Source of the DNA: Polaromonas sp.
Lineage (GTDB): Bacteria > Pseudomonadota > Gammaproteobacteria > Burkholderiales > Burkholderiaceae_C
Assembly: GCA_013298815.1 (NCBI GenBank)
Contig: JAAFJF010000002.1
Coordinates: 2,191-66,190 of the forward strand
Direction of reading: 5' to 3'
Length of the DNA: 64,000 bases
Every line of letters begins with the position of its first letter. The first letter of the stretch is position 1. The notes beneath the pieces were generated by a model that saw nothing but the letters and a program-made list of their open reading frames with translations, did not search any database and was not told the DNA's origin. The position numbers and the translations under genes were made by a program. Below, one piece after another: positions 1 through 64,000 of the stretch.

Positions 1-1084
1 GGCCAGCACGCTGGTTGGCAGAGGATTGGCTGATCGGCTCAACCAGCAACTGCTCCACCTTGCTCCTGAAGCTGTAGCGCTTCATGCGCGCTGTGCCGGC
101 GTCGATCACGTAGCGAATGCCCGGCACGGTGAGCGAGGTTTCAGCGACATTGGTCGCCAAGACGATGCGGCGGCCGGTGTGGCCGTCAAAAATCCGGTCC
201 TGCTCGGCCTGGCTGAGACGCGCAAATAGCGGCAGCACTTCAGCGTTGCGCATCACAGGTTTGTGACTTACATGACCGCGTAAGTGCTCTGCGGCTTCAC
301 GAATTTCTCGCTCACCGGGTAGGAAAACCAAAATATCGCCGCCGTTGTGCGGGTTGATCCACAACTCGTCCACCGCATCAGCAATCGCGTTGTTCAGCCC
401 GTAATCACGGGATTCTTCATACGGCCGGTAGCGTTGTTCGACCGGAAACATCCGGCCCGAGACCATGATGACGGGCGCTGGCCCTTGTCTGGACGCAAAA
501 TGGTCCGCAAAACGCTGCGCATCAATCGTGGCTGAGGTGACGATGATTTTCAAATCTGGCCGGCGCGGCAGAATTTGGCGCAGGTAGCCTAGCAGGAAGT
601 CGATGTTCAAGCTGCGCTCGTGCGCCTCGTCGATGATGATGGTGTCGTAGGCTTTGAGCAGCGGGTCGGTCTGCGTCTCGGCCAGCAAAATACCGTCGGT
701 CATCAGTTTGACCGAGGCACCACGGCTCAGCCGGTCCTGAAACCGCACCTTGAAACCCACCACCTCGCCTAGCGGCGTTTTTAGCTCTTCGGCAATCCGC
801 TTGGCAACGCTGCTAGCGGCAATCCGCCGTGGCTGAGTGTGGCCGATCAGCTTAGCTTGCTGACCCGGCGCGTAATTGAGCTTGCCGCGCCCCATCGCCA
901 AGGCGATTTTAGGCAACTGTGTCGTCTTGCCCGAACCGGTCTCACCACACACGATGATGACCTGATGCGCCTGCAACGCCGCCATGATCTCGTCACGTTT
1001 GCCGGATACGGGAAGGTTTTCGGGGAAATCAATGACGAGGGAAGTGGATTTGACTGGATTAACGGGATTTTGGGGCACGGACAT
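1..1084 (-). CDS. hrpA: ATP-dependent RNA helicase HrpA, N-terminal part (rest of gene lies beyond the window start)
   Basis: Not in the ORF track because it is open at the window edge. My own reverse-strand translation from the ATG at 1084-1082 gives [59 protein letters not shown] (Walker A). Further on it shows [10 protein letters not shown] (DEAH box), VTSATID and [23 protein letters not shown], and reaches QRAG at the edge. Confidence 0.9.
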
Positions 1085-1168
1085 AAGGTTAGATTATCGG
1101 GGATGATGGGGGGATAATGCTTGGACCAGCCCGAGTAAACCCGATTCAACATTGCTAAGGAGTTTCGC

Positions 1169-1537
1169 ATGTCTAAATCCGCCTCAGCCTCCGCATTTAC
1201 CGTCAAGTTCTTTGGCATTTACGCCCTTCTTACCGGTTTGAACTTGATGTTTGCACCGAATATGCTGCTTGGCATGTTTGGCATCCCTGAAACCAACGAA
1301 GTATGGATTCGCGTCGTCGGCGTGCTGGCGTTCAACATTGGCATTTACTACTGGTATGCCGCCAAGTGCGAGGCTAAAGCGTTTTTTGAAGCCACGGTTT
1401 ACGCGCGGGGCTTTGTATTTATTGCTTTTGCAACTTTTGCAGCATTGGGCTTGGTCAACAAAGCGCTGATTTTGTTTGGCTGCGTGGAGGTGGCGGGGGC
1501 GATCTGGACGTGGTTGGCGCTTAGAAAAGAGAAATAA
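1169..1537 (+). CDS. small integral membrane protein, function unknown
   Basis: 122 aa ORF with about four hydrophobic helices (FFGIYALLTGLNLMF, WIRVVGVLAFNIGIYYWY, FVFIAFATFAALGLV, LILFGCVEVAGAIWTWLAL). AGGAG lies upstream of the ATG. Confidence 0.6.
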   Translation: MSKSASASAFTVKFFGIYALLTGLNLMFAPNMLLGMFGIPETNEVWIRVVGVLAFNIGIYYWYAAKCEAKAFFEATVYARGFVFIAFATFAALGLVNKALILFGCVEVAGAIWTWLALRKEK

Positions 1538-1564
1538 TTGATTTTCGGCATCTAAATTGGCACT

Positions 1565-1612
1565 TAGCCTGCGTATTTACTGCCTTAGCAGCTATTAAAT
1601 TTATAGTATATT
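1565..1612 (-). repeat. dispersed intergenic repeat, copy 1
   Basis: The reverse complement reads ACTATAAATTTAATAGCTGCTAAGGCAGTAAATACGCAGGCTAAG. Confidence 0.8.
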
Positions 1613-1629
1613 TAAATCGCATTGAATGT

Positions 1630-2730
1630 ATGAAAAGACGTGAATTAGTAAGTACCGCCCTACTGCTATCCGCCAGTTTGCCGTTCAACATCGCAAAAGC
1701 CGCCCCCGCCGCCACTTCTGCAACCCATACGGGCTGGCGCATGCCGGACGAGTCAGAGCCGCACACATGCACTTGGATGGCGTTTGGGGCTAATAAAACC
1801 ATTTGGGGTGCAAAGTTGCTGCCAGAAGTACAGCGTAACTTGGCATTGATTGCCAACACCATCGCTAAGTACGAGCCCGTCAACATGCTTGTGAACAGCC
1901 GAGATTTGACATTGGCGCACAGCCTTGTGGGCAAAAATGTGACCTTAATCGTCTGCCCGCTGGACGACTTGTGGGTGCGAGATACGGGCCCAGTGTTTGT
2001 CAGCAAGCAAGGTAAAAAGGCAGGAATTCAATTCAACTTCAACGGCTGGGGCGAAAAACAGGCGTTCAAGCAGGATGCTTTGGTCGCTGGTTTTGTGGGG
2101 AAGCAAGCCAAAGTTGAGTTGATGCAAACCAAGCTGGTGCTCGAAGGTGGCTGCATAGAGGTGGATGGCCACGGTACGGCCATCATGACAGAAAGCTGTA
2201 TTTTGAACGACAACCGCAACCCCGGCATTGGCAAAGAAGCTGTTGAGACTGAACTGAAACGCCTGCTGGGGCTGCAAAAAATCATTTGGCTGCCTGGTAT
2301 CAAAGGCAAAGACATTACCGATGGGCACACCGATTTTTACGCCCGTTTTGCCAGCCCAGGCGTGGTAATGGCTGGTTTTGACCCAGATACCGCTTCTTAT
2401 GACCATACGGTAACCGTGAAGCACTTAGAAATACTGAACAACACCACAGACGCACAAGGCCGTAAACTAGAAGTCATCACCTTAAAAGCACCCAGCAGTG
2501 TGAGAAAAGCCTTTGAAAACAAAGAGTTTGCTGCAGGCTACATCGGCTTTTACGTTTGTAATGGCGCTGTGATTGCGCAGGAGTTCGGCGATGCAAAAGC
2601 GGACGCCGTCGCCAAAGCCAGCTTGCAACGCGCCTTTCCTGGGCGAGTAATTGAGCAGCTAAATGTGGATGGGATTGCCGCCGGTGGGGGCAGCATCCAC
2701 TGCGCGACACAGCAAGAAATTTGGGCTTAA
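1630..2730 (+). CDS. agmatine deiminase / Porphyromonas-type peptidyl-arginine deiminase family enzyme with a Tat-like signal peptide
   Basis: 366 aa. Family motifs are WRMPDESEPHTCTWMAF, DDLWVRDTGPVFV, GHTDFYARF and the C-terminal catalytic GGSIHCATQQ. The N-terminus MKRRELVSTALLLSASLPFNIAKA resembles the Tat signals of SoxB, SoxY and FccB in this window. Confidence 0.85.
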   Translation: MKRRELVSTALLLSASLPFNIAKAAPAATSATHTGWRMPDESEPHTCTWMAFGANKTIWGAKLLPEVQRNLALIANTIAKYEPVNMLVNSRDLTLAHSLVGKNVTLIVCPLDDLWVRDTGPVFVSKQGKKAGIQFNFNGWGEKQAFKQDALVAGFVGKQAKVELMQTKLVLEGGCIEVDGHGTAIMTESCILNDNRNPGIGKEAVETELKRLLGLQKIIWLPGIKGKDITDGHTDFYARFASPGVVMAGFDPDTASYDHTVTVKHLEILNNTTDAQGRKLEVITLKAPSSVRKAFENKEFAAGYIGFYVCNGAVIAQEFGDAKADAVAKASLQRAFPGRVIEQLNVDGIAAGGGSIHCATQQEIWA

Positions 2731-2763
2731 TTAGGTATTGATTAGGTATTGATTAGGTATTAA
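2731..2763. repeat. tandem repeat, 3 x 11 bp (TTAGGTATTGA)
   Basis: Read directly: ttaggtattga ttaggtattga ttaggtattaa, starting one base after the stop codon of the deiminase gene. Confidence 0.9.
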
Positions 2764-2810
2764 TTAGAGCTTAATTCGGACATAATTAAGGCATAAATTA
2801 ACTATGACCA

Positions 2811-2848
2811 GCATTTTTACTGCCTTAGCAGCTATTATATTTATAGCA
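2811..2848 (-). repeat. dispersed intergenic repeat, copy 2 (truncated, lacks the GCCGGCTAGAG arm)
   Basis: The reverse complement reads CTATAAATATAATAGCTGCTAAGGCAGTAAAAATGC. Confidence 0.7.
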
Positions 2849-3088
2849 ACCAAAATTACTTTTTGCACCGCACCAAATCAGCACACGGGTCACCCACACG
2901 ACTACTTAAGCTCTAGACAAAAAGCACCTCCTTGGTGCTTGGGCTTACTTTCAAACCCTATTGGTGCATCGCTGTTTTTCACGCAATTATTTTTGGTGTT
3001 TTTTTGAACTGACGCTTTCGAATTACGGGTTTTCCCGTAGTAGATTTCTATAATTGTTTCAACAGTTACACATTTCAACCTTAAATTC

Positions 3089-3982
3089 GTGAAGAAAGTC
3101 ACAAATATGTCAATTATTAGCCCCCGACATCAAGCGTCTATGTCAAGTGCTTCTGGCGCAATCAGCGGTCAAATGTCCCGCCGTTCTTTGATTCGGTTGG
3201 CAGTCCTTAGTTTGGCGCTGCCGGCTGCTCATTCAGCCTATGCAGAAATATCGCTTGCCACGGCGATCAACCGATGCGCGCGTTTTCGCGCTTTGTCGCA
3301 GCGCGGCGCCAAAGCTTATGCGCAACTGGCTTTGAATGTCATGCCTGAGGCTGCTCAAAAAACGCTGGCAACTGTACAGCGTTTGTTTCAACAAGGCTTT
3401 GAAGATTTGGCGCAGGCAAGTTTGACACCAGATCTTGTCAAACAAATTGCTGTTCTGCAGGGGGAGGCTACCAAATTACTGGCCCTGATTAACGAAAAGC
3501 CTAAGCTCGAGCAGCTGGTCATGGTTAATACGCAGGCGGACAAAGTATTGAGTTTGGCGCACAAAGCCACGGAAGCTCTATCGCAAGCATCTGCATCTGC
3601 TTCTAAAGCTGCCAGTGGCAAAATCATTGACATGGCGGGACGCCAGCGGATGCTGTCACAGCGGATGGCTAAAAACTACTACTTGACTGCCGCAAATGTG
3701 AATTTAACGGCCGCAACGCAACAAATCCAGCAAGACAAAATCGAATTCAATGCGGCGATGGCAGTGCTGATTAAAACGCCGATTTCAACCAACGCCATCC
3801 GAGAAGACTTAGAACTGTGCTCTGCGCAATGGTTTTTGTTTGAGGGTGCTCTAGATTTGCCACGCAACCGCGCTGACGCGATGAAGAACGTTGCTAGCAC
3901 TAGTGAGCGTTTATTGGAGTTGACTAACAGTTTGACAGATAAGTACGAAAAAGCTTTGAAAGACGTGCTGGGTAACGTCTAA
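3089..3982 (+). CDS. secreted PilJ/NarX-type N-terminal sensor-domain protein (paralog A)
   Basis: 297 aa, with a GTG start at 3089 or an ATG at 3107. It has a signal-like RRSLIRLAVLSLALPAAHSAYA. INRCARFRALSQRGAKAY and AGRQRMLSQRMAKNYYL are the duplicated helix motif typical of the type IV pili MCP N-terminal (PilJ) / NarX periplasmic domain. No transmembrane or output domain is present. Confidence 0.7.
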   Translation: MKKVTNMSIISPRHQASMSSASGAISGQMSRRSLIRLAVLSLALPAAHSAYAEISLATAINRCARFRALSQRGAKAYAQLALNVMPEAAQKTLATVQRLFQQGFEDLAQASLTPDLVKQIAVLQGEATKLLALINEKPKLEQLVMVNTQADKVLSLAHKATEALSQASASASKAASGKIIDMAGRQRMLSQRMAKNYYLTAANVNLTAATQQIQQDKIEFNAAMAVLIKTPISTNAIREDLELCSAQWFLFEGALDLPRNRADAMKNVASTSERLLELTNSLTDKYEKALKDVLGNV

Positions 3983-4024
3983 TTTTGTGTTTAATTTTGT
4001 GTTTAATTTTGTGTTTAATTTGTA
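3981..4024. repeat. tandem repeat, about 3.7 x 12 bp (AATTTTGTGTTT)
   Basis: Read directly, immediately after the stop codon of the 3089..3982 ORF. Confidence 0.9.
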
Positions 4025-4073
4025 CCTGAATTTCCTGTAGGATTGGTGTTAAGTCAACTGCAGGACAGGCTTT

Positions 4074-4928
4074 ATGCAACTATTAGATAAACCGTGGCAA
4101 AACTGGATCAATGAAAATTTTGCACGAGGCTGTGCTTTTGAGGCCATGCTGGCAGACATGCTCAAAGCTGGCATTTCCAAAGATGTGGCATTGTTTAATT
4201 TGAACAATCGCTCAGACCAAGCCTTGGTGATTGCAGAGGGCGGATCCAACCAACAAGATGGCCCTTATGAGCAAGAGGCCAGCTATTTGTTTCAACATGA
4301 CAACACCATCGTCACACTGGACGGACAGCAAATTCAAGTCGCTATGAGGGTAACCGCGCCTGATGTGGTGCTGTTGGACAATTTCATGACGCACGAGGAA
4401 TGTGATGCTTTTTGTGAGTTGTCAAAAAGTACCTTGGTCAAGTCCACGGTGGTGGATGATGCGACTGGCGCTTCAGTGGGGCACGAGCATCGCACCAGCA
4501 TGGGTACGTATTTCACGCTGGGACAAAACGATTTAGTGAAAAAAATTGAGGCCCGAATTGCTGAAGTGACTGGCACACCCGTACCCAACGGGGAAGGCAT
4601 ACAGATATTGAATTACGTGGGCGGTGGTGAATACAGACCACATTTTGACTATTTTCCCGACACCATTGGGGGACGGGTTCACACTGCTAAAAGTGGGCAG
4701 CGCACGATCACGGTCATCATGTATTTGAATGAGGTTAAAGCTGGCGGCGCAACAGTTTTACCAAGCATTAATCTCAGCGTCTACCCCAAAAAGGGCTCAG
4801 CGCTGTACTTTTCATATCTCAACTCAAAGGGGCAAGTAGACCCTTCTACGTTGCATGGCGGTGCTCCTGTGATTCAAGGTGAAAAGTGGATTGCCACCAA
4901 ATGGATACGCGAACGCATTTACATGTGA
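4074..4928 (+). CDS. 2-oxoglutarate/Fe(II)-dependent oxygenase, prolyl 4-hydroxylase alpha-like
   Basis: 284 aa. It carries the HxD facial-triad context YRPHFDYF, the distal HGGAPVIQGEKWIATKWIRE, and TVIMYLNEVKAGGATVLP. An N-terminal extension of about 100 aa has unknown function. Confidence 0.8.
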   Translation: MQLLDKPWQNWINENFARGCAFEAMLADMLKAGISKDVALFNLNNRSDQALVIAEGGSNQQDGPYEQEASYLFQHDNTIVTLDGQQIQVAMRVTAPDVVLLDNFMTHEECDAFCELSKSTLVKSTVVDDATGASVGHEHRTSMGTYFTLGQNDLVKKIEARIAEVTGTPVPNGEGIQILNYVGGGEYRPHFDYFPDTIGGRVHTAKSGQRTITVIMYLNEVKAGGATVLPSINLSVYPKKGSALYFSYLNSKGQVDPSTLHGGAPVIQGEKWIATKWIRERIYM

Positions 4929-4942
4929 CATTTTGAGAATAT

Positions 4943-4954
4943 GTGAATATTCAC
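4943..4954. promoter_or_regulatory. perfect 12-bp palindrome GTGAATATTCAC (candidate operator)
   Basis: Read directly in the intergenic region between the P4H-like gene and PilJ-domain paralog B. Confidence 0.3.
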
Positions 4955-5014
4955 GCGACACTGTCGCCCCAAGTCCACACAAAAGTAATCCAAAGTTATT
5001 AATATTGCTAGAGA

Positions 5015-5036
5015 GTTTGTAATATTTATTACAAAC
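5015..5036. promoter_or_regulatory. perfect inverted repeat GTTTGTAATA-TT-TATTACAAAC (candidate operator)
   Basis: Read directly. It has 10-bp arms and a 2-bp spacer, and ends 30 bp upstream of the ATG at 5067. Confidence 0.4.
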
Positions 5037-5066
5037 GTAGTAGTTTTAAAACTGAAGGGATGACCT

Positions 5067-5873
5067 ATGTCTTATCCGCAGCCGCTGACGCGGCGCAAGT
5101 TGCTACAACTTTCGTCGCTGGGTTTATGTTTACCCATGGCTTTTGAAACACAGGCTCAGGTCGCTTTAGCAGTATCCATCAACCGTACCGCACGCTTTCG
5201 TGCTTTGTCGCAGCGCAGTGCTAAGGCCTATGTTCAATTGGTTCTGAACGTCATGCCTGATGCAACAAAAAACACAATCGCTTCTACACAGCGTTTGATG
5301 TTATCTGGTTTAGAAGAACTGTCCTTGGGTAATTACAACGCGGAAGTTACGCAAAACATAGCTGCGATCAAAGCGGAAGCTGCAGCTCTAACCATACTAT
5401 TAGCGACTGACCCCAAGCGCGACATGTTGGTGCCTGTCTCGGTGCAAGCTGACAAATTAACAGAGCAAGCCAACAAAACGACAGAGCTTTTGGCCAATCA
5501 GACAAAGTCTGGTAACGCAAAAATTGTGGCTATTGCCGACAAGCAGCGCATGCTGTCGCAGCGGCTTGCTAAAAATTATTTCATGCAAGCGGCGAATCTC
5601 AACTCAAATCCAGTTCGACTGCAACTAGCCAGTGACCGCGCAGAATTCAAAGCCGGACTGGCCATGTTGAAAGATGCGCCTATTTCAACAGTTAATATTC
5701 GAAACGACATCGATTTGTGTGCGGCACAGTGGTTTTTGTTTGAAACCTCTATCGACAAACCACGCAGTCGCCCCTACGTGATGGATGACGTCGCGGTGTC
5801 TAGCGAGCGGCTGCTGGATATCACCAGCAGCTTGAGCACGCTTTATGAAAAGGCTGTCAAAGACGTCGTTTAG
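5067..5873 (+). CDS. secreted PilJ/NarX-type N-terminal sensor-domain protein (paralog B)
   Basis: 268 aa. It is collinear with paralog A (INRTARFRALSQRSAKAY, ADKQRMLSQRLAKNYF, CAAQWFLFE, SSERLLDITSSL..YEKAVKDV). It has a Tat/Sec-like N-terminus RRKLLQLSSLGLCLPMAFETQA. Confidence 0.7.
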   Translation: MSYPQPLTRRKLLQLSSLGLCLPMAFETQAQVALAVSINRTARFRALSQRSAKAYVQLVLNVMPDATKNTIASTQRLMLSGLEELSLGNYNAEVTQNIAAIKAEAAALTILLATDPKRDMLVPVSVQADKLTEQANKTTELLANQTKSGNAKIVAIADKQRMLSQRLAKNYFMQAANLNSNPVRLQLASDRAEFKAGLAMLKDAPISTVNIRNDIDLCAAQWFLFETSIDKPRSRPYVMDDVAVSSERLLDITSSLSTLYEKAVKDVV

Positions 5874-5879
5874 CCCGCT

Positions 5880-7127
5880 TCAAATCACCTTTTCAGCACG
5901 TAGCTGATTGATGGTTTCCATGCTGTAGCCTAACTGTTGCAATACTTCATCGGTATGCTCACCTAGCAACGGTGAACGGGTCACCACGGTTTCGCTGTCA
6001 GACATTTTGATGGGGTTACCCACCGTCAAATACTTGCCACGCTCTGGATGATCGACTTCAACAATCGTACCCGTTTCGCGCAAAGCGGGCTCTTCTGCGA
6101 TTTCTTTCATCGACAAAATAGGGCCGCACGGAATGTCGAACTTGTTCAAAATATCCATGGCTTCAAACTTGGTTTTCGTCATGGTCCATTTTTCAATGCG
6201 CTTGAAAATCGGGCCTAAGTGCAACAATCGCGCAGCTGGCGTGGCGTAGGCTTCGTCGTTAATCCAGCCCTCTTCACCTATCACCTTGCACACTGCTGGC
6301 CAGACTGCGCCTTGGGTGATGAAGTAGATGTAAGCGTTCGGGTCGGTCTCCCAGCCCTTGCATTTCAAAATAGACCCTGGCTGACCACCGCCAGATGCAT
6401 TCCCAGCACGCGGCACGGCATCACCAAACTTGCCATCGGGGTATTGTGGATATTCATGCATGGTGCCTGTGCGCTCCAAGCGCTGTTGGTCGCGCAGCTT
6501 GACGCGGCAGAGGTTCAACACAGAATCTTGCATGGGAGCCAAGACTTTTTGACCACGGCCGCTGGTGTTGCGCTGGTACAGTGCAGCAACAATGCCCAAA
6601 GCCAAATGTAAGCCGGTGCCGCTGTCGCCAATTTGAGCGCCTGTCACCACTGGTGGGCCATCGTCAAAACCGGTGGTTGATGCTGCACCGCCCGCGCACT
6701 GCGCCACGTTTTCGTACACTTTGCAATCTTCGTAAGGGCCAGGGCCAAAGCCTTTGACTGACGCCACAATCATGCGCGGGTTCAGAGACTGAATGTGCTC
6801 CCAGGTGATGCCCATGCGGTCAAGCGCACCAGGGGCGAAGTTTTCAACCATCACGTCGCAGGTTTTGATCAAAGTATCCAACACCTCTTTGCCTTTGGCG
6901 CTTTTGGTGTTGAGCGTGATGGAGCGCTTATTGTGGTTCAGCATTGTGAAGTACAAGCTGTCCACGCCTGGGATATCGCGCAATTGGCCGCGCGTGGCGT
7001 CGCCCTCTCCCGCGCGTTCGACCTTGATAACGTCTGCGCCAAACCACGCCAAAAGCTGCGTGCAAGTAGGGCCAGACTGGACGTGCGTGAAGTCTAGGAT
7101 GCGAACACCGTCTAATGCTTTACTCAT
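5880..7127 (-). CDS. frc: formyl-CoA:oxalate CoA-transferase
   Basis: 415 aa. Near full-length collinearity with my recollection of E. coli YfdW/Frc: [103 protein letters not shown]. Confidence 0.9.
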
Positions 7128-7192
7128 AAAAATCCCCGATATTAAAGTTAAAAATTTTGAAGTATCTTGAAGTTCGCTATATGCAGCTCAAT

Positions 7193-8305
7193 TTACGCAG
7201 CTCTATTTTTTGCAAGCCAGCTGTTCACAACAGTAACGGTTTGGTCAACACTGGCATTTTGCATGCCCAATTGCGCCGCAAAAATTTGAACAATCATATC
7301 AACACGTTCAATGTGCGTGGCGCCAGCGGCCAAAGCACGTGCGGCTGATGACGGCTTGGCCAAACCATCGGCAGCGGCGGCGTATTTATCAAACGGCACG
7401 AGATCGTCGGAGGATGCGCCCATTGTCACGCACAGCTTGGCCACCCATTCGTAAATAACCTTAGATTGCGCCAAATCACCCAAGACGGCATCTTTGATCG
7501 GACGCATGCCGTCCGCCTGAATGCATTGGTAATTGCCCGTCAACAACATGCTCCACTTGGCCAAAGGTACGAACAAGGAGTCAAATACTTTGAGTTTGAC
7601 GGGCAGTTCTAAGGCTTCGCCGTTGTGCGTGTAGCGCACAGCTTCGATATCGCTCTCGAGTTGCTGCAAGATTTGAGTGTGTTTTGCCGATTCAAAACGT
7701 GCGACTTTGAAGTTGGTGGGCAGTGCGACTTGCAGCACGTTGACAGGCTCATCGACGGGTCGGAAAGCTTGCGGATCTGGGCTTGAGAGCGTCATGCAAA
7801 CCGGGTCAAACGCATCCCATACATCAGCCTGAGCGTAGGCGTTGCGGAAGTTGTTTAAATCAATGTCAACCTTTCTAAGACTATTTTGATTGAGCAATCG
7901 CGCCAAATACGGCAGTGGCGGCATGTTCATGATGGGCATGCAAGGCAATTTTGCCAAGGCAATTTGCTGCATCAATTCACGAATGCCATCTTGCCGGTAC
8001 TGCGGCTCTTGCATGGCCAGCACCACCAAATCAAACGCGGCTAAATTGGTGACTTGCTGTGGCGTACAGGCAGTTAATCGACCCTTTAAGTCTTTTGAAG
8101 CAACTTCAAGCAGGCCATTGACGCCCACGTCCCGCCGACCTTTGATGGGCAAACGCACGCGAATACCCTCAGCATTGATTAAGTTAGCTGTCATTGTGCG
8201 GCAAGTCATTGTCACGTTATGGCCAGCTGCCAAGCATTTGACAGCTAGCAAGGAACCGTAGGACGCACCCAAAATTAGAATGTTGAAAGTTGATGTATTG
8301 CTCAT
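7193..8305 (-). CDS. NAD(P)-binding Rossmann-fold oxidoreductase of unknown specificity (ketopantoate-reductase-like is a guess)
   Basis: The ORF track gives 7193..8338. I prefer the ATG at 8305 (MSNTSTFNILILGASYGSLLAVKCLAAGHNV is an N-terminal dinucleotide-binding motif). It is co-directional with frc and 65 bp upstream of it. Confidence 0.55.
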   Translation of the reverse strand: MSNTSTFNILILGASYGSLLAVKCLAAGHNVTMTCRTMTANLINAEGIRVRLPIKGRRDVGVNGLLEVASKDLKGRLTACTPQQVTNLAAFDLVVLAMQEPQYRQDGIRELMQQIALAKLPCMPIMNMPPLPYLARLLNQNSLRKVDIDLNNFRNAYAQADVWDAFDPVCMTLSSPDPQAFRPVDEPVNVLQVALPTNFKVARFESAKHTQILQQLESDIEAVRYTHNGEALELPVKLKVFDSLFVPLAKWSMLLTGNYQCIQADGMRPIKDAVLGDLAQSKVIYEWVAKLCVTMGASSDDLVPFDKYAAAADGLAKPSSAARALAAGATHIERVDMIVQIFAAQLGMQNASVDQTVTVVNSWLAKNRAA

Positions 8306-8593
8306 ACCGCAATCATACGGGTAAATACTTAAAAACAATCAAGTCTTATATAAGACATAAGATATTAGACTCACTTTTTTTCAGAAAATTGACTGCGGTC
8401 AAAGTTTATCCTCCAAGAGCATTATCAAATTTCACGCTGCGTTTTATCGTTTCACAATGTGATTTAAAGACACGGCTTTCTCGCGATTTTCTTTTCAAAG
8501 ACGAAAACACCGTGTTGATCTGAATTGCATTTTTTATAAATTATCGTTATAGTTAATAATCATATTTGCACTTATAACGATCAGGAGGCAACC

Positions 8594-10342
8594 ATGTGGA
8601 CTTACAACGCCCCGCTGCGGGACATGCACTTTGTGATTGAAGAAGTCTTGCAAGCGCCCACCGCTTGGGCGCAGACGCCGGCTTTTGAGGATTTGGATGC
8701 AGACACATCACGCCAGATTTTGGAAGAAGCCGGCAAGTTTGCCAACGGCGTGCTAGCTCCTATCAATGGGGCGGCTGACCTTGAAGGCTGCAAATGGGTG
8801 GATGGCAACGTTACCACCCCGCAAGGCTACCCCGCTGCTTACAAAGCTTATGTCGAAGGCGGTTGGCCGGCGCTGGCGTGCGACCCCGCCTACGGTGGCC
8901 AGGGGTTGCCGCAGTTGCTGAACGCGGCGTTGAACGAGATGATTGCAGCCGCCAACCACGGCTGGACCATGTACCCCGGCTTGCTGCACGGCGCGTATGA
9001 CTGCATCAAAGCGCATGGCAGCGATGCGCTCAAAACTCGCTATCTGGAAAAACTGACCAGCGGCGAGTGGCTGGCGACCATGAATTTGAGCGAACCGCAA
9101 GCTGGCAGCGACCTGAGCCAAGTGCGCACCAAGGCAGAAGTCGGCCCCAGGACGGATGATGGCGAGAGTTGGTTGATCACTGGCAGCAAAATCTGGATTT
9201 CGGGCGGCGACCAGGATATGACCGATAACATCGTCCACCTCGTGCTGTGTCGTCTGCCGGATGCAACTGCGGGCAACAAAGGTTTGTCGCTGATGGTTGC
9301 ACCCAAGTTTTTGCCGGATGGCTCGCGCAACAAGATCCGCTGTGATGGCATTGAGAAAAAAATGGGCATCAAAGGCAGCGCCACAAGCGCCATGAGCTTT
9401 GAAGCCGCGACCGGCTGGCTGGTGGGTGAGCCGCACAAGGGCCTGACAGCCATGTTTGTGATGATGAATTCTGCCCGCCTGCACGTTGCCATGCAAGGCT
9501 TGGGGCATTTGGAGATGGCGCAGCAAAATGCCCACGCCTACGCCAGCGAACGTGTGCAAGGAAAAATTAATGGCCAAATCGGCACGATCGACCAACACCC
9601 CGCCGTGCGCCGCAACCTGTGGAGCTTGCGGTCGTTATGTGAAGGCGAGCGCGTGATCGCCTACTGGACGGCGCAACTGCTGGACGAGGCGCACAGCCAC
9701 CCCGACGCAGCACAGCGCGCCAAGGCGGAAGACTTGGTCGCACTGCTCACCCCCGTGGCCAAAGCGTTTTTCACCGACAACGGCAACCGAGGCGCGAACG
9801 AGGCGCTGCAGGTGTGGGGCGGCTACGGCTATGTGCATGAGTACGGCATCGAGCAAACCGTGCGCGACAGCCGCGTTGCCATGATTTACGAAGGCACCAA
9901 CGAAATCCAGGCCATTGACCTGCTACAGCGCAAGATCATGGCGGACGGCGGCGCCAAGCTGCTGGATTTGCTAGCGGTGTTGGAACAAGAACTTGAAGTC
10001 GGCGCGGGTGTGCCTGAGTTGAATGAATTTACCAACGCGCTACGCGCCCAGATCGCCGCCACCCGCGAAGCCGTGGGCGCGCTGCTCGCGGCGCGGGAGG
10101 CTGCCCCCGACTGGTCGCTGCGTGTGGCGGATGACTTTTTACGTGGACTCGGCTTCACGCTATTAGCCTGGGCCTGGGCACGCAGCGCGCGGGTTGCCTT
10201 GCCGCAAGTGGCCGACGCTTGGTACGCAGACAAAGTCAAAGCCGCCCGCTTTGGTGTGCAGTGGCTGCTACCTGAAGCGAACTACCGTTGGCAACGGGTG
10301 ATGGCGCGGAACGCTGTTTTGCCTGAAATTGGCTGCAATTAA
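8594..10342 (+). CDS. long-form acyl-CoA dehydrogenase (about 580 aa class with extra N- and C-terminal domains)
   Basis: 582 aa. Supporting motifs are NLSEPQAGSDL, KIWISGGD, the catalytic region YEGTNEIQAIDLL, and VQVWGGYGYVHEYGIEQ. It starts MWTYNAPLRDMHFV, as in the DmdC/FadE-like long ACADs. Confidence 0.85.
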   Translation: MWTYNAPLRDMHFVIEEVLQAPTAWAQTPAFEDLDADTSRQILEEAGKFANGVLAPINGAADLEGCKWVDGNVTTPQGYPAAYKAYVEGGWPALACDPAYGGQGLPQLLNAALNEMIAAANHGWTMYPGLLHGAYDCIKAHGSDALKTRYLEKLTSGEWLATMNLSEPQAGSDLSQVRTKAEVGPRTDDGESWLITGSKIWISGGDQDMTDNIVHLVLCRLPDATAGNKGLSLMVAPKFLPDGSRNKIRCDGIEKKMGIKGSATSAMSFEAATGWLVGEPHKGLTAMFVMMNSARLHVAMQGLGHLEMAQQNAHAYASERVQGKINGQIGTIDQHPAVRRNLWSLRSLCEGERVIAYWTAQLLDEAHSHPDAAQRAKAEDLVALLTPVAKAFFTDNGNRGANEALQVWGGYGYVHEYGIEQTVRDSRVAMIYEGTNEIQAIDLLQRKIMADGGAKLLDLLAVLEQELEVGAGVPELNEFTNALRAQIAATREAVGALLAAREAAPDWSLRVADDFLRGLGFTLLAWAWARSARVALPQVADAWYADKVKAARFGVQWLLPEANYRWQRVMARNAVLPEIGCN

Positions 10343-10367
10343 CCAAATTTACCCCAAATTACCCCTC

Positions 10368-10432
10368 AAATATGCCTCTAGCCGGCGTACTTATTGCCTA
10401 AGTAGCTATTAAAATAGTAGCGAATTTAAAGC
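10368..10432 (-). repeat. dispersed intergenic repeat, copy 3 (full length)
   Basis: The top strand reads AAATATGCCTCTAGCCGGCGTACTTATTGCCTAAGTAGCTATTAAAATAGTAGCGAATTTAAAG. Confidence 0.85.
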
Positions 10433-10452
10433 TTTTTTTAGAATCTCTTTGA

Positions 10453-11982
10453 TTACACTTTAACTTGCATACGTGGCGTTTTCGGCCAATCGAGGTGAAA
10501 GAATTCACCACGCGGTTTGTCGGTGCGCTCGTAGGTGTGCGCACCGAAGTAATCACGCTGGCCTTGCAACAAGTTGGCAGGCAAATTAGCGCTGCGGTAA
10601 CCGTCGAAATAAGCCAAAGCTGAGCTGAAAGCGGGCACGGCGATGCCATGCTGCACGGCCAAGCCAATCACTTTACGCCAGTTGTTTTGCGCGTCGTGTA
10701 AGGCGTTGGTGAAATAGCTGTCCAACATCAGGTTTTTCAAATCCGGTTGGGTGTTGTAGGCGTCGGTGATTTTCTGCAAAAACCGTGCGCGGATGATGCA
10801 ACCGCCACGCCAAATTTGAGCGATGGTTGCGAAATTCAACGTCCAGTTGTATTCTTTCTCAGCCTCTTTCATGAGCTGGAAGCCTTGTGCGTAGGCGCAG
10901 ATTTTGGAGCAATACAAGGCATCTTGAATGGCGGCGATGATGGTTTCACGGTCCTTTTCAAATGGCAATTGCGGGCCTTTCAAGATTTGGCTGGCTGCCA
11001 CGCGCTCGGCTTTAAGGGCTGACAGAGCTCGCGCAAAAACAGCCTCAGCAATCGCGTTAGCGGGTGCGCCCAACTCCAACGCGTTGGCCGCTGTCCACAT
11101 GCCTGTGCCCTTTTGCCCTGCTGTGTCCAGCACTTTGTCGACCAAAAAGGTTTGTCCGCTGGCATCTTCTGGGTCTTTTTGTTGCAAGATGTCTGCGGTG
11201 ATTTCGATCAAGAAGCTGGACAGTGTTCCCTTATTCCAAGAGTCAAACACTTTGCCAATTTCGCCTGCGCTCATGCCCAGCATGTTTTTCATCAAGGCAT
11301 AGGCTTCGCATATGAGCTGCATGTCGATGTACTCAATGCCGTTGTGCACCATTTTGACGTAGTGGCCTGCGCCATCCGGGCCAATGTGGGCTGTGCACGG
11401 CACGCCGCCTACCAGTGGGTGGCCAGGCGTTGCGCCGTCTAGCTGTTGCCCTGTGACAGGGTCAACCTTGGCGGCAATATCGCGCCAAATGGGTTCTAAC
11501 GATGCCCAAGCTTTGGCAGAGCCACCTGGCATCAACGACGGGCCAAAACGAGCGCCGGTTTCACCACCTGAGACGCCAGATCCGATGAAGGCAAAACCTT
11601 TGGCGCTGAGTTCCTTTTCACGGCGAATCGTGTCACCCCACAAAGCGTTACCTCCGTCTATGATGATGTCGTCCGCTTCTAAATGGGGCATCAGTGATGC
11701 AATCGTATCATCAGTCGCCGCGCCCGCTTTGACCAGCAAGATGATTTTGCGGGGGCGTTTGATGTTGCGCACGAATTCGGCAACATCGGTATAACCGGAG
11801 ACGCGTGGTGCTGAGGGTTCATTGGCCTTGCACTGAGCAATGAAGTCCGACGTGCGCTCGGAGTTGCGATTGAAAACGGCGATGTTGTAGCCGTGGTCAG
11901 CAATGTTGAGTGCTAAGTTTTGCCCCATTACGGCTAAACCTACTAGGCCAATGTCTGATGATGCATTCATGGATGTTGTCAT
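10453..11982 (-). CDS. gnd: 6-phosphogluconate dehydrogenase, decarboxylating
   Basis: 509 aa. Supporting motifs are [63 protein letters not shown] and [16 protein letters not shown]. Confidence 0.9.
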
Positions 11983-12110
11983 GTGAAATATTATTGTTAA
12001 ATTATGGCGCCAATTACACAGTTATTTAAGCTGCTAATTGTGCCGTTAAATGTGCCATTATGATAGGCGTTTAAAAGACAAATCCAGCGGAAAAATAAGT
12101 CAAATACTTT

Positions 12111-13460
12111 ATGCCAAATACTATCAACAACCATTTTGTGCCCTGGTTTCGGTCAGTCGCACCGTATATTCATATGCACAGAGGGAAAACCTTTGTGGTT
12201 GGCATCGCGGGTGAGGCCATCGCTGCTGGAAAACTGCAGAACTTGGCACAAGATTTGGCATTAATTCAGAGCATGGGAGTCAAAGTCGTCTTGGTGCATG
12301 GTTTTAGACCCCAAGTTAACGAACAACTGATGGCTAAAGGGCATACGCCACGTTATTCGCACGGTATGCGCATTACTGACGAAGTGGCACTGGATTGCGC
12401 GCAGGAAGCTGCAGGACAATTGCGTTACGAAATTGAAGCCGCCTTTAGCCAAGGTCTACCCAATACGCCTATGGCCGGCTCAACCGTCAGAGTGATTTCA
12501 GGCAACTTCATCACCGCACGGCCCGTGGGAATCGTCGATGGTGTTGACTTTCAACACTCTGGATTGGTTCGTAAAGTAGATACTGCAGGCATAACCCAAA
12601 CACTGGCGTTTGGGTCAATGGTATTGCTCTCGCCGTTTGGATTTTCGCCTACTGGCGAGGCGTTTAACCTGACCATGGAGGAAGTTGCGACGTCGGTTGC
12701 TATCGCTTTGCAGGCTGATAAGTTAATCTTTATGAGTGAGGTTCCAGGTATCAGAATGCAAGCCCATGAACCTGCTGGAGATGACAACCCAATCGATACG
12801 GAACTACCATTAGCTGCAGCAAAAGCTTTGTTGGCGAATTTGCCTTCAGCAAGTCAGCCTTCAGACACCGCATTTTATTTACAGCACTGCGTGAAAGCAT
12901 GTGAAGAAGGTGTTGAGCGCAGCCATATTTTGCCATTTGATGTTGATGGCGCATTGCTGCTAGAAATCTATGTTCACGATGGCATCGGCACCATGGTTGT
13001 GGATGAAAAACTAGAGAGCTTGCGCGAGGCCACAGCAGATGATGTAAGTGGTATTTTGCAATTGATTGAGCCATTTGAAAAAGATGGCACTTTGGTCAAA
13101 CGCAGTCCAACTGAGATCGAACGTGATGCGAACAACTACAGCATCATTGAGCACGATGGTGTAATTTTCGCCTGCGCCGCACTGTACCCATACCCCGAGT
13201 CGAGAACGGCTGAGATGGCTGCGCTGACTGTTTCACCGCATGTGCAAGGTCATGGCGATGGTGAGCGGGTACTCAAGCGCATAGAGCATCGTGCCAAAGC
13301 AGCTGGCTTGGACAGTATTTTTGTGCTAACCACGCGTACCACACATTGGTTTTTAAAGCGTGGCTTTAAGCTGGTTGATCCAGATTGGCTCCCAGAGGCT
13401 CGCAAACGCAAGTACAACTGGGACAGGAAGAGCCAAGTTTTGGTTAAAAAAATCAGTTGA
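12111..13460 (+). CDS. argA: amino-acid N-acetyltransferase (N-acetylglutamate synthase)
   Basis: 449 aa. It has an N-terminal amino-acid-kinase-like domain (FVPWFRSVAPYIHMHRGKTFVV, VVLVHGFRPQV) and a C-terminal GNAT domain (EMAALTVSPHVQGHGDGERVL). Confidence 0.9.
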   Translation: MPNTINNHFVPWFRSVAPYIHMHRGKTFVVGIAGEAIAAGKLQNLAQDLALIQSMGVKVVLVHGFRPQVNEQLMAKGHTPRYSHGMRITDEVALDCAQEAAGQLRYEIEAAFSQGLPNTPMAGSTVRVISGNFITARPVGIVDGVDFQHSGLVRKVDTAGITQTLAFGSMVLLSPFGFSPTGEAFNLTMEEVATSVAIALQADKLIFMSEVPGIRMQAHEPAGDDNPIDTELPLAAAKALLANLPSASQPSDTAFYLQHCVKACEEGVERSHILPFDVDGALLLEIYVHDGIGTMVVDEKLESLREATADDVSGILQLIEPFEKDGTLVKRSPTEIERDANNYSIIEHDGVIFACAALYPYPESRTAEMAALTVSPHVQGHGDGERVLKRIEHRAKAAGLDSIFVLTTRTTHWFLKRGFKLVDPDWLPEARKRKYNWDRKSQVLVKKIS

Positions 13461-13466
13461 TGGGCT

Positions 13467-14273
13467 TTATGCCAAACAATCCTGCGGAATCTCTTCAACG
13501 GGCTTAGCCCCAGTCATGATGGCCACAGTGTCAGACATACTGATTTTCTTGGGGTTGACCACCGCTGCGCGCCTTCCTAAGCGCTGGATATGAATACGGT
13601 CTGCCACTTCAAACACATGCGGCATGTTGTGGCTGATCAAAATCACTGGCAAGCCTTTGTCTCGCACACGGCGAATCAGCTCTAACACCATGTTGCCCTC
13701 TTTCACGCCCAGAGCAGCCGTTGGCTCGTCCATGATGACAACGTGCTGAGCAAATGCCGCACTACGCGCTACGGCAACACCTTGACGTTGACCGCCCGAC
13801 AATGTCTCTACGGCTTGCGTCATAGAGCGAATACCAATTTTCAGCTCATTCATATGCCGAACAGCTTCTTTAAGCATGCTCGGCTTATCAATCAAACGAA
13901 AAACTTTACCCAAAACACCAGGACGCAAGATTTCGCGACCTAGAAAGAGGTTTTCAGCAATACTCATGGCGGGTGCAACCGCTAAATCTTGGTATACGGT
14001 TTCAATGCCAGCGCGACGTGCATCAATGGGCGAGCGGAAGTGCACAGGCTTGCCATCTAGTAACATCTCACCAGAATCAGGCGTGACTGCACCAGATAAA
14101 ACTTTAATCAGTGAGGACTTCCCTGCGCCGTTGTCGCCAATAACAGCCAGAATTTCGCCAGCACGAAGTTCAAAATCGACACCATCTAGCGCTGTAACTT
14201 GGCCATAACGTTTGACGATGTTACGCGCTTGCATCACCAAAGGCGCTGCGCTCAAATTGGTATTTGCAGTCAT
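13467..14273 (-). CDS. sugar ABC transporter ATP-binding protein (single NBD, CUT2/FrcA-like)
   Basis: 268 aa with Walker A GDNGAGKSS, signature LSGGQRQ and Walker B VVIMDEPT. Confidence 0.85.
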   Translation of the reverse strand: MTANTNLSAAPLVMQARNIVKRYGQVTALDGVDFELRAGEILAVIGDNGAGKSSLIKVLSGAVTPDSGEMLLDGKPVHFRSPIDARRAGIETVYQDLAVAPAMSIAENLFLGREILRPGVLGKVFRLIDKPSMLKEAVRHMNELKIGIRSMTQAVETLSGGQRQGVAVARSAAFAQHVVIMDEPTAALGVKEGNMVLELIRRVRDKGLPVILISHNMPHVFEVADRIHIQRLGRRAAVVNPKKISMSDTVAIMTGAKPVEEIPQDCLA

Positions 14274-15322
14274 TAGCGCGCTCCTTTGCGAGACATTTGA
14301 TCCGCAGCTACGGCCAGAATCACTAAAACGCCTGTAATCAATGTTTGGTAAACAGAAGCGACTCCCATCAAGGTCAAGCCATTGCGAAAAACGCCAACGA
14401 TGACAGCGCCGACCAGTGAACCTAAAAGGATTCCTCGCCCACCAAATAAACTGGTTCCCCCTAGAACCACAGCTGTGATGGCATCTAAATTTTCCGTTTG
14501 CCCCGCTTGCGGATCACCCACACCCGTTCTTGCTACAGATAATAGAGCAGCAATACCATAAAATAAACCGGCTAATGCATAAACACCCAACAAAACACGA
14601 TCCACAGAAATGCCGGTTAATCTGGCAGCTTCTGGGTTGTTCCCCACAGCGTAAACATGACGGCCAGGCGATGAATCACGCAACATATACCAAGCCACCA
14701 CATACAAAACTATCATCACGATGGTGCCGTACCCAACCTCTGTGCTGCCAATGCTGAAAGTATTCCCCAACGCAGTCATTTCTACCGGCAGATCTCGCAC
14801 AGTTTGTGATTCAGAATAAATTTGTGTGATTGCGAATGCGATATTCAACGTCCCCAGTGTCACAATAAAAGAAGGCAATTTAACTTTGGTAATCAACAAA
14901 CCATTGATAAGCCCAAACATAGTTGCCGTGCCCAGCCCACAAGCAATAGCAAGATAGGGATCGAACCCGTAATCCACAGCAAACTTAGTCATCACAATGC
15001 CAGCCAAAGACATCACCATGCCGCACGACAGATCAATACCTGCCGTCAAAATAATCAAAGTTTGACCGATAGCGAGTACGCCAACTACCATCACCTGCTG
15101 AAGCACCAGTGAGAGATTCTCACCCGTTAAAAAACGGTCTGATTGCGTGGTGAAAAAAAAGCAAGTAGCAAGTAGCGCTAACCATGGTCCCAAGGCACCC
15201 CACGGTATGGCTCTGGCCTGACCATCAGAAGACAACGTAGTCATAAATAATCCAACAGAAACAATAAAAAAGCTTACAACGAGAAGGCTATTCCTCCATC
15301 GTTGTAAGCCCATGCTAATCAC
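14273..15322 (-). CDS. sugar ABC transporter permease (RbsC/FrcC-like)
   Basis: 349 aa polytopic membrane protein. It contains GIDLSCG and LGGTSLFGGRG, motifs of the CUT2 permeases. Its stop overlaps the ATPase start. Confidence 0.8.
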   Translation of the reverse strand: MISMGLQRWRNSLLVVSFFIVSVGLFMTTLSSDGQARAIPWGALGPWLALLATCFFFTTQSDRFLTGENLSLVLQQVMVVGVLAIGQTLIILTAGIDLSCGMVMSLAGIVMTKFAVDYGFDPYLAIACGLGTATMFGLINGLLITKVKLPSFIVTLGTLNIAFAITQIYSESQTVRDLPVEMTALGNTFSIGSTEVGYGTIVMIVLYVVAWYMLRDSSPGRHVYAVGNNPEAARLTGISVDRVLLGVYALAGLFYGIAALLSVARTGVGDPQAGQTENLDAITAVVLGGTSLFGGRGILLGSLVGAVIVGVFRNGLTLMGVASVYQTLITGVLVILAVAADQMSRKGAR

Positions 15323-15335
15323 TAAACTCTACAAA

Positions 15336-16316
15336 TTACTTCTTACCCCAGCATAAATCTGCACCAACTTTGGTGTCTTTGCTGTCAACGCCTTTGATGG
15401 CTTTGTTTGCAATCAAAGTCACGCCAGTGTCAACATAACCAGACGCTTTTTTGCCAGACTTGGCATACTCAGCACCGGCTTGCACACCCATAGAAGCCAT
15501 TTTCAACGGGTATTGTTGAGACGTTGCAGCAATCACGCCTTTGGCTGTGTCTTTGATACCTTGGCAACCGCCGTCAACTGACACGATAGTCACGCCAGTT
15601 TTCTTGGCTTTTTGCAAAGCGTTGAATGCGCCGGCAGCTGCTGGCTCATTGATGGTGTACACCACGTTGATATCTGGGTTCTTTTGCAGGCAGTTTTCCA
15701 TGGCTGTTTGGCCTTTGGCTTGGTCGCCGAAGCTGTCTGCAGCGCAAACGATTTCTGGCGCTGTTGACAATTCATTTGACTTAGCGTCGTTGGCTTTCAA
15801 GCCGTAGCCAACCATGAAACCATTGTGACGCTGCGCGCCCACTGGATGACCTGGGAACAAGTCAAGCATCGCGATTTTCGCTGGCTTACCGCCCATGGCT
15901 GCTTTGGCGTATTGACCAATCAATTCGCCAGCCTTGTAATTGTCAGTTGCGAACAATGCATCTGCGCCATCAAACGGGCTGTCCAAAGCAATCACTTGTA
16001 CGCCCTTGGCTTGCACTTTTTTCACTGTTGGGATGATGGCATCGCCACTTGCTGTGATCAAAATGGTTTTTGCGCCAGCAGCTGCCATGTTTTCTAAGGC
16101 GGTGATCTGCGCTGCTGTGTCGCCATCTTGTTTGCCGCTGGCTGTGAGCAACTTGATACCGAGCTTCTTAGCTTCAGCTTGCGCGCCCTCTTTCATCTTG
16201 ACGAAGAACGGGTTGGTCTCAGTTTTAGTGATCAGACCCACAACGGTCTGAGCGGCCATACTACTTGTAGCAGTAAAGACCAATGTAGCAAGGAGTAAAG
16301 AAGGCTTGAAATTCAT
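15336..16316 (-). CDS. periplasmic sugar-binding protein (RbsB/FrcB-like)
   Basis: 326 aa. It has the signal peptide MNFKPSLLLATLVFTATSSMAA followed by VGLITKTETNPFFVKMKEGA, typical of type I periplasmic binding proteins. Confidence 0.8.
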   Translation of the reverse strand: MNFKPSLLLATLVFTATSSMAAQTVVGLITKTETNPFFVKMKEGAQAEAKKLGIKLLTASGKQDGDTAAQITALENMAAAGAKTILITASGDAIIPTVKKVQAKGVQVIALDSPFDGADALFATDNYKAGELIGQYAKAAMGGKPAKIAMLDLFPGHPVGAQRHNGFMVGYGLKANDAKSNELSTAPEIVCAADSFGDQAKGQTAMENCLQKNPDINVVYTINEPAAAGAFNALQKAKKTGVTIVSVDGGCQGIKDTAKGVIAATSQQYPLKMASMGVQAGAEYAKSGKKASGYVDTGVTLIANKAIKGVDSKDTKVGADLCWGKK

Positions 16317-16373
16317 ATGTGTCCCTTAAAAATAATGTTAAGCCAAACCTCCCGATTTCGAGATGTTTGAAAT

Positions 16374-16398
16374 ATTCTTCTTCTTTTTACAGAAGAAT
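16374..16398. promoter_or_regulatory. inverted repeat ATTCTTCT-N9-AGAAGAAT upstream of the sugar ABC operon (candidate operator)
   Basis: Read directly, about 60-80 bp upstream of the binding-protein start at 16316. Confidence 0.3.
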
Positions 16399-16588
16399 TG
16401 GGACGTAGTATGCCTGCAAGCAATTACTAAATCAATTGGCTTTATTAATGGAAAACCCTAAAAACACCCTAAAGTTGGCCTATTACGCCAGAAAAACTGA
16501 AAAAAGTGAGGGAAAAGTATAGAAAAATGGGCGCAGCGTGCCAGTGTTACCCGGTTTATTGGATTGGCGTGAATAGATAACGCCAGTG

Positions 16589-17746
16589 CTAATGCTGATT
16601 GATACTTGGTGCCCGTCGTTCTGGCGGCACAGTCACGGCGATTTCAGAATTCAGAATTTGCCACAGCTGACTCAAACGGCTGACCGCTTCAGCCGAAGTA
16701 TCTGGCTCTGTTGTTTTGCTATTCTGACTTAACGAATCTCGCATCACATAAGTCTTAGGTTTTTTCTTCAAGGTAATCTCGGTATCCAAAATTCGCCACA
16801 GCATACTGAGCTTCTCATTAGCTTCAACAGTCGTGTCCGATGCCGTCACAGAGTCGCTCCCGGCATCAGATTGCCGCTTGTTAGCGATTTCTGTATTCAA
16901 TACGCGCCAAAGCTGTCGTAAAACTGCGGACACTTCTTTGGTTTTTTCCTCTACACCAGCTTGAGTGTTAGAAGAATCGCCTTGGCGTTTAAAAGCAATA
17001 TCTGTGTTTAAAACCGACCACAGCTGCCCCATGACCCCAGCAGCTTCATCTAACTTTTCTTGGTGTAATTTGAGTTCCGCTTCGGTAGCTGGGATAGTTT
17101 TATTGTTTTCATCAGTTTTAAGCACAATATCTGTATTTAAAACTCTCCACAACTGTCCCAATACGTCTCCCGCATCTTTACTGTTAGGGGCGTCCGGTTC
17201 TTTGCTAGCATTGGCTGATGCGCTCCAGGAGATATCAGTGTTCAAAACACGCCAAAGCTGGTTAAGCACATCTGCGCTGTCTTTTGCGGGTTTTACCAGC
17301 CCAGTGCTGTCCGCTGGCTTTGCGTTTGCAGGGGAAAATGTTAGTGCATCACCTTCATCATCATTTGCGAGGTGGTCGATATTTTTGAGACTTTTAGATT
17401 CATAAGTAGGTTCAGCGCCAACAGCCGCAATGTGACCTTTGGTTTGAAGCACGCTCAACAAAGCGTAGGTTTTATCAACCGGTAATTTCAAGCGGCGAGC
17501 GACTAAAAAACCAACCATGGGCCGTTTTTCTAGCAACGCACAAATTAGCTTCATCGCATCAACCAAATCGCCATGCATATTGCCTAAATTTGGCCACGAC
17601 TCTAAGCGCAGCAAGCACAACATAAATTGACTGTCCAGCCTGCGAATGGTGACGGCATAAGCAATGCTCCAATCAGCAGCCGAAGTGGTTGTCCTTGATA
17701 TTGCTAAAGCCATGTGCTTATTCAGTGAAGATGTGTTACTTTTCAA
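16589..17746 (-). CDS. repeat protein of unknown function: N-terminal globular domain plus six spaced copies of a QLWRVLNTDI-type motif
   Basis: 385 aa, with a TTG start at 17746 or an ATG at 17713. The motifs are VLNQLWRVLNTDI, VLGQLWRVLNTDI, VMGQLWSVLNTDI, VLRQLWRVLNTEI, LSMLWRILDTEI and LSQLWQILNSEI. The conserved Trp lies at aa 165, 200, 243, 280, 317 and 362. The linkers are rich in S, T, D, E and K. I cannot assign a family. Confidence 0.6.
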   Translation of the reverse strand: MKSNTSSLNKHMALAISRTTTSAADWSIAYAVTIRRLDSQFMLCLLRLESWPNLGNMHGDLVDAMKLICALLEKRPMVGFLVARRLKLPVDKTYALLSVLQTKGHIAAVGAEPTYESKSLKNIDHLANDDEGDALTFSPANAKPADSTGLVKPAKDSADVLNQLWRVLNTDISWSASANASKEPDAPNSKDAGDVLGQLWRVLNTDIVLKTDENNKTIPATEAELKLHQEKLDEAAGVMGQLWSVLNTDIAFKRQGDSSNTQAGVEEKTKEVSAVLRQLWRVLNTEIANKRQSDAGSDSVTASDTTVEANEKLSMLWRILDTEITLKKKPKTYVMRDSLSQNSKTTEPDTSAEAVSRLSQLWQILNSEIAVTVPPERRAPSINQH

Positions 17747-17956
17747 ACTCAGCAGCTAGCAATATGAACCGCTAAGTCATTTGATATTCCAGCATGTTAC
17801 TAACGTTAATATTAGCAATATACGAAACAAAATACAAACAAAAGTATACAGACAGTTGACCGAATAAGTTAACTTTTGCACCAATCTAAGCAAAGCAAGC
17901 TCAAAAACCAGTGACTTAAATCACGCATTTCACATAAACTTATGTAGGCAAATTTT

Positions 17957-18472
17957 TCAATGATGCAGTTTCCTGATTTTGAACATGCTCAAAATTGCTA
18001 TCAATGCAAGACTGCAAAAACACGCAAAAGACCAATTCGCAATCGATCCACCTAAAAAGGTCCAATCAACTTTGGTGCAATCACCAGAACCCTTCAAAAT
18101 CATAGGAACAAGGTTTTGCAGCGGAAACGTCTCAATCATGCCGTAAATATCGCGCCCACACGATGCGATTTCAGGCGGGTACCACTGAAGCCAGCTTTGA
18201 CGCGCTGCCACAAACGCTCCACCCAGCGCGGTGATGATAACCAACCAAGAAGCGCTGATTTGAATGCCTCTTATCCCAGTAGCCGATGCAATAATTGCCC
18301 ATACAGCTATTAAAATAATAGCATATCGTTGCACAATACACATCGGGCATGGCTCCAAACCGCCAACGTGTTGCAAATAGAAGCCAAAACAAAGCATGGC
18401 AACGCAGCCCACAGCTATCAAAGCCATGATTTGTCTAAAACTAAACCGGTCTAAAAAACTCAAAGCATTCAA
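17957..18472 (-). CDS. dsbB: disulfide bond formation protein B
   Basis: 171 aa with four TM helices, the first periplasmic CxxC (EPCPMCIVQRY) and a second Cys pair (SCGRD...GDCTKVDW). Confidence 0.85.
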   Translation of the reverse strand: MNALSFLDRFSFRQIMALIAVGCVAMLCFGFYLQHVGGLEPCPMCIVQRYAIILIAVWAIIASATGIRGIQISASWLVIITALGGAFVAARQSWLQWYPPEIASCGRDIYGMIETFPLQNLVPMILKGSGDCTKVDWTFLGGSIANWSFACFCSLALIAILSMFKIRKLHH

Positions 18473-18592
18473 AATGACGACTCCACTGTAAAATCACGAT
18501 TAATTGATACCAAGACTTTTAAAAAGTTCTGTATAAGTTTATTCACAACTATCTAAAAATTTTCTCAAGATTTCTAAAAGGTAAGCAATCAT

Positions 18593-18865
18593 ATGGCACG
18601 CATGGTCAACTGTATCAAATTAGGCATTGAAGCTGAAGGCTTGGACTTTCCGCCTTACCCAGGTGACTTGGGTAAAAAGCTATGGGAGGGCGTAAGCAAG
18701 CAAGCTTGGGCCGATTGGATGAAGCACCAAACCATGCTGGTCAACGAGAACCGCCTGAATTTGGGCGATTTACGCGCCCGCCAATACTTGGCACGTCAAA
18801 TGGAAGCGCATTTCTTCGGCGGCGGTGCAGATGCTGCGCAAGGCTATGTTCCTCCAAGCGCATAA
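18593..18865 (+). CDS. yggX: Fe(2+)-trafficking / oxidative damage protection protein YggX
   Basis: 90 aa. [53 protein letters not shown] is collinear with the YggX family. Confidence 0.9.
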
Positions 18866-18978
18866 ATCATGCACAGCATTACTTAGTCGGCTAGCTAGGT
18901 CAAACAACTATCGTTAACGGCATCGCACATTGTGTTGTTATTGGCGCAGGCATCGCGGGCGCATGCGCAGCGCAGAGC

Positions 18979-19941
18979 TTGGCAAGGCGCGGCTGGCAAG
19001 TGACCGTTGTAGATGCTGCCGCTAAGCCCGCCAGCGGCGCTTCTGGCTTACCTGTTGGTTTGTTCGCGCCATATGTCTCGGCAGACAACAACTTCACCTC
19101 GCAAATCTGCGCTGTCGGCGTGCAATTCACGCAACGACTGGCTTCTCGCTTGCTGGTTGAAGGTCTTGACTGGCAACCCAGCGGTGTGATGTCGCGCAAA
19201 TATGGGGAGGCTGAACGGTGGCACGCTGATGCTGGGTGGATAAAGCCTGCTGCACTGGTAAAAGCGTGTTTAGCGCAAGCCAATGTGACCTGGCGAGGCC
19301 ATTGTGATGTGAAACGGCTATCTCGGGATGGTGATTCATGGATGCTTATAGACAAAGATGAGCACATCCTTGCACGGGCAGATATGGTCGTCATTGCCAC
19401 TGCCAACCAAAGCGCTGAGCTGTTAAATACGATGTCAGCTGCGCCAAAATTGATTTTCCAAGCTGTTCGCGGGCAAGTGACCTACGGTAACTTGAGTGCA
19501 CCTGCAACTGCAGAGACTTCGACCTATCCGATCAACGGTAGCGGTAGCTACATAGCTACTGACGCCGAATGGCTCGTTGGCGCGACCTATGACCGGAATA
19601 ATCTGAGTTTAGACGCAAGCATTCGCGACCAAGTAGACAATTTTGAACGTCTAGAAAACTTAGCCCCTGAAATAGCGGCTCAACTCAAACCAGCTTTTGA
19701 GCGCGGTTTGGTGAACAACTGGGTTGGTATACGCTGCGCAACGACTGATAGATTGCCTATCGTCGGTGAAGTTTTACAAGGCTTATGGCTTTGCACAGCT
19801 ATGGCGTCACGGGGTTTAACTTTTGCGCCATTGTGCGCAGAATTGTTAGCTGCGCAATGTGAAAACGATAAAAGTGAAGAGTTACCACTGACGCCGCGCC
19901 TTGTGAAGGCACTCAGCATTCAACGCTATATGAAGAAATAG
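18979..19941 (+). CDS. FAD-dependent oxidoreductase resembling the C-terminal (oxidase) domain of MnmC; true start uncertain
   Basis: The track ORF starts at TTG 18979. The same frame is open from 18895 and encodes CVVIGAGIAGACAAQSLARRGWQVTVVDAAAKPASGASG, the dinucleotide-binding motif, upstream of that TTG. See the finding for this region. Confidence 0.65.
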   Translation: MARRGWQVTVVDAAAKPASGASGLPVGLFAPYVSADNNFTSQICAVGVQFTQRLASRLLVEGLDWQPSGVMSRKYGEAERWHADAGWIKPAALVKACLAQANVTWRGHCDVKRLSRDGDSWMLIDKDEHILARADMVVIATANQSAELLNTMSAAPKLIFQAVRGQVTYGNLSAPATAETSTYPINGSGSYIATDAEWLVGATYDRNNLSLDASIRDQVDNFERLENLAPEIAAQLKPAFERGLVNNWVGIRCATTDRLPIVGEVLQGLWLCTAMASRGLTFAPLCAELLAAQCENDKSEELPLTPRLVKALSIQRYMKK

Positions 19942-20065
19942 TCACAGCGACAGCCTTTAGTGTAAGAATCAAGAAGGTAAATTAGACTCAGTCAATAAGT
20001 ATTAGTGATTCATAGTTCCCAGCAAATCACAACATCCAAACATCCACAAACGGCGTACTACATAT

Positions 20066-22228
20066 ATGAACACGAAAAAACTCTTCATCCTGCTTGCCGT
20101 CATTGCTGCAGCTATCGCTTTTTTCGTATTCGATTTGGGTAGATTCTTTAGCTTAGCCTATATCAAAGAAAGCCAGCAGTCGTTTTCAGTGCTTTACAAC
20201 GAGCGCCCTGTCTTCATCACCGCTGTGTTTTTCGCTATTTATGTGGCCATCACAGCCCTGTCACTGCCTGGTGCAGCCATCATGACTTTAGCTGCAGGTG
20301 CAAGCTTTGGGCTGGTTTGGGGCACAGTCGTCGTGTCTTTCGCGTCAACCTTGGGCGCTACCTTCGCGATGCTGATTTCCCGCTACGTGCTGCGCGACAG
20401 CATTGAAAAACGCTTTGGCGCAAAGCTTGCTGATGTCAACAAAGGCATGAAAAAAGAAGGTGCGTTTTACCTGTTCACCTTGCGGCTGCTGCCTTTGATT
20501 CCGTTCTTTGTGCTCAATGTACTGATGGGTCTGACCAAAATGAAAACCTGGACTTTCTTTTGGGTCAGCCAATTAGGTATGTTGGCTGGTACGGTAGCTT
20601 ACGTCAACGCGGGTACTGAAATCGCCAAGATCGACTCTTTGCGCTCCATCTTATCCCCCGGTTTGATTGGCTCATTTGTCTTGCTGGGTTTGTTCCCGCT
20701 GCTCATGAAAAAGGTCATCGATTTCTTCAAAAAACGCAAGGTTTATGCGCGTTGGAACAGCGTCAAACCCAAAACCTTTGACCGTAACCTTATCGTCATC
20801 GGTGCAGGCGCGGGTGGCTTGGTCACAGCCTTGATTGGCGCAGCCGTCAAAGCGAAAGTCACCTTGGTAGAAGCCCACAAAATGGGTGGCGATTGTTTAA
20901 ACTTTGGCTGCGTGCCCAGCAAAGCCATCATCAAATCCGCCAAATTAGCGCACCAAATGCGGCACGCTGAGAACTACGGTTTAAAAACTGCTTTTCCGGC
21001 TTTTGATTTCAAAGCCGTGATGCAGCGCGTACACGACATCATTGCTGCTATTGCCCCGCACGACAGCGTGGAGCGATTCACCGGCTTGGGTGTTGACGTG
21101 GTGGAAGGCTACGCCAAAATCATCAACCCGTGGACAGTTGAAATCGCGCTGATAGATGGCGGCACCAGAACATTAACGACGCGTAGCATTGTCATCGCCG
21201 CTGGTGCCAGCCCCGTGGTGCCACCATTGCCAGGAATTGAACAATCTGGCTACGTGACCAGCGACACCTTGTGGGATGCTTTTGCCAAGCTAGACGCCTT
21301 GCCCAAGCGCTTGGTCGTTTTAGGCGGTGGCCCGATTGGTTGCGAGCTGGCGCAAAGCTTTGCGCGACTGGGTTCTGTGGTGTCGCAGGTTGAAATGGCG
21401 CCGCGCATCTTGATACGGGAAGACGAAGAAGTGTCGGCCTACGCTCAAAAATCATTGTCCAGCGATGGCGTACAGGTACTGACTTCGCACAAAGCGCTGC
21501 GCTTTGAAAACGTCAATGGCGTCAAAACACTGGTTGTTGAGCACAACGGGGCTGAAAAACGCATTGAGTACGATGAAGTCATTTGCGCCGTAGGCCGGAT
21601 GGCGCGGCTCACGGGCTACGGCTTGGAAGACTTGGGCATTCCCACCCAGCGCACCGTGGATACCAACGAGTATTTAGAAACCATTTACCCGAATATTTAC
21701 GCCGCTGGCGACGTGGCTGGCCCCTACCAGTTCACCCACACCGCCGCTCACCAAGCTTGGTATGCAGCCGTTAACGCGCTGTTTGGCACGTTCAAAAAGT
21801 TCAAAGCTGAGTACCGCATCATCCCCGCCGCCACGTTTATTGACCCTGAAGTGGCTCGTGTTGGCTTAAACGAATCTGAGGCGAAAGCGCAAAACATTGC
21901 CTATGAAGTCACCAAATACGGCATCGACGACCTAGACCGCGCCATTGCCGACAGCGAAGCGCATGGCTTCATCAAGGTGCTGACAGTCCCTGGCAAAGAC
22001 AAGATTTTGGGCGTCACCATCGTGGGTGTGCATGCGGGCGACTTGCTGGCTGAGTATGTGCTGGCAATGAAGCATGGCTTGGGACTCAACAAAATTCTAG
22101 GAACTATCCACGCCTACCCCACTCTAGCCGAGAGTAACAAATATGTGGCTGGCGAGTGGAAACGTGCGCACCAGCCAGTGAAATTGCTGGCATGGGTGAA
22201 AAAATACCACGATTGGCGCAGGGGTTAA
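20066..22228 (+). CDS. fusion protein: TVP38/TMEM64 (DedA-like) membrane domain + class I pyridine nucleotide-disulfide oxidoreductase
   Basis: 720 aa. The first 230 aa or so are polytopic (LRLLPLIPFFVLNVLMGLT). They are followed by VIGAGAGG, the redox-active GGDCLNFGCVPSKA, a second Rossmann motif LGGGPIGCELAQ and a dimerisation domain HAYPTLAE. It lacks the C-terminal Cys pair of MerA. Confidence 0.85.
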   Translation: MNTKKLFILLAVIAAAIAFFVFDLGRFFSLAYIKESQQSFSVLYNERPVFITAVFFAIYVAITALSLPGAAIMTLAAGASFGLVWGTVVVSFASTLGATFAMLISRYVLRDSIEKRFGAKLADVNKGMKKEGAFYLFTLRLLPLIPFFVLNVLMGLTKMKTWTFFWVSQLGMLAGTVAYVNAGTEIAKIDSLRSILSPGLIGSFVLLGLFPLLMKKVIDFFKKRKVYARWNSVKPKTFDRNLIVIGAGAGGLVTALIGAAVKAKVTLVEAHKMGGDCLNFGCVPSKAIIKSAKLAHQMRHAENYGLKTAFPAFDFKAVMQRVHDIIAAIAPHDSVERFTGLGVDVVEGYAKIINPWTVEIALIDGGTRTLTTRSIVIAAGASPVVPPLPGIEQSGYVTSDTLWDAFAKLDALPKRLVVLGGGPIGCELAQSFARLGSVVSQVEMAPRILIREDEEVSAYAQKSLSSDGVQVLTSHKALRFENVNGVKTLVVEHNGAEKRIEYDEVICAVGRMARLTGYGLEDLGIPTQRTVDTNEYLETIYPNIYAAGDVAGPYQFTHTAAHQAWYAAVNALFGTFKKFKAEYRIIPAATFIDPEVARVGLNESEAKAQNIAYEVTKYGIDDLDRAIADSEAHGFIKVLTVPGKDKILGVTIVGVHAGDLLAEYVLAMKHGLGLNKILGTIHAYPTLAESNKYVAGEWKRAHQPVKLLAWVKKYHDWRRG

Positions 22229-22250
22229 ACAAAGCTTGCAAAGGAAGACG

Positions 22251-23099
22251 ATGATGAGATTTATAACCGTAAAATTTGCTACATTTTTGATAGCTGCTCT
22301 GGCAGTATTTACGCCGGCTAGTGCCGTATTTGCACAGTCTTTTGACCACAATTACGCCGCCTATGACGCGCAGCTCAAAAAGCACGTCAAATTTCTACCC
22401 GATGGCAAACAAAGCCGCGTGAACTACAAAGGTTTTGCGTCAGAACGCGCAGAATTGATAAAAACCTTGGAAGCTTTTAGCGCCGTCACTCCCGCTCAGT
22501 TCGCCGCATTCAGCAAAGACCAGCAGATGGCGTTTTTGATCAACGCTTACAACGCTTTCACTATTGAGTTGATTTTGACCAAATACCCCGATGTCAAATC
22601 CATCAAAGACCTTGGCAGCACCTTTTCTAGCCCATGGAAAAAAACCTTTTTCAAACTCTTGGGCGAAGAGCGCAATTTGGACTGGATTGAGCACGACAAA
22701 CTGCGCCCCACAGGCAAAAACATTGTGAATGGCGGCTACCAAGACCCACGCATCCACGTCGCCATCGTCTGCGCCAGTATCGGCTGCCCCGCCCTGCCGA
22801 CAGAAGCATTCACCGCAGCCAAGTTAGACGCGCAATTGGACGCTGGCATGGCACGCTTTGTGCAAGATAAAACCCGCAACCGCTATGAGGGCGGCAAACT
22901 GCAGGTCTCAAGCATTTTCAAATGGTTCAAAGACGACTTCGAAAAAGGTTACAAGGGATTTAGCAAAGTCGAAGACGTTTTCGCCAAATACGCCGATAAT
23001 TTAAGTAATGATTCAGCTATTCAAGGACAAATTCGTGCCAAAACGGTTTCTATCAGCTATCTTGATTACGATTGGTCCCTTAACGATAGCGGTCGTTAA
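22251..23099 (+). CDS. DUF547 domain protein (secreted)
   Basis: The track ORF is 22236..23099 (TTG). I prefer ATG 22251, which follows AGGAAG. It has the signal FATFLIAALAVFTPASAVFA and the DUF547-like core MAFLINAYNAFTIELIL, LDWIEHDKLR and DPRIHVAIVCASIGCPAL. Confidence 0.75.
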   Translation: MMRFITVKFATFLIAALAVFTPASAVFAQSFDHNYAAYDAQLKKHVKFLPDGKQSRVNYKGFASERAELIKTLEAFSAVTPAQFAAFSKDQQMAFLINAYNAFTIELILTKYPDVKSIKDLGSTFSSPWKKTFFKLLGEERNLDWIEHDKLRPTGKNIVNGGYQDPRIHVAIVCASIGCPALPTEAFTAAKLDAQLDAGMARFVQDKTRNRYEGGKLQVSSIFKWFKDDFEKGYKGFSKVEDVFAKYADNLSNDSAIQGQIRAKTVSISYLDYDWSLNDSGR

Positions 23100-23799
23100 G
23101 CTCTTAATTTTAACGACCTTGGTCGCTAACATTTCTTTTGCTGCCGAGTTAAGCGCTTTTTCTATATCTTCAGGTACAACACCACCTGCGCCATGGCACT
23201 ACTTTGGCCTGCCTGACCGTTACGCCAAACCACCCACACTTTTTGACATAGTTGACCTCGATGCCAAAAAAGTGTTGCGCGTGCGTACGGACAAGTCTTA
23301 CGGCAACTTGGCGCATACCTACTCTGGCGCTGCGAGCAGCATCGCTTTCAGCTGGCGCTTAGATCTGCCTCTACTTGCTGCAAATTTGAAGTCAAAAGCT
23401 GCAGACGATGCGGCACTCAAAGTCTGCGTCGCTTTTGACATGCCCATGGACAAAGTCCCCTTCAATGAACGGGCAAAGCTGCGGTTTGCCCAGCTTTTCA
23501 GCAAAGAACACCTACCCACAGCGACCGTTTGCTACGTCTGGGCCCATGCTGAGCCCGTAGGCACCGACTTTGACAACCCGTTCACAGGCCGCGTGCATTA
23601 CATCGTGTTGAACTCTGGCGAAGCACAACTCAAAACTTGGCAATCGCACCAGCGCAGCATCAGCGCTGATTTTTTGAAAGCCTTTGGCAACGAAACCAGT
23701 GTTATACCGCCCATCACAGCTATCATTGTTGGTGCTGATTCGGACAATACCCTAGGTTCTAGCCTTGGCTACGTGGCAGACATCGTCTTGCAGCCCTGA
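23008..23799 (+). CDS. DUF3047 domain protein (secreted); start uncertain
   Basis: 263 aa as listed, but that start overlaps the DUF547 gene by 92 nt. Alternative in-frame GTG or TTG starts lie downstream. It has a hydrophobic leader ending ANISFA-AE. WHYFGLPDRYAKPPTLFDIV..VLRVRTDKSYGNL matches my memory of DUF3047. Confidence 0.6.
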   Translation: MIQLFKDKFVPKRFLSAILITIGPLTIAVVKLLILTTLVANISFAAELSAFSISSGTTPPAPWHYFGLPDRYAKPPTLFDIVDLDAKKVLRVRTDKSYGNLAHTYSGAASSIAFSWRLDLPLLAANLKSKAADDAALKVCVAFDMPMDKVPFNERAKLRFAQLFSKEHLPTATVCYVWAHAEPVGTDFDNPFTGRVHYIVLNSGEAQLKTWQSHQRSISADFLKAFGNETSVIPPITAIIVGADSDNTLGSSLGYVADIVLQP

Positions 23800-23874
23800 A
23801 CCTCAAACTTTGAATCTGATATCTTGCAGGCAGCGTATAACCATAGTTAGCTGAGGAAATGTAATTAATCACCT

Positions 23875-25290
23875 TTGTCTGCGACTATACAAACAATGAA
23901 AACACTGCTGCTGTTCAATTATGACTGGGACGCCGAGGGCTTTGAGCGGCTAGCCGCACAAAAAGAGCTACCATGGGGACGTGTTTTTGCGAGCAGAGGC
24001 TTTGACTTGTTTTCGTTTCCCAGCAACGCCAATTTGGTGTTTTTTGACCTAGACCGCTTCGTTAACAAACTCGCCAACCAAGCCAAGCGCGCAGGCTGGA
24101 CGTCCGTCACCTCACAGCACGAACAATTTGGCACGCTCGCCGCCGCCATGCTGGCCGAAAAAATGGGCTGGCCAGGCACGCCGCCCGCCGCCGTCGTTGC
24201 CTGCCAGCACAAGCTGTACGCACGCCAAGTGCTGCAGCAAGTTTGCCCAGAAGCAACGGTACACTTTCAACGCATGCCCGCTGCCTATGGCGAACCTGTG
24301 CCCGAAGGACTGAGTTACCCCACTTTCGTCAAACCCGTCAAAGCCGCCTTCTCCGTGCTGGCTAAAATCGTCCACTCAAAAGACGAATTACACCAGTTCA
24401 CCCGCTTTGGTGCGTATGAGTTGTGGGTCATCAAGCGCTTGGTTGAACCCTTTGAGCGCATCGCCAAGAAAATCTTGCCCCAAGCTGGCACAGCGCACAG
24501 CATGATTTTGGAAACGCCAGCCAACTCTGCCAACGCGCAGCAATACAGCTTAGACGGCATCGCTTTTAACGGCAACATCAAACCGCTGGGCGTGGTTGAC
24601 TCCGTCATGTACCCCGGCACGCAGGCGTTTATGCGGTTTGACTATCCTAGCAAACTCCCCGCTGATATCCAAAATCGTGCTTTAGACGTGGCATCGCGGT
24701 TTTTGACCGCGATTGGCTACACCCACGGCTTATTCAACATGGAGTTTTTCTTCGACGCCGTGACTGATAAGCTGACGGTGATTGAGTTCAACCCCCGCAT
24801 GGCCTCGCAGTTTGCAGATTTGTACCTGCGGGTTGACGGTGTTGACCTCTACGCCATGGCTTTGGAGTTGGCAAACGGGCGTGACCCGTGGTTGCTGCCT
24901 CGCGCTTTGCCCACCGCAAAAGTGGCGACCAGCGCCGTCTACCGTGTCTTCGACAGCGCCCAGCCCACGCTGCAGCAAACCATCCCGCCCATGCCGCCAG
25001 ACGCGCAACTGCATGAATTAAAACAACAATTCCCCGACCACCTGCTCTTGAGCTTCCCCAAAACCGGTGGCTCCACCGCGCGAGACTTCAAATGGCTGGG
25101 CAGCTACCGCTACGGCATTTTGCACTTGGGTGGACAAAGCGACGTCGATTTAAAATCAAACCTACAAAAAGCCAGCGAACTGCTGGGTTGGCCTGCGCCC
25201 CTAGCAGAAACTTACCCCACTGCAACTTTTCACGTCCAACCCACTCAAACTGACTCCACCACATTACCCAACCGGAGACTCACTGCATGA
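23875..25290 (+). CDS. ATP-grasp domain enzyme, substrate unknown
   Basis: 471 aa, with a TTG start at 23875 or an ATG at 23896. ATP-grasp core elements are YPTFVKPVKAAFSVLA, GLFNMEFFFD and LTVIEFNPRMASQF. Its stop overlaps the next gene's start in an ATGA. Confidence 0.7.
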   Translation: MSATIQTMKTLLLFNYDWDAEGFERLAAQKELPWGRVFASRGFDLFSFPSNANLVFFDLDRFVNKLANQAKRAGWTSVTSQHEQFGTLAAAMLAEKMGWPGTPPAAVVACQHKLYARQVLQQVCPEATVHFQRMPAAYGEPVPEGLSYPTFVKPVKAAFSVLAKIVHSKDELHQFTRFGAYELWVIKRLVEPFERIAKKILPQAGTAHSMILETPANSANAQQYSLDGIAFNGNIKPLGVVDSVMYPGTQAFMRFDYPSKLPADIQNRALDVASRFLTAIGYTHGLFNMEFFFDAVTDKLTVIEFNPRMASQFADLYLRVDGVDLYAMALELANGRDPWLLPRALPTAKVATSAVYRVFDSAQPTLQQTIPPMPPDAQLHELKQQFPDHLLLSFPKTGGSTARDFKWLGSYRYGILHLGGQSDVDLKSNLQKASELLGWPAPLAETYPTATFHVQPTQTDSTTLPNRRLTA

Positions 25291-25907
25291 CCCCTAAAAA
25301 TCTCAATATTTTCAAAGGCTTAGCCTCCTGGCTAGCCACTCTGACCCTGGTGTTCGTGGCCGGCTGCTCCACCATCAGCGCCAACACCGCACAAAACCCA
25401 GGCGGCGCTTACACCCCCGTCAACGCGCACGAGCAAGACGGCCAAAGCCGCTTGATGCTTAAAGGCTACGACGTGGTGAGCTACTTCACCGACAACAAAC
25501 ACGCCTTGGGCAAAGCCGAATTCCGCAGTGTTTATGAAGGCGTCACCTTCCAATTCGCCACCGCAGAGCACAAAGCCCTGTTCGACAAAGAACCCGCCAA
25601 ATACCTGCCCCAATACGGTGGCTACTGCGCTGACGGCATTTTGTATGGCATCCCATGGGGTGGCGATGCAGATACTTGGAGCATGAAAGAAGGCAAACTC
25701 TACATCTTCGGCGGCCAAAGCTCCAAAGACGCGTGGGAGCTGAATCTGCACGACAACTACGCCACCGCAGACAAAATGTGGAACACCGAGATCAAAGGCA
25801 GCAACAGCTTCTACCAACGCCTAAAACGCCTCACCTTCAAAGTGCCGTATTACAACTCTGGTAGTGAATTGGCAGCTTTGGTTGCGGCTAAGAAGGCTGG
25901 TAAGTAA
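25287..25907 (+). CDS. YHS-domain lipoprotein
   Basis: 206 aa with the lipobox LVFVAGCS. The YHS-type segment is LKGYDVVSYFTDNKHALGKAEFRSVYEGVTFQFATAEHKALFDKEPAKYLPQYGGYC. Confidence 0.7.
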   Translation: MTPKNLNIFKGLASWLATLTLVFVAGCSTISANTAQNPGGAYTPVNAHEQDGQSRLMLKGYDVVSYFTDNKHALGKAEFRSVYEGVTFQFATAEHKALFDKEPAKYLPQYGGYCADGILYGIPWGGDADTWSMKEGKLYIFGGQSSKDAWELNLHDNYATADKMWNTEIKGSNSFYQRLKRLTFKVPYYNSGSELAALVAAKKAGK

Positions 25908-25916
25908 TCTAAAAAA

Positions 25917-26372
25917 TTACTGCAAATTCGGAATAACCCGCGTTGGTTTATTATCAGCAGCGGCCTTTCTTTTGTCTGCCCAAACCAAGCTGGTTTTATT
26001 ATCTTTGCAATTTTTAGTATTATCCGAATACTCTATTCTAAACATAGGACATTTCCCGTCGCCATTCCCAGTAATGCCACCGCTCGGGTAACACACCAGC
26101 GCACCATCCTGTGAGTAAAGCTCACTAGGAATATCACAACAAACCGGCGGCACATAATAAACTGGTTTGCCTTCAAATGTAGTTTTTATAATACTGCGTG
26201 GTGGGTTAGAAACTGACCTGCTTTGATAATCCCATATTTTGGCTTGCAACCAAGGCACAACGGTGTCTAGCTTGCCAGAGATATTCTCTACCTTGCTAGA
26301 TTCAGCGGGTTTTTGTGCACAGGCGGAAATACTCAAAACTAGCGCGGCGATAAAAAAGGTCAATGTTTTCAT
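25917..26372 (-). CDS. Cys-rich lipoprotein of unknown function
   Basis: The track ORF extends to 26405. I prefer ATG 26372, which follows AAGGGA. It has the lipobox LVLSISAC and the core KPVYYVPPVCCDIPSELYSQDGALVCYPSGGITGNGDGKCP. G+C is visibly lower than in the flanking core genes. Confidence 0.6.
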   Translation of the reverse strand: MKTLTFFIAALVLSISACAQKPAESSKVENISGKLDTVVPWLQAKIWDYQSRSVSNPPRSIIKTTFEGKPVYYVPPVCCDIPSELYSQDGALVCYPSGGITGNGDGKCPMFRIEYSDNTKNCKDNKTSLVWADKRKAAADNKPTRVIPNLQ

Positions 26373-26400
26373 AGTTTTTCCCTTTGTCCACTCCACTTTG

Positions 26401-26460
26401 TTCACTATACTTTTTATAGCTGCTTAGGCAATAAATACGCTGGCTAGAGGCATATTTTTA
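26401..26460 (+). repeat. dispersed intergenic repeat, copy 4
   Basis: It reads TTCACTATACTTTTTATAGCTGCTTAGGCAATAAATACGCTGGCTAGAGGCATATTT. Confidence 0.85.
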
Positions 26461-26487
26461 TCTCAAACAACTCTAATTTCTGAGATT

Positions 26488-26748
26488 TCAGCTCAGCAGC
26501 TTGTCGTAGTCAGCGTGCGAACCAATCCAAAACCACTGAACACCTTCTTCTACCGAAACGCCCAAAGCTCGGTATGAAATACCAACGCGAACGCTTCGAA
26601 AGGCGGTGCTTTTGATGTGTTTGAAATGTAGTGAAGGATGCGCGGGGTTTTGCTTCAAAAGCTCGAAATTGCTACGCGCCATGTCTTGAACATAACTGGG
26701 TATAGCGTCAAAACAATCCCAAAACTTGCTAGAAGTGAAATGCTTCAA
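26488..26748 (-). CDS. RelE/ParE-superfamily-like type II toxin
   Basis: 86 aa. KFWDCFDAIPSYVQDMARSNFELLKQNPAHPSLHFKHI...RSVRVGISYRALG...WFWIGSHADYDKLL has the size and pattern typical of small mRNA-interferase/ParE-like toxins. It shares a 4-nt ATGA overlap with the upstream small ORF. Confidence 0.6.
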   Translation of the reverse strand: MKHFTSSKFWDCFDAIPSYVQDMARSNFELLKQNPAHPSLHFKHIKSTAFRSVRVGISYRALGVSVEEGVQWFWIGSHADYDKLLS

Positions 26749-26945
26749 AGCTCCCGCGCCTTGCCCAGCTTGTACTCTGCCACGGCTTCAGCTGCAAATA
26801 CATTCAACTTGCCGGCGGTAGCGTCAGACTCCAGCTGAGTATCCCAAGCCTGTGCGTCAAACTTGGCAAACCATGAACGAAACTCTGCCAAATCTTGCAT
26901 GGGCAATTGGGCAATAGCTTGTTCGATAGATTGGACATTGGTCAT
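26745..26945 (-). CDS. cognate antitoxin (small acidic protein)
   Basis: 66 aa from the ATG at 26945 (MTNVQSIEQAIAQLPMQDLAEFRSWFAKFDAQAWDTQLESDATAGKL...). The track's longer 115-aa version (start 27092) runs through intergenic repeat-like sequence, so I rejected it. Confidence 0.55.
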   Translation of the reverse strand: MTNVQSIEQAIAQLPMQDLAEFRSWFAKFDAQAWDTQLESDATAGKLNVFAAEAVAEYKLGKAREL

Positions 26946-27109
26946 GGGTATGCTCCTGAGTTGCTTATATTTTAATCGTTTTGAGTGAAAACGAAGATTC
27001 TGTGCCTTACCTCCCACTTTGAAAAAGAGGGATTGAAGGGGATTTAAAACGCGGCAACCATCCAAACTTGAGGTCGCAAATTGCGATATCAAGTTTTCAA
27101 ACCACTCAA

Positions 27110-27170
27110 TTCACTATACTTTTTATAGCTGCTTAAGCAATAAATACGCCGACTAGAGCCATTATTATGC
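27110..27170 (+). repeat. dispersed intergenic repeat, copy 5
   Basis: It reads TTCACTATACTTTTTATAGCTGCTTAAGCAATAAATACGCCGACTAGAGCCATTATT, and is near-identical to copy 4 over the first 45 nt or so. Confidence 0.85.
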
Positions 27171-27282
27171 CTATTTTATGCGGTATTTGTTGTGTAGACC
27201 TAGGGCGGCTAGGAATAGCAGCATTTTCTATTTCATTTTCATTGACTCTTGAAAATAGTAAACGACACGAAATATTTAACCT

Positions 27283-28191
27283 TTAAGTAGCATGAGTTTT
27301 AATATTTGAAGATACTTCTAGTATTGCATCATTCACAGTAGGATTAATGACATGCGAATCCAAATTTGCAGCTAATATTTTACAATTAATAATGAGATCA
27401 ATTACATCATCTCTATTAATGTTTACTTTTCCACCGTCTTTTTCGTAACCAGCACGATGTACGCAGTCATGCCTTTTAAGTACTGCCTGAAAAAGCCAAG
27501 AAATATTTCCAAAATCATAATTCAATACCGAAGTATACATGGGCTTTATTTTTTTTAAGTCATGAAAAATTAAACTTTTCAAATATATTTCAACTGTATT
27601 TTTTATTTGTGCACTCTCTTGATATATATCTTTCAAAGATAATTTTCTTTTACCAAATTCAGGATCAGTTTCTAATAATTTTTTAATTAAACTATCTGAG
27701 TTTGTCACTTCTCGTATAAATACTGAGGAAAGAAACTGTTCAGTTGCCGCGACAACATGCGCGTACAGCATTACTAATAAACTAAACTCTGTTTCAGAAT
27801 CTAGCTCCTGCATCAAAAGTTTATTTATACTAGAAACATGCTTTTTAAAAATTTCGAATTGCACTGTTGAAGGTGTTTCCCACTGAAATTCAGTTGAATC
27901 ACTTGTATCAAATATTTCAATTAACTCAATATCTGTATTATCTGGTAACCCTTCAATTTCACCATACCCACCGCCAAAACTAACATAAAGATTAATTTCA
28001 AATTCTTTATGACAGCTCTCGCAAACTGCTGAACCGTCTTGAATAACCTGACTGTCACGCGATTTTTCTGCCGAATAGTTAGGTTCAGGTACAAAAATTT
28101 TCTCACTCTTAACTGCTGCATTACATATGTCACAAGTAAACTTAACTGTCAATGACTTAATACCGAACGAACTAAAGCCAAAAGAACTCAA
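27283..28191 (-). CDS. zinc-ribbon + HEPN-like (R-x4-H) protein, candidate defence/abortive-infection effector
   Basis: 302 aa with a TTG start 7 nt after AAGGAG. It has two CxxC pairs (C20/C23 and C57/C60). The C-terminal helical half contains LYAH (aa 142-145) and KRHDCVHR (R240-x4-H245, nt 27457..27474). It is strongly AT-rich: my hand counts are 12/60 and 16/60 G+C in two lines, against 35/60 in a line of the next gene. Confidence 0.6.
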   Translation of the reverse strand: MSSFGFSSFGIKSLTVKFTCDICNAAVKSEKIFVPEPNYSAEKSRDSQVIQDGSAVCESCHKEFEINLYVSFGGGYGEIEGLPDNTDIELIEIFDTSDSTEFQWETPSTVQFEIFKKHVSSINKLLMQELDSETEFSLLVMLYAHVVAATEQFLSSVFIREVTNSDSLIKKLLETDPEFGKRKLSLKDIYQESAQIKNTVEIYLKSLIFHDLKKIKPMYTSVLNYDFGNISWLFQAVLKRHDCVHRAGYEKDGGKVNINRDDVIDLIINCKILAANLDSHVINPTVNDAILEVSSNIKTHAT

Positions 28192-28352
28192 AGTTTTCTC
28201 CTTTGCACAACTAGCATTTTAAATTTGTATCCGTCCAGCCATTCTAAACACTTGATTCAAGCTTAAACACCCTCCTTATATGTAAAAATTCATATAACAA
28301 ACGAACTACAAAGTATTTTGCAATCTAAAGACTTTCCCATAAAGTCACCCCC

Positions 28353-29144
28353 ATGCATGATTTAGCTTTTGTATTTGCGGGTTTCTTTGTTGGCTTTGTG
28401 GTCGGGTTGACTGGCGTGGGCGGCGGGTCGTTGATGACGCCTATTTTGATCTTCTTTTTTGGGATCAAGCCGCATTTAGCCATTGGGTCGGATTTGTTGT
28501 TTGCTTGCTTCACCAAGCTGGGCGGCACGGTGAAGATGGCGCGGTCTGGGTTGGTGAATTGGCGGATTGTGGCTACTTTGTGTGCGGGCAGTGTGCCGGC
28601 TTCACTGGCTACGCTGTGGGTTTTGCACCAAATGGGGCCGGCCGACCCTGCTGTACAAAAGGCCATGACGTCCACCTTGGGCATTGCGCTGGTGCTGACG
28701 GCTGCGGCCACGTTGTACAAAGCGATTCGCGGTAAAAATGCGCCGCGCGATATTGCGGCTGAAGATTTAAAAGCCGCCGCGGTGCCCCGCCACTGGAGCT
28801 TTCCAATTTTGTTTGGCGCGTTTATTGGCACGCTGGTAACGCTGACGTCTGTGGGTGCTGGCGCGATTGGCGTGACGGTTCTGATGTTGCTTTACCCCCG
28901 CCTGCCGCTGCCACGCATTGTGGCGGCTGACATTGCTTACGCTGTGCCGCTCACATTGGTGGCTGGCTTGGGGCACGCTGGGCTGGGTACTGTCGATTGG
29001 GCTTTGCTGGCTAAATTGCTGATAGGCTCTCTGCCTGGCATTTGGCTGGGCTCGCACATGGTGCTGAAAACGCCTGACCGCGCTATTCGCGGGGTGCTGT
29101 CGATTTTGCTGGCTTATGCGGGCATCAAATTACTTGCTCTGTGA
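28353..29144 (+). CDS. TauE/SafE family sulfite/anion exporter-like membrane protein (DUF81)
   Basis: 263 aa. FAGFFVGFVVGLTGVGGGSLMTPILIFFFG and a second internal repeat LTSVGAGAIGVTVLMLLY give the typical duplicated 4-TM architecture. Confidence 0.8.
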   Translation: MHDLAFVFAGFFVGFVVGLTGVGGGSLMTPILIFFFGIKPHLAIGSDLLFACFTKLGGTVKMARSGLVNWRIVATLCAGSVPASLATLWVLHQMGPADPAVQKAMTSTLGIALVLTAAATLYKAIRGKNAPRDIAAEDLKAAAVPRHWSFPILFGAFIGTLVTLTSVGAGAIGVTVLMLLYPRLPLPRIVAADIAYAVPLTLVAGLGHAGLGTVDWALLAKLLIGSLPGIWLGSHMVLKTPDRAIRGVLSILLAYAGIKLLAL

Positions 29145-29220
29145 TCTATTAGCTTTGATTCATTAGCTTCCATTCGTTTTTCGTTCTTCCTTTCCCTTTT
29201 CAGTTATTCCCATAATAAAA

Positions 29221-31032
29221 ATGTACCAATACACCGAATTCGACAAAAACTTCGTCAAGTTACGCGCCGCACAGCACCGCGACCAATTGGAGCGCAACAT
29301 CGCTGGCACGCTCAGCGACGAAGAATTCCGCCCACTGCGGCTGCAAAACGGCTGGTATGTGCAGCGTTACGCGCCTATGTTGCGCGTGGCCGTGCCGTAT
29401 GGCGAGATCTCGGCGGACCAATTGCGCGTCATGGGCCGCATCGCGCGCGAGTTTGACCAGCCTAGCAAGGCCGTGTTTGACAAAGCCATTGGCACGCAAG
29501 CCACTTGGGGCACAACGCATTTACCGGTCGGCTACGGCCATTTCACCACCCGCCAAAACGTGCAGTTCAACTGGATTCCGCTGACCGACAGCGCGGACGT
29601 GATGGATTTGCTCGCGACCGTCAACATGCACGGCATCCAGACCAGCGGCAACTGCATCCGCAACATCACCACCGACGAGCTGGCCGGTGTGGCGGCGGAC
29701 GAGATTGCCGACCCACGCCCGTTTGCCGAAATTTTGCGCCAATGGAGCACGCTGCACCCCGAGTTTGCGTTTTTGCCGCGCAAGTTCAAAATCGCCATCA
29801 CTGGCGCGACGGACGACCGCGCGGCCGTGCGCTGGCACGATGTAGGCTTGTATTTGATCAAGAACGACAAAGGTGAACTCGGTTTCCGCGTGCTCGTGGG
29901 CGGTGGCATGGGGCGTACACCCGTCATCGGCACCGAGATCCGCGCGTTTTTGCCGTGGAACCAGATCATGAACTTCCTGGAAGCTGTGGTTCGCGTGTAC
30001 AACCGCTGGGGCCGCCGCGACAACATCTACAAGGCGCGTATCAAGATTTTGGTCAAAGCCGAAGGCCAGCGCTACATCGACGAGGTGGAAGCCGAGTACC
30101 AAAACATCCTGACGCAAGACGGCGCACCGCACACCATCACGCAGGCCGAGCTGGACCGCGTGACGGCCTGTTTTGTGCCGCCAAAATTAGCTGCAGTCTC
30201 TGAAACCAAGGCCACCACCGTGCCGCCAGAGCGCCAAAAAGACTACGACCGCTGGTTGCAGCAAAACGTCGCCGCGCACAAAAACCCGAAACTACGCGCT
30301 GTGACCCTGTCGTTCAAACGCCTGGGCCAAGCCCCTGGCGATGCGGATGCTGACCAGTTGGACACCGCAGCCGCCTTTGCCGACCAGTTCTCCGCCGGTG
30401 AAGCCCGCGTCACGCATGACCAAAACTTGTTGCTGCCGTGGGTGCGCGTTGAAGACCTGCCGGCCCTGTGGGTCGCGGCCAGCCACGCCGGTTTGGCGCG
30501 CTCCAACATTCGTCTGCTCACCGACATGATCGCCTGCCCGGGCGGCGACTTTTGCGCGCTAGCGAACGCCCGCTCCATCCCGATTGCGGCGCAGATCACC
30601 GAGCGCTACCAGGACATGGACGAGCTGCACGACCTGGGTGAGATCGACCTGCACATCAGCGGCTGCATCAACTCCTGCGGCCACCACCACAGCGGTCACA
30701 TCGGCATTTTGGGGGTGGATAAGGACGGTAAAGAGTGGTATCAAGTGTCCTTGGGCGGCTCGGACGGCTCGGCTTTGAGCGGCGACGCCGTGGCCGGCAA
30801 GGTCGTCGGTCCGTCTTTTGGCGCTTTGGAAGTGCCGGGCGTGATTGAGGCGCTGCTGGACACCTTCCGCCTGAACCGCCTAGGGAATGAGACCTTCATA
30901 GACGCCTTCAAACGCGTCGGCATGGAGCCGTTCAAAGCAGCAGCCAACGCTGCCCGTTTGGCCGATAAGCACGAAGAATTGCATTCCCTACCCAAAGTCG
31001 GCGGCTATGCCAAAGATGGGCAAGAGGCTTGA
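29221..31032 (+). CDS. cysI: sulfite reductase hemoprotein (siroheme/[4Fe-4S]), CysI-like
   Basis: 603 aa from the nitrite/sulfite reductase family. Supporting motifs are RLQNGWYVQRY, TTRQNVQFNWI, the cluster and siroheme cysteines ACPGGDFCALA and SGCINSCGHHH. Confidence 0.85.
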   Translation: MYQYTEFDKNFVKLRAAQHRDQLERNIAGTLSDEEFRPLRLQNGWYVQRYAPMLRVAVPYGEISADQLRVMGRIAREFDQPSKAVFDKAIGTQATWGTTHLPVGYGHFTTRQNVQFNWIPLTDSADVMDLLATVNMHGIQTSGNCIRNITTDELAGVAADEIADPRPFAEILRQWSTLHPEFAFLPRKFKIAITGATDDRAAVRWHDVGLYLIKNDKGELGFRVLVGGGMGRTPVIGTEIRAFLPWNQIMNFLEAVVRVYNRWGRRDNIYKARIKILVKAEGQRYIDEVEAEYQNILTQDGAPHTITQAELDRVTACFVPPKLAAVSETKATTVPPERQKDYDRWLQQNVAAHKNPKLRAVTLSFKRLGQAPGDADADQLDTAAAFADQFSAGEARVTHDQNLLLPWVRVEDLPALWVAASHAGLARSNIRLLTDMIACPGGDFCALANARSIPIAAQITERYQDMDELHDLGEIDLHISGCINSCGHHHSGHIGILGVDKDGKEWYQVSLGGSDGSALSGDAVAGKVVGPSFGALEVPGVIEALLDTFRLNRLGNETFIDAFKRVGMEPFKAAANAARLADKHEELHSLPKVGGYAKDGQEA

Positions 31033-31044
31033 AGAACAACTTAT

Positions 31045-31110
31045 TAGATTAAAAATACTATGAAATTAATAGCTGCTCAGGCAACAAATACGCCGGCTAC
31101 AGCCGAAAAT
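31045..31110 (+). repeat. dispersed intergenic repeat, copy 6 (overlaps start of DUF934 ORF)
   Basis: It reads AAAAATACTATGAAATTAATAGCTGCTCAGGCAACAAATACGCCGGCTACAGCCGAAAATG. Confidence 0.8.
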
Positions 31111-31470
31111 GGCACTGAAAATGGTGTTTTGTTCATTGCCAACGACGCCAACCCGCTGGAAAGCAACTTGGCAGGCATCAAAACCATCGTCCTGAACTTC
31201 CCCAAGTTCACCGACGGCCGCGCCTTCACCCAGGCCGTCATGCTTCGCAAACGTGCTGGTTTCACAGGCGAGATTCGCGCGACGGGCGATGTACTGGTCG
31301 ACCAGTTGCAGCAAATGGCACGCAGTGGTTTTGACGTAGCTGAGTTGCGGGCGGACCAGGATTTGGCCGCTGGACAGCGCCAGTTGGACCGTTACTCCGA
31401 GTTTTACCAAGCTGACGTGGTGCAAAAAGCACCGCATTTTGCTAACAATGCTTCAAAGGTAGCAGCATGA
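31060..31470 (+). CDS. DUF934 domain protein (commonly follows cysI in betaproteobacteria)
   Basis: 136 aa. The core is VLNFPKFTDGRAFTQAVMLRKRAGFTGEIRATGDVLVDQLQQMARSGFD. The first 15 or so codons are formed by a copy of the dispersed repeat. Its stop overlaps the cysH start by 4 nt. Confidence 0.7.
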   Translation: MKLIAAQATNTPATAENGTENGVLFIANDANPLESNLAGIKTIVLNFPKFTDGRAFTQAVMLRKRAGFTGEIRATGDVLVDQLQQMARSGFDVAELRADQDLAAGQRQLDRYSEFYQADVVQKAPHFANNASKVAA

Positions 31471-32234
31471 GCGCCATAGATTTAAACGCCCGCGCATCCG
31501 CCACGTTTGCAGCCAAACTGACTGAAACCGAGGCGCTGCTGCGCCAAGCCGCCACCGCCCACGCCGGCAAAATCACCCAAGCCAACAGCCTGGGCGCTGA
31601 AGACGTGGTGATTGCGCATTTGGTTATGTCTTTGAAGGTTGATATTCCTGCCTTTGTGCTGGAAACTGGCCGTTTGAACCCTGAGACGCTGGCCTTGATG
31701 GACAAAATGAAGGCCGAGCTGGGTGACAAGTTCACGATTTTTACGCCCAACAACGAAGCCGTCATCCAGTTCGTCGCCAAAGAAGGCTTGGACCCGATGT
31801 ACAAAAGCATTGAGCTGCGCAAAGCCTGCTGCAATATCCGCAAAATGGAGCCTTTAGACCGTGCGTTGGCGGGTAAAACGGCTTGGGTCACCGGTTTGCG
31901 CCGCGAGCAATCAGGCGCGCGCGCCGAGGTGCCACTGCTGGACGAGGCTGATTTGGCCACCAAAGGCCGCGTCAAATTCAACCCGCTGGCGAATTGGACT
32001 TGGGGCGATGTCTGGCATTACATACAATTGCACCAGGTGGCCTACAACCCGCTGCACGATCAGTTTTTCCCCAGCATTGGTTGCGCGCCCTGCACCCGCG
32101 CCATCAGTTTAGGAGAAGACTTCCGCGCTGGGCGCTGGTGGTGGGAGGCGAATTTGGAAGGTGGGGCGGCGAAGGAATGTGGCTTGCATGTGTCGGTGGA
32201 TACTGAGGTTGCAGAGGTTTCTGCGCTGAGATGA
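31467..32234 (+). CDS. cysH: adenylylsulfate/phosphoadenylylsulfate reductase, thioredoxin-dependent, Fe-S cluster type
   Basis: 255 aa. It has the PAPS_reduct fold (NSLGAEDVVIAHL), a CC pair (KACCNIRK), CxxC (SIGCAPCTRA) and the C-terminal ECGLH. The four Cys pattern suggests the APS-preferring [4Fe-4S] subtype. Confidence 0.85.
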   Translation: MSAIDLNARASATFAAKLTETEALLRQAATAHAGKITQANSLGAEDVVIAHLVMSLKVDIPAFVLETGRLNPETLALMDKMKAELGDKFTIFTPNNEAVIQFVAKEGLDPMYKSIELRKACCNIRKMEPLDRALAGKTAWVTGLRREQSGARAEVPLLDEADLATKGRVKFNPLANWTWGDVWHYIQLHQVAYNPLHDQFFPSIGCAPCTRAISLGEDFRAGRWWWEANLEGGAAKECGLHVSVDTEVAEVSALR

Positions 32235-32245
32235 CTGCTTAAATT

Positions 32246-32339
32246 CCCCTTCAATTTGAAGGGGTGGCGCGTAGCGACGGGGTAGTTGCGACGCCAGAAA
32301 ACTACCCCGCCCTTTGGGCACCCCTTCGCCACGAAGGGG
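32246..32339 (+). promoter_or_regulatory. three consecutive stem-loops in the cysH-cysD spacer
   Basis: The hairpins are CCCCTTCAA/TTGAAGGGG (32246..32264), GGGGTAGTT-N12-AACTACCCC (32279..32308) and CCCCTTCG-CCA-CGAAGGGG (32321..32339). The last one contains the likely Shine-Dalgarno sequence of cysD. Confidence 0.5.
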
Positions 32340-32340
32340 A

Positions 32341-33357
32341 ATGAATACTGAAAACGAATTTATGAACGCTAGAACTGAAGAATTATCGAACAAGCCAACC
32401 GCCAAGCATTTGACCGATTTGCACCTCACCAACGTGCATCTCAGCAACGCCCACTTGGACGCGCTGGAAGAGGAAACCATCTTCATCCTGCGCGAAGTCG
32501 CCGCCACCTTTGAGCGCCCGACCCTGCTGTTTTCGGGCGGCAAAGACTCGTTGGTTCTGCTCAAATGTGCTGAAAAAGCCTTTTTGGGCAACCACGGCAA
32601 CGCTAAAACAGGCAAGATTCCGTATCCATTGCTGATGATTGACACCGGTCACAACTTCCATGAAGTGACCGATTTCCGCGACTTTCGTGCGGCGGAATTA
32701 GGCGCTGAATTGATTGTTCGCAGTGTCGAAGACTCCATGAAACGCGGCACAGTGCGTTTGGCGCATCCGGGCGAATCGCGCAACGTGCACCAATCTGTCA
32801 CCTTGCTGGAGTCGATTGACGAATTCCGCTTTGACGCGCTGATTGGCGGCGCGCGCCGTGACGAAGAAAAAGCCCGCGCCAAGGAGCGTATTTTCAGCCA
32901 CCGCGACAGCTTTGGCCAGTGGCAACCGAAGGCGCAGCGGCCGGAATTGTGGAATTTGTTCAACACCAAGCTGCAGCCGGGCGAGCATTTCCGCGTCTTC
33001 CCGATCAGCAACTGGACCGAGCTGGACGTTTGGCAGTACATCGAACGCGAACAGATTGCGTTGCCGTCGCTGTATTACACCCATCAGCGCGAAGTGGTGG
33101 AGCGCAAAGGCTTGCTCGTCCCTGTGACCGAACTGACGCCGCTCAAAGCCGGTGAAACCTCCGAGCTGCGTGACGTGCGCTTTCGTACCGTGGGTGACAT
33201 CACCTGCACCTGCCCGGTCGAAAGCCTGGCCGCGAACGCTGCCGATGTGGTGATTGAAACTCTGGCGGCAGACATGAGCGAGCGCGGCGCAACGCGGATG
33301 GATGACAAAACCAGTGAAGCGTCGATGGAAAAGCGCAAAAAGGATGGCTATTTCTGA
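32341..33357 (+). CDS. cysD: sulfate adenylyltransferase subunit 2
   Basis: The track ORF starts at 32314. I prefer ATG 32341, directly after GAAGGGGA. Supporting motifs are LLFSGGKDSLVLL, IDTGHNFHEV, GGARRDEEKARAKERIFS and WTELDVWQYI. Confidence 0.9.
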   Translation: MNTENEFMNARTEELSNKPTAKHLTDLHLTNVHLSNAHLDALEEETIFILREVAATFERPTLLFSGGKDSLVLLKCAEKAFLGNHGNAKTGKIPYPLLMIDTGHNFHEVTDFRDFRAAELGAELIVRSVEDSMKRGTVRLAHPGESRNVHQSVTLLESIDEFRFDALIGGARRDEEKARAKERIFSHRDSFGQWQPKAQRPELWNLFNTKLQPGEHFRVFPISNWTELDVWQYIEREQIALPSLYYTHQREVVERKGLLVPVTELTPLKAGETSELRDVRFRTVGDITCTCPVESLAANAADVVIETLAADMSERGATRMDDKTSEASMEKRKKDGYF

Positions 33358-33367
33358 TGAGCTGTGG

Positions 33368-33387
33368 ATTCCCGCCTTCGCGGGAAT
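33368..33387. repeat. hairpin ATTCCCGC-CTTC-GCGGGAAT
   Basis: Read directly, 10 nt after the cysD stop. It has the form ATTCCC-N8-GGGAAT. Confidence 0.6.
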
Positions 33388-33413
33388 GACGGAACTTCCT
33401 TAATAACTAAAAA

Positions 33414-33468
33414 CACTATAAATTTAATAGCTACTCAGGCAATCAATACGCCGGCTAGAGTGCTAAAT
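33414..33468 (+). repeat. dispersed intergenic repeat, copy 7 (abuts cysN start)
   Basis: It reads ACACTATAAATTTAATAGCTACTCAGGCAATCAATACGCCGGCTAGAGTGCTAAATG. Confidence 0.85.
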
Positions 33469-34783
33469 GACACCTAAAACCATGACTACAGCTACTATTT
33501 CACCGCCAAACGCCCAATCTGCCCAGCATGACACTGAAGGTGCCTTGAAATTCATCACCTGCGGCAGCGTGGACGATGGCAAAAGCACACTGATCGGCCG
33601 ACTGCTGGTTGACACCAAAGCCGTGCTGCAAGACCACTTGGCCGGTGTGCAGCGCTCGGGTGAGACCGATTTGGCATTGTTGACCGACGGACTCTCCGCC
33701 GAGCGCGAGCAAGGCATCACCATCGACGTGGCCTACCGCTATTTCGCCACCGAAAACCGCAAATTCATCATCGGCGACGCACCCGGCCACGAGCAGTACA
33801 CCCGCAACATGGTGACCGCCGCCTCCAGCGCGGACGCTGCCGTCGTGTTGGTCGATGCCAGCAAGCTGGATTGGAAAAACCCCGCCTTGGAACTGTTGCC
33901 GCAAACCCGCCGCCACAGCCTGCTAACCTCTTTGCTGCGCGTGCGTTCCATCGTTTTTACCGTCAACAAGCTGGATGCAGTTGACAATGCCGAGTTGGCT
34001 TTTGCCAATATCAGCGCCGCCTTGAGCAAATTTGCCACTGCAGCCGACATCACCGTCGCCGCCGTGGTGCCGATTTCCGCCCTCAAAGGCTGGAACGTTG
34101 TCGATGCCAAACCGGGTTGGGCACTGTACAGCGGGCCGAGTTTGTTGCAGATTTTGGAATCTTTGCCGACAACCGCTGCTGAAACCGAGCAGCCATTTGC
34201 CTTCCCAGTGCAGTGGGTCGAAAAATTCTCGTCCAGCGCCGACACATCCCAAGGTCGCCGCGTGTTTTGGGGTCGCGTCGCCACGGGCAGCGTGAGCGTG
34301 GGTCAACAAATCACGATTCTGCCAAGTGGCCAAACCGCCACCGTGGCGCAGGTGCTGGACCGCGCCCGCCGCCCTGGCAGCGTGGATGCCAGCCAGAGTG
34401 CAGGCATTGTTTTAGACCGCGAAGTGGACGTGTCGCGTGGCGACTGGTTGCTGGCGGTGGATACGTTCACCCCTAGCCGCGAAATTAAAGCCACCATCGC
34501 TTGGTTGGACGACGAGCCGCTGATCGCTGGTCGCGCCTACTGGGCATTGCATGGGCACCGCTGGGTGAAGGCCAAAATCAAGCGTGTCGTGCATAAATTG
34601 GATATCAATACTTTGGCTGAATTGGAAGCAACACAGCTGGACCCGAACGCCATTGGCCATGTTGAAATTAGCCTGCAAGAGCCGATTGCCGCTGTGCCGT
34701 ACAAGCTGTCTCGCGGCATGGGTTCGCTGGTGTTGGTCGATACGGCCAGCCATAAAACCTCTGGCGCTGTACTGATATCCTAA
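33467..34783 (+). CDS. cysN: sulfate adenylyltransferase subunit 1 (GTPase)
   Basis: 438 aa. G-motifs are CGSVDDGKSTLIGRLL, DAPGHEQY and VNKLD. There is no fused APS kinase domain. Confidence 0.9.
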   Translation: MTPKTMTTATISPPNAQSAQHDTEGALKFITCGSVDDGKSTLIGRLLVDTKAVLQDHLAGVQRSGETDLALLTDGLSAEREQGITIDVAYRYFATENRKFIIGDAPGHEQYTRNMVTAASSADAAVVLVDASKLDWKNPALELLPQTRRHSLLTSLLRVRSIVFTVNKLDAVDNAELAFANISAALSKFATAADITVAAVVPISALKGWNVVDAKPGWALYSGPSLLQILESLPTTAAETEQPFAFPVQWVEKFSSSADTSQGRRVFWGRVATGSVSVGQQITILPSGQTATVAQVLDRARRPGSVDASQSAGIVLDREVDVSRGDWLLAVDTFTPSREIKATIAWLDDEPLIAGRAYWALHGHRWVKAKIKRVVHKLDINTLAELEATQLDPNAIGHVEISLQEPIAAVPYKLSRGMGSLVLVDTASHKTSGAVLIS

Positions 34784-34853
34784 TTTCACTGCCTGAATCT
34801 CGTAAAATCATAGACTTAGCTAAACAAAGTTACATTTTCTCTCTGAGCACACC

Positions 34854-35183
34854 ATGACCCATATCGTTTCTGAATCCTGTATCAAATGCAAATACACCGA
34901 CTGTGTGGACGTGTGCCCGGTTGACTGCTTCCGCGAAGGCCCGAACATGCTGGTCATCGACCCTGATGAATGCATCGACTGCGCCGTATGCATCCCTGAA
35001 TGCCCTGTCAATGCCATCTACGCGGAAGAAGATGTGCCAGCAGACCAGCTCGCGTTCATCAAATTGAACGTCGAATTGGCGCGTGCCGAAGGCTGGAAGA
35101 GCATCACCAAGCGCAAGCCAGCGCTGCCGGACGCAGACAACTGGAAAGACGTGAAAAGCAAGATTGGTATGTTGGTTCGCTGA
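34854..35183 (+). CDS. fdxA: 7Fe ferredoxin (Azotobacter FdxA type)
   Basis: 109 aa. [55 protein letters not shown] shows the classic [3Fe-4S][4Fe-4S] cysteine spacing. Confidence 0.9.
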
Positions 35184-35194
35184 TAAATCCCGCT

Positions 35195-36253
35195 ATGACA
35201 CATCCCATTGAAACCGATGCCCTCATCGTTGGGGCGGGGCCGGTGGGTTTGTTTCAGGCTTTTGAGTTGGGTTTGCTGGGCATAAAGACACACATTGTCG
35301 ATGCCCTACCTCATACTGGTGGTCAATGCATCGAGCTTTACCCCGACAAGCCTATTTACGATATTCCAGGCACAGTCGCCACGACCGGGCGGCAGCTGGT
35401 AGCTTCACTTTTAGAGCAAATCAAGCCGTTTGGGACAGGGTTTCATTTAAACCGGCAAGTCAATGCCTTCGCGCGTCAGGCGGATGGGCGGTTTTTGGTG
35501 GAAACTACGGCTCATTCATCTGCCAGCCGATCGTTTTTGACCAAAACCATCTTTATCGTGGCTGGTGTGGGGGCTTTTCAGCCCAAAAAATTAACTGTTC
35601 CAGGTTTAGACGCATTCGTAGGAAAACAGCTTTTCTACCATTTAGATGGTGAAGCAGATTTTGCAGGCCAAAAGGTCATTCTAGTGGGTGGCGAAGACAC
35701 GGCTGTGGAGGCTGCGATTCAGCTGGCAAGTTCGGATGCAGTCAATGTCACCTTACTGCATCGACGTGATGTGTTCAAAGCCGAGCCTGGCAAGTTAGAC
35801 GCAATGCGCAGCCTGATTGCAACGGGTAAATTGCAGCTATGTATTGGGCAAATTACTGGTTTTGAGGAGAAAAACCAGCAATTGATGAGCTTGCAAGTGA
35901 CGGATGTGGATGGCAAACCTGCCCCGCTATCGGTAGATACGCTGCTGGTGCTGCAGGGTTTGTCGCCCAAGCTCGGCCCTGTCGGCGAATGGGGGCTAGC
36001 GATTGAACGCAAACAGTTGACTGTCGATACTGAGAAGTTTCAAACCAGCGAAGCGGGCATTTTTGCCGTGGGCGATATCAACACCTACCCTGGTAAAAAG
36101 AAGCTGATTTTATGTGGCTTTCATGAAGCAGCACTGGCATCGTTTGCTGCGGCTGCGATTGTTTTTCCCGATACGCCGACGATCTTGCAATACACCACGA
36201 CCAGTACAGTGCTGCACCAGCGCTTAGGCGTGGTGCACGAGAACAAGCAATAA
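35195..36253 (+). CDS. fpr: ferredoxin-NADP(+) reductase, thioredoxin-reductase-like type
   Basis: The track ORF 35000..36253 is over-extended into fdxA. The ATG at 35195 gives [26 protein letters not shown]. Other motifs are [19 protein letters not shown] and [23 protein letters not shown]. Confidence 0.85.
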
Positions 36254-36500
36254 GTTTCAATAAAGTCCGCCCAAGTTTGGGGCTGTACCCTATCTGATCA
36301 TGGCTGGGAATGATGCCAAATTAGCAAAAGCTGATACGTTCTGGCACAAATTAGGGAAAACCATGCCCTAGTGATGCATGAAAGTACATACATTGATCTT
36401 GTGTGTATCAAAGCTATTTGCCTGTTTTCCATAAGATAGCCCACTATCGGTGCACCACTGTCATCGATAAGCACCTTAACTTAAACCAGGAGATAGACTC

Positions 36501-37811
36501 ATGAAATTGAAAGCTTCCCTAGCCATAGCCATAGCCTTTGGCTTGATGGCCGGCATGGCACACGCTGCCACTGAAATCGTCGTGGCGACCGTGAACAACG
36601 GTCACATGATCGAGATGCAAAAACAAACCAAACACTTTGAAGCCGCGAATCCGGATATCAAAGTGAAATGGGTCACTTTAGAAGAAGGTGCACTGCGCGC
36701 CCGCGTTACCACTGACATCGCCACCAAAGGCGGTCAGTTCGACGTGATGACCATCGGTATGTACGAAACACCGATTTGGGGTAAAAAAGGCTGGTTGAAC
36801 GAACTCAAAACCAGCGCTGCATACGACGCAGACGACATCTTGCCAGCGATGTGCAATGGCTTGTCAGTTGACGGCAAAATGTACGCAGCCCCGTTCTACG
36901 GCGAAAGCTCCATGTTGATGTACCGTAAGGACTTGGCAGACAAAGCTGGCGTGACTGTTCCTAGCAACCCAACTTGGGCACAAGTGAAAGACTTGGCAGC
37001 TAAGATTCACAACCCTAAAGAAGGCGTTTACGGTATTTGCTTGCGCGGCAAACCAGGCTGGGGTGACAACATGGCTTTCTTGACCACCTTGGTGAACACA
37101 TCAGGCGGCCAATGGTTTGACATGAAGTGGAAACCACAATTGGAATCCAAGCCTTGGAAAGACGCGATCACCTTCTACGTTGATTTGTTGACCAAATACG
37201 GCCCACCAGGCTCAGCTAACAACAGCTTCAACGAAATTTTGGCTTTGTACAACGAAGGCAAATGCGGTATGTGGATTGACGCGACCATCGCAGCATCTTT
37301 CATTACAGATCCTAAGCAATCTAAAGTAGCTGACAAAGTGGCTTTCGCACAAGCACCAACCATGGTGACACCAAAAGGTGCCAATTGGTTGTGGGCATGG
37401 GCTTTGGCAATTCCAGCAGGAACTAAAAATGCTGCTGCAGCACAAAAGTTCATCGAATGGTCAACCTCTAAAGAGTACATCAACCTGATCGGTAAAGAAG
37501 TGGGCTGGGGCAATGTGCCAACAGGTACTCGCAAAAGCACCTACACCAACGAAAACTTCTTGAAAGCCGCTAAGTTTGCAGTTGCAGAGAAGGCCGCTAT
37601 CGACAGCGCTAACCCGAACGACGCGACTTTGCCAAAGAGCCCATACGTCGGTGTACAGTTTGCTGCGATTCCTGAGTTCCAAGCCATTGGTATCGCAGTG
37701 GGTCAGCAAATGAGCGCAGCTTTGGCAGGCAAAACCACTATCGACAAAGCTTTGAAAGCTTCTCAGGTAGCAGCTGAGCGTGAAATGAAGAAAGCCGGCT
37801 ACTACAAATAA
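36501..37811 (+). CDS. polyol/sugar ABC transporter substrate-binding protein (SmoE/MtlE-like, CUT1)
   Basis: 436 aa with a signal peptide ending in AHA-ATE. It belongs to extracellular solute-binding family 1 and is the first gene of a binding-protein/two-permease/ATPase/dehydrogenase cluster. Confidence 0.8.
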   Translation: MKLKASLAIAIAFGLMAGMAHAATEIVVATVNNGHMIEMQKQTKHFEAANPDIKVKWVTLEEGALRARVTTDIATKGGQFDVMTIGMYETPIWGKKGWLNELKTSAAYDADDILPAMCNGLSVDGKMYAAPFYGESSMLMYRKDLADKAGVTVPSNPTWAQVKDLAAKIHNPKEGVYGICLRGKPGWGDNMAFLTTLVNTSGGQWFDMKWKPQLESKPWKDAITFYVDLLTKYGPPGSANNSFNEILALYNEGKCGMWIDATIAASFITDPKQSKVADKVAFAQAPTMVTPKGANWLWAWALAIPAGTKNAAAAQKFIEWSTSKEYINLIGKEVGWGNVPTGTRKSTYTNENFLKAAKFAVAEKAAIDSANPNDATLPKSPYVGVQFAAIPEFQAIGIAVGQQMSAALAGKTTIDKALKASQVAAEREMKKAGYYK

Positions 37812-37860
37812 TGTAGCAGCTTAGGCAAATAAATTGCCGGCTATCAGCAAAATAGCCGGC
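37811..37860 (+). repeat. dispersed intergenic repeat, copy 8 (variant with inverted duplication of the right arm)
   Basis: It reads ATGTAGCAGCTTAGGCAAATAAATTGCCGGCTATCAGCAAAATAGCCGGC. Confidence 0.7.
37836..37860 (+). terminator. stem-loop GCCGGCTAT-N7-ATAGCCGGC after the binding-protein gene (attenuator/terminator-like, no clear T-run)
   Basis: Read directly. It is built from the right arm of a dispersed-repeat copy. Confidence 0.35.
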
Positions 37861-37981
37861 AGATTATCCAGTGTATTCGTTAGGTTTTTTAGCTAAATTT
37901 ATTCACTGGCGCACCGCATGCATTTAAGTGTGAGGTGCGTCAGGCGGATAATTTATTCACTCCCCTCGGGCTAGTACCACC

Positions 37982-38842
37982 ATGAATCGTTTTTTACCCC
38001 GTCTATTGATGGCGCCAGCCGTAACCACGCTCTTTCTGTGGATGATCGTGCCCTTGGTGATGACCATCTACTTTTCACTCATCCGCTACAACCTGATGCA
38101 GCCAGAAGCTGTCGGTTTTATCGGTCTTGAAAACTTTGAATACTTCGTCACCGATCCATCTTTTGGTGAAGCAGTGAAAAACACATTGCTCTTGCTTGGT
38201 AGTGTGATTCTCATCACCGTCATCGGCGGTATTGGATTGGCATTATTGATTGACGAACCGTTCCCAGGCCGTGGCTTGGTGCGTATTTTGTTGATTTCAC
38301 CGTTTTTCGTCATGCCTACCGTCAATGCTCTGCTGTGGAAGCACATGATGATGAACCCCATTTATGGCGTGCTGGCGCAAGTTTGGCAGTTCTTTGGGGC
38401 GACGCCAATTGATTGGTTGACCGACTACCCTTTGTTCAGCGTCATCGTCATGGTGTCATGGCAATGGCTGCCTTTTGCAACCTTGATTTTCATCACCGCC
38501 CTGCAATCCATGAGCCGCGAGCAGTTAGAGGCCTCACGCATGGATGGCGCGACTTATTTGCAGCAATTGCGCTATTTGTATATCCCACATTTAGGCCGCT
38601 CTATAGCTGTTGTCGTGATGATTGAAATGATTTTTTTGCTCAGCGTGTTTGCAGAAATTTACACCACCACGGGTGGCGGTCCTGGCGATGCCAGCACCAA
38701 TGTGGCTTTCTTGATTTTCAAGCATGCCTTGCTGAGTTTTGATGCTGGCGTGGCTTCCGCCGGAGCGTTGTTTGCTGTCGTTTTGGCCAATATAGCCGCG
38801 ATATTCTTGATTCGTATGGTCGGCAAAAACCTAGATAAATAA
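37982..38842 (+). CDS. ABC transporter permease (SmoF/MtlF-like)
   Basis: 286 aa with six TM helices and an EAA-type loop ALQSMSREQLEASRMDGATYLQQLRYLYIP. Confidence 0.85.
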   Translation: MNRFLPRLLMAPAVTTLFLWMIVPLVMTIYFSLIRYNLMQPEAVGFIGLENFEYFVTDPSFGEAVKNTLLLLGSVILITVIGGIGLALLIDEPFPGRGLVRILLISPFFVMPTVNALLWKHMMMNPIYGVLAQVWQFFGATPIDWLTDYPLFSVIVMVSWQWLPFATLIFITALQSMSREQLEASRMDGATYLQQLRYLYIPHLGRSIAVVVMIEMIFLLSVFAEIYTTTGGGPGDASTNVAFLIFKHALLSFDAGVASAGALFAVVLANIAAIFLIRMVGKNLDK

Positions 38843-38849
38843 AAACACC

Positions 38850-39686
38850 ATGACATCTGCACCTAAATCTTCTATGACGCCCATGCTCGCGCTGCGAACT
38901 TGCGTGGCTTGGTTTTTCACCTTACTGCTGTTCTTCCCCTTGGGATGGTTGGCATTGATGGCATTTAAAACAGAACTACAAGCTATTTCAGTACCACCGC
39001 TGTTGATTTTCTCTCCCACGATGGAGAACTTCCATGAGGTGCAAGAACGAAGCGACTACCTCAGCTACGCTTGGAACTCGGTGATTACCAGCGTCGCATC
39101 TACTGTCATAGGTTTGGCTTTGGCAACACCTGCGGCATATTCCATGGCATTTTTCAAAAGCAAACGCACAAAAGACATTTTGATGTGGATGCTGTCAACA
39201 AAAATGATGCCTGCCGTTGGCGCGCTTGTGCCCATCTATGTGATGGCGCAATACTCAGGTTTGCTGGATTCACGCACGGCCTTGATCATCGTGTTCACCA
39301 TGAGCAACTTGCCCATCATGGTGTGGATGATGTACTCAAACTTCAAAGACATTCCGTCTGAAATCTTGGAAGCATCACGCATGGATGGCGCAACTTTGTA
39401 TCAAGAATTCCGCCATGTGCTCATGCCTTTAGCGATGGGTGGTTTAGCTTCTACAGGTTTGCTGTGCTTGGTTTTGAGCTGGAATGAAGCCTTTTGGGCC
39501 TTAAATTTAAGTGCCGCAAAATCAGGCACTTTGGCGACTTTGATTGCATCGTATTCTAGCCCAGAAGGCTTATTTTGGGCCAAGTTATCAGCGGCCTCTT
39601 TGATGGCGATTGCTCCCATCGTGGTCTTCGGTTGGTTCAGTCAAAAGCAATTGATCCAAGGCTTGACCTTTGGTGCTGTGAAGTAA
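38850..39686 (+). CDS. ABC transporter permease (SmoG/MtlG-like)
   Basis: 278 aa with the EAA loop FKDIPSEILEASRMDGATLYQEFRHVLMP. Confidence 0.85.
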   Translation: MTSAPKSSMTPMLALRTCVAWFFTLLLFFPLGWLALMAFKTELQAISVPPLLIFSPTMENFHEVQERSDYLSYAWNSVITSVASTVIGLALATPAAYSMAFFKSKRTKDILMWMLSTKMMPAVGALVPIYVMAQYSGLLDSRTALIIVFTMSNLPIMVWMMYSNFKDIPSEILEASRMDGATLYQEFRHVLMPLAMGGLASTGLLCLVLSWNEAFWALNLSAAKSGTLATLIASYSSPEGLFWAKLSAASLMAIAPIVVFGWFSQKQLIQGLTFGAVK

Positions 39687-39763
39687 TTCGATTCGAATTT
39701 CACAAATCAATTCATCAATTAACACCCAAATTGAATTCCAAAATTAGTAAATAGAAAGTTTAT

Positions 39764-40804
39764 ATGGCTTATCTGCAATTAAAAAACGTTGAAAAGTTCT
39801 TTGGAGAACACCGTGCAATCAAGGGCATTGACCTGTCCATCAATCCTGGCGAATTCGTCGTTTTTGTTGGTCCCTCTGGCTGCGGCAAATCAACCTTATT
39901 GCGTTTGATTGCAGGCTTAGAGCAGATTGATGGCGGCTCGCTGGAACTTGAAGGCCGTGACATTACCAACCTGCCCTCTAGCCAGCGCGATTTAGCGATG
40001 GTATTTCAAAGCTACGCTTTGTATCCGCACATGAGTGTGTTTGAAAACATGAGCTTTGCTTTGAAATTGGCCAAGGCAGATCCTGCCGTTATTCAAGAAA
40101 AGGTCAGCAAAGCTGCGAAAATTTTGAATTTGACCGATTATTTGCAAAGAACGCCTAAAGAACTCTCTGGCGGACAGCGTCAACGTGTTGCCATTGGTCG
40201 CGCAATCGTGCGTGCCCCTAAAGTGTTTTTGTTTGACGAACCTTTGTCAAATTTAGACGCAGCACTACGTGGCCAAACCCGCATTGAAATTGCCAAATTA
40301 CATCGCGACTTAGGCGCAACCACGATCTACGTCACGCATGATCAGGTCGAAGCCATGACATTAGCTGACCGCGTTGTTGTGCTGCGGGATGGTCTGATTG
40401 AACAGGTTGGCACGCCACTGGAGCTTTACGACAAACCGGCAAACCAATTTGTCGCGCAATTCATTGGTACGCCACAGATGAATATCGTGTCCCTCGCTGA
40501 CTTAACGCAACTTGGTAATATTCCTGGCATCGCCGCACCTGCTGATGGATTTGTCGGTTTGCGTCCAGAAAATGTGACCCTAACCGGTGTTGACCAAGGC
40601 CAATTCTCAGCCAAAGTCGAATTGGTGGAAGCCTTGGGCGCAGAAACTTTGATTTATGTGACAACAGCGCGCGGCACACAGCTGGTAGCACGTCAAAACA
40701 CGCGTACAAATCTCAGCGTAGGTTCTGATGTAGGTGTCAGCATTGACGTTGCAACAGCACACTTTTTTGACTCTAAAGGTCGTGTTACCGCGGCAACTAA
40801 ATAA
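39764..40804 (+). CDS. ABC transporter ATP-binding protein (MalK/UgpC/SmoK-like)
   Basis: 346 aa with Walker A GPSGCGKST, signature LSGGQRQRV, Walker B LFDEPLSNLD and a C-terminal regulatory TOBE-like domain. Confidence 0.9.
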   Translation: MAYLQLKNVEKFFGEHRAIKGIDLSINPGEFVVFVGPSGCGKSTLLRLIAGLEQIDGGSLELEGRDITNLPSSQRDLAMVFQSYALYPHMSVFENMSFALKLAKADPAVIQEKVSKAAKILNLTDYLQRTPKELSGGQRQRVAIGRAIVRAPKVFLFDEPLSNLDAALRGQTRIEIAKLHRDLGATTIYVTHDQVEAMTLADRVVVLRDGLIEQVGTPLELYDKPANQFVAQFIGTPQMNIVSLADLTQLGNIPGIAAPADGFVGLRPENVTLTGVDQGQFSAKVELVEALGAETLIYVTTARGTQLVARQNTRTNLSVGSDVGVSIDVATAHFFDSKGRVTAATK

Positions 40805-40817
40805 GCAACTTAGCCAT

Positions 40818-42236
40818 ATGACAACCGAGCTAACAACGCCTTACGTCATGCTGCATCTAGGTGTGGGCTCGTTTCACCGAGCACACCAAGCGCTGTACAT
40901 CCACAATCTACAAACTTCTGGCGACCGCAGCTGGCAGCTGGCTGGCGGGAACATTCGCGCCGATATGGCCGACACCATAACCTCGTTAGCCGTACAACAT
41001 GGTGAATACACCCTAGAAACCATCACGCCAGCCGGCGTGCATGATTTCACTCGGATAAAAGCCATCCATCAAGTCATTCCTTTTGAGCCAACATTAGCGG
41101 CCTTGATAGCGACAGCAGCTAAGCCAACGACCCGTATCATTTCGTTCACGGTCACTGAAGCAGGCTACTACCTTGATGCAAAAAATGTGCTTGATACATC
41201 GATCAACGATGTAGCGATAGATTTAGAACTAGCACGCCAACATGCACCTGGCAGCACGATTTACGGTGCACTCACTGCCATCCTGCGTCAACGTATGCTA
41301 TCTAACAGCGGGCAAGTGACCCTGCTCAACTGTGACAATTTGCGACACAACGGCGACCGTTCGCGCAGCGGTTTGCTGCAATTCATCACCTTGCTGGGTG
41401 ATACCGATTTGCTAGCCTGGGTCAACGCCAACACAACCAGCCCCAACGCGATGGTGGACCGTATCACGCCACGTCCTACGGCTGATGTGGCCGAGCGCGT
41501 GCTCAAAGCCACCGGCTGGGCGGATGCCGTTCCGGTGATGGGTGAAAGCTTTATTCAATGGGTGATTGAAGACAATTTCTGTGCTGGTCGTCCTGCTTGG
41601 GAAAAGGTGGGTGTCGAGATGGTGACATCAGTTGCACCCTACGAAGAAGCAAAAATTCGTCTGCTCAACGCCGCGCATAGCTGTATCGCTTGGGCAGGAA
41701 CGTTGGTGGGTTACCAATATATCCATGAAGGCACACACGATGCGGCCATTCGCAAGTTTGCTTTTGACTATGCCACTGACGATGTCATTCCTGTTTTGAA
41801 CACACAGGAAAAGCCTAGCCCGATTGATTTGGCAGCTTACCGCGATGTGGTACTTGACCGCTTTGGCAACCCTGCCATTTGCGACACAAATCAACGCGTA
41901 GCGATGGATGGCTATTCAAAAATTCCTGGCTTCATTACACCGACTATTCGTGAAAGACTCGCCCGTGGTGAGTCCATCGCCAGTGTTTCCATCTTGCCTG
42001 CTCTGTTTTTAGCCTATTTACAGCGCTGGCACAAAGGTCAAATCACTTACATTTATCAAGATCAAGCCATGAATGTAGACGCAGCACACGCCATGTGTGA
42101 TGCAACAGACCCCATCGCCGCCTATTGTACTGATGCGGTTTTATGGGGCGAATTAGCAAACGATCCAAGGCTGGTAGCTGCAATGCGTCAGGCCTATCAA
42201 CAAGTTACTAACTTTATTAAAAACCACAAATTATGA
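40818..42236 (+). CDS. long-chain mannitol dehydrogenase family polyol dehydrogenase (mannitol 2-DH / arabinitol 4-DH like)
   Basis: The track ORF starts at 40734, inside the ATPase gene. ATG 40818 gives MTTELTTPYVMLHLGVGSFHRAHQALY, the family N-terminus. Other motifs are VDRITP and KIRLLNAAHS. Confidence 0.8.
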   Translation: MTTELTTPYVMLHLGVGSFHRAHQALYIHNLQTSGDRSWQLAGGNIRADMADTITSLAVQHGEYTLETITPAGVHDFTRIKAIHQVIPFEPTLAALIATAAKPTTRIISFTVTEAGYYLDAKNVLDTSINDVAIDLELARQHAPGSTIYGALTAILRQRMLSNSGQVTLLNCDNLRHNGDRSRSGLLQFITLLGDTDLLAWVNANTTSPNAMVDRITPRPTADVAERVLKATGWADAVPVMGESFIQWVIEDNFCAGRPAWEKVGVEMVTSVAPYEEAKIRLLNAAHSCIAWAGTLVGYQYIHEGTHDAAIRKFAFDYATDDVIPVLNTQEKPSPIDLAAYRDVVLDRFGNPAICDTNQRVAMDGYSKIPGFITPTIRERLARGESIASVSILPALFLAYLQRWHKGQITYIYQDQAMNVDAAHAMCDATDPIAAYCTDAVLWGELANDPRLVAAMRQAYQQVTNFIKNHKL

Positions 42237-43018
42237 GTACACGTTTAATTAATCGACACGCTGTTTTGACAGGTGCAGGTGGTGGCATTGGTGCGGCAGT
42301 TGCTGCAGCCTATTTGCACGAAGGTGCGATTTGTAGCGTGGTAGATTTACCGCATGCAGCTTCCGAAGAAGTACAAAACTTGGCTGTTCAGTACCCCGGA
42401 AAAGTTAAATACATTTCAGCCAATGTGACCAAGTCAACTGACATCGACCGATTGGTGCAAGTAGCCAGCGATGCATTTGGTCCTATTCATATTCTTTATA
42501 ACAACGCTGCTATTTTTGATATGGCCCCATTGCTAGAGAGCGACGAGGCCATGTACGACAAAATGTTTGCAGTGAACGTAAAAGGTGCATTTTTTGTCAT
42601 GCAAAAGGTATTGGCGCACATGGTGACGAACAAGACGCGAGGATCGGTTATCAACATGGCATCGCAAGCTGGCAGACGTGGCGAGGCATTGGTGTCGCAC
42701 TATTGCGCGACAAAGGCTGCAATCATCAGCTACACGCAAAGCGCTGCGTTGGCAATGGCATCGCACCATATCCGCGTTAACGGTATTGCGCCTGGCGTGA
42801 TTGCAACGCCCATGTGGAAGCATGTGGATGCACTTTTTGCCAAATATGAAAACTTGCCTTTGGGTGAAAAGAAAAAACAAGTTGGCTTAGCCGTACCTTT
42901 GGGCTACATGGGTGACCCCACTGACATCTGCGGAGCGGCCATCTTCTTGGCCAGCGACGAGGCATCCTACATCACAGCACAAACGCTCAACGTTGATGGT
43001 GGCAATGTCATGAGCTAA
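42233..43018 (+). CDS. short-chain dehydrogenase/reductase, sorbitol dehydrogenase (SmoS)-like
   Basis: 261 aa with TGAGGGIG, NNAA, the catalytic Y-x3-K (HYCATKAA) and NVDGGNVMS. It has a 4-nt overlap with the upstream dehydrogenase. Confidence 0.8.
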   Translation: MSTRLINRHAVLTGAGGGIGAAVAAAYLHEGAICSVVDLPHAASEEVQNLAVQYPGKVKYISANVTKSTDIDRLVQVASDAFGPIHILYNNAAIFDMAPLLESDEAMYDKMFAVNVKGAFFVMQKVLAHMVTNKTRGSVINMASQAGRRGEALVSHYCATKAAIISYTQSAALAMASHHIRVNGIAPGVIATPMWKHVDALFAKYENLPLGEKKKQVGLAVPLGYMGDPTDICGAAIFLASDEASYITAQTLNVDGGNVMS

Positions 43019-43028
43019 GGCTTATGAT

Positions 43029-44018
43029 ATGGTTAGGTCACATGATGCAATGACAAACTCAAAATCCCCTTCAGCAACCCCAAAAAACTCAAAGTCTGTA
43101 CGAAATAAAACGAGACAGCCCGAGTTGGAGGCGGACTACAACCGTAGCCCAGCCCTGGGATATGAACCCACGAATGAAGTTGGTTTTATTCGCTGCTTGG
43201 ACCACGGCTACCCCACTCCACTTGCGCGTTGGCATTGCCATGAAGAATACGAGCTGCACATGATCACGGCAACTTCAGGGAAGGCTTTTGTGGGAGACTG
43301 GATTGGCCCGTTTGAACCAGGTCACGTTGTTTTATGTGGCCCTAAATTGCCGCACAACTGGATTTCACTCGACATTCCACCTGAAGGTGTTGAACACCGA
43401 GATTTGGTGATTCAGTTTCAGCACGCTCCCATTGAGCAAGCAAGCCAAACCATTCCCGAATTTGCGGAACTGCTGCCGCTTTTAGAGCGTGCACGACATG
43501 GGATTGAGTTTTTTGGTCTCTCCCAAAGCGGTCAAACCCATTGGCACCACGTCAAAGAATCCAAAGGTGCACGTCGTTTAGCGGCTTTTCTTGAGTTGAT
43601 GACTGATTTGGCGCGCTGCACAGACTACCGCATGTTGTCTAGCGTGCAAATGCAAGGTGTGGACAATGCGGCTGAGCTGGATCAAATCAACATCGTTGTC
43701 AATCGCATCACCGAAAACATGGCCTTGCCACTGACTGCTGCGCAAATGGCGGACGATATGGGTATGAGTGAAACTCGTTTCTCGCGTTTTTTCAAACGCA
43801 GCACGGGTCACTCCTTCACTGATTTTGTGAACCAAGTACGCATTCACCGTGCCTGCCAATTGCTGATGAGTTCTGACCATTACGTGACCAATATTTGTTA
43901 CGACGTTGGCTTCAATAACGTCGCCAATTTCAATCGACGGTTCTTAGAGCTAAAGGGCACCACGCCCACTGAGTTTCGTAAGCTAGCAGAAAATCGTTTT
44001 GGTGGCGCAGCTAGATAG
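43029..44018 (+). CDS. AraC family transcriptional regulator (MtlR-like polyol operon activator is an inference)
   Basis: 329 aa. It has an N-terminal cupin-like domain (WHCHEEYELHMI) and a C-terminal double HTH (MSETRFSRFFKRSTGHSFTDFVNQVRIHRACQLL, ICYDVGFNNVANFNRRF). Confidence 0.8.
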   Translation: MVRSHDAMTNSKSPSATPKNSKSVRNKTRQPELEADYNRSPALGYEPTNEVGFIRCLDHGYPTPLARWHCHEEYELHMITATSGKAFVGDWIGPFEPGHVVLCGPKLPHNWISLDIPPEGVEHRDLVIQFQHAPIEQASQTIPEFAELLPLLERARHGIEFFGLSQSGQTHWHHVKESKGARRLAAFLELMTDLARCTDYRMLSSVQMQGVDNAAELDQINIVVNRITENMALPLTAAQMADDMGMSETRFSRFFKRSTGHSFTDFVNQVRIHRACQLLMSSDHYVTNICYDVGFNNVANFNRRFLELKGTTPTEFRKLAENRFGGAAR

Positions 44019-44040
44019 CTCCTTCCGCTAAACTAAGGCA

Positions 44041-45264
44041 ATGAATGATTTGCCCAAAAACACAGTCCGAAATTTATCTCAAAATTTGCCCTTAACGGGT
44101 TTACGAGTCGTTGAATTCACCCACATGGTGATGGGCCCCACTTGCGGCATGGTACTGGCTGACATGGGCGCTGAGGTCATCAAAGTAGAACCTATTGATG
44201 GCGATCGCACACGCCACCTGCTAGGTGCTGGCGCTGGTTTCTTCCCCATGTTTAACCGGAATAAAAAAAGTATTGCCATTGACCTGCAAAAACCTGAAGG
44301 TGCAGCCATCGCAAGAAAGCTAGCCAACTCTGCTGACGTAGTTTTAGAAAACTTCAAACCCGGCACCATGGTCAAATACGGTTTGGACTATGCAAGCTTG
44401 TCGGTAACTAACCCAAAGCTCATCTATGTCGCTCACAAAGGCTTTTTACCTGGCCCTTACGAACACCGTACAGCCTTAGACGAAGTGGTGCAAATGATGG
44501 GCGGTTTAGCCTATATGACGGGACGGCCAGGCGACCCACTACGTGCAGGTAGCAGTGTGAACGACATCATGGGTGGCATGTTCGGCGCGATTGGTACATT
44601 AGGGGCGTTAGTGCAGCGCGGCATCACTGGGCGTGGGCAAGAGGTGCAGTCCGCTTTGTTTGAAAACAATGTTTTCTTAGTTGGCCAGCACATGCTTCAA
44701 TACGCCATTACGGGTAAACCTGCCGCCCCGATGCCTGATCGTATTTCACCTTGGGCTTTGTATGATGTTTTCACAGTTAAAAACGAGGAACAAATCTTTT
44801 TAGCAACGGTGTCAGACGCGCAATGGTTCATATTTTGCGAAGCTTTTGGCTTCTCGGACCTGAAAGTTGACCCACTTTTAGCGACAAACAACGACCGCGT
44901 TCGTATGCGTGCAACAATGATGCCCGATTTACGTACACGTTTAGCGGCCTATACCGTCACAGAAATTGCGCAAATTTTTGAGTCCAAAGGCCTGCCTTTT
45001 GCGCCCATAACAAGACCTGAAGAGTTATATGACGATGAACATTTGATTGCCAGCGGCGGCTTGGCGGACATCCTGCTACCAGACGGCGACCGCGCGGGTC
45101 AAAAGACCCAAACCGCACTTTTTCCATTCACCATGGCTGGCCAGCGCATGGGCGTTCGGCTTAACCCACCGACAAAAGGTGAACATACCGATGCAGTTTT
45201 ACAGGACATCGGAGTTGCGACTGCAGAAATAACGTCCCTCAGATTACTAGAAGCAATTGCTTGA
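44041..45264 (+). CDS. family III CoA-transferase (CaiB/BaiF family)
   Basis: 407 aa with LRVVEFTHMVMGPTCGMVLADMGAEVIKVE, NRNKKSI, VLENFKPG and the catalytic Asp context GSSVNDIMGG. Confidence 0.85.
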   Translation: MNDLPKNTVRNLSQNLPLTGLRVVEFTHMVMGPTCGMVLADMGAEVIKVEPIDGDRTRHLLGAGAGFFPMFNRNKKSIAIDLQKPEGAAIARKLANSADVVLENFKPGTMVKYGLDYASLSVTNPKLIYVAHKGFLPGPYEHRTALDEVVQMMGGLAYMTGRPGDPLRAGSSVNDIMGGMFGAIGTLGALVQRGITGRGQEVQSALFENNVFLVGQHMLQYAITGKPAAPMPDRISPWALYDVFTVKNEEQIFLATVSDAQWFIFCEAFGFSDLKVDPLLATNNDRVRMRATMMPDLRTRLAAYTVTEIAQIFESKGLPFAPITRPEELYDDEHLIASGGLADILLPDGDRAGQKTQTALFPFTMAGQRMGVRLNPPTKGEHTDAVLQDIGVATAEITSLRLLEAIA

Positions 45265-45314
45265 GTCAAAACGCACACTTTAGTATTATTAATTTTATAC
45301 TGTTGCTATATTTT

Positions 45315-45400
45315 GTATAGCCGCTTAGGTAGTTAAATCATGGGCTTTTATCATATTTGAATCTTAAAAATTACTATTAAATTGATAGCAAATTTAAAGT
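45315..45400 (+). repeat. dispersed intergenic repeat, copy 9 (degenerate, plus a separate left-arm fragment)
   Basis: It reads TGTATAGCCGCTTAGGTAGTTAAATCATGGGC. At 45370..45400, TTACTATTAAATTGATAGCAAATTTAAAG matches the outer arm of copy 3. Confidence 0.5.
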
Positions 45401-45504
45401 CGATTTTGTGTGATTATTCACATGAAAATATTTAAAAATCACAGTGAATTTTTCTTAAATAGAAGAAATACTGCTCTAATAGCTCTCCAGGGCTTATTAC
45501 AGGC

Positions 45505-46950
45505 ATGAACTCTTCAGACTTAAACAGTACAGCATCGACATCTTCTCAAAACCATCCCGTTTTGTGGAGAAGCTATCTTGCGTTTTTAGTTCCCATGATC
45601 ATCAGCAACATGCTGCAAGCGCTTTCGGGAACAGCAAACAACATTTATTTAGGTCAAATGCTAGGTGTTGGGGCGATGGCTTCGGTATCAGCCTTCTTTC
45701 CTGTGTTTTTTTTCTTGATTGCGTTCATGATTGGCTTGGGCTCAGGTGCTGCGGTGCTGATTGGGCAAGCGTGGGGCGCAAAGGAGCTTGATCGCGTCAA
45801 AGCCATCGCTGGTACAACCCTGATGGTGGGTTTGTTAGCGGGCTTAACCGTAGCCTTTTTCGGCGGCACATTTACCGAAACCATGCTTCAAGCACTAGGA
45901 ACACCTTCAGACATATTGCCTGGTGCAACTGCTTATGCACGCGTCATGCTGATCGCGACACCTGCTATCTTTATCTTTTTACTTGCCACGTCCATGCTAC
46001 GTGGGGTGGGCGACACCAAAACACCCTTGTTTATTTTGCTAATTTCAACTGTGTTGAGCTTTGTCCTGACGCCAGCTTTGATTCGCGGTTGGTTTGGTTT
46101 GCCTCAAATGGGTGTCACCAGTGGCGCCTATGCGGCAGGGACTTCGTTTGTAATAGCTATGGGCTGGGGAGTCTGGCATTTGCGTGACTCAATAACACTT
46201 AAACAAAACGCATATTCACCTGACATGCATGTGTTGTCACAACCAACGGTTAAGCACCCACTCGCCCCTGATGCCGCGTTTTTCAACCACTTACGAATAG
46301 ACCGCGCCATACTTGCCAAGGTTTTGAAAATCGGTTTGCCTACTGGCTTATCTATGATAACTATCTCCTTGGCAGAGATAGCGGTCTTGTTTTTGGTAAA
46401 CCGCTATGGCTCACAAGCAACTGCTGCTTACGGTGCAGTCAACCAAATTGTTAATTACGTGCAGTTCCCTGCTATTTCAATTGCCATAGCAGCCTCCATC
46501 TTAGGTGCACAGGCCATAGGTGCGGGACGCGGGAACACCTTGGGTAAGATCGCAAAGACAGGCATCATACTTAATTTAGTGCTTACTGGCTCTTTGGTTA
46601 TCGTCGGATTATTGTTTTCGCGCACTATTATTGGACTTTTTATCACTGCCGCAGATGTCGTGGACTTAGCGCAAACACTATTGCACATCATGCTTTGGAG
46701 TAGCGTGATCATGGGCATGTCCATGGTGCTTTCAGGTTTGATGCGTGCCAGCGGCGAGGTGGTTGTGCCTACCGCCATCACAATGACATGTATTATCTGC
46801 ATTGAAATCCCTACAGCTTGGTCGCTGAGCAATACCTATGGCATCAATGGAATATGGGCGGCTTACCCCATCACTTTTCTATCAATGCTTGCTTTACAAA
46901 CAATGTATTACCGCCTAGTTTGGCGAAAAAAACCTATTAAACGTCTTTAA
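45505..46950 (+). CDS. MATE family efflux transporter
   Basis: 481 aa with 12 predicted TM helices. The N-terminal motif LAFLVPMIISNMLQALSGTANNIYLGQ and the internal repeat KIGLPTGLSMI are typical of NorM/DinF-type MATE proteins. Confidence 0.8.
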   Translation: MNSSDLNSTASTSSQNHPVLWRSYLAFLVPMIISNMLQALSGTANNIYLGQMLGVGAMASVSAFFPVFFFLIAFMIGLGSGAAVLIGQAWGAKELDRVKAIAGTTLMVGLLAGLTVAFFGGTFTETMLQALGTPSDILPGATAYARVMLIATPAIFIFLLATSMLRGVGDTKTPLFILLISTVLSFVLTPALIRGWFGLPQMGVTSGAYAAGTSFVIAMGWGVWHLRDSITLKQNAYSPDMHVLSQPTVKHPLAPDAAFFNHLRIDRAILAKVLKIGLPTGLSMITISLAEIAVLFLVNRYGSQATAAYGAVNQIVNYVQFPAISIAIAASILGAQAIGAGRGNTLGKIAKTGIILNLVLTGSLVIVGLLFSRTIIGLFITAADVVDLAQTLLHIMLWSSVIMGMSMVLSGLMRASGEVVVPTAITMTCIICIEIPTAWSLSNTYGINGIWAAYPITFLSMLALQTMYYRLVWRKKPIKRL

Positions 46951-46963
46951 GAATGTTATCTTT

Positions 46964-46993
46964 TTCTAATTCATTCAAAAATCGAGCTATAAT
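46964..46993 (+). promoter_or_regulatory. possible sigma70 promoter for tRNA-Asn (TTCTAA-N18-TATAAT)
   Basis: The -10 TATAAT lies at 46988..46993, 11 nt before the mature tRNA 5' end. The -35-like TTCTAA lies at 46964..46969. This is pattern-based only. Confidence 0.3.
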
Positions 46994-47004
46994 TTGAGGC
47001 TTGT

Positions 47005-47080
47005 TCCTCAATAGCTCAGTTGGTAGAGCGCCGGACTGTTAATCCGTAGGTCCCTGGTTCGAGCCCAGGTTGAGGAGCCA
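47005..47080 (+). tRNA. tRNA-Asn (anticodon GTT)
   Basis: 76 nt. The acceptor stem is TCCTCAA/TTGAGGA. It has the D-arm AGCTCAGTTGGTAGAGC, the anticodon loop CTGTTAA, the T-arm GGTTCGAGCCC and an encoded CCA. Confidence 0.95.
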
Positions 47081-47097
47081 AAAATACTCACAGATTT

Positions 47098-47139
47098 AAG
47101 CTTTTGCGGTTTCCTAGTGGAATTACAAAAGCTTTTTTT
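47098..47139 (+). terminator. rho-independent terminator after tRNA-Asn
   Basis: AAGCTTTTG ... CAAAAGCTT forms a 9-bp stem followed by TTTTT. Confidence 0.6.
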
Positions 47140-47200
47140 GTTTATATTTTCACTTTGAACCGCTGAAAATTTCATGTCGCAACCGCAGATTCTCAGGCAT

Positions 47201-47221
47201 CTGGCACCTGGCACCTGGCAC
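47201..47221. repeat. tandem repeat 3 x 7 bp (CTGGCAC)
   Basis: Read directly, between the tRNA and the end of the sox cluster. Confidence 0.8.
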
Positions 47222-47228
47222 CCGCCGA

Positions 47229-47699
47229 TTAAAGCGCTTTTGTAGCAATATCAATACGCTCCTGCAGGTAAGCTCCGTAGAAGTCTGAATTTGTTCCGCC
47301 AATTAAACGGGGCGCTAGTTCGGCGCCATTTCTTCCGAAGAAAAGTATAGTGGGAGCTGCGAGCACCTTCAAAGACTGGATAAGCTCAGCTTGCGTCGTA
47401 TGCTTGCCCAACGCATCGATTATCGGCGTCGCATGCCCAATGTTAACTTGTACGATAGGCAGTGATTGCTCGCTGATCAAAGGAATCAAATAATTTTCAC
47501 GGGCAATTTTACAAAATGGACAGTTATCTAAGCTAACCAGAACGACTAAAGGTTTTGAGACTTTTATTGCCGACAAAATATCGTTTAGAAGAGACTTTGT
47601 GCTTGGCAATACTTTGGACGCAGAGTGCGCATGCCTGAGCGATATCACATTCAAACAAAAAAATGCTGATAAGAAATAGCGACGCCTAAAGACTTTCAT
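47229..47699 (-). CDS. periplasmic thioredoxin-fold protein (SoxW/SoxS-like)
   Basis: 156 aa with a signal peptide and the CxxC motif VSLDNCPFCKIA. It is the last gene of the sox cluster. Confidence 0.65.
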   Translation of the reverse strand: MKVFRRRYFLSAFFCLNVISLRHAHSASKVLPSTKSLLNDILSAIKVSKPLVVLVSLDNCPFCKIARENYLIPLISEQSLPIVQVNIGHATPIIDALGKHTTQAELIQSLKVLAAPTILFFGRNGAELAPRLIGGTNSDFYGAYLQERIDIATKAL

Positions 47700-47712
47700 C
47701 TTGAGCGCTCCA

Positions 47713-49431
47713 TTAAATGGCTATACCAAAGTTATTCTCAAGCCCCAATAGCTTCGGGTTAGTTAATTTAATTGGAGAAATGACCTTTTTATCTTTTAAG
47801 TACGTCTCGACGATTTCCCACGCTGGGGGCCCTGCATTTTTACTGACTTCTTGAACAGGAGCCCAACCAGCCACTTTATAAGTTTTGCCAGCCTCAATGA
47901 GCTGATCGCCTATTCGCATGTCACTTATGCGAGATCCCGCTTTACCTGCTGGATTACAGGTGTACGTCATGCCGCCAGTTCGAACCATATCTCCACCCTG
48001 CTGGTAATAAGGATCTGGATTAAACAAATTGTCGCAAACATCCTCCAGTATTGTCTTAATCGCATCACCGCTCAAATCTGACACCGTCGTCCACGGGTAG
48101 GTAATCGCGGTTTGATCCATAACGTGTTCGCGCGTAATGGCTTGACCTGACAGCAGAGAAGTCCCCCAACGGAATCCAGGTGAAAACGCAATTTGCGCAC
48201 CTCGCACGCTTATCAGCGCATCGGTAATCAGTTGGTCAAATGTGCCGTTGAAGTTGCCGCGACGATACAACACGCCTTCAGTGACCGCTAATTTCTCAGT
48301 CAATTTTGAGAGAAAAGGCGCACGTACTTTGTCAATCAATGCGGCCATTTCTTTGTCTGCGGGTAAGAAATTAGCAAAAATAGGGAGCAGTTTGTAGTTG
48401 ATGTTGACAACTTTTTTGTCACGAACATCAAGATCAAGCACACCTAGGAATTTTCCATTGCTACCTGCGTTGGTCACCAAGGTTTGTCCACCTGCATTTT
48501 TAACCATAGTTGGCACAGGTACGCCATCATGCGTATGCCCACCCAAAATGACATCAATACCAGTCACGCGTGATGCCATTTTCAAATCAACGTCCATGCC
48601 ATTGTGGGACAGTAAAACAACCGCTTGTGCGCCCTTGGCACGCGCTTCATTAACTGTTTTTTGCATGTTCGCATCTTGAATGCCAAACGTCCAATTCGGC
48701 ACTTGCCAGCTGGGGTTTGCTATCGGTGTGTACGGAAAGGCTTGTCCAACGATCGCAACCGTCACGCCATTCATTTCTTTCAGAACATAGGGCTTAAAAA
48801 CAGGGTCTTCAAAGTCTCTGGTCTTTACGTTTTGCGCAACAAAGTTGATCTTGCCAGCAAAGTCTTTTTCGATGATCTCCATCATCCGCTTTTCGCCGTA
48901 GGTAAACTCCCAATGCGCCGTCATCACGTTCACGCCCAGCAATTTGCAAGCGTCAACCATGTCTTGGGCGTTCGTCCACAAGCTAGTCGCACTGCCCTGC
49001 CAAGTGTCGCCACCGTCAAGTAGTAAGGCGCCGGGTCGACCACCGCGTAGTTGCTTCACCAAAGTAGACAAGTGCGCGAAGCCGCCGACTTTGCCATATT
49101 GCTGCGCTGCCCGCTCAAAGTCCAGATAGGTATGTGCATATGCATTGGCACTACCCGCCTTCAAACCAGCATACTTCAGCAAATGCTCTCCCACCAAATG
49201 TGGCACATTTCCCGTCATGCCCGCGACGCCAATATTGACATTGGGTTCGCGGAAATAAATAGGCAGCAGCTGCGCGTGGCAATCAGTCATGTGCAATAAA
49301 TGGACATTCCCAGTCTTGGGCACGTTATAAAGCTGATCGGCTTCTTGCGCACTGGCTTCACGCCCCATAGGAAAGCCAGCGACAACAGCAGCCGTCAAAA
49401 CGGATGTAAATTCACGACGCGATAAATTCAT
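47713..49431 (-). CDS. soxB: thiosulfohydrolase SoxB
   Basis: 572 aa with the Tat signal SRREFTSVLTAAVVAG. Dimetal phosphoesterase motifs are LLHMTDCHAQ, GGDTWQG, LSHNG and GGHTH, followed by a 5'-nucleotidase-like C-terminal domain. Confidence 0.9.
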   Translation of the reverse strand: MNLSRREFTSVLTAAVVAGFPMGREASAQEADQLYNVPKTGNVHLLHMTDCHAQLLPIYFREPNVNIGVAGMTGNVPHLVGEHLLKYAGLKAGSANAYAHTYLDFERAAQQYGKVGGFAHLSTLVKQLRGGRPGALLLDGGDTWQGSATSLWTNAQDMVDACKLLGVNVMTAHWEFTYGEKRMMEIIEKDFAGKINFVAQNVKTRDFEDPVFKPYVLKEMNGVTVAIVGQAFPYTPIANPSWQVPNWTFGIQDANMQKTVNEARAKGAQAVVLLSHNGMDVDLKMASRVTGIDVILGGHTHDGVPVPTMVKNAGGQTLVTNAGSNGKFLGVLDLDVRDKKVVNINYKLLPIFANFLPADKEMAALIDKVRAPFLSKLTEKLAVTEGVLYRRGNFNGTFDQLITDALISVRGAQIAFSPGFRWGTSLLSGQAITREHVMDQTAITYPWTTVSDLSGDAIKTILEDVCDNLFNPDPYYQQGGDMVRTGGMTYTCNPAGKAGSRISDMRIGDQLIEAGKTYKVAGWAPVQEVSKNAGPPAWEIVETYLKDKKVISPIKLTNPKLLGLENNFGIAI

Positions 49432-49465
49432 GGTGAGAGCAAAATGAAAAGTAGACTAATTGAAA

Positions 49466-50173
49466 TTATTTGTTCACCGGAGACTGAGGATCCAGCAACA
49501 GCGCCATGACGTGCTTGACTTGCTGCTCAGTCAAAATGCCAGCATCACCAAACCTAGGCATGTTGCTACACAAATTGACAGAATGCGTATTCCAAATCCG
49601 AGCCCATGTGTATTTGACGATAGCTTCTGAATCTTTAGAGGTGACATCTTTAACGCCACGAATCGTGCCGTACTTCATCAGTGATGGGCCTTGGTTGCCG
49701 AAACTGATTTCAGTCGGTGTCAACTGGTGACAGGCATAGCAATTTGCACCATTGGGCACGCCAGCCACATCACTGAATTGCAATCCACGTCCGTTTTGGG
49801 CAATTTTTTCACCTTCTTTCCAATCCCCTGTGTAATTACCATCTTTGGGGTAAGGAATCGCAGCGTAAATAGCTTGCTCCATCTTCTCGCGCGTCGCTTT
49901 AGGCACCTCTTTGCCACTGGACAGCGATTCAGAACAGACTTTTTGAATCTCCGTTTGATCCAACCTATCAAGCTTAGCAAGGCCTCGTTCTGCGAAACTT
50001 CCCTTGATAGTTGCAAGAACCTCAGCAGCACTAGGTTTTTGCACAGAGCTTGATGCACAGCTGGCGAGCATAGCTATACATGCAGTTAGAATGGACAATT
50101 TAGCTACATTTTTAATAGCAGTAGAGGCATATAAAACGGTGGCTGATAGCTTATTTATCATAATAAATCTCAA
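49466..50173 (-). CDS. soxX: sulfur oxidation c-type cytochrome SoxX
   Basis: 235 aa with a single haem site NCYACHQL, followed by GNQGPSLMKYG and NMPRFG. Its position between soxA and soxB supports the call. Confidence 0.8.
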   Translation of the reverse strand: MRFIMINKLSATVLYASTAIKNVAKLSILTACIAMLASCASSSVQKPSAAEVLATIKGSFAERGLAKLDRLDQTEIQKVCSESLSSGKEVPKATREKMEQAIYAAIPYPKDGNYTGDWKEGEKIAQNGRGLQFSDVAGVPNGANCYACHQLTPTEISFGNQGPSLMKYGTIRGVKDVTSKDSEAIVKYTWARIWNTHSVNLCSNMPRFGDAGILTEQQVKHVMALLLDPQSPVNK

Positions 50174-50190
50174 TATTTAATGTTTTAAAA

Positions 50191-51060
50191 TTATCGCTTC
50201 AATGCAGGAGCAGCCATTTTTCCGCCATTAGCATTCACCCCCATGAAGGTGATCAGGTCAACCGATGTTTGACTCAGGTACTGCAACTCAGGAAAACGCT
50301 GTTGCCGGAAACAATCGTACAAACGCCATTGCATGGTGCGCACGGCTCCTTGGCTGACGCGGTAAGCTGGCCACTGGCTGAAGGCAGCTTGCGCTGGACC
50401 TGGTTTGGTTAAATTCGGCAAATCTTGCAGACGAATTCGTTTGCCATCTTCGCCATGACAACTGGCGCAACTGAAATCAAATGGCCCACCTTTAAAGTAA
50501 AACGCTTCCTTGCCACGCGCATAAGCTGTTTTTTCTGTGGCATGGTTTTGCGGAACATTGATGACCATATCGCGCGATTCATCATAAATGTATGCGACCA
50601 AATCTTCGATGACCGTTGCTTTTTGCCCTTCTCCGCTAAATGCTGTTCTAGCGGTGAAATCTGCTTTGTTAGCGCCTTGTAGCGTCACCATGCAATGCAC
50701 CAGGCGGCTTTCTAAGTCCATCGTTTGGTTGGTATCTGCAAAATACCTTGGCAACCCAGTAACCGCGCCCTTAACCTTACCAGCCCCCAAACCCAAGTCA
50801 CAAGCTTCCAAGCTTGCATTTTTAGACCCACGTTTGGTTTTCCACAAAGCTTCGCCTCTTGCAGCGTTGAGATCTGCCGGGTTGCCGTCTTGCAAACTAG
50901 CGCGGTAATCATCGATAGCATCTTTGGCAGATTTTTGCTGAGCATAAGCAACATTCACGAGTGCCGCAACAATGATCAAGCCAGCTACGGCGTACGGCTT
51001 TAATTTAGAAAATGTTTTATCAACGCTCATTTTTATCGTTTTGGGCATCTTGCTCTCCAT
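50191..51060 (-). CDS. soxA: sulfur oxidation c-type cytochrome SoxA (monohaem form)
   Basis: 289 aa with one CxxCH (SCASCHGEDG) and the conserved distal Cys context RLYDCFRQQRFP. Confidence 0.8.
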   Translation of the reverse strand: MESKMPKTIKMSVDKTFSKLKPYAVAGLIIVAALVNVAYAQQKSAKDAIDDYRASLQDGNPADLNAARGEALWKTKRGSKNASLEACDLGLGAGKVKGAVTGLPRYFADTNQTMDLESRLVHCMVTLQGANKADFTARTAFSGEGQKATVIEDLVAYIYDESRDMVINVPQNHATEKTAYARGKEAFYFKGGPFDFSCASCHGEDGKRIRLQDLPNLTKPGPAQAAFSQWPAYRVSQGAVRTMQWRLYDCFRQQRFPELQYLSQTSVDLITFMGVNANGGKMAAPALKR

Positions 51061-51181
51061 TCAAATTCAACATTCAATTTCAATATTTTGATCATCGCTC
51101 ACGAAGTTTGGCATCAATGAAAAAGCCAGTAACCCACCAAAATAGTTTACTGGCTTGACACTTCAATGATACTTTTCAAAC

Positions 51182-51493
51182 TTAAGAAATCGTCGCTTCG
51201 TCGGTGCGTTTGTCGCCTGTATTATCTACCCACGATACAGCAATTTTTTCACCCGCTTTACCGCCAGTAAATGTGAATTGAATGAAGGGATTTTTAGAAA
51301 CTGCGGGGCCCCATTGAGCGCTCATCACAGTTTTGCCATTGTGCACTGCACTGATGGTCTGAATAAACAAGGCGGGGACTACTTTGCCTGCTGCGTCTTT
51401 GCGCAAACCTGTTTCCATCTCATGGCTGACTAAAACGCGTACAGTAACTTTATCGCCTGTAGCAGCTGCGCGAATACGCATTGGATCACTCAT
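51182..51493 (-). CDS. soxZ: thiosulfate oxidation carrier complex protein SoxZ
   Basis: 103 aa. MRIRA...VRVLVSHEMETGLRKD and FIQFTFTGGKAGEKI are typical of SoxZ. It lies directly after soxY. Confidence 0.85.
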   Translation of the reverse strand: MSDPMRIRAAATGDKVTVRVLVSHEMETGLRKDAAGKVVPALFIQTISAVHNGKTVMSAQWGPAVSKNPFIQFTFTGGKAGEKIAVSWVDNTGDKRTDEATIS

Positions 51494-51560
51494 TTTGGAC
51501 TCCTAAATTTCTAATATCAATTTTAAATATCAACAGCGACTTAACCATGCATAATTAGGT

Positions 51561-52028
51561 TTAGCCGCCACAGCCACCCAGAGTGACTTTGACTTCTTTT
51601 ACGGCATAGAAAAATTTATCGCCCACTTTCGCGAGCGCATAAACATTGGTCGATTGCCCCATTTTGACGTTGGTTGACATATTGGCATCGGTGCCTGGGA
51701 TGACATCAAATCCAGCCGTCAACGCTGCTGGATTTTTCTCAACAACCAATCCTAGCCAAGTTGTGCCAGCTATCGAACTTTGCGCACCTAGGCGCACAAC
51801 ATTACCATTTTCAGCAATTTCTGGTGCACTCAAAATCACATCATTGTTTTCACTAGCAGCAGCAGTACCGCCCAACGCCTTCACAACGTCAGCTAGATTC
51901 TTTGCCTCAAAAGCCGCTTTGTTCCAAGCTACCTGTGCTGACGCAGCCGCAGGAAACAAGCCAGTACTAACCGCCAAGCCTAGCGCTGCTGCACCCGTTG
52001 TGCTTTGTACAAATTCACGACGTTTCAT
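51561..52028 (-). CDS. soxY: thiosulfate oxidation carrier protein SoxY
   Basis: 155 aa with the Tat signal KRREFVQS and the diagnostic C-terminus VKVTLGGCGG. Confidence 0.9.
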   Translation of the reverse strand: MKRREFVQSTTGAAALGLAVSTGLFPAAASAQVAWNKAAFEAKNLADVVKALGGTAAASENNDVILSAPEIAENGNVVRLGAQSSIAGTTWLGLVVEKNPAALTAGFDVIPGTDANMSTNVKMGQSTNVYALAKVGDKFFYAVKEVKVTLGGCGG

Positions 52029-52112
52029 TATTTACTCCTAATTAAAATTTTTAACCAATATATATTTCAACATAATTTACGTTTCGGCGTTAACAGGGAT
52101 AACACCCATCAA

Positions 52113-53267
52113 CTATTTGACCGCCCCTTGCGAAATCCAAGTTGCCACTTTTTTTGCATCCGTATCACTCAAACTTTGTGCTGGCATCGGCATGCTTCCG
52201 TAAACACCTGACCCACCACTTTTTATTTTTGCAGTTAGATAGGCCACCGCATCTGCCTTACTGCCCTGCTTTGCAAGTATTTCTTTAAAACTTGGCCCAA
52301 CAATTTTATTGTCGATGCCATGACAGGCCAAACATGCGTTTTTGCTCAAAATGCCAGAAACATCAGCACTTTTTAGTGATGTATTAGATTCCACAGATTT
52401 CTCAACTGTTTTAGCCGCTGCAACTGTGATAGCGGGGATGACGACCGCTTTTTTAGCATCAGCACCTGTACTCACGGCAGGTTTGGTTGTATCTGCACCT
52501 ACTGAAGGACCAAAAGCACGCGTTTGCTCTGCCAAATTGCCGTGCGCATTACGCGCATGCTCTGGCAACAAGCTTGCAACCTTGGCTTCCGTCACGCAGT
52601 TAGTCATACAGTTAGAGCCTTGCGTATCTGGCTTGGTGACGCCGCCAAACTCATTACCTGGCCACATCGCGTGCTTGGTCATCATGCCATTTCTGTTTGG
52701 CAATTTGTTTTGAGTTTCCACCATATTTTTATCACTCAAGGTGAAGTTTTCTGGCACCACATTGGCGATATTAAGCAGGTATGCTGTCACAGCGTAAACC
52801 TCATTCGGCTTTAATGATTTCGGCGCTGTCCACGGCATGGCACGGTTGATGTAATCCCACAGAGTTGACAGTTGCGAGACTTTCATCATCGTGGTACGGG
52901 TGGGCGTTGCAGCCTCGGGCATCAGGCTGGCAACACGACCTGTTTCAACGTCTTTCTTCGTGGTGTAACCCACCAAAGCGCTGAAAACCGTGTTGTTTTC
53001 ACCAAAGCTGCCATGGCAAGATGCACACTGCGCTTCCCACACTTTTTCACCTTGCGCTACACTGCCCATGCCTTTCGGCAAGCCTTTGAAGTCTGGCCTA
53101 ACATCAATATCCCACGCTGCAACTTCATTTGTCGTTGCAACTCTACCAACAGCCTCGTATTTCCCCTGAGAAATGCCTGTAGCAGGCGTCATTATTGTCA
53201 AAGCTGCTATTATTTTTGCAATCATTTGCGACTTAAAATTCGATGAAAAATCAAGATAATTGAACAT
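52113..53267 (-). CDS. soxD: dihaem cytochrome c SoxD
   Basis: 384 aa as listed. An alternative start at 53225 would remove the 17-nt overlap with soxC. It has two haem sites, CASCHG and CLACHG. Confidence 0.8.
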   Translation of the reverse strand: MFNYLDFSSNFKSQMIAKIIAALTIMTPATGISQGKYEAVGRVATTNEVAAWDIDVRPDFKGLPKGMGSVAQGEKVWEAQCASCHGSFGENNTVFSALVGYTTKKDVETGRVASLMPEAATPTRTTMMKVSQLSTLWDYINRAMPWTAPKSLKPNEVYAVTAYLLNIANVVPENFTLSDKNMVETQNKLPNRNGMMTKHAMWPGNEFGGVTKPDTQGSNCMTNCVTEAKVASLLPEHARNAHGNLAEQTRAFGPSVGADTTKPAVSTGADAKKAVVIPAITVAAAKTVEKSVESNTSLKSADVSGILSKNACLACHGIDNKIVGPSFKEILAKQGSKADAVAYLTAKIKSGGSGVYGSMPMPAQSLSDTDAKKVATWISQGAVK

Positions 53268-54597
53268 TTTTCACCTCACCAGATTCTTGCAACAACCATG
53301 TTTGGATAGAGTTGTTGTGATAAATGCTGCGCGTACCGCGAACTTTTCTATTTTCCGCATAGCTTGGTTGAATATGTCCAGTTTCGTCTGTGGCACGACT
53401 CATCAGCAACGCTGGCTTACCGTCCCAAGCCCAGTCCATGTTGAATCGGGTCAAGCACTTAGACATGACTTGCCCCTCTAATCTTGCGGGTTTCCAGTTG
53501 CGTCCACCGTCGGCAGATACATCAACTTTGGTGATTTTTCCACGTCCGCTCCAAGCCAAGCCAGTCACATTCAAAAAGCCTTTGTCCAGGATAACTTGAC
53601 CACCGCTAGGTGTGGTGATCACGGACTTCACTTCTTGCGTACTGCTGTATTGGCGATGCATACCGCTTGGCAGTAAATCGATGTAGTGAATGGTTTCATC
53701 TTTCGTGCCGTAAGCTTCATCTCCCAGCTCGATACGGCGCAAGTACTTGACCCAGCTTACCCCTTGCACACCTGGAACTACCAAACGTAACGGATAGCCA
53801 TTTTCAGGTCGCAACATTTCACCATTCATGCCGTAGGCGACCAAAACTTCACCGCTCATGATGAGACTCATCGGAATGGTGCGCGTCATGCTAGAACCAT
53901 CTGCCCCTTCAGCCAACACAAATTTGCCACGCTTCATATCAGCGCCACAGATCTCAAGCAGCAATCGCAAAGGCACACCCGTAAACTCACTGCAACTGAC
54001 CATGCCATGCGTGTATTGCACGGTTGGTACAGCGGCGTTGCCCCATTCCATACCCGTGTTCGCGCCGCATTCAATAAAGTGAAAGCGGCTAACGGATGGC
54101 AAACGCATCAAATCATCCATGGTGAACACCATAGGCTTCTTGAGCATTTTTTCATCGCTACCGTTCACCATCAAACGGTGTTTGTCCGGTTCAATGTCCC
54201 ACCAGCCTTGGTGATGGCGCTCAAAATGCAAGCCACTGGGTGTGACGATGCCAAACAAGCCCTGAAGCGGGGTAAAGCTAACACCAGAAGCGCTGACTGC
54301 TGTTAAGCCGGGACTTTCACGACGCTGCAAGTTTTTTTCGTGAACGCTTGGAACGCCATAACCACGTGCAGCAACGCCCTGTCCTAAACCTTTGGTATGA
54401 GCGGGTAAATTGACGATGTTGGGGTCGTCTTTAGAGGACTGTGCACGGGCGACCGTTGCAGCAGCCATGGCTGTAGCAAAAGCACCAGCCATAAAACCAC
54501 GTCTACCAGCGTAAACGGATTTGATTTGCTCACTGCCTAAAAAGCCTTCTGGAGCGGCTTGAATAAAACGATTAATTTTCATAGCGATGCTTCTCAT
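53251..54597 (-). CDS. soxC: sulfane dehydrogenase molybdopterin subunit SoxC
   Basis: 448 aa with the Tat signal RRGFMAGAFATAMAAATVARA. The sulfite-oxidase-family Mo domain shows FHFIECGAN and YPLRLVVPG. Confidence 0.85.
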   Translation of the reverse strand: MRSIAMKINRFIQAAPEGFLGSEQIKSVYAGRRGFMAGAFATAMAAATVARAQSSKDDPNIVNLPAHTKGLGQGVAARGYGVPSVHEKNLQRRESPGLTAVSASGVSFTPLQGLFGIVTPSGLHFERHHQGWWDIEPDKHRLMVNGSDEKMLKKPMVFTMDDLMRLPSVSRFHFIECGANTGMEWGNAAVPTVQYTHGMVSCSEFTGVPLRLLLEICGADMKRGKFVLAEGADGSSMTRTIPMSLIMSGEVLVAYGMNGEMLRPENGYPLRLVVPGVQGVSWVKYLRRIELGDEAYGTKDETIHYIDLLPSGMHRQYSSTQEVKSVITTPSGGQVILDKGFLNVTGLAWSGRGKITKVDVSADGGRNWKPARLEGQVMSKCLTRFNMDWAWDGKPALLMSRATDETGHIQPSYAENRKVRGTRSIYHNNSIQTWLLQESGEVKNVQLS

Positions 54598-54695
54598 GCA
54601 TAAATATATGTTTTTTTAGATATAAGCGATTGAGTCAAAAAAAACCCGATGAACTGAATCATCGGGATGGATAAAATACTCAGCGGCTTTTGGAT

Positions 54696-56015
54696 TTAAC
54701 CCAAGCTATCCGCCCAAATGTTTTGCGCCCAGCTCTCGGCGTAAGCGCCTTCCAACATAGTGACTTCGGGTTTCAAGTCAATCGACGATACGCCGCCTGA
54801 GCCTGCCACCGTTTTGAAAGTTTTCTCAGCCGCCACGTATTCATGCACGCTGGCCACGTGGATGCAGTTTTTCGCATCGACCATGCTGTAGCAAGTGTTG
54901 GTCAGCATGGGGTTGGGGTTAACCTCCCAACCGTTGAGCTGGGCGACAATGGCAGCGGCAGCCACTTTAGCCTGTGCATTGGCCATGTGGCCGCTCTTGG
55001 GCATGCCTGGCGCAATTTGGATGGAGTCGCCCAACACATGCACGTCTTTGGCGGCGGTTGACTCAAAAGTGAGGTAGTTCACACCACACCAGCGACCGTT
55101 TGCCATGTTATTCAAGCCAGAATTGACGGCAATCAAACCAGCACGCATATTAGGCAATGCGTTGATGACGTTGGCTTTCACGTCTTCTTGAATCTCAAAC
55201 TTAATAGTGCCGGTTTTAGCATCAACAGCCGTCACCTTATGGTCGCCACGGTACTCAATCATGCCTTTGTACTCGGTCGCCCAGACTTTTTTGAATAATG
55301 GGCCTTTAGAGGTCACGTCTGGGTTGCCGTCTAAAATTAAAATCTTGCTTTTTGGTTTCGCAACTTTGAAGTATGACGCGATTTGGCTGGCACGCTCGTA
55401 CGGGCCAGGTGGACAGCGGTATGGCGCAACCGGTATGGTGATAGCGTAGGTGCCGCCCTCAGGCATAGCTTCCAGCTGCTTGCGCAAAGTTGCCGTTTCA
55501 GCGCCAGCTTTCCAAGCCTGCACGATTTGGCCACTGGCGTTAGCAGCAGCCAAGCCTTCGATGCTGCCCATCATCAAATCAATACCTGGGGAGACAACCA
55601 GTTTGTCATAAGCAATGCTGCCACCGCGGGCCAAAGTCACCGTTTTCTTGGCGGCATCAATACTGCTAACCATATCTTGCACCACTGTCACGCCATGCTT
55701 TTTTGACAAATGTTCGTATGAACTGGTGATGTCAGCCATAGATTTGTGGCCACCAAGTACCATGTTTGATACTGGACAAGAGATGAAAGAAGCGTTGGGC
55801 TCGATCAACACCACGTCAATTTTGTACTGCGACAGCAAGCGGACGTATTTAGCCGCTGTCGCGCCACCAAAGCCGCCGCCAACTACGACGACTTTGGCTT
55901 TAGAAGGCATAGAAGTTGTCGCGCAACCGGCCAAGCCAAGTAAGCTCAATGCAGCAGCAGACTGTAACAACTCTCGGCGACGTAATGGGCGCTGCATATT
56001 GTTTGAATTTGTCAT
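54696..56015 (-). CDS. flavocytochrome c sulfide dehydrogenase flavoprotein subunit (FccB/SoxF)
   Basis: The track ORF reaches 56060. I prefer ATG 56015, downstream of the cytochrome gene's stop. It has the Tat signal RRRELLQSAAAL, the FAD motif VVVVGGGFGGATAAK and the Cys context YRCPPGPYERA. Confidence 0.85.
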   Translation of the reverse strand: MTNSNNMQRPLRRRELLQSAAALSLLGLAGCATTSMPSKAKVVVVGGGFGGATAAKYVRLLSQYKIDVVLIEPNASFISCPVSNMVLGGHKSMADITSSYEHLSKKHGVTVVQDMVSSIDAAKKTVTLARGGSIAYDKLVVSPGIDLMMGSIEGLAAANASGQIVQAWKAGAETATLRKQLEAMPEGGTYAITIPVAPYRCPPGPYERASQIASYFKVAKPKSKILILDGNPDVTSKGPLFKKVWATEYKGMIEYRGDHKVTAVDAKTGTIKFEIQEDVKANVINALPNMRAGLIAVNSGLNNMANGRWCGVNYLTFESTAAKDVHVLGDSIQIAPGMPKSGHMANAQAKVAAAAIVAQLNGWEVNPNPMLTNTCYSMVDAKNCIHVASVHEYVAAEKTFKTVAGSGGVSSIDLKPEVTMLEGAYAESWAQNIWADSLG

Positions 56016-56028
56016 ATCAGTCCCGTCC

Positions 56029-56382
56029 TTATTTCTTTTGTGCGGCAAAATAGTTTGCAATCATGGCGACTTGTGCATCGCTGTAGCCCTTGCTGAGCTG
56101 ATGCATGACTGTGGCAGGCCGCGAGCCATCTTTGAAAGCCTTCATTTGCAACATAATATTTGCAGCAGGCATGCCAGCCAACGAAACGACCGCTGAACCG
56201 TTTGTAGCAGCGCCCTGGGTACCATGACACGTAGCGCAAGTCGCAGAGACGCTTGCCACATACAACTCGTCTTTACTTTGCGCTGAGGCTGTAGCACCTG
56301 CAAATGCAGCCAAGGAAGCTACCAAAATAGTAGCTAATCGAATTTTTATTCGTTTATTCATCATGCCATGGTCTCCAATCAT
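56029..56382 (-). CDS. monohaem cytochrome c (FccA/SoxE-like)
   Basis: 117 aa with a signal peptide and the haem site CATCHG. It is the first gene of the sox/fcc cluster. Confidence 0.75.
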   Translation of the reverse strand: MIGDHGMMNKRIKIRLATILVASLAAFAGATASAQSKDELYVASVSATCATCHGTQGAATNGSAVVSLAGMPAANIMLQMKAFKDGSRPATVMHQLSKGYSDAQVAMIANYFAAQKK

Positions 56383-56559
56383 GTTTATATGTCAATTAAT
56401 ATATATGGTTATTCATCTAAACACATATAACTATACTCGATACATCAGTTTTGTACGAGCACATTTTGTACGTAAAAACCCTTAAAAAGCAAGAATTTAC
56501 TTACTAAAAGTTGACAATTCATAGGCGACAATGATGGCTTCATCTTAAAAAAATGCTCC

Positions 56560-56612
56560 TCTTTTAATAGCTATTCAGGCAGTAAATACGCTGGATATAA
56601 GCATTAAATGCA
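56560..56612 (+). repeat. dispersed intergenic repeat, copy 10
   Basis: It reads CTCTTTTAATAGCTATTCAGGCAGTAAATACGCTGGATATAAGCATTAAATG. Confidence 0.8.
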
Positions 56613-56613
56613 T

Positions 56614-56649
56614 AAAAAAATCGGGTACTTTTGCAAGCTACCCGATTTT
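56614..56649 (-). terminator. rho-independent terminator after the Bug-family gene
   Basis: AAAATCGGGTA-N11-TACCCGATTTT forms a hairpin. On the minus strand it is followed by a run of T (plus-strand AAAAAAA at 56614..56620). Confidence 0.6.
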
Positions 56650-56674
56650 ATGTTTGCTTATGTTGGCAAAAGTA

Positions 56675-57643
56675 TCACTGTGCCGTAATGCCCGCCGTTT
56701 TAATGACTTTGGTCCATCGTGGTATTTCACTCGCGACAAACGCTGTATAGGCTTTTGAGCCTAAGGTTGGAACTACAAAACCCTGTGACTCCAATCGTTG
56801 TTTGATGGCTGGTGAACTTAAAACCTGCACCATCGCTGCCTCTAACTTTTCAACCACAGCTGGCGGCGTGCCCTTTTGAATGGACAAGCCAGACCATGAC
56901 AACGACTCGAAGCCCTTGTAGCCAGATTCAGCAATCGACGGCACGTCTGGATAGAGCGCATTACGCTTAACACTGGTGACGGCCAAAGGGCGCAATTTTC
57001 CCGCCTTAACATGCTGCAACGCGACGTCTTGGTTGATAAACATGATTTTGATTGTGCCGCCCAGCAAGTCAGTCATCATCGGACCACCACCACGGTAAGG
57101 AATACCAGTCAAGAAGACGCCAGCAGTCTGCTTGAACAGCTCCATCGCCATATGACCGGAAGATGCATGGGTGTAGCCATAATCCAATTTCCCAGGATTG
57201 GCTTTAGCGTAGTCAACCAAGTCTTTCAGGGTTTTAAATGGCAAGCTTGGGTGCACTAGCAAAACGTTCGGACCAGAATGTACTTGCGTTAAGTGGATGA
57301 AATCCGTGTTCGAGTTGTACTTCAAGTTGGCATCCAAACCATGTGCAACCGCGTTTTGTCCAACGCCTGTTTGTATGATGGTGTAGCCATCTGCAGCCGC
57401 TTTACTAGCACGCTCCGTACCAACCACACCGCCCGCGCCGCCTACGTTTTCAACGATCACGGGTTGCTTCAAAATTTTGCCTAATTCATCATTCACCATA
57501 CGACCCATCACATCACTGGTACCGCCCGGTGGGAAAGGCACGATCAGTTTTATCGGTTTGATTGGGTATTCTTGAGCCAAAGCGCTCAATGCAATCAAGC
57601 CAACTGCAGCAGCGCTGACCAGTTTTAACCATGCTTTTTTCAT
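56675..57643 (-). CDS. Bug family (TctC-like) tripartite tricarboxylate transporter substrate-binding protein
   Basis: 322 aa with a signal peptide, followed by YPIKPIKLIVPFPPGGTSDVMGR and VENVGGAGG, hallmarks of Bordetella-uptake-gene proteins. Confidence 0.85.
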   Translation of the reverse strand: MKKAWLKLVSAAAVGLIALSALAQEYPIKPIKLIVPFPPGGTSDVMGRMVNDELGKILKQPVIVENVGGAGGVVGTERASKAAADGYTIIQTGVGQNAVAHGLDANLKYNSNTDFIHLTQVHSGPNVLLVHPSLPFKTLKDLVDYAKANPGKLDYGYTHASSGHMAMELFKQTAGVFLTGIPYRGGGPMMTDLLGGTIKIMFINQDVALQHVKAGKLRPLAVTSVKRNALYPDVPSIAESGYKGFESLSWSGLSIQKGTPPAVVEKLEAAMVQVLSSPAIKQRLESQGFVVPTLGSKAYTAFVASEIPRWTKVIKTAGITAQ

Positions 57644-57707
57644 CTTTTCGTCTCCTGTTTATAAAACTAACACTCACTTTTTAACCAAAACTCAACTAAA
57701 TCCACTA

Positions 57708-58973
57708 TTAAAACCGCGGCTTGACGGTTGACCAATCGGGTCTGAACTTTTGCATCTGCGTCACGTCGTTGCGTGTGCGAATTCGGCAAGTCAAAAACGC
57801 TTGATGTAGATCAGCCAATTTTGCTTGGTCTAACTCTACACCCAAACCCGGCTTGTCCGTCAGATGCACGCAACCACCCACAATAGGCACTTTGCCACCG
57901 ACCAAAATTTCGTCGCTCTGCCACGGGTAATGCGTGTCGCAGGCATAAGTCAAATGGTGCACCGAAGCCGCCAAATGCGTCATCGCCATCAAGCTGATGC
58001 CCAGATGTGAGTTCGAATGCATAGATAAACCCATGCCAAACGCTTGGCACGTCCGCGCCAAAGCCTGCGTCGCCCGCAAACCGCCCCAATAGTGGTGGTC
58101 AGACAGCACAATTTGAACTGAGTTCAATTCAACGCTGCGCTTCAAATGGTCCCACGATGTCACCACCATGTTGGTCGCCTGTAGCAAGCCGGTCGCTTTG
58201 TAGACCTCGGACATGCCTTCCAAGCCCGGCGTCGGATCTTCGTAATATTCCAAATCATTCGCCAACCGCTTGGCGATGCGGATACTGGTGGGGATAGACC
58301 AATTGCCATTGGGGTCAATCCGCAGTTGGTGGTTCGGGAAAGCGGCTTTGAGGGCTTTGATCGCATCGGCCTCTTCATCTGGCGGAAACACACCGGCTTT
58401 GAGCTTGATGCTCTCAAAGCCGTATTGCTCAATCATCTTCTTGGCCTGCGCGACGATTTGCGCGGGGTTCACCGCCTCGCCATACGGGTCGGGCGCGTAT
58501 TCTGGGTCAACACTGGCGTCCCATTTGTAGAACAAATAAGCCGAATAGGCCACTTTGTTGCGCACTGCCCCGCCCAAAAGCTCTACCAACGGAATGCCCA
58601 AGGTACGAGCCTGCAAGTCTAAAAACGCCACCTCAAAGCCTGAAAACACGCTGCTCGTCAGGTTGTCACCCATGGAACCAGGAGCGAGCTCCATCTCAAT
58701 ATGCGCAGTTTTGGTGAGTTTGGACTCGGCGATCACCATGCCCAGCAAGCCATTCAAGTCAAAAGCCGACAACCCCACCAAACTGTCCTTCACACGCGTC
58801 AGCAAGTCCAACACTGGCGCATCGCCATAGGTTTCGCCCAAACCGACCATGCCGTTAGCGCCCACAACCTCGATGATGGAGCGCAGCCCAAAAGGCTCAT
58901 GCACCCCAGCGGCGTTTAGCAAAGCAGGGTCTTTGATGGCGATGGGCGTCACCCGAACAGCAGAAATTTTCAT
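57708..58973 (-). CDS. glucarate dehydratase-like enolase-superfamily enzyme (GudD/GudX-like)
   Basis: The track ORF reaches 59075. I prefer the ATG at 58973 (MKISAVRVTPIA...). IKLKAGVFPPDEEADAIKALKAAFPNHQLRIDPNGNW, YYEDP, ATNMV, SDHHYWGG and SMHSNSHLGISLMAMTHLAA are collinear with my recollection of E. coli GudD. Confidence 0.8.
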   Translation of the reverse strand: MKISAVRVTPIAIKDPALLNAAGVHEPFGLRSIIEVVGANGMVGLGETYGDAPVLDLLTRVKDSLVGLSAFDLNGLLGMVIAESKLTKTAHIEMELAPGSMGDNLTSSVFSGFEVAFLDLQARTLGIPLVELLGGAVRNKVAYSAYLFYKWDASVDPEYAPDPYGEAVNPAQIVAQAKKMIEQYGFESIKLKAGVFPPDEEADAIKALKAAFPNHQLRIDPNGNWSIPTSIRIAKRLANDLEYYEDPTPGLEGMSEVYKATGLLQATNMVVTSWDHLKRSVELNSVQIVLSDHHYWGGLRATQALARTCQAFGMGLSMHSNSHLGISLMAMTHLAASVHHLTYACDTHYPWQSDEILVGGKVPIVGGCVHLTDKPGLGVELDQAKLADLHQAFLTCRIRTRNDVTQMQKFRPDWSTVKPRF

Positions 58974-59100
58974 GGTAGCGAGTTCAATCTTAGAGGACAT
59001 CAATGAAGTAGCACCGATTATAGTCATCGGTTGTCTGATGACCTGTATTTTGCAATTACACCTTAAAGTTGTCAAGTGCGAATCAATCTCACAAGTAAAC

Positions 59101-59155
59101 CGCTATATTTTAGATAGCAGCTTAGGCAGTAAATACGCTGGATACAGCCAAATTT
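59101..59155 (+). repeat. dispersed intergenic repeat, copy 11
   Basis: It reads CGCTATATTTTAGATAGCAGCTTAGGCAGTAAATACGCTGGATACAGCCAAATTTG. Confidence 0.8.
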
Positions 59156-59184
59156 GTATAAAAGTTTAGATATTTACGGTTCAC

Positions 59185-60561
59185 TCAATTGATTTTAAGC
59201 TTCAAGGCCAAGACTTTCGCCGCCACACACTTGCCCTGAACCTGCCCACCTTCTACACCAAAGCGGAAGTGGATACCTGCATACAGACGCGACAAGGCGG
59301 CTTCGTTAGCTGCGGCGTTGAAGCTGGTGAAGGTGCGCGGACCCCAGCCTCGGTCGTTGTGGGTGTTGTCGGTGAAAGCGGTGTTTTCGCCGAAGATTTG
59401 GTTCAACACGCCGGCTGCTGCGCTGGATTGGACGGAGTGGCCTGACGGATATTCAGGGAACGGCGGCGTTGTCATCAAGCTGGGCACCCAGTTGCTGTTG
59501 AAAGAGCCTTGCACGTAGGTGACGGGACGCAGCACGTTAAGGGCGTATTTGGTCGCCCAGCCGGCGGTGAAGGCGTCAGACATGGCGATATTCAGACGCG
59601 CCAGCGTTTGAGCGGCATCGGCTAGGTTAGCTTTGCGGGTTTTGAGTAAATCGTTGGCGATAAACAGCCAATGGCCTGCTGGTGTGGGTGTTTTAGCTGG
59701 GTCATCCGCCCAATAGAGCGCAAATTGACGCTGCTCTTGCGTGGCGGCGTTGCTGATGTTATAGACCTCTTGCGCGTTTTTATAGAAGACCGAGCTTGGC
59801 TCTTCAGAATACTCCGGCGGCGGCGGTGCTGGGCAATCTTTCACAGACTTCAAGACGAAGGGGCGATTTTCACCCCAGTAGGGCAACAACGGTTTCGCAA
59901 ACGCGGGGGGCGTGGCCGTCCAGCGCCCTGCACCGCTTGGCGGCACGTAATTAGCGCGGTTACGGCGCAACGGGCCCCAGGCTTCGTGGCCGCCATCGGT
60001 ACGCGCCCAGGTCATGATCGCCATGGCCATGAGTTTGCCATAGGAATCAGAGCGGTTGATGATTTCTGGCGTATAGGTATTCGGGTCAAAATCTTGGCCA
60101 TATTTGAGCGGTAAGCTGCGCTCTAGCTGGTCGATGCGGCCTTTGTTTTCAGCCGTAGCATTGCTAAACATCATGCGCGTCATCATGGCCATCGATGCGT
60201 TTGCCACGGTGGGCCAATGCAGAGGTTCGTCGGGCTGCGCCACTGGCAAGGAGTTGAGTTCGTTTAACTGCCCCGCCAAGCTGGTGTAACCGGGCATACC
60301 AGGAACGATAGATTCGTACAACGCCAAGCCCAAATAGCCAAAAGCACGCGCTGCGACGGGAGGGCTAAAACCCGGAGTTTGCTGGGTCAGCGACAGCGCC
60401 AGCGATGTCCACTCGGTCGAGACTGCGGCGCTATAAGTGTCTGCCGTACGGGTGGCGACGCTTGCCGTTTGCTGTGTAGTTTGAGCTTGAACTTGTGTTG
60501 TCAGACCTACAACGACCAAAGCGGCAGTCAGCGTGTTGATTAAGAATTGATGCATGTTCAT
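59185..60561 (-). CDS. secreted PAP2-superfamily / vanadium-dependent haloperoxidase-like protein
   Basis: 458 aa with a signal peptide. The C-terminal PAP2 motifs are PFPEYPSGHSVQSSAAAGVL and SRLYAGIHFRFGVEGG. It has a long helical N-terminal region, as in bacterial vanadium haloperoxidase-like proteins. Confidence 0.7.
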   Translation of the reverse strand: MNMHQFLINTLTAALVVVGLTTQVQAQTTQQTASVATRTADTYSAAVSTEWTSLALSLTQQTPGFSPPVAARAFGYLGLALYESIVPGMPGYTSLAGQLNELNSLPVAQPDEPLHWPTVANASMAMMTRMMFSNATAENKGRIDQLERSLPLKYGQDFDPNTYTPEIINRSDSYGKLMAMAIMTWARTDGGHEAWGPLRRNRANYVPPSGAGRWTATPPAFAKPLLPYWGENRPFVLKSVKDCPAPPPPEYSEEPSSVFYKNAQEVYNISNAATQEQRQFALYWADDPAKTPTPAGHWLFIANDLLKTRKANLADAAQTLARLNIAMSDAFTAGWATKYALNVLRPVTYVQGSFNSNWVPSLMTTPPFPEYPSGHSVQSSAAAGVLNQIFGENTAFTDNTHNDRGWGPRTFTSFNAAANEAALSRLYAGIHFRFGVEGGQVQGKCVAAKVLALKLKIN

Positions 60562-62252
60562 GGTGCTTTCCCAACATTCACAGCTTCCGCTTTACCAGCC
60601 GATTTATCCATCACATAAAAACCATCCGCAGCAACGGTTTGCCAGGGGCCGAAGTCTGAGAAAGGCCATTGCACACGGACTTTGACCGTGGTTGCCGCAC
60701 CCAAACCAAAATGCATCCAGCCCATGTGTCCACTGGCATGACCGCCGCCAACAGTGAGCTCTTGGCGGATGATGCGCTGCTTGCCAAGTTGCTGCATGGC
60801 ATCGCCCAAATCAACTTCAACCCATGCGCCAACCGCGTCACGGTTTCCACCAGCCTGCTTCAGCCGTAATTGCAGCCAATGCCCTGCAGCGCCCATGGAC
60901 GATGGTTTTTCAGCCGTGCCTGGCCCTTGGTTACCTAGATTACGCCAGAGTTGAGCCTTATCCCAACGGTTGACGACGACCATGTCTAACAAGCCATCAC
61001 CATTCAAATCCGCCAACATGCCACCGCGTCCACGCCCCACACTGGCTATGTTGGCGAGTTGCCCTGCCTCATAGAAGCGACCATCGGTTTGCTGTAGCAG
61101 CAGATTATTGGGGTCTAAGGCAGCGAAATCGGGCATGGTTGAAATATTGCCCTTGACAATGAAGATATCAGCCAAACCATCATGGTTAACATCGGCAAAT
61201 TGCGAATGCCAAGCAGTAGAGGGGTGAATATCACCGCCTACGTAAGGGCGATGAGCTGTGACGCCTCGTTTGTAAGCAACGTCAACATATTCAGGTTTAG
61301 AAGCTTTGCCGGAGGCGTCAAGTTGCAATTTTTGCAATTTGTTGTCTGCCATGCTGGTCAAATACAGCTCTGGGTAGCCATCGCCGTCGATGTCTTGGCT
61401 GGCAATGCCCATGCCCCAAATTTGCATTGGCTTCCAACCCTGCGCTTCCGTGAATAGGGTTGGAGGCTGACCTGTGGCAATTTTCCACAACTGTTCTTGC
61501 CCACCTTTGTAAAACTCACGGTCATTGCTGACGCGCAAATCTGGCGTGCCTTTGCGACCCCAGTCTGAAAATAGCATGGACAAAGCACAATATGCGGGCT
61601 CAAGCTTCACTGGTTCTGCAAACCCATTGCCAGCGCTATTCGGCCTGAGCAAAACGCCTGCTGTGCAACTTCCCCATGGAAACTCAGCCAACTTAGCGCG
61701 ATCAATATACGTGCCAATCGCTAAAGTTGGCCATTTTTGATCTTTTTCCCAAGTCGCAGAAAAAGCGGTGTGCCACTCGTTGCCTGTTTTGACGCCCCAC
61801 TTTGCCGTTGCGCGCTCAAACTTGCAAGCACCTAAACCTCTGAAAACTTCAACCTCGCCCACGCGCAACACAACCAAATCCGTATTGCCATCGCTGTCGA
61901 TATCTAGCGGATACGCACCAATAGCATTGGTCAGCTCTAAACCGCTGCGTTCTTCTAGTAATTTTAGTACGCCTCCACGAACGCTTTTGTTGCGGTAAAA
62001 CTTGGCTTTGTTGACGCCTGCGGTCACATAGAGTTCGGGCAGCCCATCGCCATCACAATCAAACGTTGCCACGCCACCGCCAACCATGAATTCATCTTCA
62101 CCTTCAAAGCGGCTTTGTAAGCCTGCGCTGTCGGTTTCTTCTACAAATTTTGGAACAGCAGGCACAGTCGCAGCAACTTGCGCCGAAACCGGCAGCATAG
62201 CCGTTTGCAGCGCTACGGAACATATCAGAAGAGTTTTAACAAAATTAGACAT
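60558..62252 (-). CDS. secreted FG-GAP/VCBS repeat protein with ASPIC/UnbV-type C-terminus (CRTAC1 family)
   Basis: 564 aa with a signal peptide. It has repeated Ca-binding-like loops (DCDGDGLPELYV, DIDSDGNTDLVV, DIDGDGYPELYL, DVNHDGLADIFI, DLNGDGLLDMVV). The C-terminus reads TVGGGHASGHMGWMHFGLG. Confidence 0.8.
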   Translation of the reverse strand: MSNFVKTLLICSVALQTAMLPVSAQVAATVPAVPKFVEETDSAGLQSRFEGEDEFMVGGGVATFDCDGDGLPELYVTAGVNKAKFYRNKSVRGGVLKLLEERSGLELTNAIGAYPLDIDSDGNTDLVVLRVGEVEVFRGLGACKFERATAKWGVKTGNEWHTAFSATWEKDQKWPTLAIGTYIDRAKLAEFPWGSCTAGVLLRPNSAGNGFAEPVKLEPAYCALSMLFSDWGRKGTPDLRVSNDREFYKGGQEQLWKIATGQPPTLFTEAQGWKPMQIWGMGIASQDIDGDGYPELYLTSMADNKLQKLQLDASGKASKPEYVDVAYKRGVTAHRPYVGGDIHPSTAWHSQFADVNHDGLADIFIVKGNISTMPDFAALDPNNLLLQQTDGRFYEAGQLANIASVGRGRGGMLADLNGDGLLDMVVVNRWDKAQLWRNLGNQGPGTAEKPSSMGAAGHWLQLRLKQAGGNRDAVGAWVEVDLGDAMQQLGKQRIIRQELTVGGGHASGHMGWMHFGLGAATTVKVRVQWPFSDFGPWQTVAADGFYVMDKSAGKAEAVNVGKAP

Positions 62253-63243
62253 TCACCCAAGCACCGGTTTTTTCAGACATAAATAAGGCATCAATGACAC
62301 GCATGTTCAAAATTGCGTCTTCAACACCATACGGCAAGGTCATTTCGCCACGCACCACCTTAGAAAATGCATCACCCTGCAAACCGTACATATTGCAGGC
62401 CGGCAAGGTGTGTTTTTGCATAGATGAACCATTTAGCGCACCACCATCGTCCAAAAAATAATCAGTTTCACCACCCAATGGTGCATTGAAAGGTATTTGT
62501 ACTTCGATCCGCTTTTTAGTTCCCACCACCTGCACGCGCTGGTGCGACACAGATTGCGTGGAAACCGTGAAATCCAATCGACGTCCATCACCAAAATCTA
62601 GCAAAGCACTGACGGTACGATCAACTTTGAAGTCAGGGTCGCGGTCAACCAAGGCAATGACGCGCCTGGGTTCGGCATCAAACAAAAACCGACCCATCAC
62701 AATCGGGTAGCAACCAATATCGTACAACGCACCACCGCCAATTTCATACTTGTTACGGATGTTGTTAGTGTCGCGGTTGAAGTACGAAAAGAAAGCTTGC
62801 ACGGTTCGCAAATCGCCCAATTCGCCACTGCGCACACGCTCACGCACCTGCAGCCATTGCGGATGAAAGCGTACCATGAAGGCTTCCATGATGTGCACTT
62901 TGCCGGCCACCTCACGCAGCTGCGCTGCTTCGTTGGCGTTGATGGCAAAGGGTTTCTCGCACAACACATGCTTACCCGCTCGCGCTGCTTGCAGCGTTAA
63001 CGGCACATGCAAATCGTTGGGCAAAGGGTTGTAAATGGCTTCAATCTCAGGGTCAGCCAGCAAAGCCTCATACGAACCGTAGGTTTTGGGAATACCCAGC
63101 TTAGCCGCCCACTCATCTGCTTTGCCGGGCGCACGCGAGGCGATGGCTCGCACATCGCAGAACTCGCTCTGTTGCATAGCAGGGATAACCTTCTCCCAAC
63201 CAATTTTGGCGGTACTAAGAATACCCCATACTACTTTTTTCAT
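62245..63243 (-). CDS. Gfo/Idh/MocA family NAD(P)-dependent oxidoreductase
   Basis: 332 aa with the N-terminus VVWGILSTAKIGWEKVIPAM and the EKP motif (VLCEKPFA). It overlaps the downstream FG-GAP gene by 8 nt. Confidence 0.85.
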   Translation of the reverse strand: MKKVVWGILSTAKIGWEKVIPAMQQSEFCDVRAIASRAPGKADEWAAKLGIPKTYGSYEALLADPEIEAIYNPLPNDLHVPLTLQAARAGKHVLCEKPFAINANEAAQLREVAGKVHIMEAFMVRFHPQWLQVRERVRSGELGDLRTVQAFFSYFNRDTNNIRNKYEIGGGALYDIGCYPIVMGRFLFDAEPRRVIALVDRDPDFKVDRTVSALLDFGDGRRLDFTVSTQSVSHQRVQVVGTKKRIEVQIPFNAPLGGETDYFLDDGGALNGSSMQKHTLPACNMYGLQGDAFSKVVRGEMTLPYGVEDAILNMRVIDALFMSEKTGAWVNV

Positions 63244-63285
63244 AGCTATAATCCTAATAAATACGCCGGCTAAAGGCTAATTTAA
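63243..63285 (+). repeat. dispersed intergenic repeat, copy 12 (partial)
   Basis: It reads ATAGCTATAATCCTAATAAATACGCCGGCTAAAGGCTAATTTAAG, starting at the start codon of the Gfo/Idh/MocA gene. Confidence 0.6.
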
Positions 63286-63315
63286 GTAAAATTTAAATAA
63301 TTTATATGAATTTAA

Positions 63316-64000
63316 TTAAATAAACGAATTCAGCAAGTTTTCCAAGTTTTCTTGACGACCAGAAACAGGGCGAGTGTCGGTATTGTTTTGCAATACGCGC
63401 GCAGCCACCTCATCTAAGCTCAACTTGCCAGCCATGACGTCGCCACCAAAACTTGACTTCCAGCCGGCATAACGGTCTTGACGAGCTTTCTCAAAACGGC
63501 CATCTGTGATCATTTTTTCCGCGATTAACAAAGCTCGCGCTGTCACGTCCATACCGCCAATGTGTCCATAGAACATGTCTTCAGGCTCAATCGATTGACG
63601 GCGAACTTTGCTGTCAAAATTCACACCACCCGTTGTGAAGCCACCCGCTTGCAGAATTTGATACATCACCAAAGCTGTTTCTGGAATGCTGTTCGGGAAC
63701 TGGTCTGTGTCCCACTGACACTGCATGTCACCTCGGTTCATATCGATAGAGCCAAAAAGTCCCATGTCGATAGACGTGGCAATTTCATGCTCAAAGCTGT
63801 GTCCTGCCAATGTGGCGTGGTTGGCTTCGATGTTGACTTTGACTTCTTTTTCTAGGCCGTGCTTGAGCAAGAAGCCGTAAACAGTCGCCACGTCAAAATC
63901 GTACTGGTGCTTGGTCGGTTCGCGGGGCTTTGGTTCTAGCAAAATCGCACCTTTGAAACCTATTTTGTGTTTGTAGTCCACCACCATGTTCAAGAATCGA
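63316..64000 (-). CDS. xylA: xylose isomerase, C-terminal part (5' end beyond window end)
   Basis: The frame stays open to the window edge. Supporting motifs are [51 protein letters not shown]-like QWDTDQFP and [11 protein letters not shown]. Confidence 0.9.

Follow-up and report, generated by a model that had tools for sequence, protein, structure and literature searches.

What kind of element is the short AT-rich repeat that recurs along this 64,000-nucleotide stretch of DNA (the window), does it belong to the spacers between genes, and what keeps its copies alike?

A 60-nt repeat family in and beyond the window

Across the 3.33 Mb genome, an nhmmer profile detected about 660 copies of an AT-rich unit of 60 nt; the same genome reversed without complementing gave no match. 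A pattern made from the core of the unit gave 384 matches genome-wide, the same pattern written backwards gave none, and the genome's top 16-mers all derive from the repeat. Core positions are conserved at 90-100%. The family therefore extends beyond the window and is more than low-complexity sequence; among the repeats of this Polaromonas-like genome it is the dominant family.

The window contains 15 profile matches. Eleven of them had been listed among the 12 copies of the initial annotation and were recovered with E-values from 1e-6 to 1e-16, and four are additional. The remaining listed copy, near 45315, is found by a repeat search (68% match) and lies above an nhmmer E-value of 1e-3. As described before, three of the listed copies are on the minus and nine on the plus strand. 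The copies are:

1552..1611, minus strand: spacer copy between the plus-strand genes 1169..1537 and 1630..2730 (nhmmer 54.3 bits, E 3e-14)
2795..2849, minus strand: spacer copy between 1630..2730 (plus) and 3089..3982 (plus) (41.0 bits)
10366..10425, minus strand: copy in the convergent spacer between 8594..10342 (plus) and 10453..11982 (minus) (61.9 bits)
18272..18325, minus strand: copy within dsbB (17957..18472, minus) (30.5 bits)
22273..22333, plus strand: copy at the 5' end of a DUF547 gene (Pfam DUF547) (52.9 bits)
26402..26458, plus strand: spacer copy to the left of a small toxin-antitoxin-like pair (61.9 bits)
27109..27171, plus strand: spacer copy to the right of the toxin-antitoxin-like pair (53.5 bits)
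31054..31113, plus strand: copy overlapping the start of a DUF934 ORF (31060..31470) (57.0 bits; frame analysis)
33414..33471, plus strand: spacer copy running to the ATG of the gene 33467..34783 (54.0 bits)
37800..37854, plus strand: degenerate copy across the 3' end of the gene 36501..37811 (29.6 bits)
45306..45362, plus strand: weak, decayed copy in the spacer 45265..45504 (repeat family D1, 68% identity; below the nhmmer threshold)
50103..50158, plus strand: copy in the first codons of, and opposite in orientation to, ORF 49466..50173 (minus) (28.2 bits; translation)
53171..53217, minus strand: copy in a dihaem cytochrome c gene (52113..53267, minus; Pfam cytochrome c) (27.1 bits)
56552..56605, plus strand: spacer copy between two minus-strand genes (45.2 bits)
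59099..59156, plus strand: spacer copy between 57708..59075 (minus) and 59185..60561 (minus) (56.6 bits)
63229..63286, plus strand: copy across the 5' end of 62245..63243 (minus) and the adjoining spacer (29.0 bits)

The toxin-antitoxin-like pair is bracketed by its two copies in direct orientation. The copy at 50103..50158 would be extragenic if ORF 49466..50173, for which the longest reading frame was taken, truly starts further in.

The initial annotation placed every copy in a non-coding spacer. This holds for the copies it listed, whereas the four extra copies lie within genes or at their starts. Genome-wide, a purely intergenic family is refuted: 277 copies (42%; the gene and spacer class counts are approximate, the genes coming from a simple ORF caller) lie wholly within ORFs, and 151 of these score at least 40 bits. 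In the window, the copy at 22273..22333 translates to the Sec-type signal peptide (KFATFLIAALAVFTPASAVFA|Q) of the DUF547 gene, that at 31054..31113 provides the ATG and MKLIAAQATNTPATA of the DUF934 ORF, and that at 53171..53217 codes for MIAKIIAALTIMTPATGI, a signal or anchor region at the N terminus of the dihaem cytochrome c.

Placement, folding and probable translation of the copies

Among spacers of at least 60 nt, convergent gene pairs hold 0.65 copies per spacer, co-directional pairs 0.23 and divergent pairs 0.12. The median distance from the upstream stop codon to a spacer copy is 25 nt, and 60 copies overlap gene 3' ends. Spacer copies are thus found mainly directly downstream of genes, as in REP-like families. 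Orientation shows neither replication polarity (353:307 relative to local GC skew, 660 copies) nor gene-strand polarity, both orientations relative to transcription being found, and 58% of neighbouring copies point the same way. Spacing is not regular (coefficient of variation 1.02 vs 0.98 simulated). The absence of strand bias and the random spacing argue against an oriented chromosome signal such as Chi, KOPS or uptake sequences.

A position directly 3' of stop codons would also suit an RNA module, namely a small RNA, a terminator or a site of mRNA stabilisation or processing, kept by selection on its fold. Subfamilies of other genera carry a GC-richer 3' hairpin with compensatory differences, which in one genome (G046) is terminator-like. 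The consensus unit here has three short hairpins (GCTAT-N7-ATAGC, CTGC-TTAG-GCAG and TAAATACGCC-N7-GGCATATTTA), and its reverse strand folds with z = -2.5. Individual copies, however, fold with z between -0.7 and +0.6, at energies equal to those of shuffled sequence, and no pair covaries among 100 or 660 copies; the earlier statement that the repeat lacks a strong internal hairpin thus applies roughly to the individual copies and needs correction for the consensus. An Rfam 15 scan of the window returned one tRNA and no match to the repeat. The proposed small-RNA module accordingly finds no support, and since intragenic copies in six frames cannot all be terminators and copies face both ways relative to transcription, we consider selection for an RNA fold very improbable.

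The genes with internal copies include purL, mutS, mutL, pepN, putA, tex, lpxB and dsbB. Genic copies occupy all six frames, mostly the two with one consensus stop. At the variable base 27, 65% of spacer copies have T; genic copies in the same frame have C in 67% of cases, and those in the opposite frame have G or A in 65%. These shifts are exactly those that remove TAG, TAA and TGA, which indicates that stop-creating variants are avoided in genic copies and hence that the copies are translated with the host protein. We infer that at least a third of all copies are probably translated in frame within ordinary genes. All 10 randomly sampled host ORFs resemble ordinary proteins; in a Pfam scan of seven of them, each had a match, and in five the domain match crosses the copy.

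The translated copies form segments of 18-21 residues that serve as loops, linkers, signal peptides and, in one case, a transmembrane helix. Helix 2 of DsbB (AIILIAVWAIIASATGI) is encoded by the copy at 18272..18325, which is covered by the Pfam DsbB domain. The length of the protein is unchanged, and its alignment with E. coli DsbB has no gaps across the copy. Similarly, the copies in IcmF, LpxB and methylmalonyl-CoA mutase leave length unchanged.

Age of the sites and lineage-specific sequence

At least six further genera of the Comamonadaceae-type family have related subfamilies. Within the genus, 115 of 129 syntenic sites (89%) are occupied in both genomes, and the orthologous copies share departures from the consensus. 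Other genera likewise carry a copy at the sites in purL, mutS, pepN, icmF, putA, a PBP gene and tex, and relic copies persist in a genome whose sampled loci have about 70% GC.

The age of the sites bears on whether the repeat is a conventional MITE, recently moved by a DDE transposase acting on terminal inverted repeats and leaving target-site duplications. MITEs of DDE transposons have terminal inverted repeats of 15-30 bp and a target-site duplication. Here, the unit ends form a weak inverted repeat, AAATTTGC...GCATATTT, with a 7/8 match, and the high copy number and presence of both orientations would fit such an element. Recent movement is contradicted by the many sites common to both genomes of the genus and between genera, and by the old deviations that orthologous copies share. 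Furthermore, none of 14 unmatched sites examined showed a target duplication or a clean empty site, and the equal-length replacement in DsbB cannot be a cut-and-paste insertion. The DDE reading is largely refuted and, in our judgement, hardly credible. What survives of the suggestion that the repeat is a degenerate MITE rather than a terminator is a small, non-autonomous REP-type repeat, mostly downstream of genes, with no maintained hairpin.

Copies at shared sites carry the bases of their own lineage. When the profile of this genome was compared with that of another genus (G089), the log-odds at eight of eight orthologous sites ranged from +24 to +40 for this genome's copy and from -3 to -39 for its G089 counterpart. 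The mutS site has four different lineage types, and dsbB orthologues of other genera have their own subfamily's bases at the place of helix 2, the copy in G089 being of the G089 type (CATGGGCT). The occupation of the same sites across genera by copies that each bear their lineage's diagnostic bases points to concerted evolution at fixed sites. These comparisons indicate that the copies have been at the same sites since before the related genera split and have been rewritten lineage by lineage.

A functional DNA signal under purifying selection, such as a nucleoid, repair or regulatory protein site co-evolving with its binder, would also place copies at the same sites across genera, and its function would be the reason why the repeat is tolerated and conserved even in essential genes. 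Consistent with this, synonymous third-position identity in the element-bearing lineages is higher in the element than in its flanks (0.84/0.53, 0.74/0.59, 0.70/0.59 and 0.75/0.55), A/T-ending rare codons are kept in mutS and dsbB of the genome with about 70% GC at its sampled loci, and core positions are highly conserved. A signal of this kind fits poorly with the random spacing and the lack of replication and gene-strand polarity. Copy number varies from one match to at least 45 across sister genera, and the family has decayed in three genomes (G020, G022 and G019). Parallel point mutation of the same five bases at hundreds of sites is moreover implausible, and we regard a maintained DNA signal as unlikely.

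A RAYT-like transposase and related repeat systems

The sole HUH/Y1 transposase of this genome is encoded by a PF01797 gene, which is present once per genome. The protein scores 46.9 bits against Pfam Y1_Tnp, above the cut-off, and 72.9 bits against NCBIfam REP_Tyr_transpos, below the cut-off of 80, covering positions 3-145 of the 146 in the profile. Its single PDB match is 4ER8 (E. coli TnpA-REP, E 0.0016), and HFH, GRYKS and YLDLNPVRAGLV are visible in its sequence. In 111 of 121 genera the RAYT-like gene occurs as a single copy, and four of the nine RAYT loci compared have the same upstream neighbour. By the test of Bertels et al. (2017; PMC5581495), a RAYT gene that is present once should have the highly over-represented 16-mers of its genome in its flanks. 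The 5' flank of the gene studied here contains CAGCGTATTTACTGCC, which with its 75 occurrences is the commonest 16-mer of the genome and puts this flank at the 99th percentile of 1551 spacers; the best 16-mer of the 3' flank has 10. In most genera examined, a copy or its GCTAT-N7-GAT hairpin follows the RAYT-like stop codon. Copies flank the gene on both sides in G000, one of them as an inverted doublet, and in G089 and G139 the adjacent copy belongs to the genome's own dispersed subfamily.

The link that we infer between transposase and repeat is one of position only, and several observations count against it. The RAYT-like gene occurs in nearly all genera and recognisable, abundant copies in few; G020 and G022 keep the gene with decayed copies, and G104 and G046 are rich in copies with no recognisable one beside the gene. 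Y1 'peel and paste' does not obviously explain the equal-length replacement in DsbB. 'TIRYT'-type inverted repeats, GGGGTCAGA..CCAATTA, also enclose the gene (cf. PMC3733652) and could be the enzyme's real substrate. If the repeat is a protein-binding site, as was proposed earlier, the RAYT-like enzyme is the likely candidate binder.

REP/RAYT systems are generally regarded as extragenic, whereas a third or more of the Polaromonas copies lie within coding sequence. The family resembles REP/REPIN-RAYT systems in its hundreds of short copies, which form the commonest 16-mer family and lie mainly downstream of genes, in its single-copy, vertically inherited and syntenic HUH/Y1 gene flanked by copies, and in a lineage-specific consensus with a population that lasts for very long times. 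REP units are imperfect palindromes of 20-40 nt with a GTAG/CGTC tag at one stem end, mostly arranged as inverted doublets, or REPINs (Nunvar 2010; Bertels and Rainey 2011, PMC3116915; Bertels et al. 2017, PMC5581495; Corneloup et al. 2021, PMC8266576). The Polaromonas unit, in contrast, has 60 nt of AT-rich sequence, and three weak hairpins take the place of one GC-rich imperfect palindrome. The terminal tag is absent from the unit; CTAG/CTAC occurs in the 3' hairpin loop, and GTAG is possible in about 23% of copies. Doublets are nearly absent, with overlapping inverted pairs at 2 of 658 sites, one of them beside the RAYT-like gene. The enzyme also differs in its score below the curated RAYT cut-off and its TIRYT-type brackets.

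Intragenic REPs occur in Opitutus, Xanthomonas and others (PMC3733652). As far as later accounts describe them, Rickettsia palindromic elements (RPEs) are in-frame copies of about 20 residues in loops and linkers (Ogata et al. 2000, via PMC10969869, PMC3733652). Like RPEs, the Polaromonas copies lie in frame, and are probably translated, in housekeeping genes that are unrelated to one another, among them genes for DNA repair; they lengthen loops or linkers by about 20 residues, and they are old and common to orthologous sites of relatives. The Polaromonas host is free-living and cold-adapted and the RPE host obligately intracellular; the Polaromonas unit is half as long and not palindromic, RPE-1 to RPE-10 being by description palindromic units of 100-150 bp; and intragenic copies are more numerous here (at least 151-277). 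Three features would be new relative to RPEs, for which we know of none of them (cf. PMC10969869 and PMC3733652): intragenic copies that are rewritten by lineage at fixed sites, a native helix replaced at equal length, and a candidate enzyme.

The beta-proteobacterial repeat element (BRE) is scattered through genomes of Bordetella and Comamonadaceae; Polaromonas sp. JS666 has 29 copies, and some BRE copies fall entirely within coding sequences (Hot et al. 2011, PMC3110155). It shares with the present family its dispersal, its occurrence in Comamonadaceae and its partly coding location, but at about 90 bp and 69% GC it is a different sequence family. GC-rich in-frame repeats also occur in purL, icmF and the PBP gene of the Polaromonas-like genome, and these may be BRE. 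Gilson et al., in 1987, reportedly found enterobacterial palindromic units at homologous locations with species-specific sequence, from which either concerted evolution or a co-evolving binding factor is said to follow; that case concerned intergenic REPs of two species. Species- or lineage-specific sequence at homologous locations is common to both cases; here, the pattern lies within essential genes and spans several genera.

The initial annotation overlooked the coding location of the repeat, its presence throughout the bacterial family, its age, its concerted evolution and the link to the Y1 transposase. The reading that we favour, and consider probable, is that the repeat represents, in one lineage, a REP-like non-autonomous family that is old, is inherited vertically and is homogenised by the Y1 enzyme and/or short-patch conversion. 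A process that copies or rewrites existing copies would keep the population alive and homogeneous; the raised third-position identity inside copies would fit such a process as well. Its likely agent would be the domesticated RAYT/TIRYT-like gene with a repeat copy at its own 3' end, whose product would act on single-stranded hairpin DNA, and short-patch gene conversion between copies may contribute. Selection would purge rewritten copies whose peptide is harmful or that bring a stop codon into a gene. The majority of copies are probably passengers, neutral for the host, and some may have been co-opted, for example as signal peptides.

More tentatively, the family may also overwrite DNA in place, by templated short-patch copying of the lineage's master sequence onto old copies and occasionally onto native look-alike segments, perhaps with the domesticated Y1 enzyme as the catalyst, acting on single-stranded DNA. 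Native targets would be gene stretches similar to the element, for example signal peptides and Ala/Ile/Leu-rich helices. Such overwriting would account for the copies that leave protein length unchanged and for the strong bias to two frames whose peptides are helix-like or signal-like. It would also explain why essential genes carry lineage-specific bases at fixed sites and why the family persists across genera.

The Polaromonas family would thus join features of REP/RAYT and Rickettsia-type repeats: it is a REP-like population with a positional link to a domesticated tyrosine transposase, of which at least a third appears to be translated within housekeeping proteins, at the same codons across genera, with rewriting ongoing by lineage. 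For Rickettsia-type in-frame repeats, we know so far of no candidate enzyme and no sign of continuing homogenisation. As the relatives include cultivable members (Polaromonas), the family offers a tractable study system. It raises the questions of how REP-like populations persist over the very long term, whether RAYT-like enzymes mediate conversion besides transposition, and by what route a repeat-derived peptide becomes a signal peptide, linker or membrane helix. In practice, gene-calling programs can be led astray by copies at start codons, and the copies raise the number of apparent 'insertions' when proteins from the group of Polaromonas relatives are aligned. In-place overwriting, if true, would amount to a genome-wide molecular drive on protein-coding sequence.

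Size, host range and age of the repeat family

A repeat search of the 64-kb window recovered the dispersed AT-rich family, whose consensus over the copies of the own genome (G000) is AATTTGCTATAAATTTAATAGCTGCTTAGGCAGTAAATACGCCGGCTAGAGGCATATTTA. A profile seeded with 11 copies of the window and refined in one iteration detected 660 copies in this 3.33-Mb, 90-contig genome, 323 on one strand and 337 on the other. The window, in which the profile found 15 copies and the GC content is about 50%, lies at:

Contig C12, 2191-66190: the window

The profile gave 0 matches in the reversed genome, a backwards version of the core pattern gave 0 matches in 41 genomes, and the commonest 16-mers in the genome all derive from the repeat. 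The repeat is real and a much larger phenomenon than the initial annotation had seen. Eleven of the 12 window copies listed there were significant in the profile search and the remaining one, at 45306, is a decayed copy. The claim that every copy sits in a spacer does not hold, as four further window copies lie in genes or at gene starts.

A first pattern search, with the core in 19/19 congeneric genomes and in 0/22 other genera, pointed to a genus-specific element. This reading was overturned by a sequence-only covariance model, with which at most 45 candidates were scored per genome. The bacterial family has at least six other genera with many copies of their own subfamilies (counts are lower bounds) and about fourteen further genera with one to three copies. 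Among named genomes, MAGs in which a pattern scan detected the core bear the labels Polaromonas sp., Burkholderiaceae, Comamonadaceae, and Rhodoferax sp.; many core-bearing MAGs come from glacier-fed streams.

Both genomes compared within the genus carry a copy at 115 of 129 syntenic sites. The orthologous copies have 81% identity, compared to 84% for their flanks, and share 626 deviations from the consensus, with 1010 being private. The shared sites and shared deviations indicate that the copies were inherited and are not recent insertions. In codon alignments of eight host genes, four genomes of other genera (G089, G104, G046, and G055) have copies at the same sites, and at 7 of 11 sampled other-genus copies with two-sided synteny a copy is found at the same place in G000. 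In G020, AT-rich relics of copies persist in sampled loci of about 70% GC. At the mutS site, the codons CTA CAA AAA are present in nearly all of G089, G104, G046, G055, G020, and the own genome. Alignment of 14 unmatched syntenic sites for target-site duplications or empty sites yielded mostly decayed copies and one possibly empty spacer site, which was uninformative. MITEs are reportedly described in the Polaromonas JS666 genome paper.

An RNA structure was rejected as an explanation of the repeat. Mutual information over the 660 copies revealed neighbour effects only and no covarying column pair, two explicit helix tests likewise found no covariation, and a 5' hairpin, a middle hairpin, and a 10-bp 3' hairpin showed no more pairing than with shuffled partners. 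Folding energies resembled those of shuffles, with the reverse-strand consensus (z = -2.5) as the exception, in rough agreement with the initial annotation, which saw no strong internal hairpin. An Rfam search returned no match to the repeat. A replication-oriented signal and regular spacing, as for domain boundaries, were also rejected: copy orientation is independent of GC skew, and spacing is Poisson-like (coefficient of variation 1.02).

Two side observations concern the surrounding DNA. Cumulative GC skew climbs until about 12 kb (window 1-16000) and then declines steadily to the window end; the direction of replication may switch near 8-12 kb. Genome-wide, the region 3' of spacer copies (+62 to +105 from the element start) shows a weak alternation of C-rich positions and A/T runs that repeats about every 10-11 nt and may reflect phased A-tracts or a 3' extension under loose conservation.

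Placement relative to genes and probable translation of intragenic copies

With genes called crudely from codon usage (2982 genes, 88% coding), 310 copies of the own genome lie in spacers, 73 extend across a gene end, and 277 are wholly within ORFs. Spacer copies are common in convergent and rare in divergent spacers, and in co-directional spacers they lie at a median of 25 nt past the upstream stop; gene-end overlaps affect the 3' end in 60 copies and the 5' end in 18. In their placement, the spacer copies thus behave REP-like. A small toxin-antitoxin-like gene pair lies between two copies in direct orientation, spaced by about 700 bp (window 26402-27171), a layout resembling a composite element.

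The intragenic copies make up 42% of all matches and 32% (151 copies) of those scoring at least 40 bits. Their hosts include purL, mutS, mutL, pepN, putA (two copies), tex, icmF, and a PBP gene. All 10 randomly picked host ORFs encode ordinary-looking proteins; the seven of these that were scanned all matched Pfam families, and in five the domain match spans the copy (LpxB, ECH_2, MM_CoA_mutase, ABC_tran, and tRNA_U5-meth_tr). Low-scoring intragenic matches could reflect a chance likeness to hydrophobic helices, and some matches of 20-30 bits may be false. As a general explanation this was rejected, since the model gave 0 matches in the reversed genome and 0 in element-free genera, and the dsbB copy is borne out by lineage-type bases in other genera.

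Intragenic copies occur in all six frames, with 218 of the 277 in two frames that carry a single consensus stop and encode ..AINxIAAQAVNTPA.. and ..NMPLAGVFTAS/LAAI.., respectively. Position 27, the only highly variable core base, decides this stop. Spacer copies have T here in 65% of cases, whereas 92% of same-frame genic copies have C, A, or G and 65% of opposite-frame genic copies have G or A. Copies in multi-stop frames contain the extra changes needed and score lower. Because stop-removing changes would be needless if the copies were excised from RNA or protein, we infer from the sequences that the intragenic copies are translated.

Equal-length replacement, possible co-option and concerted change

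Compared to element-free genomes or profiles, Tex, MutS, the ABC ATPase, and RumA are longer by 15-27 residues, whereas IcmF, PutA site 1, PepN, LpxB, and methylmalonyl-CoA mutase differ by only 0-2 residues. A repeat copy is thus not always an insertion. The dsbB copy of the window forms transmembrane helix 2 and aligns to E. coli DsbB without gaps; the DsbB proteins of G055 and G046 have equal length and no likeness to the element, and helix 2 in G089 carries G089-type bases.

At the N terminus, several copies specify textbook signal peptides, among them those of a solute-binding protein and of the DUF547 protein in the window. The products of same-strand-frame copies look like working Sec signal peptides or anchors, e.g., MMRFITVKFATFLIAALAVFTPASAVFA|QS (window 22251-22340 and 53160-53225; C50:12877-14253). 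Judging from these predicted products, this suggests that the repeat peptide was co-opted for export. In a DUF934 ORF (window 31060-31470), the sole in-frame ATG falls within a copy and the annotated N-terminus (MKLIAAQATNTPATA) is therefore repeat-derived; the start may lie further downstream. The purL (C29:16477-20760), icmF (C1:210612-214016), and PBP (C56:32458-34758) genes also hold GC-rich repeat-derived peptides (VRPEPVEGFRQAQPERG, SVRPELVEGFTEASTSSARTALDSG, and IPAQAGIH...DSRLRGNDS), and thus in-frame translation in this genome appears to extend to at least one other repeat family. One candidate is BRE, which is found in Bordetella and Comamonadaceae, is GC-rich, has some intragenic copies, and is a different family from the AT-rich repeat (PMC3110155).

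Copies at fixed sites carry the bases of their lineage. Diagnostic positions read TTAGGCA...ACGCCGGCT in the own genome and TTGAGCA...ACATGGGCT in G089, and at 8/8 orthologous gene sites, scoring with the own against the G089 profile gave +24 to +40 bits for copies of the own genome and -3 to -39 for those of G089. The mutS site displays four lineage types (own genome, G089, G104, and G046), and the deep congener G017 shows an A23 state peculiar to itself at 4/4 sites. Frame-keeping, site-specific changes are common to several genera whereas diagnostic bases are lineage-specific, indicating a patchy rewriting on which selection acts as a filter. In family-bearing lineages, synonymous third positions are more alike inside copies than in flanks (pooled 136/179 versus 1639/2875, z ~4.8). 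This excess is absent where the family has decayed and, pooled over all other genera, synonymous-site conservation was not significant (p = 0.24).

A candidate enzyme and relation to known systems

Each of the nine genomes with a PF01797 match has exactly one such gene, and the RAYT-like gene is single-copy in 111 of 121 genera. In the own genome it is found at:

Contig C71, 651-1355: RAYT-like gene, 234-aa product

The protein aligns to nearly the whole NCBIfam model "REP-associated tyrosine transposase" with a score below the curated cut-off; its sole solved relative is E. coli TnpA-REP. In the own genome, repeat copies flank the gene on both sides, the 3' one being an inverted doublet, and the 5' flank holds the genome's most abundant 16-mer, a diagnostic that has been applied to RAYTs (PMC5581495). 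Immediately after the RAYT-like stop codon, most genera have a copy or, failing that, its GCTAT-N7-GAT hairpin, and in G089 and G139 the copy beside the gene belongs to the genome's own dispersed subfamily. The link between gene and repeat comes with caveats: no recognisable copy adjoins the gene in G104 and G046, and the gene is near-universal whereas recognisable repeats are not. At four of nine RAYT loci compared, the neighbour looked for, Methyltransf_32, is present.

As a further caveat, the gene is bracketed by GGGGTCAGA..CCAATTA inverted repeats (also written GGGGTCAGATTCCAATTA) of the "TIRYT" type (PMC3733652). Palindromic GGGGTCAGA(TT/CC)CCAATTA motifs surround it in most genera (C71:600-650 and 7440-7840; loci L244-L272); about 6 kb separate the gene from the downstream motif pair in the own genome, where the palindromic CCAATTA motif has only about 11 copies. 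We rejected GGGTCAGATTCCAATTA as a second high-copy repeat, as it has only about 11 copies. A sigma-54-type promoter (TGGCA-N7-TTGCA) follows the RAYT-like gene, ahead of the next gene.

Intragenic REPs and RPEs have already been described (PMC3733652, PMC10969869), as have RAYTs that are single-copy, vertically inherited, and accompanied by long-lived REPIN populations (PMC5581495, PMC8049555). In a limited literature search, neither the AT-rich family nor lineage-specific rewriting of intragenic copies nor equal-length replacement turned up. On the mechanism side, our data show the placement, age, and concerted change of the copies and, at the level of sequence, their translation, and we infer the enzyme and the mode of rewriting. 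The repeat is best placed with the REP/RAYT and RPE kinds of elements.

Follow-up and report, generated by a model that had tools for sequence, protein, structure and literature searches.

A conserved bacterial protein with six tryptophan-containing helices, probably an offshoot of an accessory protein of MglA-type GTPase/Roadblock modules

We analysed a 64-kb stretch of DNA from Polaromonas sp. (hereafter the window) and found that a protein with six spaced copies of a tryptophan-containing helix, which we call the LW helix, is the product of a real, conserved bacterial gene. The N-terminal domain and single terminal helix that it shares with distant relatives, together with the GTPase operons in which those relatives are encoded, indicate that the protein is probably an offshoot of an accessory protein of MglA-type GTPase/Roadblock modules. 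Our best reading, held tentatively, is that it serves as a multivalent docking scaffold, an adaptor derived from such small-GTPase/Roadblock modules.

The protein had been described as an orphan, a label that no longer applies: there are about 95 clusters of orthologues, from Comamonadaceae-type MAGs, and about 100 distant clusters that share the domain and one helix. In about 80 orthologue clusters the six copies are retained at matching positions. Cluster representatives bearing the N-terminal domain have six copies in 75 of 88 cases, and the remainder have 1 to 5. A metagenome locus scan with the narrower alignment A4 returned 8 loci. A broken frame in relatives had been named as grounds for doubting the gene; no related locus that we retrieved has a disrupted reading frame.

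The original prediction took the mechanical open reading frame at 16589..17746 (minus strand), 385 residues from a TTG at 17746. That frame exists, but its start was probably placed too far upstream. Because most homologues are 370–374 residues long and begin MA(L/V/I)A, the true start is most likely the ATG at 17713, giving a product of 374 residues. In the resulting numbering, used throughout, the motif tryptophans lie at residues 154, 189, 232, 269, 306 and 351, which are the positions 165 to 362 given earlier in 385-residue numbering. The gene lies directly downstream of dsbB in related loci (Table 1), an adjacency that is syntenic context only and implies no functional link; a sugar ABC transporter comes next after it in the window. 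The dsbB neighbour raised the idea of a secreted or periplasmic protein, which we rejected on inspecting the sequence by eye, as it has no obvious signal peptide or hydrophobic segment. The spacer between dsbB and the gene contains a promoter-like site, and the count of such sites in the region is not above shuffle expectation. Rfam gave no match near the gene.

Table 1. Features of the repeat-protein locus, in window coordinates
Feature	Coordinates	Strand	Remarks
dsbB	17957..18472	-	Upstream neighbour on the same strand; order shared in L004, L006, L007, L011 and L012
Promoter-like site (TTAACT, 18-nt spacer, TATACT)	17843..17872	-	In the dsbB-to-gene spacer; consensus match only
Repeat-protein CDS	16589..17713	-	374 aa from ATG at 17713 (most likely start); supported by homologue lengths and N-termini and by intact orthologues
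N-terminal conserved domain, aa 14-102	17408..17674	-	pI ~9.7; probably winged-helix-like
Linker 1, aa 103-147	17273..17407	-	Acidic, poorly conserved; pLDDT <50
LW helix copy 1, DVLNQLWRVLNTDI	17231..17272	-	Collinear with the single C-terminal helix of distant relatives
LW helix copy 2, DVLGQLWRVLNTDI	17126..17167	-	
LW helix copy 3, GVMGQLWSVLNTDI	16997..17038	-	Followed by AFKRQ
LW helix copy 4, AVLRQLWRVLNTEI	16886..16927	-	Followed by ANKRQ
LW helix copy 5, EKLSMLWRILDTEI	16775..16816	-	Followed by TLKKK
LW helix copy 6, SRLSQLWQILNSEI	16640..16681	-	Followed by AVTVPPERR

Six spaced amphipathic motif copies are present at the mapped nucleotide positions, as first proposed, with the consensus [DE]-x2-D-V-[LM]-x-Q-L-W-R-V-L-N-T-[DE]-I. 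Translated in all six frames, the rest of the window contains no further match to the pattern LW..L[ND][TS][DE]I. The motif was said to be preserved by selection while the linkers diverge, rather than by recent duplication, and two comparisons bear this out. Across 82 homologues, the commonest residue has a mean frequency of 0.91 within motif cores, as against 0.82 for the N-terminal domain and 0.51 for the linkers. The codons also differ between copies: copies 1 and 2 are 93% identical as protein and 64% as DNA, with different codons at 9 of 13 identical residues, and pairwise DNA likeness among the copies is 60–80%. Conservation extends to the polar positions of the motif (Q-2 83%, N+4 85%, T+5 76% and D/E+6 98%). 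Copy 6 is the sole copy left in the one-copy variant P0098 and is retained in most, though not all, reduced-copy variants.

Each repeat is a helix about 20 residues long, acidic at its N-terminal cap and basic at its C-terminal end; a broad hydrophobic seam of the a/d/e type takes in positions -8, -5, -4, -1, 0, +2, +3, +7 and +9. Net charge in the six window helices is close to zero (cores -1 to +1), and the cores have a central Trp, a hydrophobic moment of 0.48–0.64 and, in five of the six, a D factor below 0.68. They are separated by acidic linkers of 22–48 residues, whose length varies among homologues, and the repeat tail as a whole has a net charge of -10 and a pI of 4.95. AlphaFold2 placed six helices of 14–33 residues, one per motif, at a pLDDT of 50–60; the full-length model (pLDDT 48, pTM 0.18) showed no docking, and its confidence was too low for a fold search. 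PDB sequence searches based on the whole protein, on a profile of the repeat unit (A6) and on a profile of the distant relatives (A5) yielded chance-level matches only, NCBIfam gave zero matches for the window protein and for the relatives, and a literature search for the string LWRVLNT found no paper. A beta-clamp-binding motif (QLxLF or QLxLxL) was considered and rejected, as position 4 of the LW motif is Arg.

We searched 1.84 billion representative proteins with a profile and obtained 119 matches. Eleven of these, with E <1e-30, make up the multi-repeat clade, and about 100 have 110–250 residues, the same N-terminal domain and one C-terminal LW helix. These relatives carry an extra N-terminal subdomain of about 75 residues that is missing from the window protein, and they end, after a disordered linker of about 50 residues, in one cationic helix of the form [KR]-L-W-x-[RK]-L. 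Its hydrophobic moment is 0.51–0.70, its charge +1 to +4 and its D factor (HeliQuest-type) 0.85–1.98. The Trp-adjacent position +1 varies (Q, H, K, A, L or D), and the basic flanks are kept. The HMM alignment of the two groups is collinear, with the relatives' terminal helix falling on repeat 1.

The homology of the N-terminal domain is firm. Alignment of A2 with A5 by hhalign gave a probability of 99.4% and an E-value of 1.5e-21, with window residues 14-102 aligned to residues 80-169 of the relative P0213, and tblastn with a family protein from locus L008 matched 17674..17243 (E 3e-17). The domain features a SWPNL motif, an invariant Cys58 (ICALL) and KRPMVGFLVARRL; it has a net charge of +5, against the acidic tail. 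AlphaFold2 modelled P0213 with a pLDDT of 86. The region homologous to the window domain forms a helix-strand-three-helix unit at a pLDDT above 90, the linker lies below 50 and the terminal helix at 64–73, a confidence pattern that predicts a tethered helix unpacked from its own domain. A Foldseek search of this confident model, a three-helix unit with flanking strands, gave no significant match in the PDB (best E 0.57). The window domain itself has weak Pfam matches to TrmB (E 0.016) and DUF742 (E 0.079). Together with the confident fold of the homologous region of P0213, these agree with the earlier suggestion of a globular, winged-helix-like N-terminal domain.

Kinship to DUF742 (PF05331) was followed further. 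The match to the window domain covers residues 50–103 and scores 13.3 bits, and that of the best relative 20.9 bits (E 3.3e-4), both below the 27-bit gathering score. Relatives matching DUF742 at E <1 numbered 4 of 23 in one scan and 3 of 66 in another; it was the Pfam family matched by most members in both scans, and HTH_15 had a lower single E-value in the scan of 66. On these sequence matches, remote kinship of the N-terminal domain to DUF742 is possible.

The relatives' genes have a characteristic setting. In every relative locus of the Comamonadaceae-type clade with downstream DNA (L008, L009/L016/L017, L010, L015, L018 and L021/L022), a PF03029-type GTPase gene follows within about 10–20 nt, and Roadblock/MglB genes come next after the GTPase wherever the locus extends far enough. 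The GTPases are MglA-type, with a G1 motif GPxGxGKT and a DAR G5 motif but without [NT]KxD. One single-helix relative, P0122, lies outside any GTPase operon. These operons resemble Group 3 MglA or conservon systems. GTPase and Roadblock genes are absent from the window, as judged by tblastn with the relatives' GTPase, Roadblock, ABC-phosphatase and Fer2-globin proteins, and from all nine multi-repeat loci; the ancestral partner may therefore be missing from these genomes. In the same tblastn comparison, an unrelated ABC ATPase at about 39.8–40.5 kb matched the ABC part alone.

Building on the observed homology, architecture, operon context of the relatives and conservation pattern, we infer a docking role and propose candidate ligands for it. 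The window protein would be a cytoplasmic adaptor or scaffold whose ancestor was the accessory protein in MglA-type small-GTPase/Roadblock modules of proteobacteria. The window lineage would have lost the relatives' extra N-terminal subdomain, and the gene would have left the GTPase operon for its present place after dsbB. The tethered helix presumably multiplied to six, joined by acidic, disordered linkers, and every copy was extended and re-specified to Q-L-W-R-V-L-N-T-[DE]-I and is no longer cationic. Each LW helix would then be a short docking element whose face of L, W, V, L and I holds on to a folded partner. Six copies would confer multivalency, binding several copies of a ligand or one ligand assembly with high avidity, and the N-terminal domain would supply the connection to a signalling module. 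Candidate ligands are a small GTPase or a Roadblock protein whose gene lies elsewhere in the genome, as well as the N-terminal domain of the protein itself.

The main rival to a docking scaffold is a membrane-binding array of six LW helices, with an ancestral helix that would have been a membrane-targeting sequence like those of MinD and FtsA. The protein would then be peripheral, attached by summed weak affinities, and possibly, like ALPS motifs or perilipins, a sensor of curvature or lipid packing. The relatives' helix fits this description, being cationic, amphipathic and placed at the very C-terminal end of the chain, beyond a disordered linker, with values that reach or surpass the ones for MinD and FtsA of E. 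coli (D 1.04 and 1.57), and its variable +1 position with retained basicity of the flanks points the same way. The ancestral role may thus have been membrane binding and not docking, since the relatives' helix resembles the anchor chemistry of MinD and FtsA. The window cores retain the hydrophobic moment and the central Trp, patches containing KR or KK follow copies 3 to 5, and a conservon complex is called membrane-associated in the title of Komatsu 2006, cited in PMC4316618. However, the window helices are near-neutral, with low D factors, and the tail and its linkers are acidic, so binding to anionic bacterial membranes is disfavoured; and because N, T, D/E and Q on the polar face of the motif hardly vary, which lipid binding does not require, specific recognition is favoured over generic lipid binding. 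We consider a membrane array a serious contender but, on balance, rather unlikely. Less likely still is that the helices pack together, within or between chains, as a helical bundle or coiled coil with long loops that forms an oligomeric structural unit. The length of the helices, their seam and oppositely charged ends, and the six helices placed by AlphaFold2 would suit such a bundle, as would a hydrophobic face wider than that of the relatives because R became V at position +2. Yet AlphaFold2 found no confident tertiary packing, the linkers are poorly conserved and variable in length, and a fixed bundle would poorly tolerate the natural variants with one to five copies.

A role as a DNA-binding transcription factor, in which the basic winged helix binds DNA and the acidic tail is an autoinhibitory DNA mimic or a recruitment region, would fit the opposite charges of domain (pI 9.7) and tail. 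It also accords with the weak matches to TrmB and other HTH families and with published winged HTH predictions for the Group 3 accessory protein (PMC4316618) and for MfpC (PMC11343762). All HTH families nevertheless score below their Pfam cut-offs, the putative recognition helix KTYALLSVLQTKG is mostly hydrophobic, and the sole biochemically studied DUF742 protein is a GEF, without demonstrated DNA binding. Such a role would also leave unexplained why the LW core is the best-conserved part of the protein, and we regard it as improbable. Membership of a named repeat family carries next to no weight. A match to the Pfam family MmeI_hel (PF20465) would make the repeats copies of the MmeI helical spacer and the protein a relative of Type IIL restriction-modification enzymes. 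It scored 52.5 bits (E 8.6e-14) on the whole protein and appears in the precomputed annotation of nearly all homologues, where it is flagged 'faint'. Single repeats scored 14.2, 15.5 or 16.1 bits or did not match at all, against a cut-off of 27 bits, and each match spans about 20 of the 75 model positions (about 39–60); the match is thus an additive artefact, because the 52.5 bits sum weak repeat scores. In Type IIL enzymes the spacer lies between a nuclease and an N6-methyltransferase domain; Pfam found no nuclease, methyltransferase or target-recognition domain in the window protein, and the protein and repeat profile had no PDB sequence match to a restriction enzyme, including any MmeI entry, at E up to 10. 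We therefore rejected membership in MmeI_hel, and the original view that the motif fits no named repeat family stands.

Ras-like GTPase modules of the MglA Group 3 and conservon-like kinds are widespread in proteobacteria, and their third component has neither a Pfam family nor an assigned mechanism. A striking repeat protein is now tied to that component, whose likely working end is a short, invariant helix that contains Trp and is flexibly tethered. We class the window protein as a new form of a poorly characterised kind, its six copies amounting to a natural gain-of-valency experiment. The ligand of one LW helix, if identified, would offer a way into the entire family and reveal whether bacteria, like eukaryotes, build multivalent peptide-array scaffolds around G-protein signalling. 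Were membrane binding alone the answer, the protein would be a curiosity of modest interest.

The closest described systems are the Group 3 MglA systems of beta- and gamma-proteobacteria, in which an unknown winged-helix protein is encoded first, followed by MglA and then one or two MglB; the accessory protein falls outside all Pfam families and is predicted to contain a winged-helix region (Wuichet and Sogaard-Andersen 2014, PMC4316618). The distant relatives lie in this slot, before MglA and one or two MglB, and their GTPases have the traits reported there for Group 2/3 MglA, namely a DAR G5 motif and no NKxD. The N-terminal domain of the window protein is homologous to proteins in a position that follows the published Group 3 plan (PMC4316618). 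The likeness of the single-helix family to the Group 3 accessory protein of Neisseria and Xanthomonas is one of operon slot and description. The window gene, in contrast, lies outside that slot, with no GTPase or Roadblock neighbour; its product lacks the N-subdomain of about 75 residues and has six LW helices instead of one.

DUF742 proteins (CvnC/MfpC) of the actinobacterial conservons resemble the relatives in being small, probably winged-helix-like and encoded beside a Ras-like GTPase and a Roadblock protein; the histidine kinase CvnA of conservons is missing from the proteobacterial operons. The window gene does not share this position beside Ras-like GTPase and Roadblock/LC7 genes. To our knowledge, no DUF742 protein with a repeat tail has been described. 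MfpC, a member of the DUF742 family, acts as a GEF on the neighbouring GTPase MfpB (PMC11343762), and in MglB a tethered C-terminal helix docks allosterically on MglA and drives nucleotide exchange (PMC6785124). By analogy, the LW helix may be comparable with the MglB helix, both being short and flexibly tethered to a regulator of an MglA-type GTPase, with MglB's acting by docking. The likeness is mechanistic, with no sequence similarity claimed; MglB is a Roadblock-fold protein and has one copy, not six. The C-terminal helices of MinD and FtsA match the relatives' helix, which is amphipathic, positive and at the extreme C-terminus, in position, length, hydrophobic moment and positive charge. 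The window copies differ from them: they are near-neutral, five of the six are internal, they sit in an acidic tail and their polar face is conserved.

In eukaryotes, GoLoco/GPR repeats (AGS3, LGN) and tandem WH2 domains are helical peptides of about 20 residues on disordered linkers, each able to bind one copy of a nucleotide-binding protein. The LW array may be the equivalent of these in bacteria, forming a multivalent hub or a condensate-like assembly, a suggestion to which we give only a small chance of being right and which is by analogy, with no sequence relationship. A regulator of a Ras-like GTPase would then have turned one tethered docking helix into six, so that a single polypeptide could gather several copies of a GTPase, of a Roadblock protein or of its own N-terminal domain, away from the GTPase operon.

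The open reading frame of the original prediction is real. Its likely start codon is the ATG at 17713, giving a 374-aa protein, since most homologues are 370–374 aa long with the N-terminus MA(L/V/I)A. We confirmed all six copies of the LW motif, a short Trp-containing amphipathic helix, with Trp at aa 154, 189, 232, 269, 306 and 351 of the 374-aa protein (each numbered 11 higher in the prediction); the pattern LW..L[ND][TS][DE]I had no further occurrence in any frame of the window. The differing codons claimed for the copies were also borne out: copies 1 and 2 share 93% identity as protein and 64% as DNA, with different codons at 9 of the 13 residues in common, and DNA-level likeness among the copies is only 60–80%. 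The copies are old. Opposite the gene, an antisense ORF of 146 aa has three copies of the mirror repeat ISVFKT; it reflects the repeats on the other strand and is no separate gene. Elsewhere in the window, a low-GC stretch (0.38, the window as a whole being at about 0.49) could be a small island of acquired DNA; it contains a 302-aa ORF with a CxxC...CxxC pattern at the N-terminus and a HEPN-domain-like R-x4-H motif (RHDCVH) at the C-terminus.

Coordinates of features in the window and in genomic loci (L-numbers) carrying family genes
Feature	Sequence	Position (nt)	Strand	Remark
Repeat-gene ORF	window	16589..17746	minus	as originally read
LW motif copies, six	window	17231-17272, 17126-17167, 16997-17038, 16886-16927, 16775-16816, 16640-16681	minus	
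Cys of ICALL motif	window	about 17540-17542		aa 58
Antisense ORF	window	16965-17405	+	
Low-GC stretch	window	26400-28200		
ORF in low-GC stretch	window	27283-28191	-	
tRNA gene	window	47005-47077	+	sole Rfam match within window
Extended relatives' operon	L008	8001-13747		
Extended relatives' operon	L009	8001-13605		
Extended relatives' operon	L010	8001-12644		
Bac_globin gene	L007	5217-5609		
Bac_globin gene	L012	883-1275		
Bac_globin gene	L013	10944-11360		

We searched 5.8 billion proteins by word index and obtained 95 homologue clusters, every one of them unnamed or 'hypothetical' and derived from metagenomes or metagenome-assembled genomes (MAGs); the three genome matches were in MAGs that bear the label Polaromonas sp. 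or Pseudomonadota. Full-length members almost all have six copies, each with a signature that is constant between orthologues, and copy number varies in a minority (N-domain-bearing representatives: six copies, n = 75; five, n = 3; four, n = 3; three, n = 4; two, n = 2; one, n = 1). Alignment of 82 sequences showed the motif cores to be the best-conserved region of the protein, with a mean commonest-residue frequency of 0.91, against 0.82 for the N-domain and 0.51 for the linkers. A complete repeat unit is about 21 residues long and reads, with Trp as position 0, E(-9), A(-8), D(-6), V/R/K(-5), L/M(-4), Q(-2), L(-1) and W(0), then R(+1), V(+2), L(+3), N(+4), T(+5), D/E(+6), I(+7), K(+10) and R/K(+11). 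The gene dsbB always lies upstream on the same strand, and the neighbour on the other side is argA, a sugar ABC transporter or pfkB. P0095, a predicted protein of 291 aa, carries one LW motif towards the N-terminus and, after it, a BPD_transp_2 permease domain. As the repeat gene frequently has a sugar ABC permease for a downstream neighbour, this ORF is probably a miscall or a chimera.

A match to a known repeat family was among the results said to refute the original prediction, and the one found proved spurious. The whole protein scores 52.5 bits against Pfam MmeI_hel (PF20465), because six weak matches to one short helix are summed; single repeats give 14–16 bits or no match (cut-off 27 bits), a lone repeat covers only about 20 of the 75 model positions, and precomputed matches on homologues are flagged 'faint'. 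We rejected membership in MmeI_hel on every count. Against PDB chains, both the repeat-unit profile and the whole protein gave chance matches only.

Searching 1.84 billion representative proteins with the family profile gave 119 matches, of which 11, fragments included, belong to the multi-repeat clade (E < 1e-30). The remaining matches, about 100, are proteins of 110–250 aa that share the N-terminal domain (SWPxL...RICALLxRKPTVGxLV...GH), followed by a variable linker and one C-terminal helix, for example SLVSKLWQRLTGH or SFLKKLWKKLIS. Aligned by hhalign, window aa 14-102 matched aa 80-169 of P0213, one such relative, with a probability of 99.4% (E 1.5e-21); tblastn supported the relationship (E 3e-17), and the HMM alignment is collinear, placing the relatives' helix on repeat 1. 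Judged by these alignments, homology of the N-domain is firm. Since the relatives carry the same domain and one terminal helix, the LW motif is not new: it is the amplified version of a helix that an older family carries as a single copy. Neither Pfam nor NCBIfam has a model for this single-helix family. The single Cys of the ICALL motif (aa 125 in P0213) is invariant in the six-repeat clade and the single-helix family alike; it could be structural, or it could be redox-sensitive, which is conceivable given the dsbB, YggX and globin neighbours.

In every Comamonadaceae-type locus with downstream DNA (L008, L009/L016/L017, L010, L015, L018 and L021/L022), the gene of a GTPase of about 190 aa lies within about 10–20 nt 3' of the relative's gene, followed in loci of sufficient length by Roadblock/LC7 genes (54.7 and 69.6 bits; cut-off 23). 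The GTPase matches PF03029 (46.6 bits; cut-off 27), with weak Arf and Roc matches, and has a GPxGxGKT P-loop and a DAR G5 motif without [NT]KxD, the unusual traits of MglA Groups 2 and 3 (Wuichet and Sogaard-Andersen, PMC4316618). Group 3 systems, from beta- and gamma-proteobacteria, begin with a conserved, functionally uncharacterised protein predicted to contain a winged helix, followed by MglA and one or two MglB (PMC4316618); the minimal operon L021/L022 has exactly this layout. Of all Pfam families, DUF742 (CvnC/MfpC, a component of actinobacterial conservons) is matched by the largest number of relatives, aligning to the equivalent region and always below threshold; MfpC reportedly acts as a GEF on the adjacent GTPase (PMC11343762). 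Among the single-helix relatives, P0122 is encoded apart from any GTPase operon.

Longer, conserved operons encode the accessory protein, the MglA-type GTPase, an ABC-ATPase/dual-specificity phosphatase fusion, three to four small Roadblock-like proteins and a 2Fe-2S ferredoxin/truncated globin fusion, with a Crp/FNR-type regulator upstream. Given the globin and the ferredoxin, these operons may encode a G-protein module that senses redox state, O2 or NO; we found no description of them in the literature searched. Stand-alone Bac_globin (truncated haemoglobin) genes within a few genes of family members outside the GTPase operon parallel the in-operon fusion; their proximity may be coincidental synteny.

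AlphaFold2 modelled P0213 confidently (66-sequence alignment; pLDDT 86, pTM 0.74) as a single compact domain (residues 10-165, pLDDT > 90), a linker (171-192, pLDDT < 50) and the terminal LW helix (194-205, pLDDT 64-73), a picture of a helix tethered to, and unpacked against, its own domain. Foldseek of this model found no significant match in the PDB. The full-length window protein gave a poor model (pLDDT 48, pTM 0.18) with one helix per motif and four N-domain helices; it lacks the first ~75 residues of the P0213 domain, which may explain the low-confidence N-domain. That the LW helices pack on one another as a bundle is, in our estimate, improbable.

The ancestral protein probably joined a partner-binding domain through a flexible linker to one short amphipathic helix whose Trp and Leu are invariant, and for this helix we considered two roles. 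As a membrane anchor, it would fit the relatives, whose helix is cationic, at the extreme C-terminus, and has a HeliQuest-type D factor of 0.85-1.98, at least as high as in the membrane-targeting sequences of E. coli MinD and FtsA. It could instead be a docking helix: MglB of M. xanthus has a tethered C-terminal helix that contacts MglA off the active site and stimulates nucleotide exchange (PMC6785124). In the window lineage the helix differs in character: the hydrophobic face is wider because Val has replaced Arg at +2, a new, almost invariant N-T-[DE]-I extension has appeared, and the cores have a net charge of -1 to +1. The tail is acidic (net -10, pI 4.95) against a basic N-domain (pI 9.7). 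A DNA-binding regulator with an acidic tail is, in our view, quite unlikely. Near-invariant polar residues in an acidic setting suit recognition of a specific protein better than an anionic membrane, so we tentatively favour a multivalent docking scaffold with a putative partner, and regard six helices forming a membrane-binding array as rather doubtful. Neither the window nor any multi-repeat locus contains GTPase or Roadblock genes.

The repeat is clearly under selection, and the function of the protein rests on inference. We found no description of a multi-repeat, dsbB-linked, GTPase-uncoupled form of this poorly characterised kind of protein in the literature searched. Through its link to small-GTPase signalling in bacteria it is open to testing. 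The gene lacks the genomic context of the first-gene group of MglA operons, and the DUF742 score of the protein falls short. The protein is homologous to those encoded first in MglA-type operons and is similar to a regulator of such a G-protein module.

Follow-up and report, generated by a model that had tools for sequence, protein, structure and literature searches.

A solitary zinc-ribbon and RiboL-PSP-type HEPN protein on a horizontally acquired cassette of Polaromonas sp., a candidate abortive-infection RNase

Introduction

HEPN-domain RNases usually target tRNA or mRNA, and ApeA (PF18739), reportedly from the work of Gao et al. in 2020, is said to be a one-protein HEPN defence. The RiboL-PSP-HEPN family (PF18735) was described as bacterial and as distantly related to AbiF/AbiD, and the first described examples were endoRNase L-PSP fusions and operons with ParB (Anantharaman et al., 2013; PMC3710099). 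A sensor-plus-effector pattern has been described for AbiJ-type HEPN proteins (PMC3710099), and proteins of the AbiJ/Taranis type are found on mobile elements, integron cassettes included (bioRxiv 10.1101/2024.07.02.601686; PMC3710099). Defence genes abound in integron cassettes, and one of them is Esos, a HEPN-like single-gene cassette of a Vibrio cholerae integron that protects against phage (bioRxiv 10.1101/2024.07.02.601686).

Abortive infection by a solo HEPN protein, with partner-free sensing and killing, has been established for HepS (Sargen et al., 2026; PMC13043305). Encoded by prophage Gifsy-1, HepS senses the tail-tip protein of a phage and cleaves tRNAs in the anticodon loop; its motif is a canonical Rx4-6H, and its trigger, oligomeric state and tRNA target are known (PMC13043305). 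The survey of stand-alone HepS homologues left out sequences longer than 250 aa or with additional domains (PMC13043305), limits from which HepS is taken to be smaller than the protein described here, single-domain and devoid of a zinc ribbon.

The present analysis concerns a gene in a 64-kb stretch of Polaromonas sp. DNA, called the window throughout. Its product is read as a stand-alone zinc-ribbon and RiboL-PSP HEPN RNase on a horizontally acquired single-gene cassette, the likeliest role being that of a self-contained abortive-infection or exclusion toxin; we favour this reading with modest confidence.

An intact gene of foreign composition

The gene is an intact ORF of 302 codons on the minus strand, running from a TTG start (28189-28191) to a TAA stop (27283-27285).

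27283..28191, minus strand: gene for a zinc-ribbon and RiboL-PSP-type HEPN protein (ORF with full-length homologues)
28198..28203, minus strand: Shine-Dalgarno sequence AAGGAG, with a 6-nt spacer to the TTG start

Homologues keep the ORF across its full length, so that a chance reading frame at 27283..28191 can be dismissed, and in alignment the TTG lies where the homologues from unrelated taxa have their N-termini. The sequence-only reading had judged the gene to be real from its start codon and ribosome-binding site, and the full-length homologues, together with a spacer measured as 6 nt, bear this out. The same reading had called the composition foreign. The ORF was found to have a GC content of 31.8% and a GC3 of 21.5%, against a mean GC of 49.8% for the window, and the corresponding GC and GC3 values are 56.6% and 63.6% for the neighbouring tauE-like gene and 60.9% and 77.5% for cysI. 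When the 64 kb were scanned, 909-nt windows with GC below 0.38 were confined to 26.7-28.6 kb, and the region of the HEPN gene is the sole strongly AT-rich stretch. With a segment that is also strain-specific (see below), the foreign composition was upheld; the gene was acquired horizontally, and recently, from a low-GC donor. A scan of the window against Rfam returned a single tRNA and nothing else.

A divergent RiboL-PSP-type HEPN domain

The protein divides into an N-terminal all-beta domain and a C-terminal all-alpha domain, whose coding positions are as follows.

27907..28191, minus strand: all-beta zinc-ribbon domain, aa 1-95, with a conserved D46 (AlphaFold2 model, cysteine pattern)
28123-28134 and 28012-28023, minus strand: CxxC knuckles C20/C23 and C57/C60 (sequence)
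27337..27882, minus strand: C-terminal all-alpha HEPN domain, aa 104-285, divergent PF18735 HEPN_RiboL-PSP (profile matches of relatives, AlphaFold2 model)
27739..27741, minus strand: codon of E151, an invariant acidic residue in the long first HEPN helix (alignments)
27562..27564, minus strand: codon of H210, an invariant histidine (alignments)
27454..27474, minus strand: predicted catalytic motif R240-H-D-C-V-H245-R246, R-x4-H (invariant in relatives)

The family is large. A word-indexed search retrieved 145 relatives. When HMMER was run exhaustively, the representatives of 1,432 clusters had E<=1e-3 and those of 804 had E<=1e-10, which puts the family at about 1,400 clusters at 50% identity, annotated only as "hypothetical". 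The protein matches PHROG 29321 (E 1e-42), a PHROG of unknown function. Searched alone against Pfam and NCBIfam it gave no match, PF18735 being absent even at E<=1; the placement is made through its relatives. Matches to PF18735 were obtained for 7 of 52 close relatives and for 50 of 125 diverse ones, and two full-length relatives scored above the gathering score of this profile, 28.4 bits: P0244, a zinc-ribbon type of 290 aa that aligns to residues 6-279 of the query (E 2.7e-28), with 35.9 bits, and P0236 with 45.6 bits over profile positions 7-191. P0002, which is 70% identical to the query, fell just below the threshold at 27.0 bits. Because these relatives match PF18735, the C-terminal half (aa ~104-285) is, as judged from profiles, a divergent branch of the RiboL-PSP-type HEPN family. 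RiboL-PSP had been among the HEPN families named as candidates from the sequence alone, a suggestion that these matches support, but the accompanying view that the protein belongs to no named family does not hold, since it can be placed in PF18735 through its relatives and in PHROG 29321.

Conservation is concentrated on the predicted active site. E151, H210, R240, H245 and R246 are the sole invariant columns in alignments of 125 and of 140 diverse sequences; R240-x4-H245 is invariant also among the 52 close relatives, and Rx4HR was found in 261 of 268 retrieved relatives, the exceptions being mostly fragments. R240 and H245 are predicted on this basis to be the catalytic residues. An HEPN-type C-terminal domain ending in R-x4-H, as proposed earlier from the motif, is thus sustained both by the invariance of R240 and H245 among homologues, a check that had been suggested, and by the PF18735 matches of the relatives. 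All of the residues listed in that proposal are in place, namely C20/C23, C57/C60, LYAH (aa 142-145) and KRHDCVHR with its R240-x4-H245.

Structure models are consistent with two domains. The AlphaFold2 model of the whole protein, computed with the family alignment, has a pLDDT of 83.8, and the HEPN domain modelled alone with a 140-sequence alignment has a pLDDT of 96.1 and is all-helical, with nine helices. Foldseek searches with the full model against PDB and BFVD returned noise only and nothing significant, and those with the HEPN-domain model likewise gave nothing significant, the best PDB match having an E of 0.3 and TM scores being at or below 0.3. Chain 1wwp, which we take to be a HEPN protein, ranks 31st in the Foldseek list (TM 0.24-0.30). 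Sequence and profile searches of PDB yielded coiled-coil or TPR noise only, and by sequence, profile and fold searches the family has no solved relative in PDB. Since Foldseek gave no significant match, the HEPN fold is backed by the sequence profiles and the invariant motif and not by structure comparison.

A zinc ribbon among interchangeable N-terminal domains

The N-terminal domain is supported as a zinc ribbon specific to this family. The cysteine tetrad is complete in 96 of 125 relatives, and the remaining relatives lack the full set of four; such all-or-none behaviour is the pattern that a structural zinc site predicts. In the AlphaFold2 model the domain consists of strands only (pLDDT 83-96), with beta-strands flanking both CxxC knuckles. 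The zinc ribbon first suggested by the spacing of the cysteines is therefore strengthened by their joint presence or absence and by the all-beta model. Curated zinc-ribbon profiles gave sub-threshold matches only: the query matched DUF4428 (E 0.11), and a few relatives matched Zn_ribbon_3 and other profiles weakly, at 1e-3 to 1e-4. Other effectors fused to the ribbon were sought with the first 100 aa alone as query, and no matches were found.

Relatives without the cysteines carry other N-termini: a Cys-less domain in proteins of the Enterobacterales type, HEPN/Toprim-NTD1, or HNH. Judged from sequence comparison, the family is a constant HEPN effector joined to interchangeable N-terminal domains, and these modular N-termini fit the sensor-plus-effector pattern of AbiJ-type proteins.

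A strain-variable slot in a repeat-punctuated array

The gene occupies a slot whose content differs between related strains, next to an array of small cassettes.

28219..28242, minus strand: leader mini-ORF, MAGRIQI and stop, in frame with the HEPN ORF and closed by TAA 28219-28221
27223..28217, minus strand: strain-specific acquired cassette of 995 nt (blastn of the window against contigs L068-L077, junction alignment)
27163..27222, minus strand: extension of the first repeat copy, kept in sister strains whatever the slot gene
27099..27169, minus strand: repeat copy bounding the cassette on its 3' side (HMM of the repeat)
26488..26945, minus strand: independent cassette with a 66-aa antitoxin-like gene (26745-26945) and a ParE-like toxin gene (26488-26748)
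26393..26458, minus strand: second repeat copy, which closes the toxin-antitoxin cassette and precedes the DUF6970 lipoprotein gene

Ten related metagenome contigs (L068-L077) were recovered through their identical 66-aa antitoxin. Coming from the tauE side, homology to these sister contigs breaks off at 28218 and restarts at 27222. Sister strains fill the slot differently, with the gene of a pentapeptide-repeat protein (459 aa), of a DUF2971 protein (279 aa) or of a further protein of 230 aa, or with other sequence; the DUF2971 protein, present in one of them, is the PADLOC candidate PDC-S31 (E 3e-53). Comparison of this junction across related strains, which had been proposed as a check, thus showed the HEPN segment 27223..28217 to be variable and other genes to take its place. 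A near-identical copy of the HEPN gene (97.9% DNA identity) was found in another sample.

The slot is followed downstream by an array of small cassettes that share one orientation, including the ParE-like/antitoxin pair, Gp49/HI1420, ORF6N, NnrU and several unnamed genes, each parted from the next by a repeat of ~60-74 nt; the ORF6N cassette is the PADLOC candidate PDC-S05. Their order varies by strain. With A denoting the ParE-like pair, the HEPN gene in the slot of the window is followed by A, the pentapeptide-repeat gene in L069 by A D, the gene for the 230-aa protein in L070 by B A C D B, and the DUF2971 gene in L071 by B D E A C F B G. The toxin of the pair matches PF24732 ParE_like (E 8.6e-9). 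The pair was considered as a functional partner of the HEPN gene and rejected: it occurs without that gene in the 10 related contigs, and HEPN homologues elsewhere have no such neighbour. The association drawn earlier between the HEPN gene and the toxin-antitoxin pair accordingly gives way to two independent cassettes. The dispersed repeat noted at the edge of the islet was recovered as the copy at 27099-27169, one of at least 16 copies that an HMM detected in the window, lying between core genes and in both orientations. The surroundings, which had been thought typical of a defence islet, are better described as a repeat-punctuated variable gene array than as a classic defence island.

Identification of this array with an integron was rejected, as the repeat shows no significant hairpin (z 0.0 to 0.7); nor is the repeat an attC site, for the RYYYAAC/GTTRRRY cores are absent by eye and the copies are dispersed genome-wide, between core genes and in both orientations. 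No IntI/Xer-like ORF or tyrosine recombinase was found in the window with an IntI1 sequence and a locus-derived integrase as queries. The repeat contains TTGCCT-16-TATAGT, and a general role as promoter was also rejected, many copies being antisense between co-directional genes.

On the tauE side, a conserved ATG followed by M-x-G-W-I-Q-I-Q runs in frame into the slot gene in sister strains. In HEPN sequences from other samples that are 96% identical, the leader is fused in frame as MFRMTGWIQIQNASSVKEKT-L-SSFGF, and P0001, one sequence at this level of identity, starts MFRMTGWIQIQNASSVKEKTLSSFGF. The TAA at 28219-28221 closes the leader in the window and leaves the native AAGGAG/TTG start for the HEPN ORF, so that expression of the HEPN gene may be altered here.

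The slot and the array can also be read together as a capture platform independent of IntI and attC, composed of the tauE-side slot and, after it, an array of single-gene cassettes bounded by the genome-wide ~60-nt repeat, with a single-protein zinc-ribbon/HEPN abortive-infection system in its cargo. We regard this reading as speculative and its truth as doubtful. Under it, the slot would supply a promoter, a ribosome-binding site, a start codon and the leader M-x-G-W-I-Q-I-Q to an incoming gene, and cassettes bounded by the same repeat would be shuffled between strains. If it were true, neither the mechanism of capture nor the family of defence proteins would have been described before.

Relatives on mobile elements and their neighbours

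Sixty-six loci were taken from species-representative genomes, spanning Gamma- and Betaproteobacteria, Campylobacterota, Cyanobacteria, Planctomycetota, Chlorobium and others, and 63 genome loci entered the neighbour counts. Clustering of the proteins encoded within 5 kb in these 63 loci brought out neighbours common only to closely related Psychrobacter genomes, and the 120 immediately flanking proteins belong to 93 different Pfam families, none recurring as a partner. That no partner gene was visible in the window therefore agrees with the family as a whole, no neighbour family recurring across the 63 loci. About 8 of the 120 flanking proteins match PADLOC models, mostly unvalidated candidates (PDC-S15, PDC-M69A, Avs2, HEC-07, PDC-S06 and PDC-S64), and ordinary metabolic genes surround many family loci.

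Relatives were repeatedly found on mobile elements. The locus of Vibrio sp. ES.051 (L037) has 15 VCR-type attC sites, two of which enclose the homologue; similar integron arrays flank homologues in Photobacterium and Vibrio nereis (L015, L019, L063), and in two further genomes (L013, L039) an IntI-like integrase adjoins the homologue (E 1e-73 to 1e-77, with an IntI1 sequence as query). By attC arrays or by an adjoining integrase, the relatives at these six loci are integron cassettes. One homologue was found in an ICE that also encodes a PIN-TPR-GreABC protein and TraG, and another inside an integrase-bounded island. Homologues occur on 47 plasmids, 32 of them conjugative, and one of these homologues adjoins NACHT and RES-toxin genes. 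A further 75 IMG/VR viral contigs carry homologues. In Pseudomonas phage LKA5 the homologue, flanked by the genes for a C5-methylase and a LexA-like repressor, comes with an annotated (predicted) promoter and terminator of its own, a layout that is read as that of a moron, an independently transcribed accessory gene. These contexts are consistent with a role in genetic conflict.

Comparison with described HEPN systems

How does this protein compare with the described HEPN systems? With RiboL-PSP-HEPN it shares the effector domain, the ~180 C-terminal aa of full-length relatives aligning along the whole profile with the R-x4-H invariant. Unlike the RiboL-PSP-HEPN proteins first described, members of this branch are encoded by solitary genes and have at the N-terminus either a zinc ribbon specific to the family or another domain, and the query itself falls below the Pfam threshold. 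HepS is likewise an accessory gene near a prophage regulatory region, as is the LKA5 homologue, but the resemblance to HepS is functional only; for homology to HepS, no PDB match was obtained by sequence, profile or fold, 9OIJ/9OIK being covered if they are in the PDB set. Variable N-terminal domains on a conserved C-terminal HEPN effector are a likeness to AbiJ/Taranis, whose HEPN family, however, is Abi_C, and no Pfam or PADLOC match links the query protein to it. Weak matches to PF18739 were found in 4 of 125 relatives (best E 3.5e-4), whereas the PADLOC ApeA model matched neither the query nor the 125 relatives, and ApeA has a different N-terminal region. Esos, compared by description only, and the "Integron cassette HEPN" (3JRT) are HEPN proteins in integron cassettes like the Vibrio and Photobacterium relatives, and 3JRT was absent from the results of the sequence and fold searches. 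With the HEPN-MNT toxin-antitoxin systems of types II and VII the protein has in common a HEPN RNase toxin, the activity here being predicted, whereas an MNT nucleotidyltransferase partner is absent both here and in the 63 homologous loci.

A search of PADLOC-DB 2.0.0, which dates from 2023 and does not hold later systems, had been suggested as a check, and the query returned no match; among the 125 relatives, scattered weak matches only were found, and no validated system. The sequence-only reading had proposed an undescribed module. Since Pfam and PHROGs already include the domain family, and defence by a solo HEPN protein is established, this proposal falls, and the locus is not a new kind of system.

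Proposed function and alternative explanations

As a self-contained abortive-infection or exclusion toxin, the protein would be produced constitutively and held inactive. A cue from a phage or other foreign element might be sensed by the N-terminal domain, the zinc ribbon acting as sensor or regulator, or through a rearrangement of the oligomer. HEPN domains would then bring their R-x4-H motifs together to form an active site, the paired domains would cut host RNA, and growth would be arrested before the invader spreads. A phage-defence function is plausible from indirect context, and an RNase activity, its trigger and target, and protection against phage are put forward here by inference.

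The same domain architecture might instead belong to an addiction or stabilisation toxin, a self-regulated HEPN RNase that retains the array, integron cassette, plasmid or prophage in which it resides; its antidote would be the zinc-ribbon domain or, alternatively, a small RNA not yet seen. Toxin-antitoxin cassettes do lie nearby in the array (ParE-like here; Gp49/HI1420 in sister strains), stabilising toxin-antitoxin modules are carried by integron arrays and conjugative plasmids, the homes of relatives (PMC12548467), and HEPN-MNT toxins are classical toxin-antitoxin toxins (PMC3710099). But neither a conserved antitoxin gene nor an MNT neighbour was found in 63 loci, the 995-nt cassette holds no small ORF, and HEPN proteins offer no clear precedent for single-gene addiction, so that we consider such a role unlikely. 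Service to the mobile elements themselves, as an RNA-processing or regulatory RNase that controls phage or plasmid transcripts or excludes competitors, would accord with the presence of relatives in phages (LKA5 and the 75 IMG/VR contigs) and conjugative plasmids, within long co-oriented runs of small genes, and with the unknown function of PHROG 29321. This appears distinctly unlikely for a chromosomal copy that lies outside a phage or plasmid, with no integrase or phage gene detected in the window, and for a patchy, solitary family, which suits accessory conflict genes better than functions at the core of an element.

In this strain the gene could be a silent or decaying passenger that contributes nothing, uncoupled from the promoter and start of the slot by the nonsense codon in the leader: TAA 28219-28221 breaks a leader that 96%-identical sequences fuse in frame to the HEPN ORF, and a GC3 of 21.5% marks a codon usage ill-suited to the host. 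Such decay is hard to reconcile with 302 intact codons that keep every invariant residue, with a strong AAGGAG of the gene's own before a start codon at the position used in unrelated taxa, and with the nearly identical copy (97.9% DNA identity) in another sample, and we judge it quite improbable. The abortive-infection or exclusion toxin remains the preferred reading.

Implications

If the protein is an active RNase that aborts phage infection, a widespread one-gene system distributed over integrons, plasmids and prophages would join the catalogue of defences. The family would also offer a natural series of swapped N-terminal domains, an aid to studying how solo HEPN proteins are turned off and on. 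The locus itself indicates that an uncultured freshwater lineage of Burkholderiaceae swaps small accessory genes at a single site, with no integron machinery recognisable there, and the repeat-punctuated cassette array, which is unusual, may merit separate study.

Array organisation

Between tauE and the gene for the DUF6970 lipoprotein lies an array of co-oriented cassettes containing one or two genes apiece. Every cassette is delimited by a single repeat copy in the matching orientation; the same dispersed repeat is used genome-wide. Cassette content and order vary among the sister strains, represented by related metagenome contigs (L068 to L071). The order is A in the window, A D in L069, B A C D B in L070 and B D E A C F B G in L071, where A is the ParE-like toxin with its 66-aa antitoxin-like gene and the other letters denote other cassettes. 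The organisation of the array is described as integron-like, with neither IntI nor attC structure present in it.

Location of the array and of its lipoprotein end
25917-28352, window: cassette array
L068:8131-13300, L069:2319-5700, L070:1-5400 and L071:546-7000: cassette array in sister strains
26372-26405, minus strand, window; L068:13197-13263, L070:4834-4899 and L071:6485-6553: lipoprotein 5' end and last repeat copy

In the sister strains the DUF6970 lipoprotein (MKIIAFF...LAAC lipobox) starts within the last and most degenerate repeat copy, which holds its ATG and first codons. The 5' end of the window gene differs from this, its start likely being an ATG (MKTLTFF...) that has the repeat about 20 nt upstream of it.

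The dispersed repeat

The repeat is about 60-74 nt long with the core CTCTAGCCGGCGTATTTATTGCCTAAGTAGCTATnAAAAnTATAGTAAATT, and occurs in the window at a density of about one copy per 4 kb.

Repeat copies in the window
1556-1614, 2796-2849, 10367-10431, 18276-18330
22264-22332, 26393-26458, 27099-27169, 31048-31107
33406-33461, 37814-37850, 45303-45356, 50097-50158
53169-53212, 56555-56605, 59096-59156, 63229-63285

All copies lie in short intergenic gaps except two weak matches (18276-18330 and 53169-53212), which fall inside ORFs according to a crude ORF call. Relative to the neighbouring genes, copies run in either direction. Because no significant hairpin was detected in the repeat and an Rfam scan of the window gave no match to it, a classical REP, attC or terminator was ruled out. 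The sole Rfam match in the window is a tRNA gene (47005-47077, plus strand), for which no connection to the HEPN islet was seen.

Leader ORF and toxin-antitoxin cassette

Unrelated genes occupying the first slot, the variable position next to tauE, share a conserved leader ORF (M-x-G-W-I-Q-I-Q-T-F...) along with the leader's promoter region and ribosome-binding site. This leader is fused in frame to pentapeptide, DUF2971 and 75-aa genes, and to the HEPN gene in P0001, the 96% identical protein from another sample; the window leader is closed by a TAA standing in place of CAA.

Leader and cassette A features
28219-28242, minus strand, window: leader ORF
L068:8250, L069:2438 and L071:665: leader ORF starts in sister strains
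26488-26945, minus strand, window: ParE-like toxin and its 66-aa upstream partner
27068-27092, window: near-perfect 25-nt palindrome TTGAnnTCGCAATTTGCGAnnTCAA, with the repeat on one side and the antitoxin gene on the other
L068 9836-9883, 10544-10591 and 10842-10889: palindrome copies

The ParE-like toxin matches PF24732 (E 8.6e-9), and its partner, without a family match, is an identical protein in 17 contigs. The TTG at 27092, which opens a longer listed ORF of 115 aa, is probably not the real start of the antitoxin-like gene. In the sister strains, copies of the palindrome precede the antitoxin and also occur within the ORF6N cassette or upstream of it; the palindrome may be the operator of the toxin-antitoxin cassette.

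Integron relatives and alternative cargo

The HEPN gene has relatives in Vibrio and Photobacterium that are bona fide integron cassettes, in arrays with up to 18-24 attC-type repeats. In two other genomes, a deltaproteobacterial MAG and one of Pseudoteredinibacter, an IntI-like integrase lies one or two cassettes from the relative.

Integron-associated loci of HEPN relatives
L037:5000-15000; L063; L019; L015:10585-10705; L013:7906-9381; L039:7834-8835

Alternative cargo of the tauE/DUF6970 array
L071:665-1504: DUF2971 gene (PADLOC PDC-S31, E 3e-53)
L071:3939-4487: ORF6N-domain protein gene (PADLOC PDC-S05, E 3e-52)

Since these two cargo genes match PADLOC phage-defence candidates, the data suggest an enrichment of conflict genes in the array.
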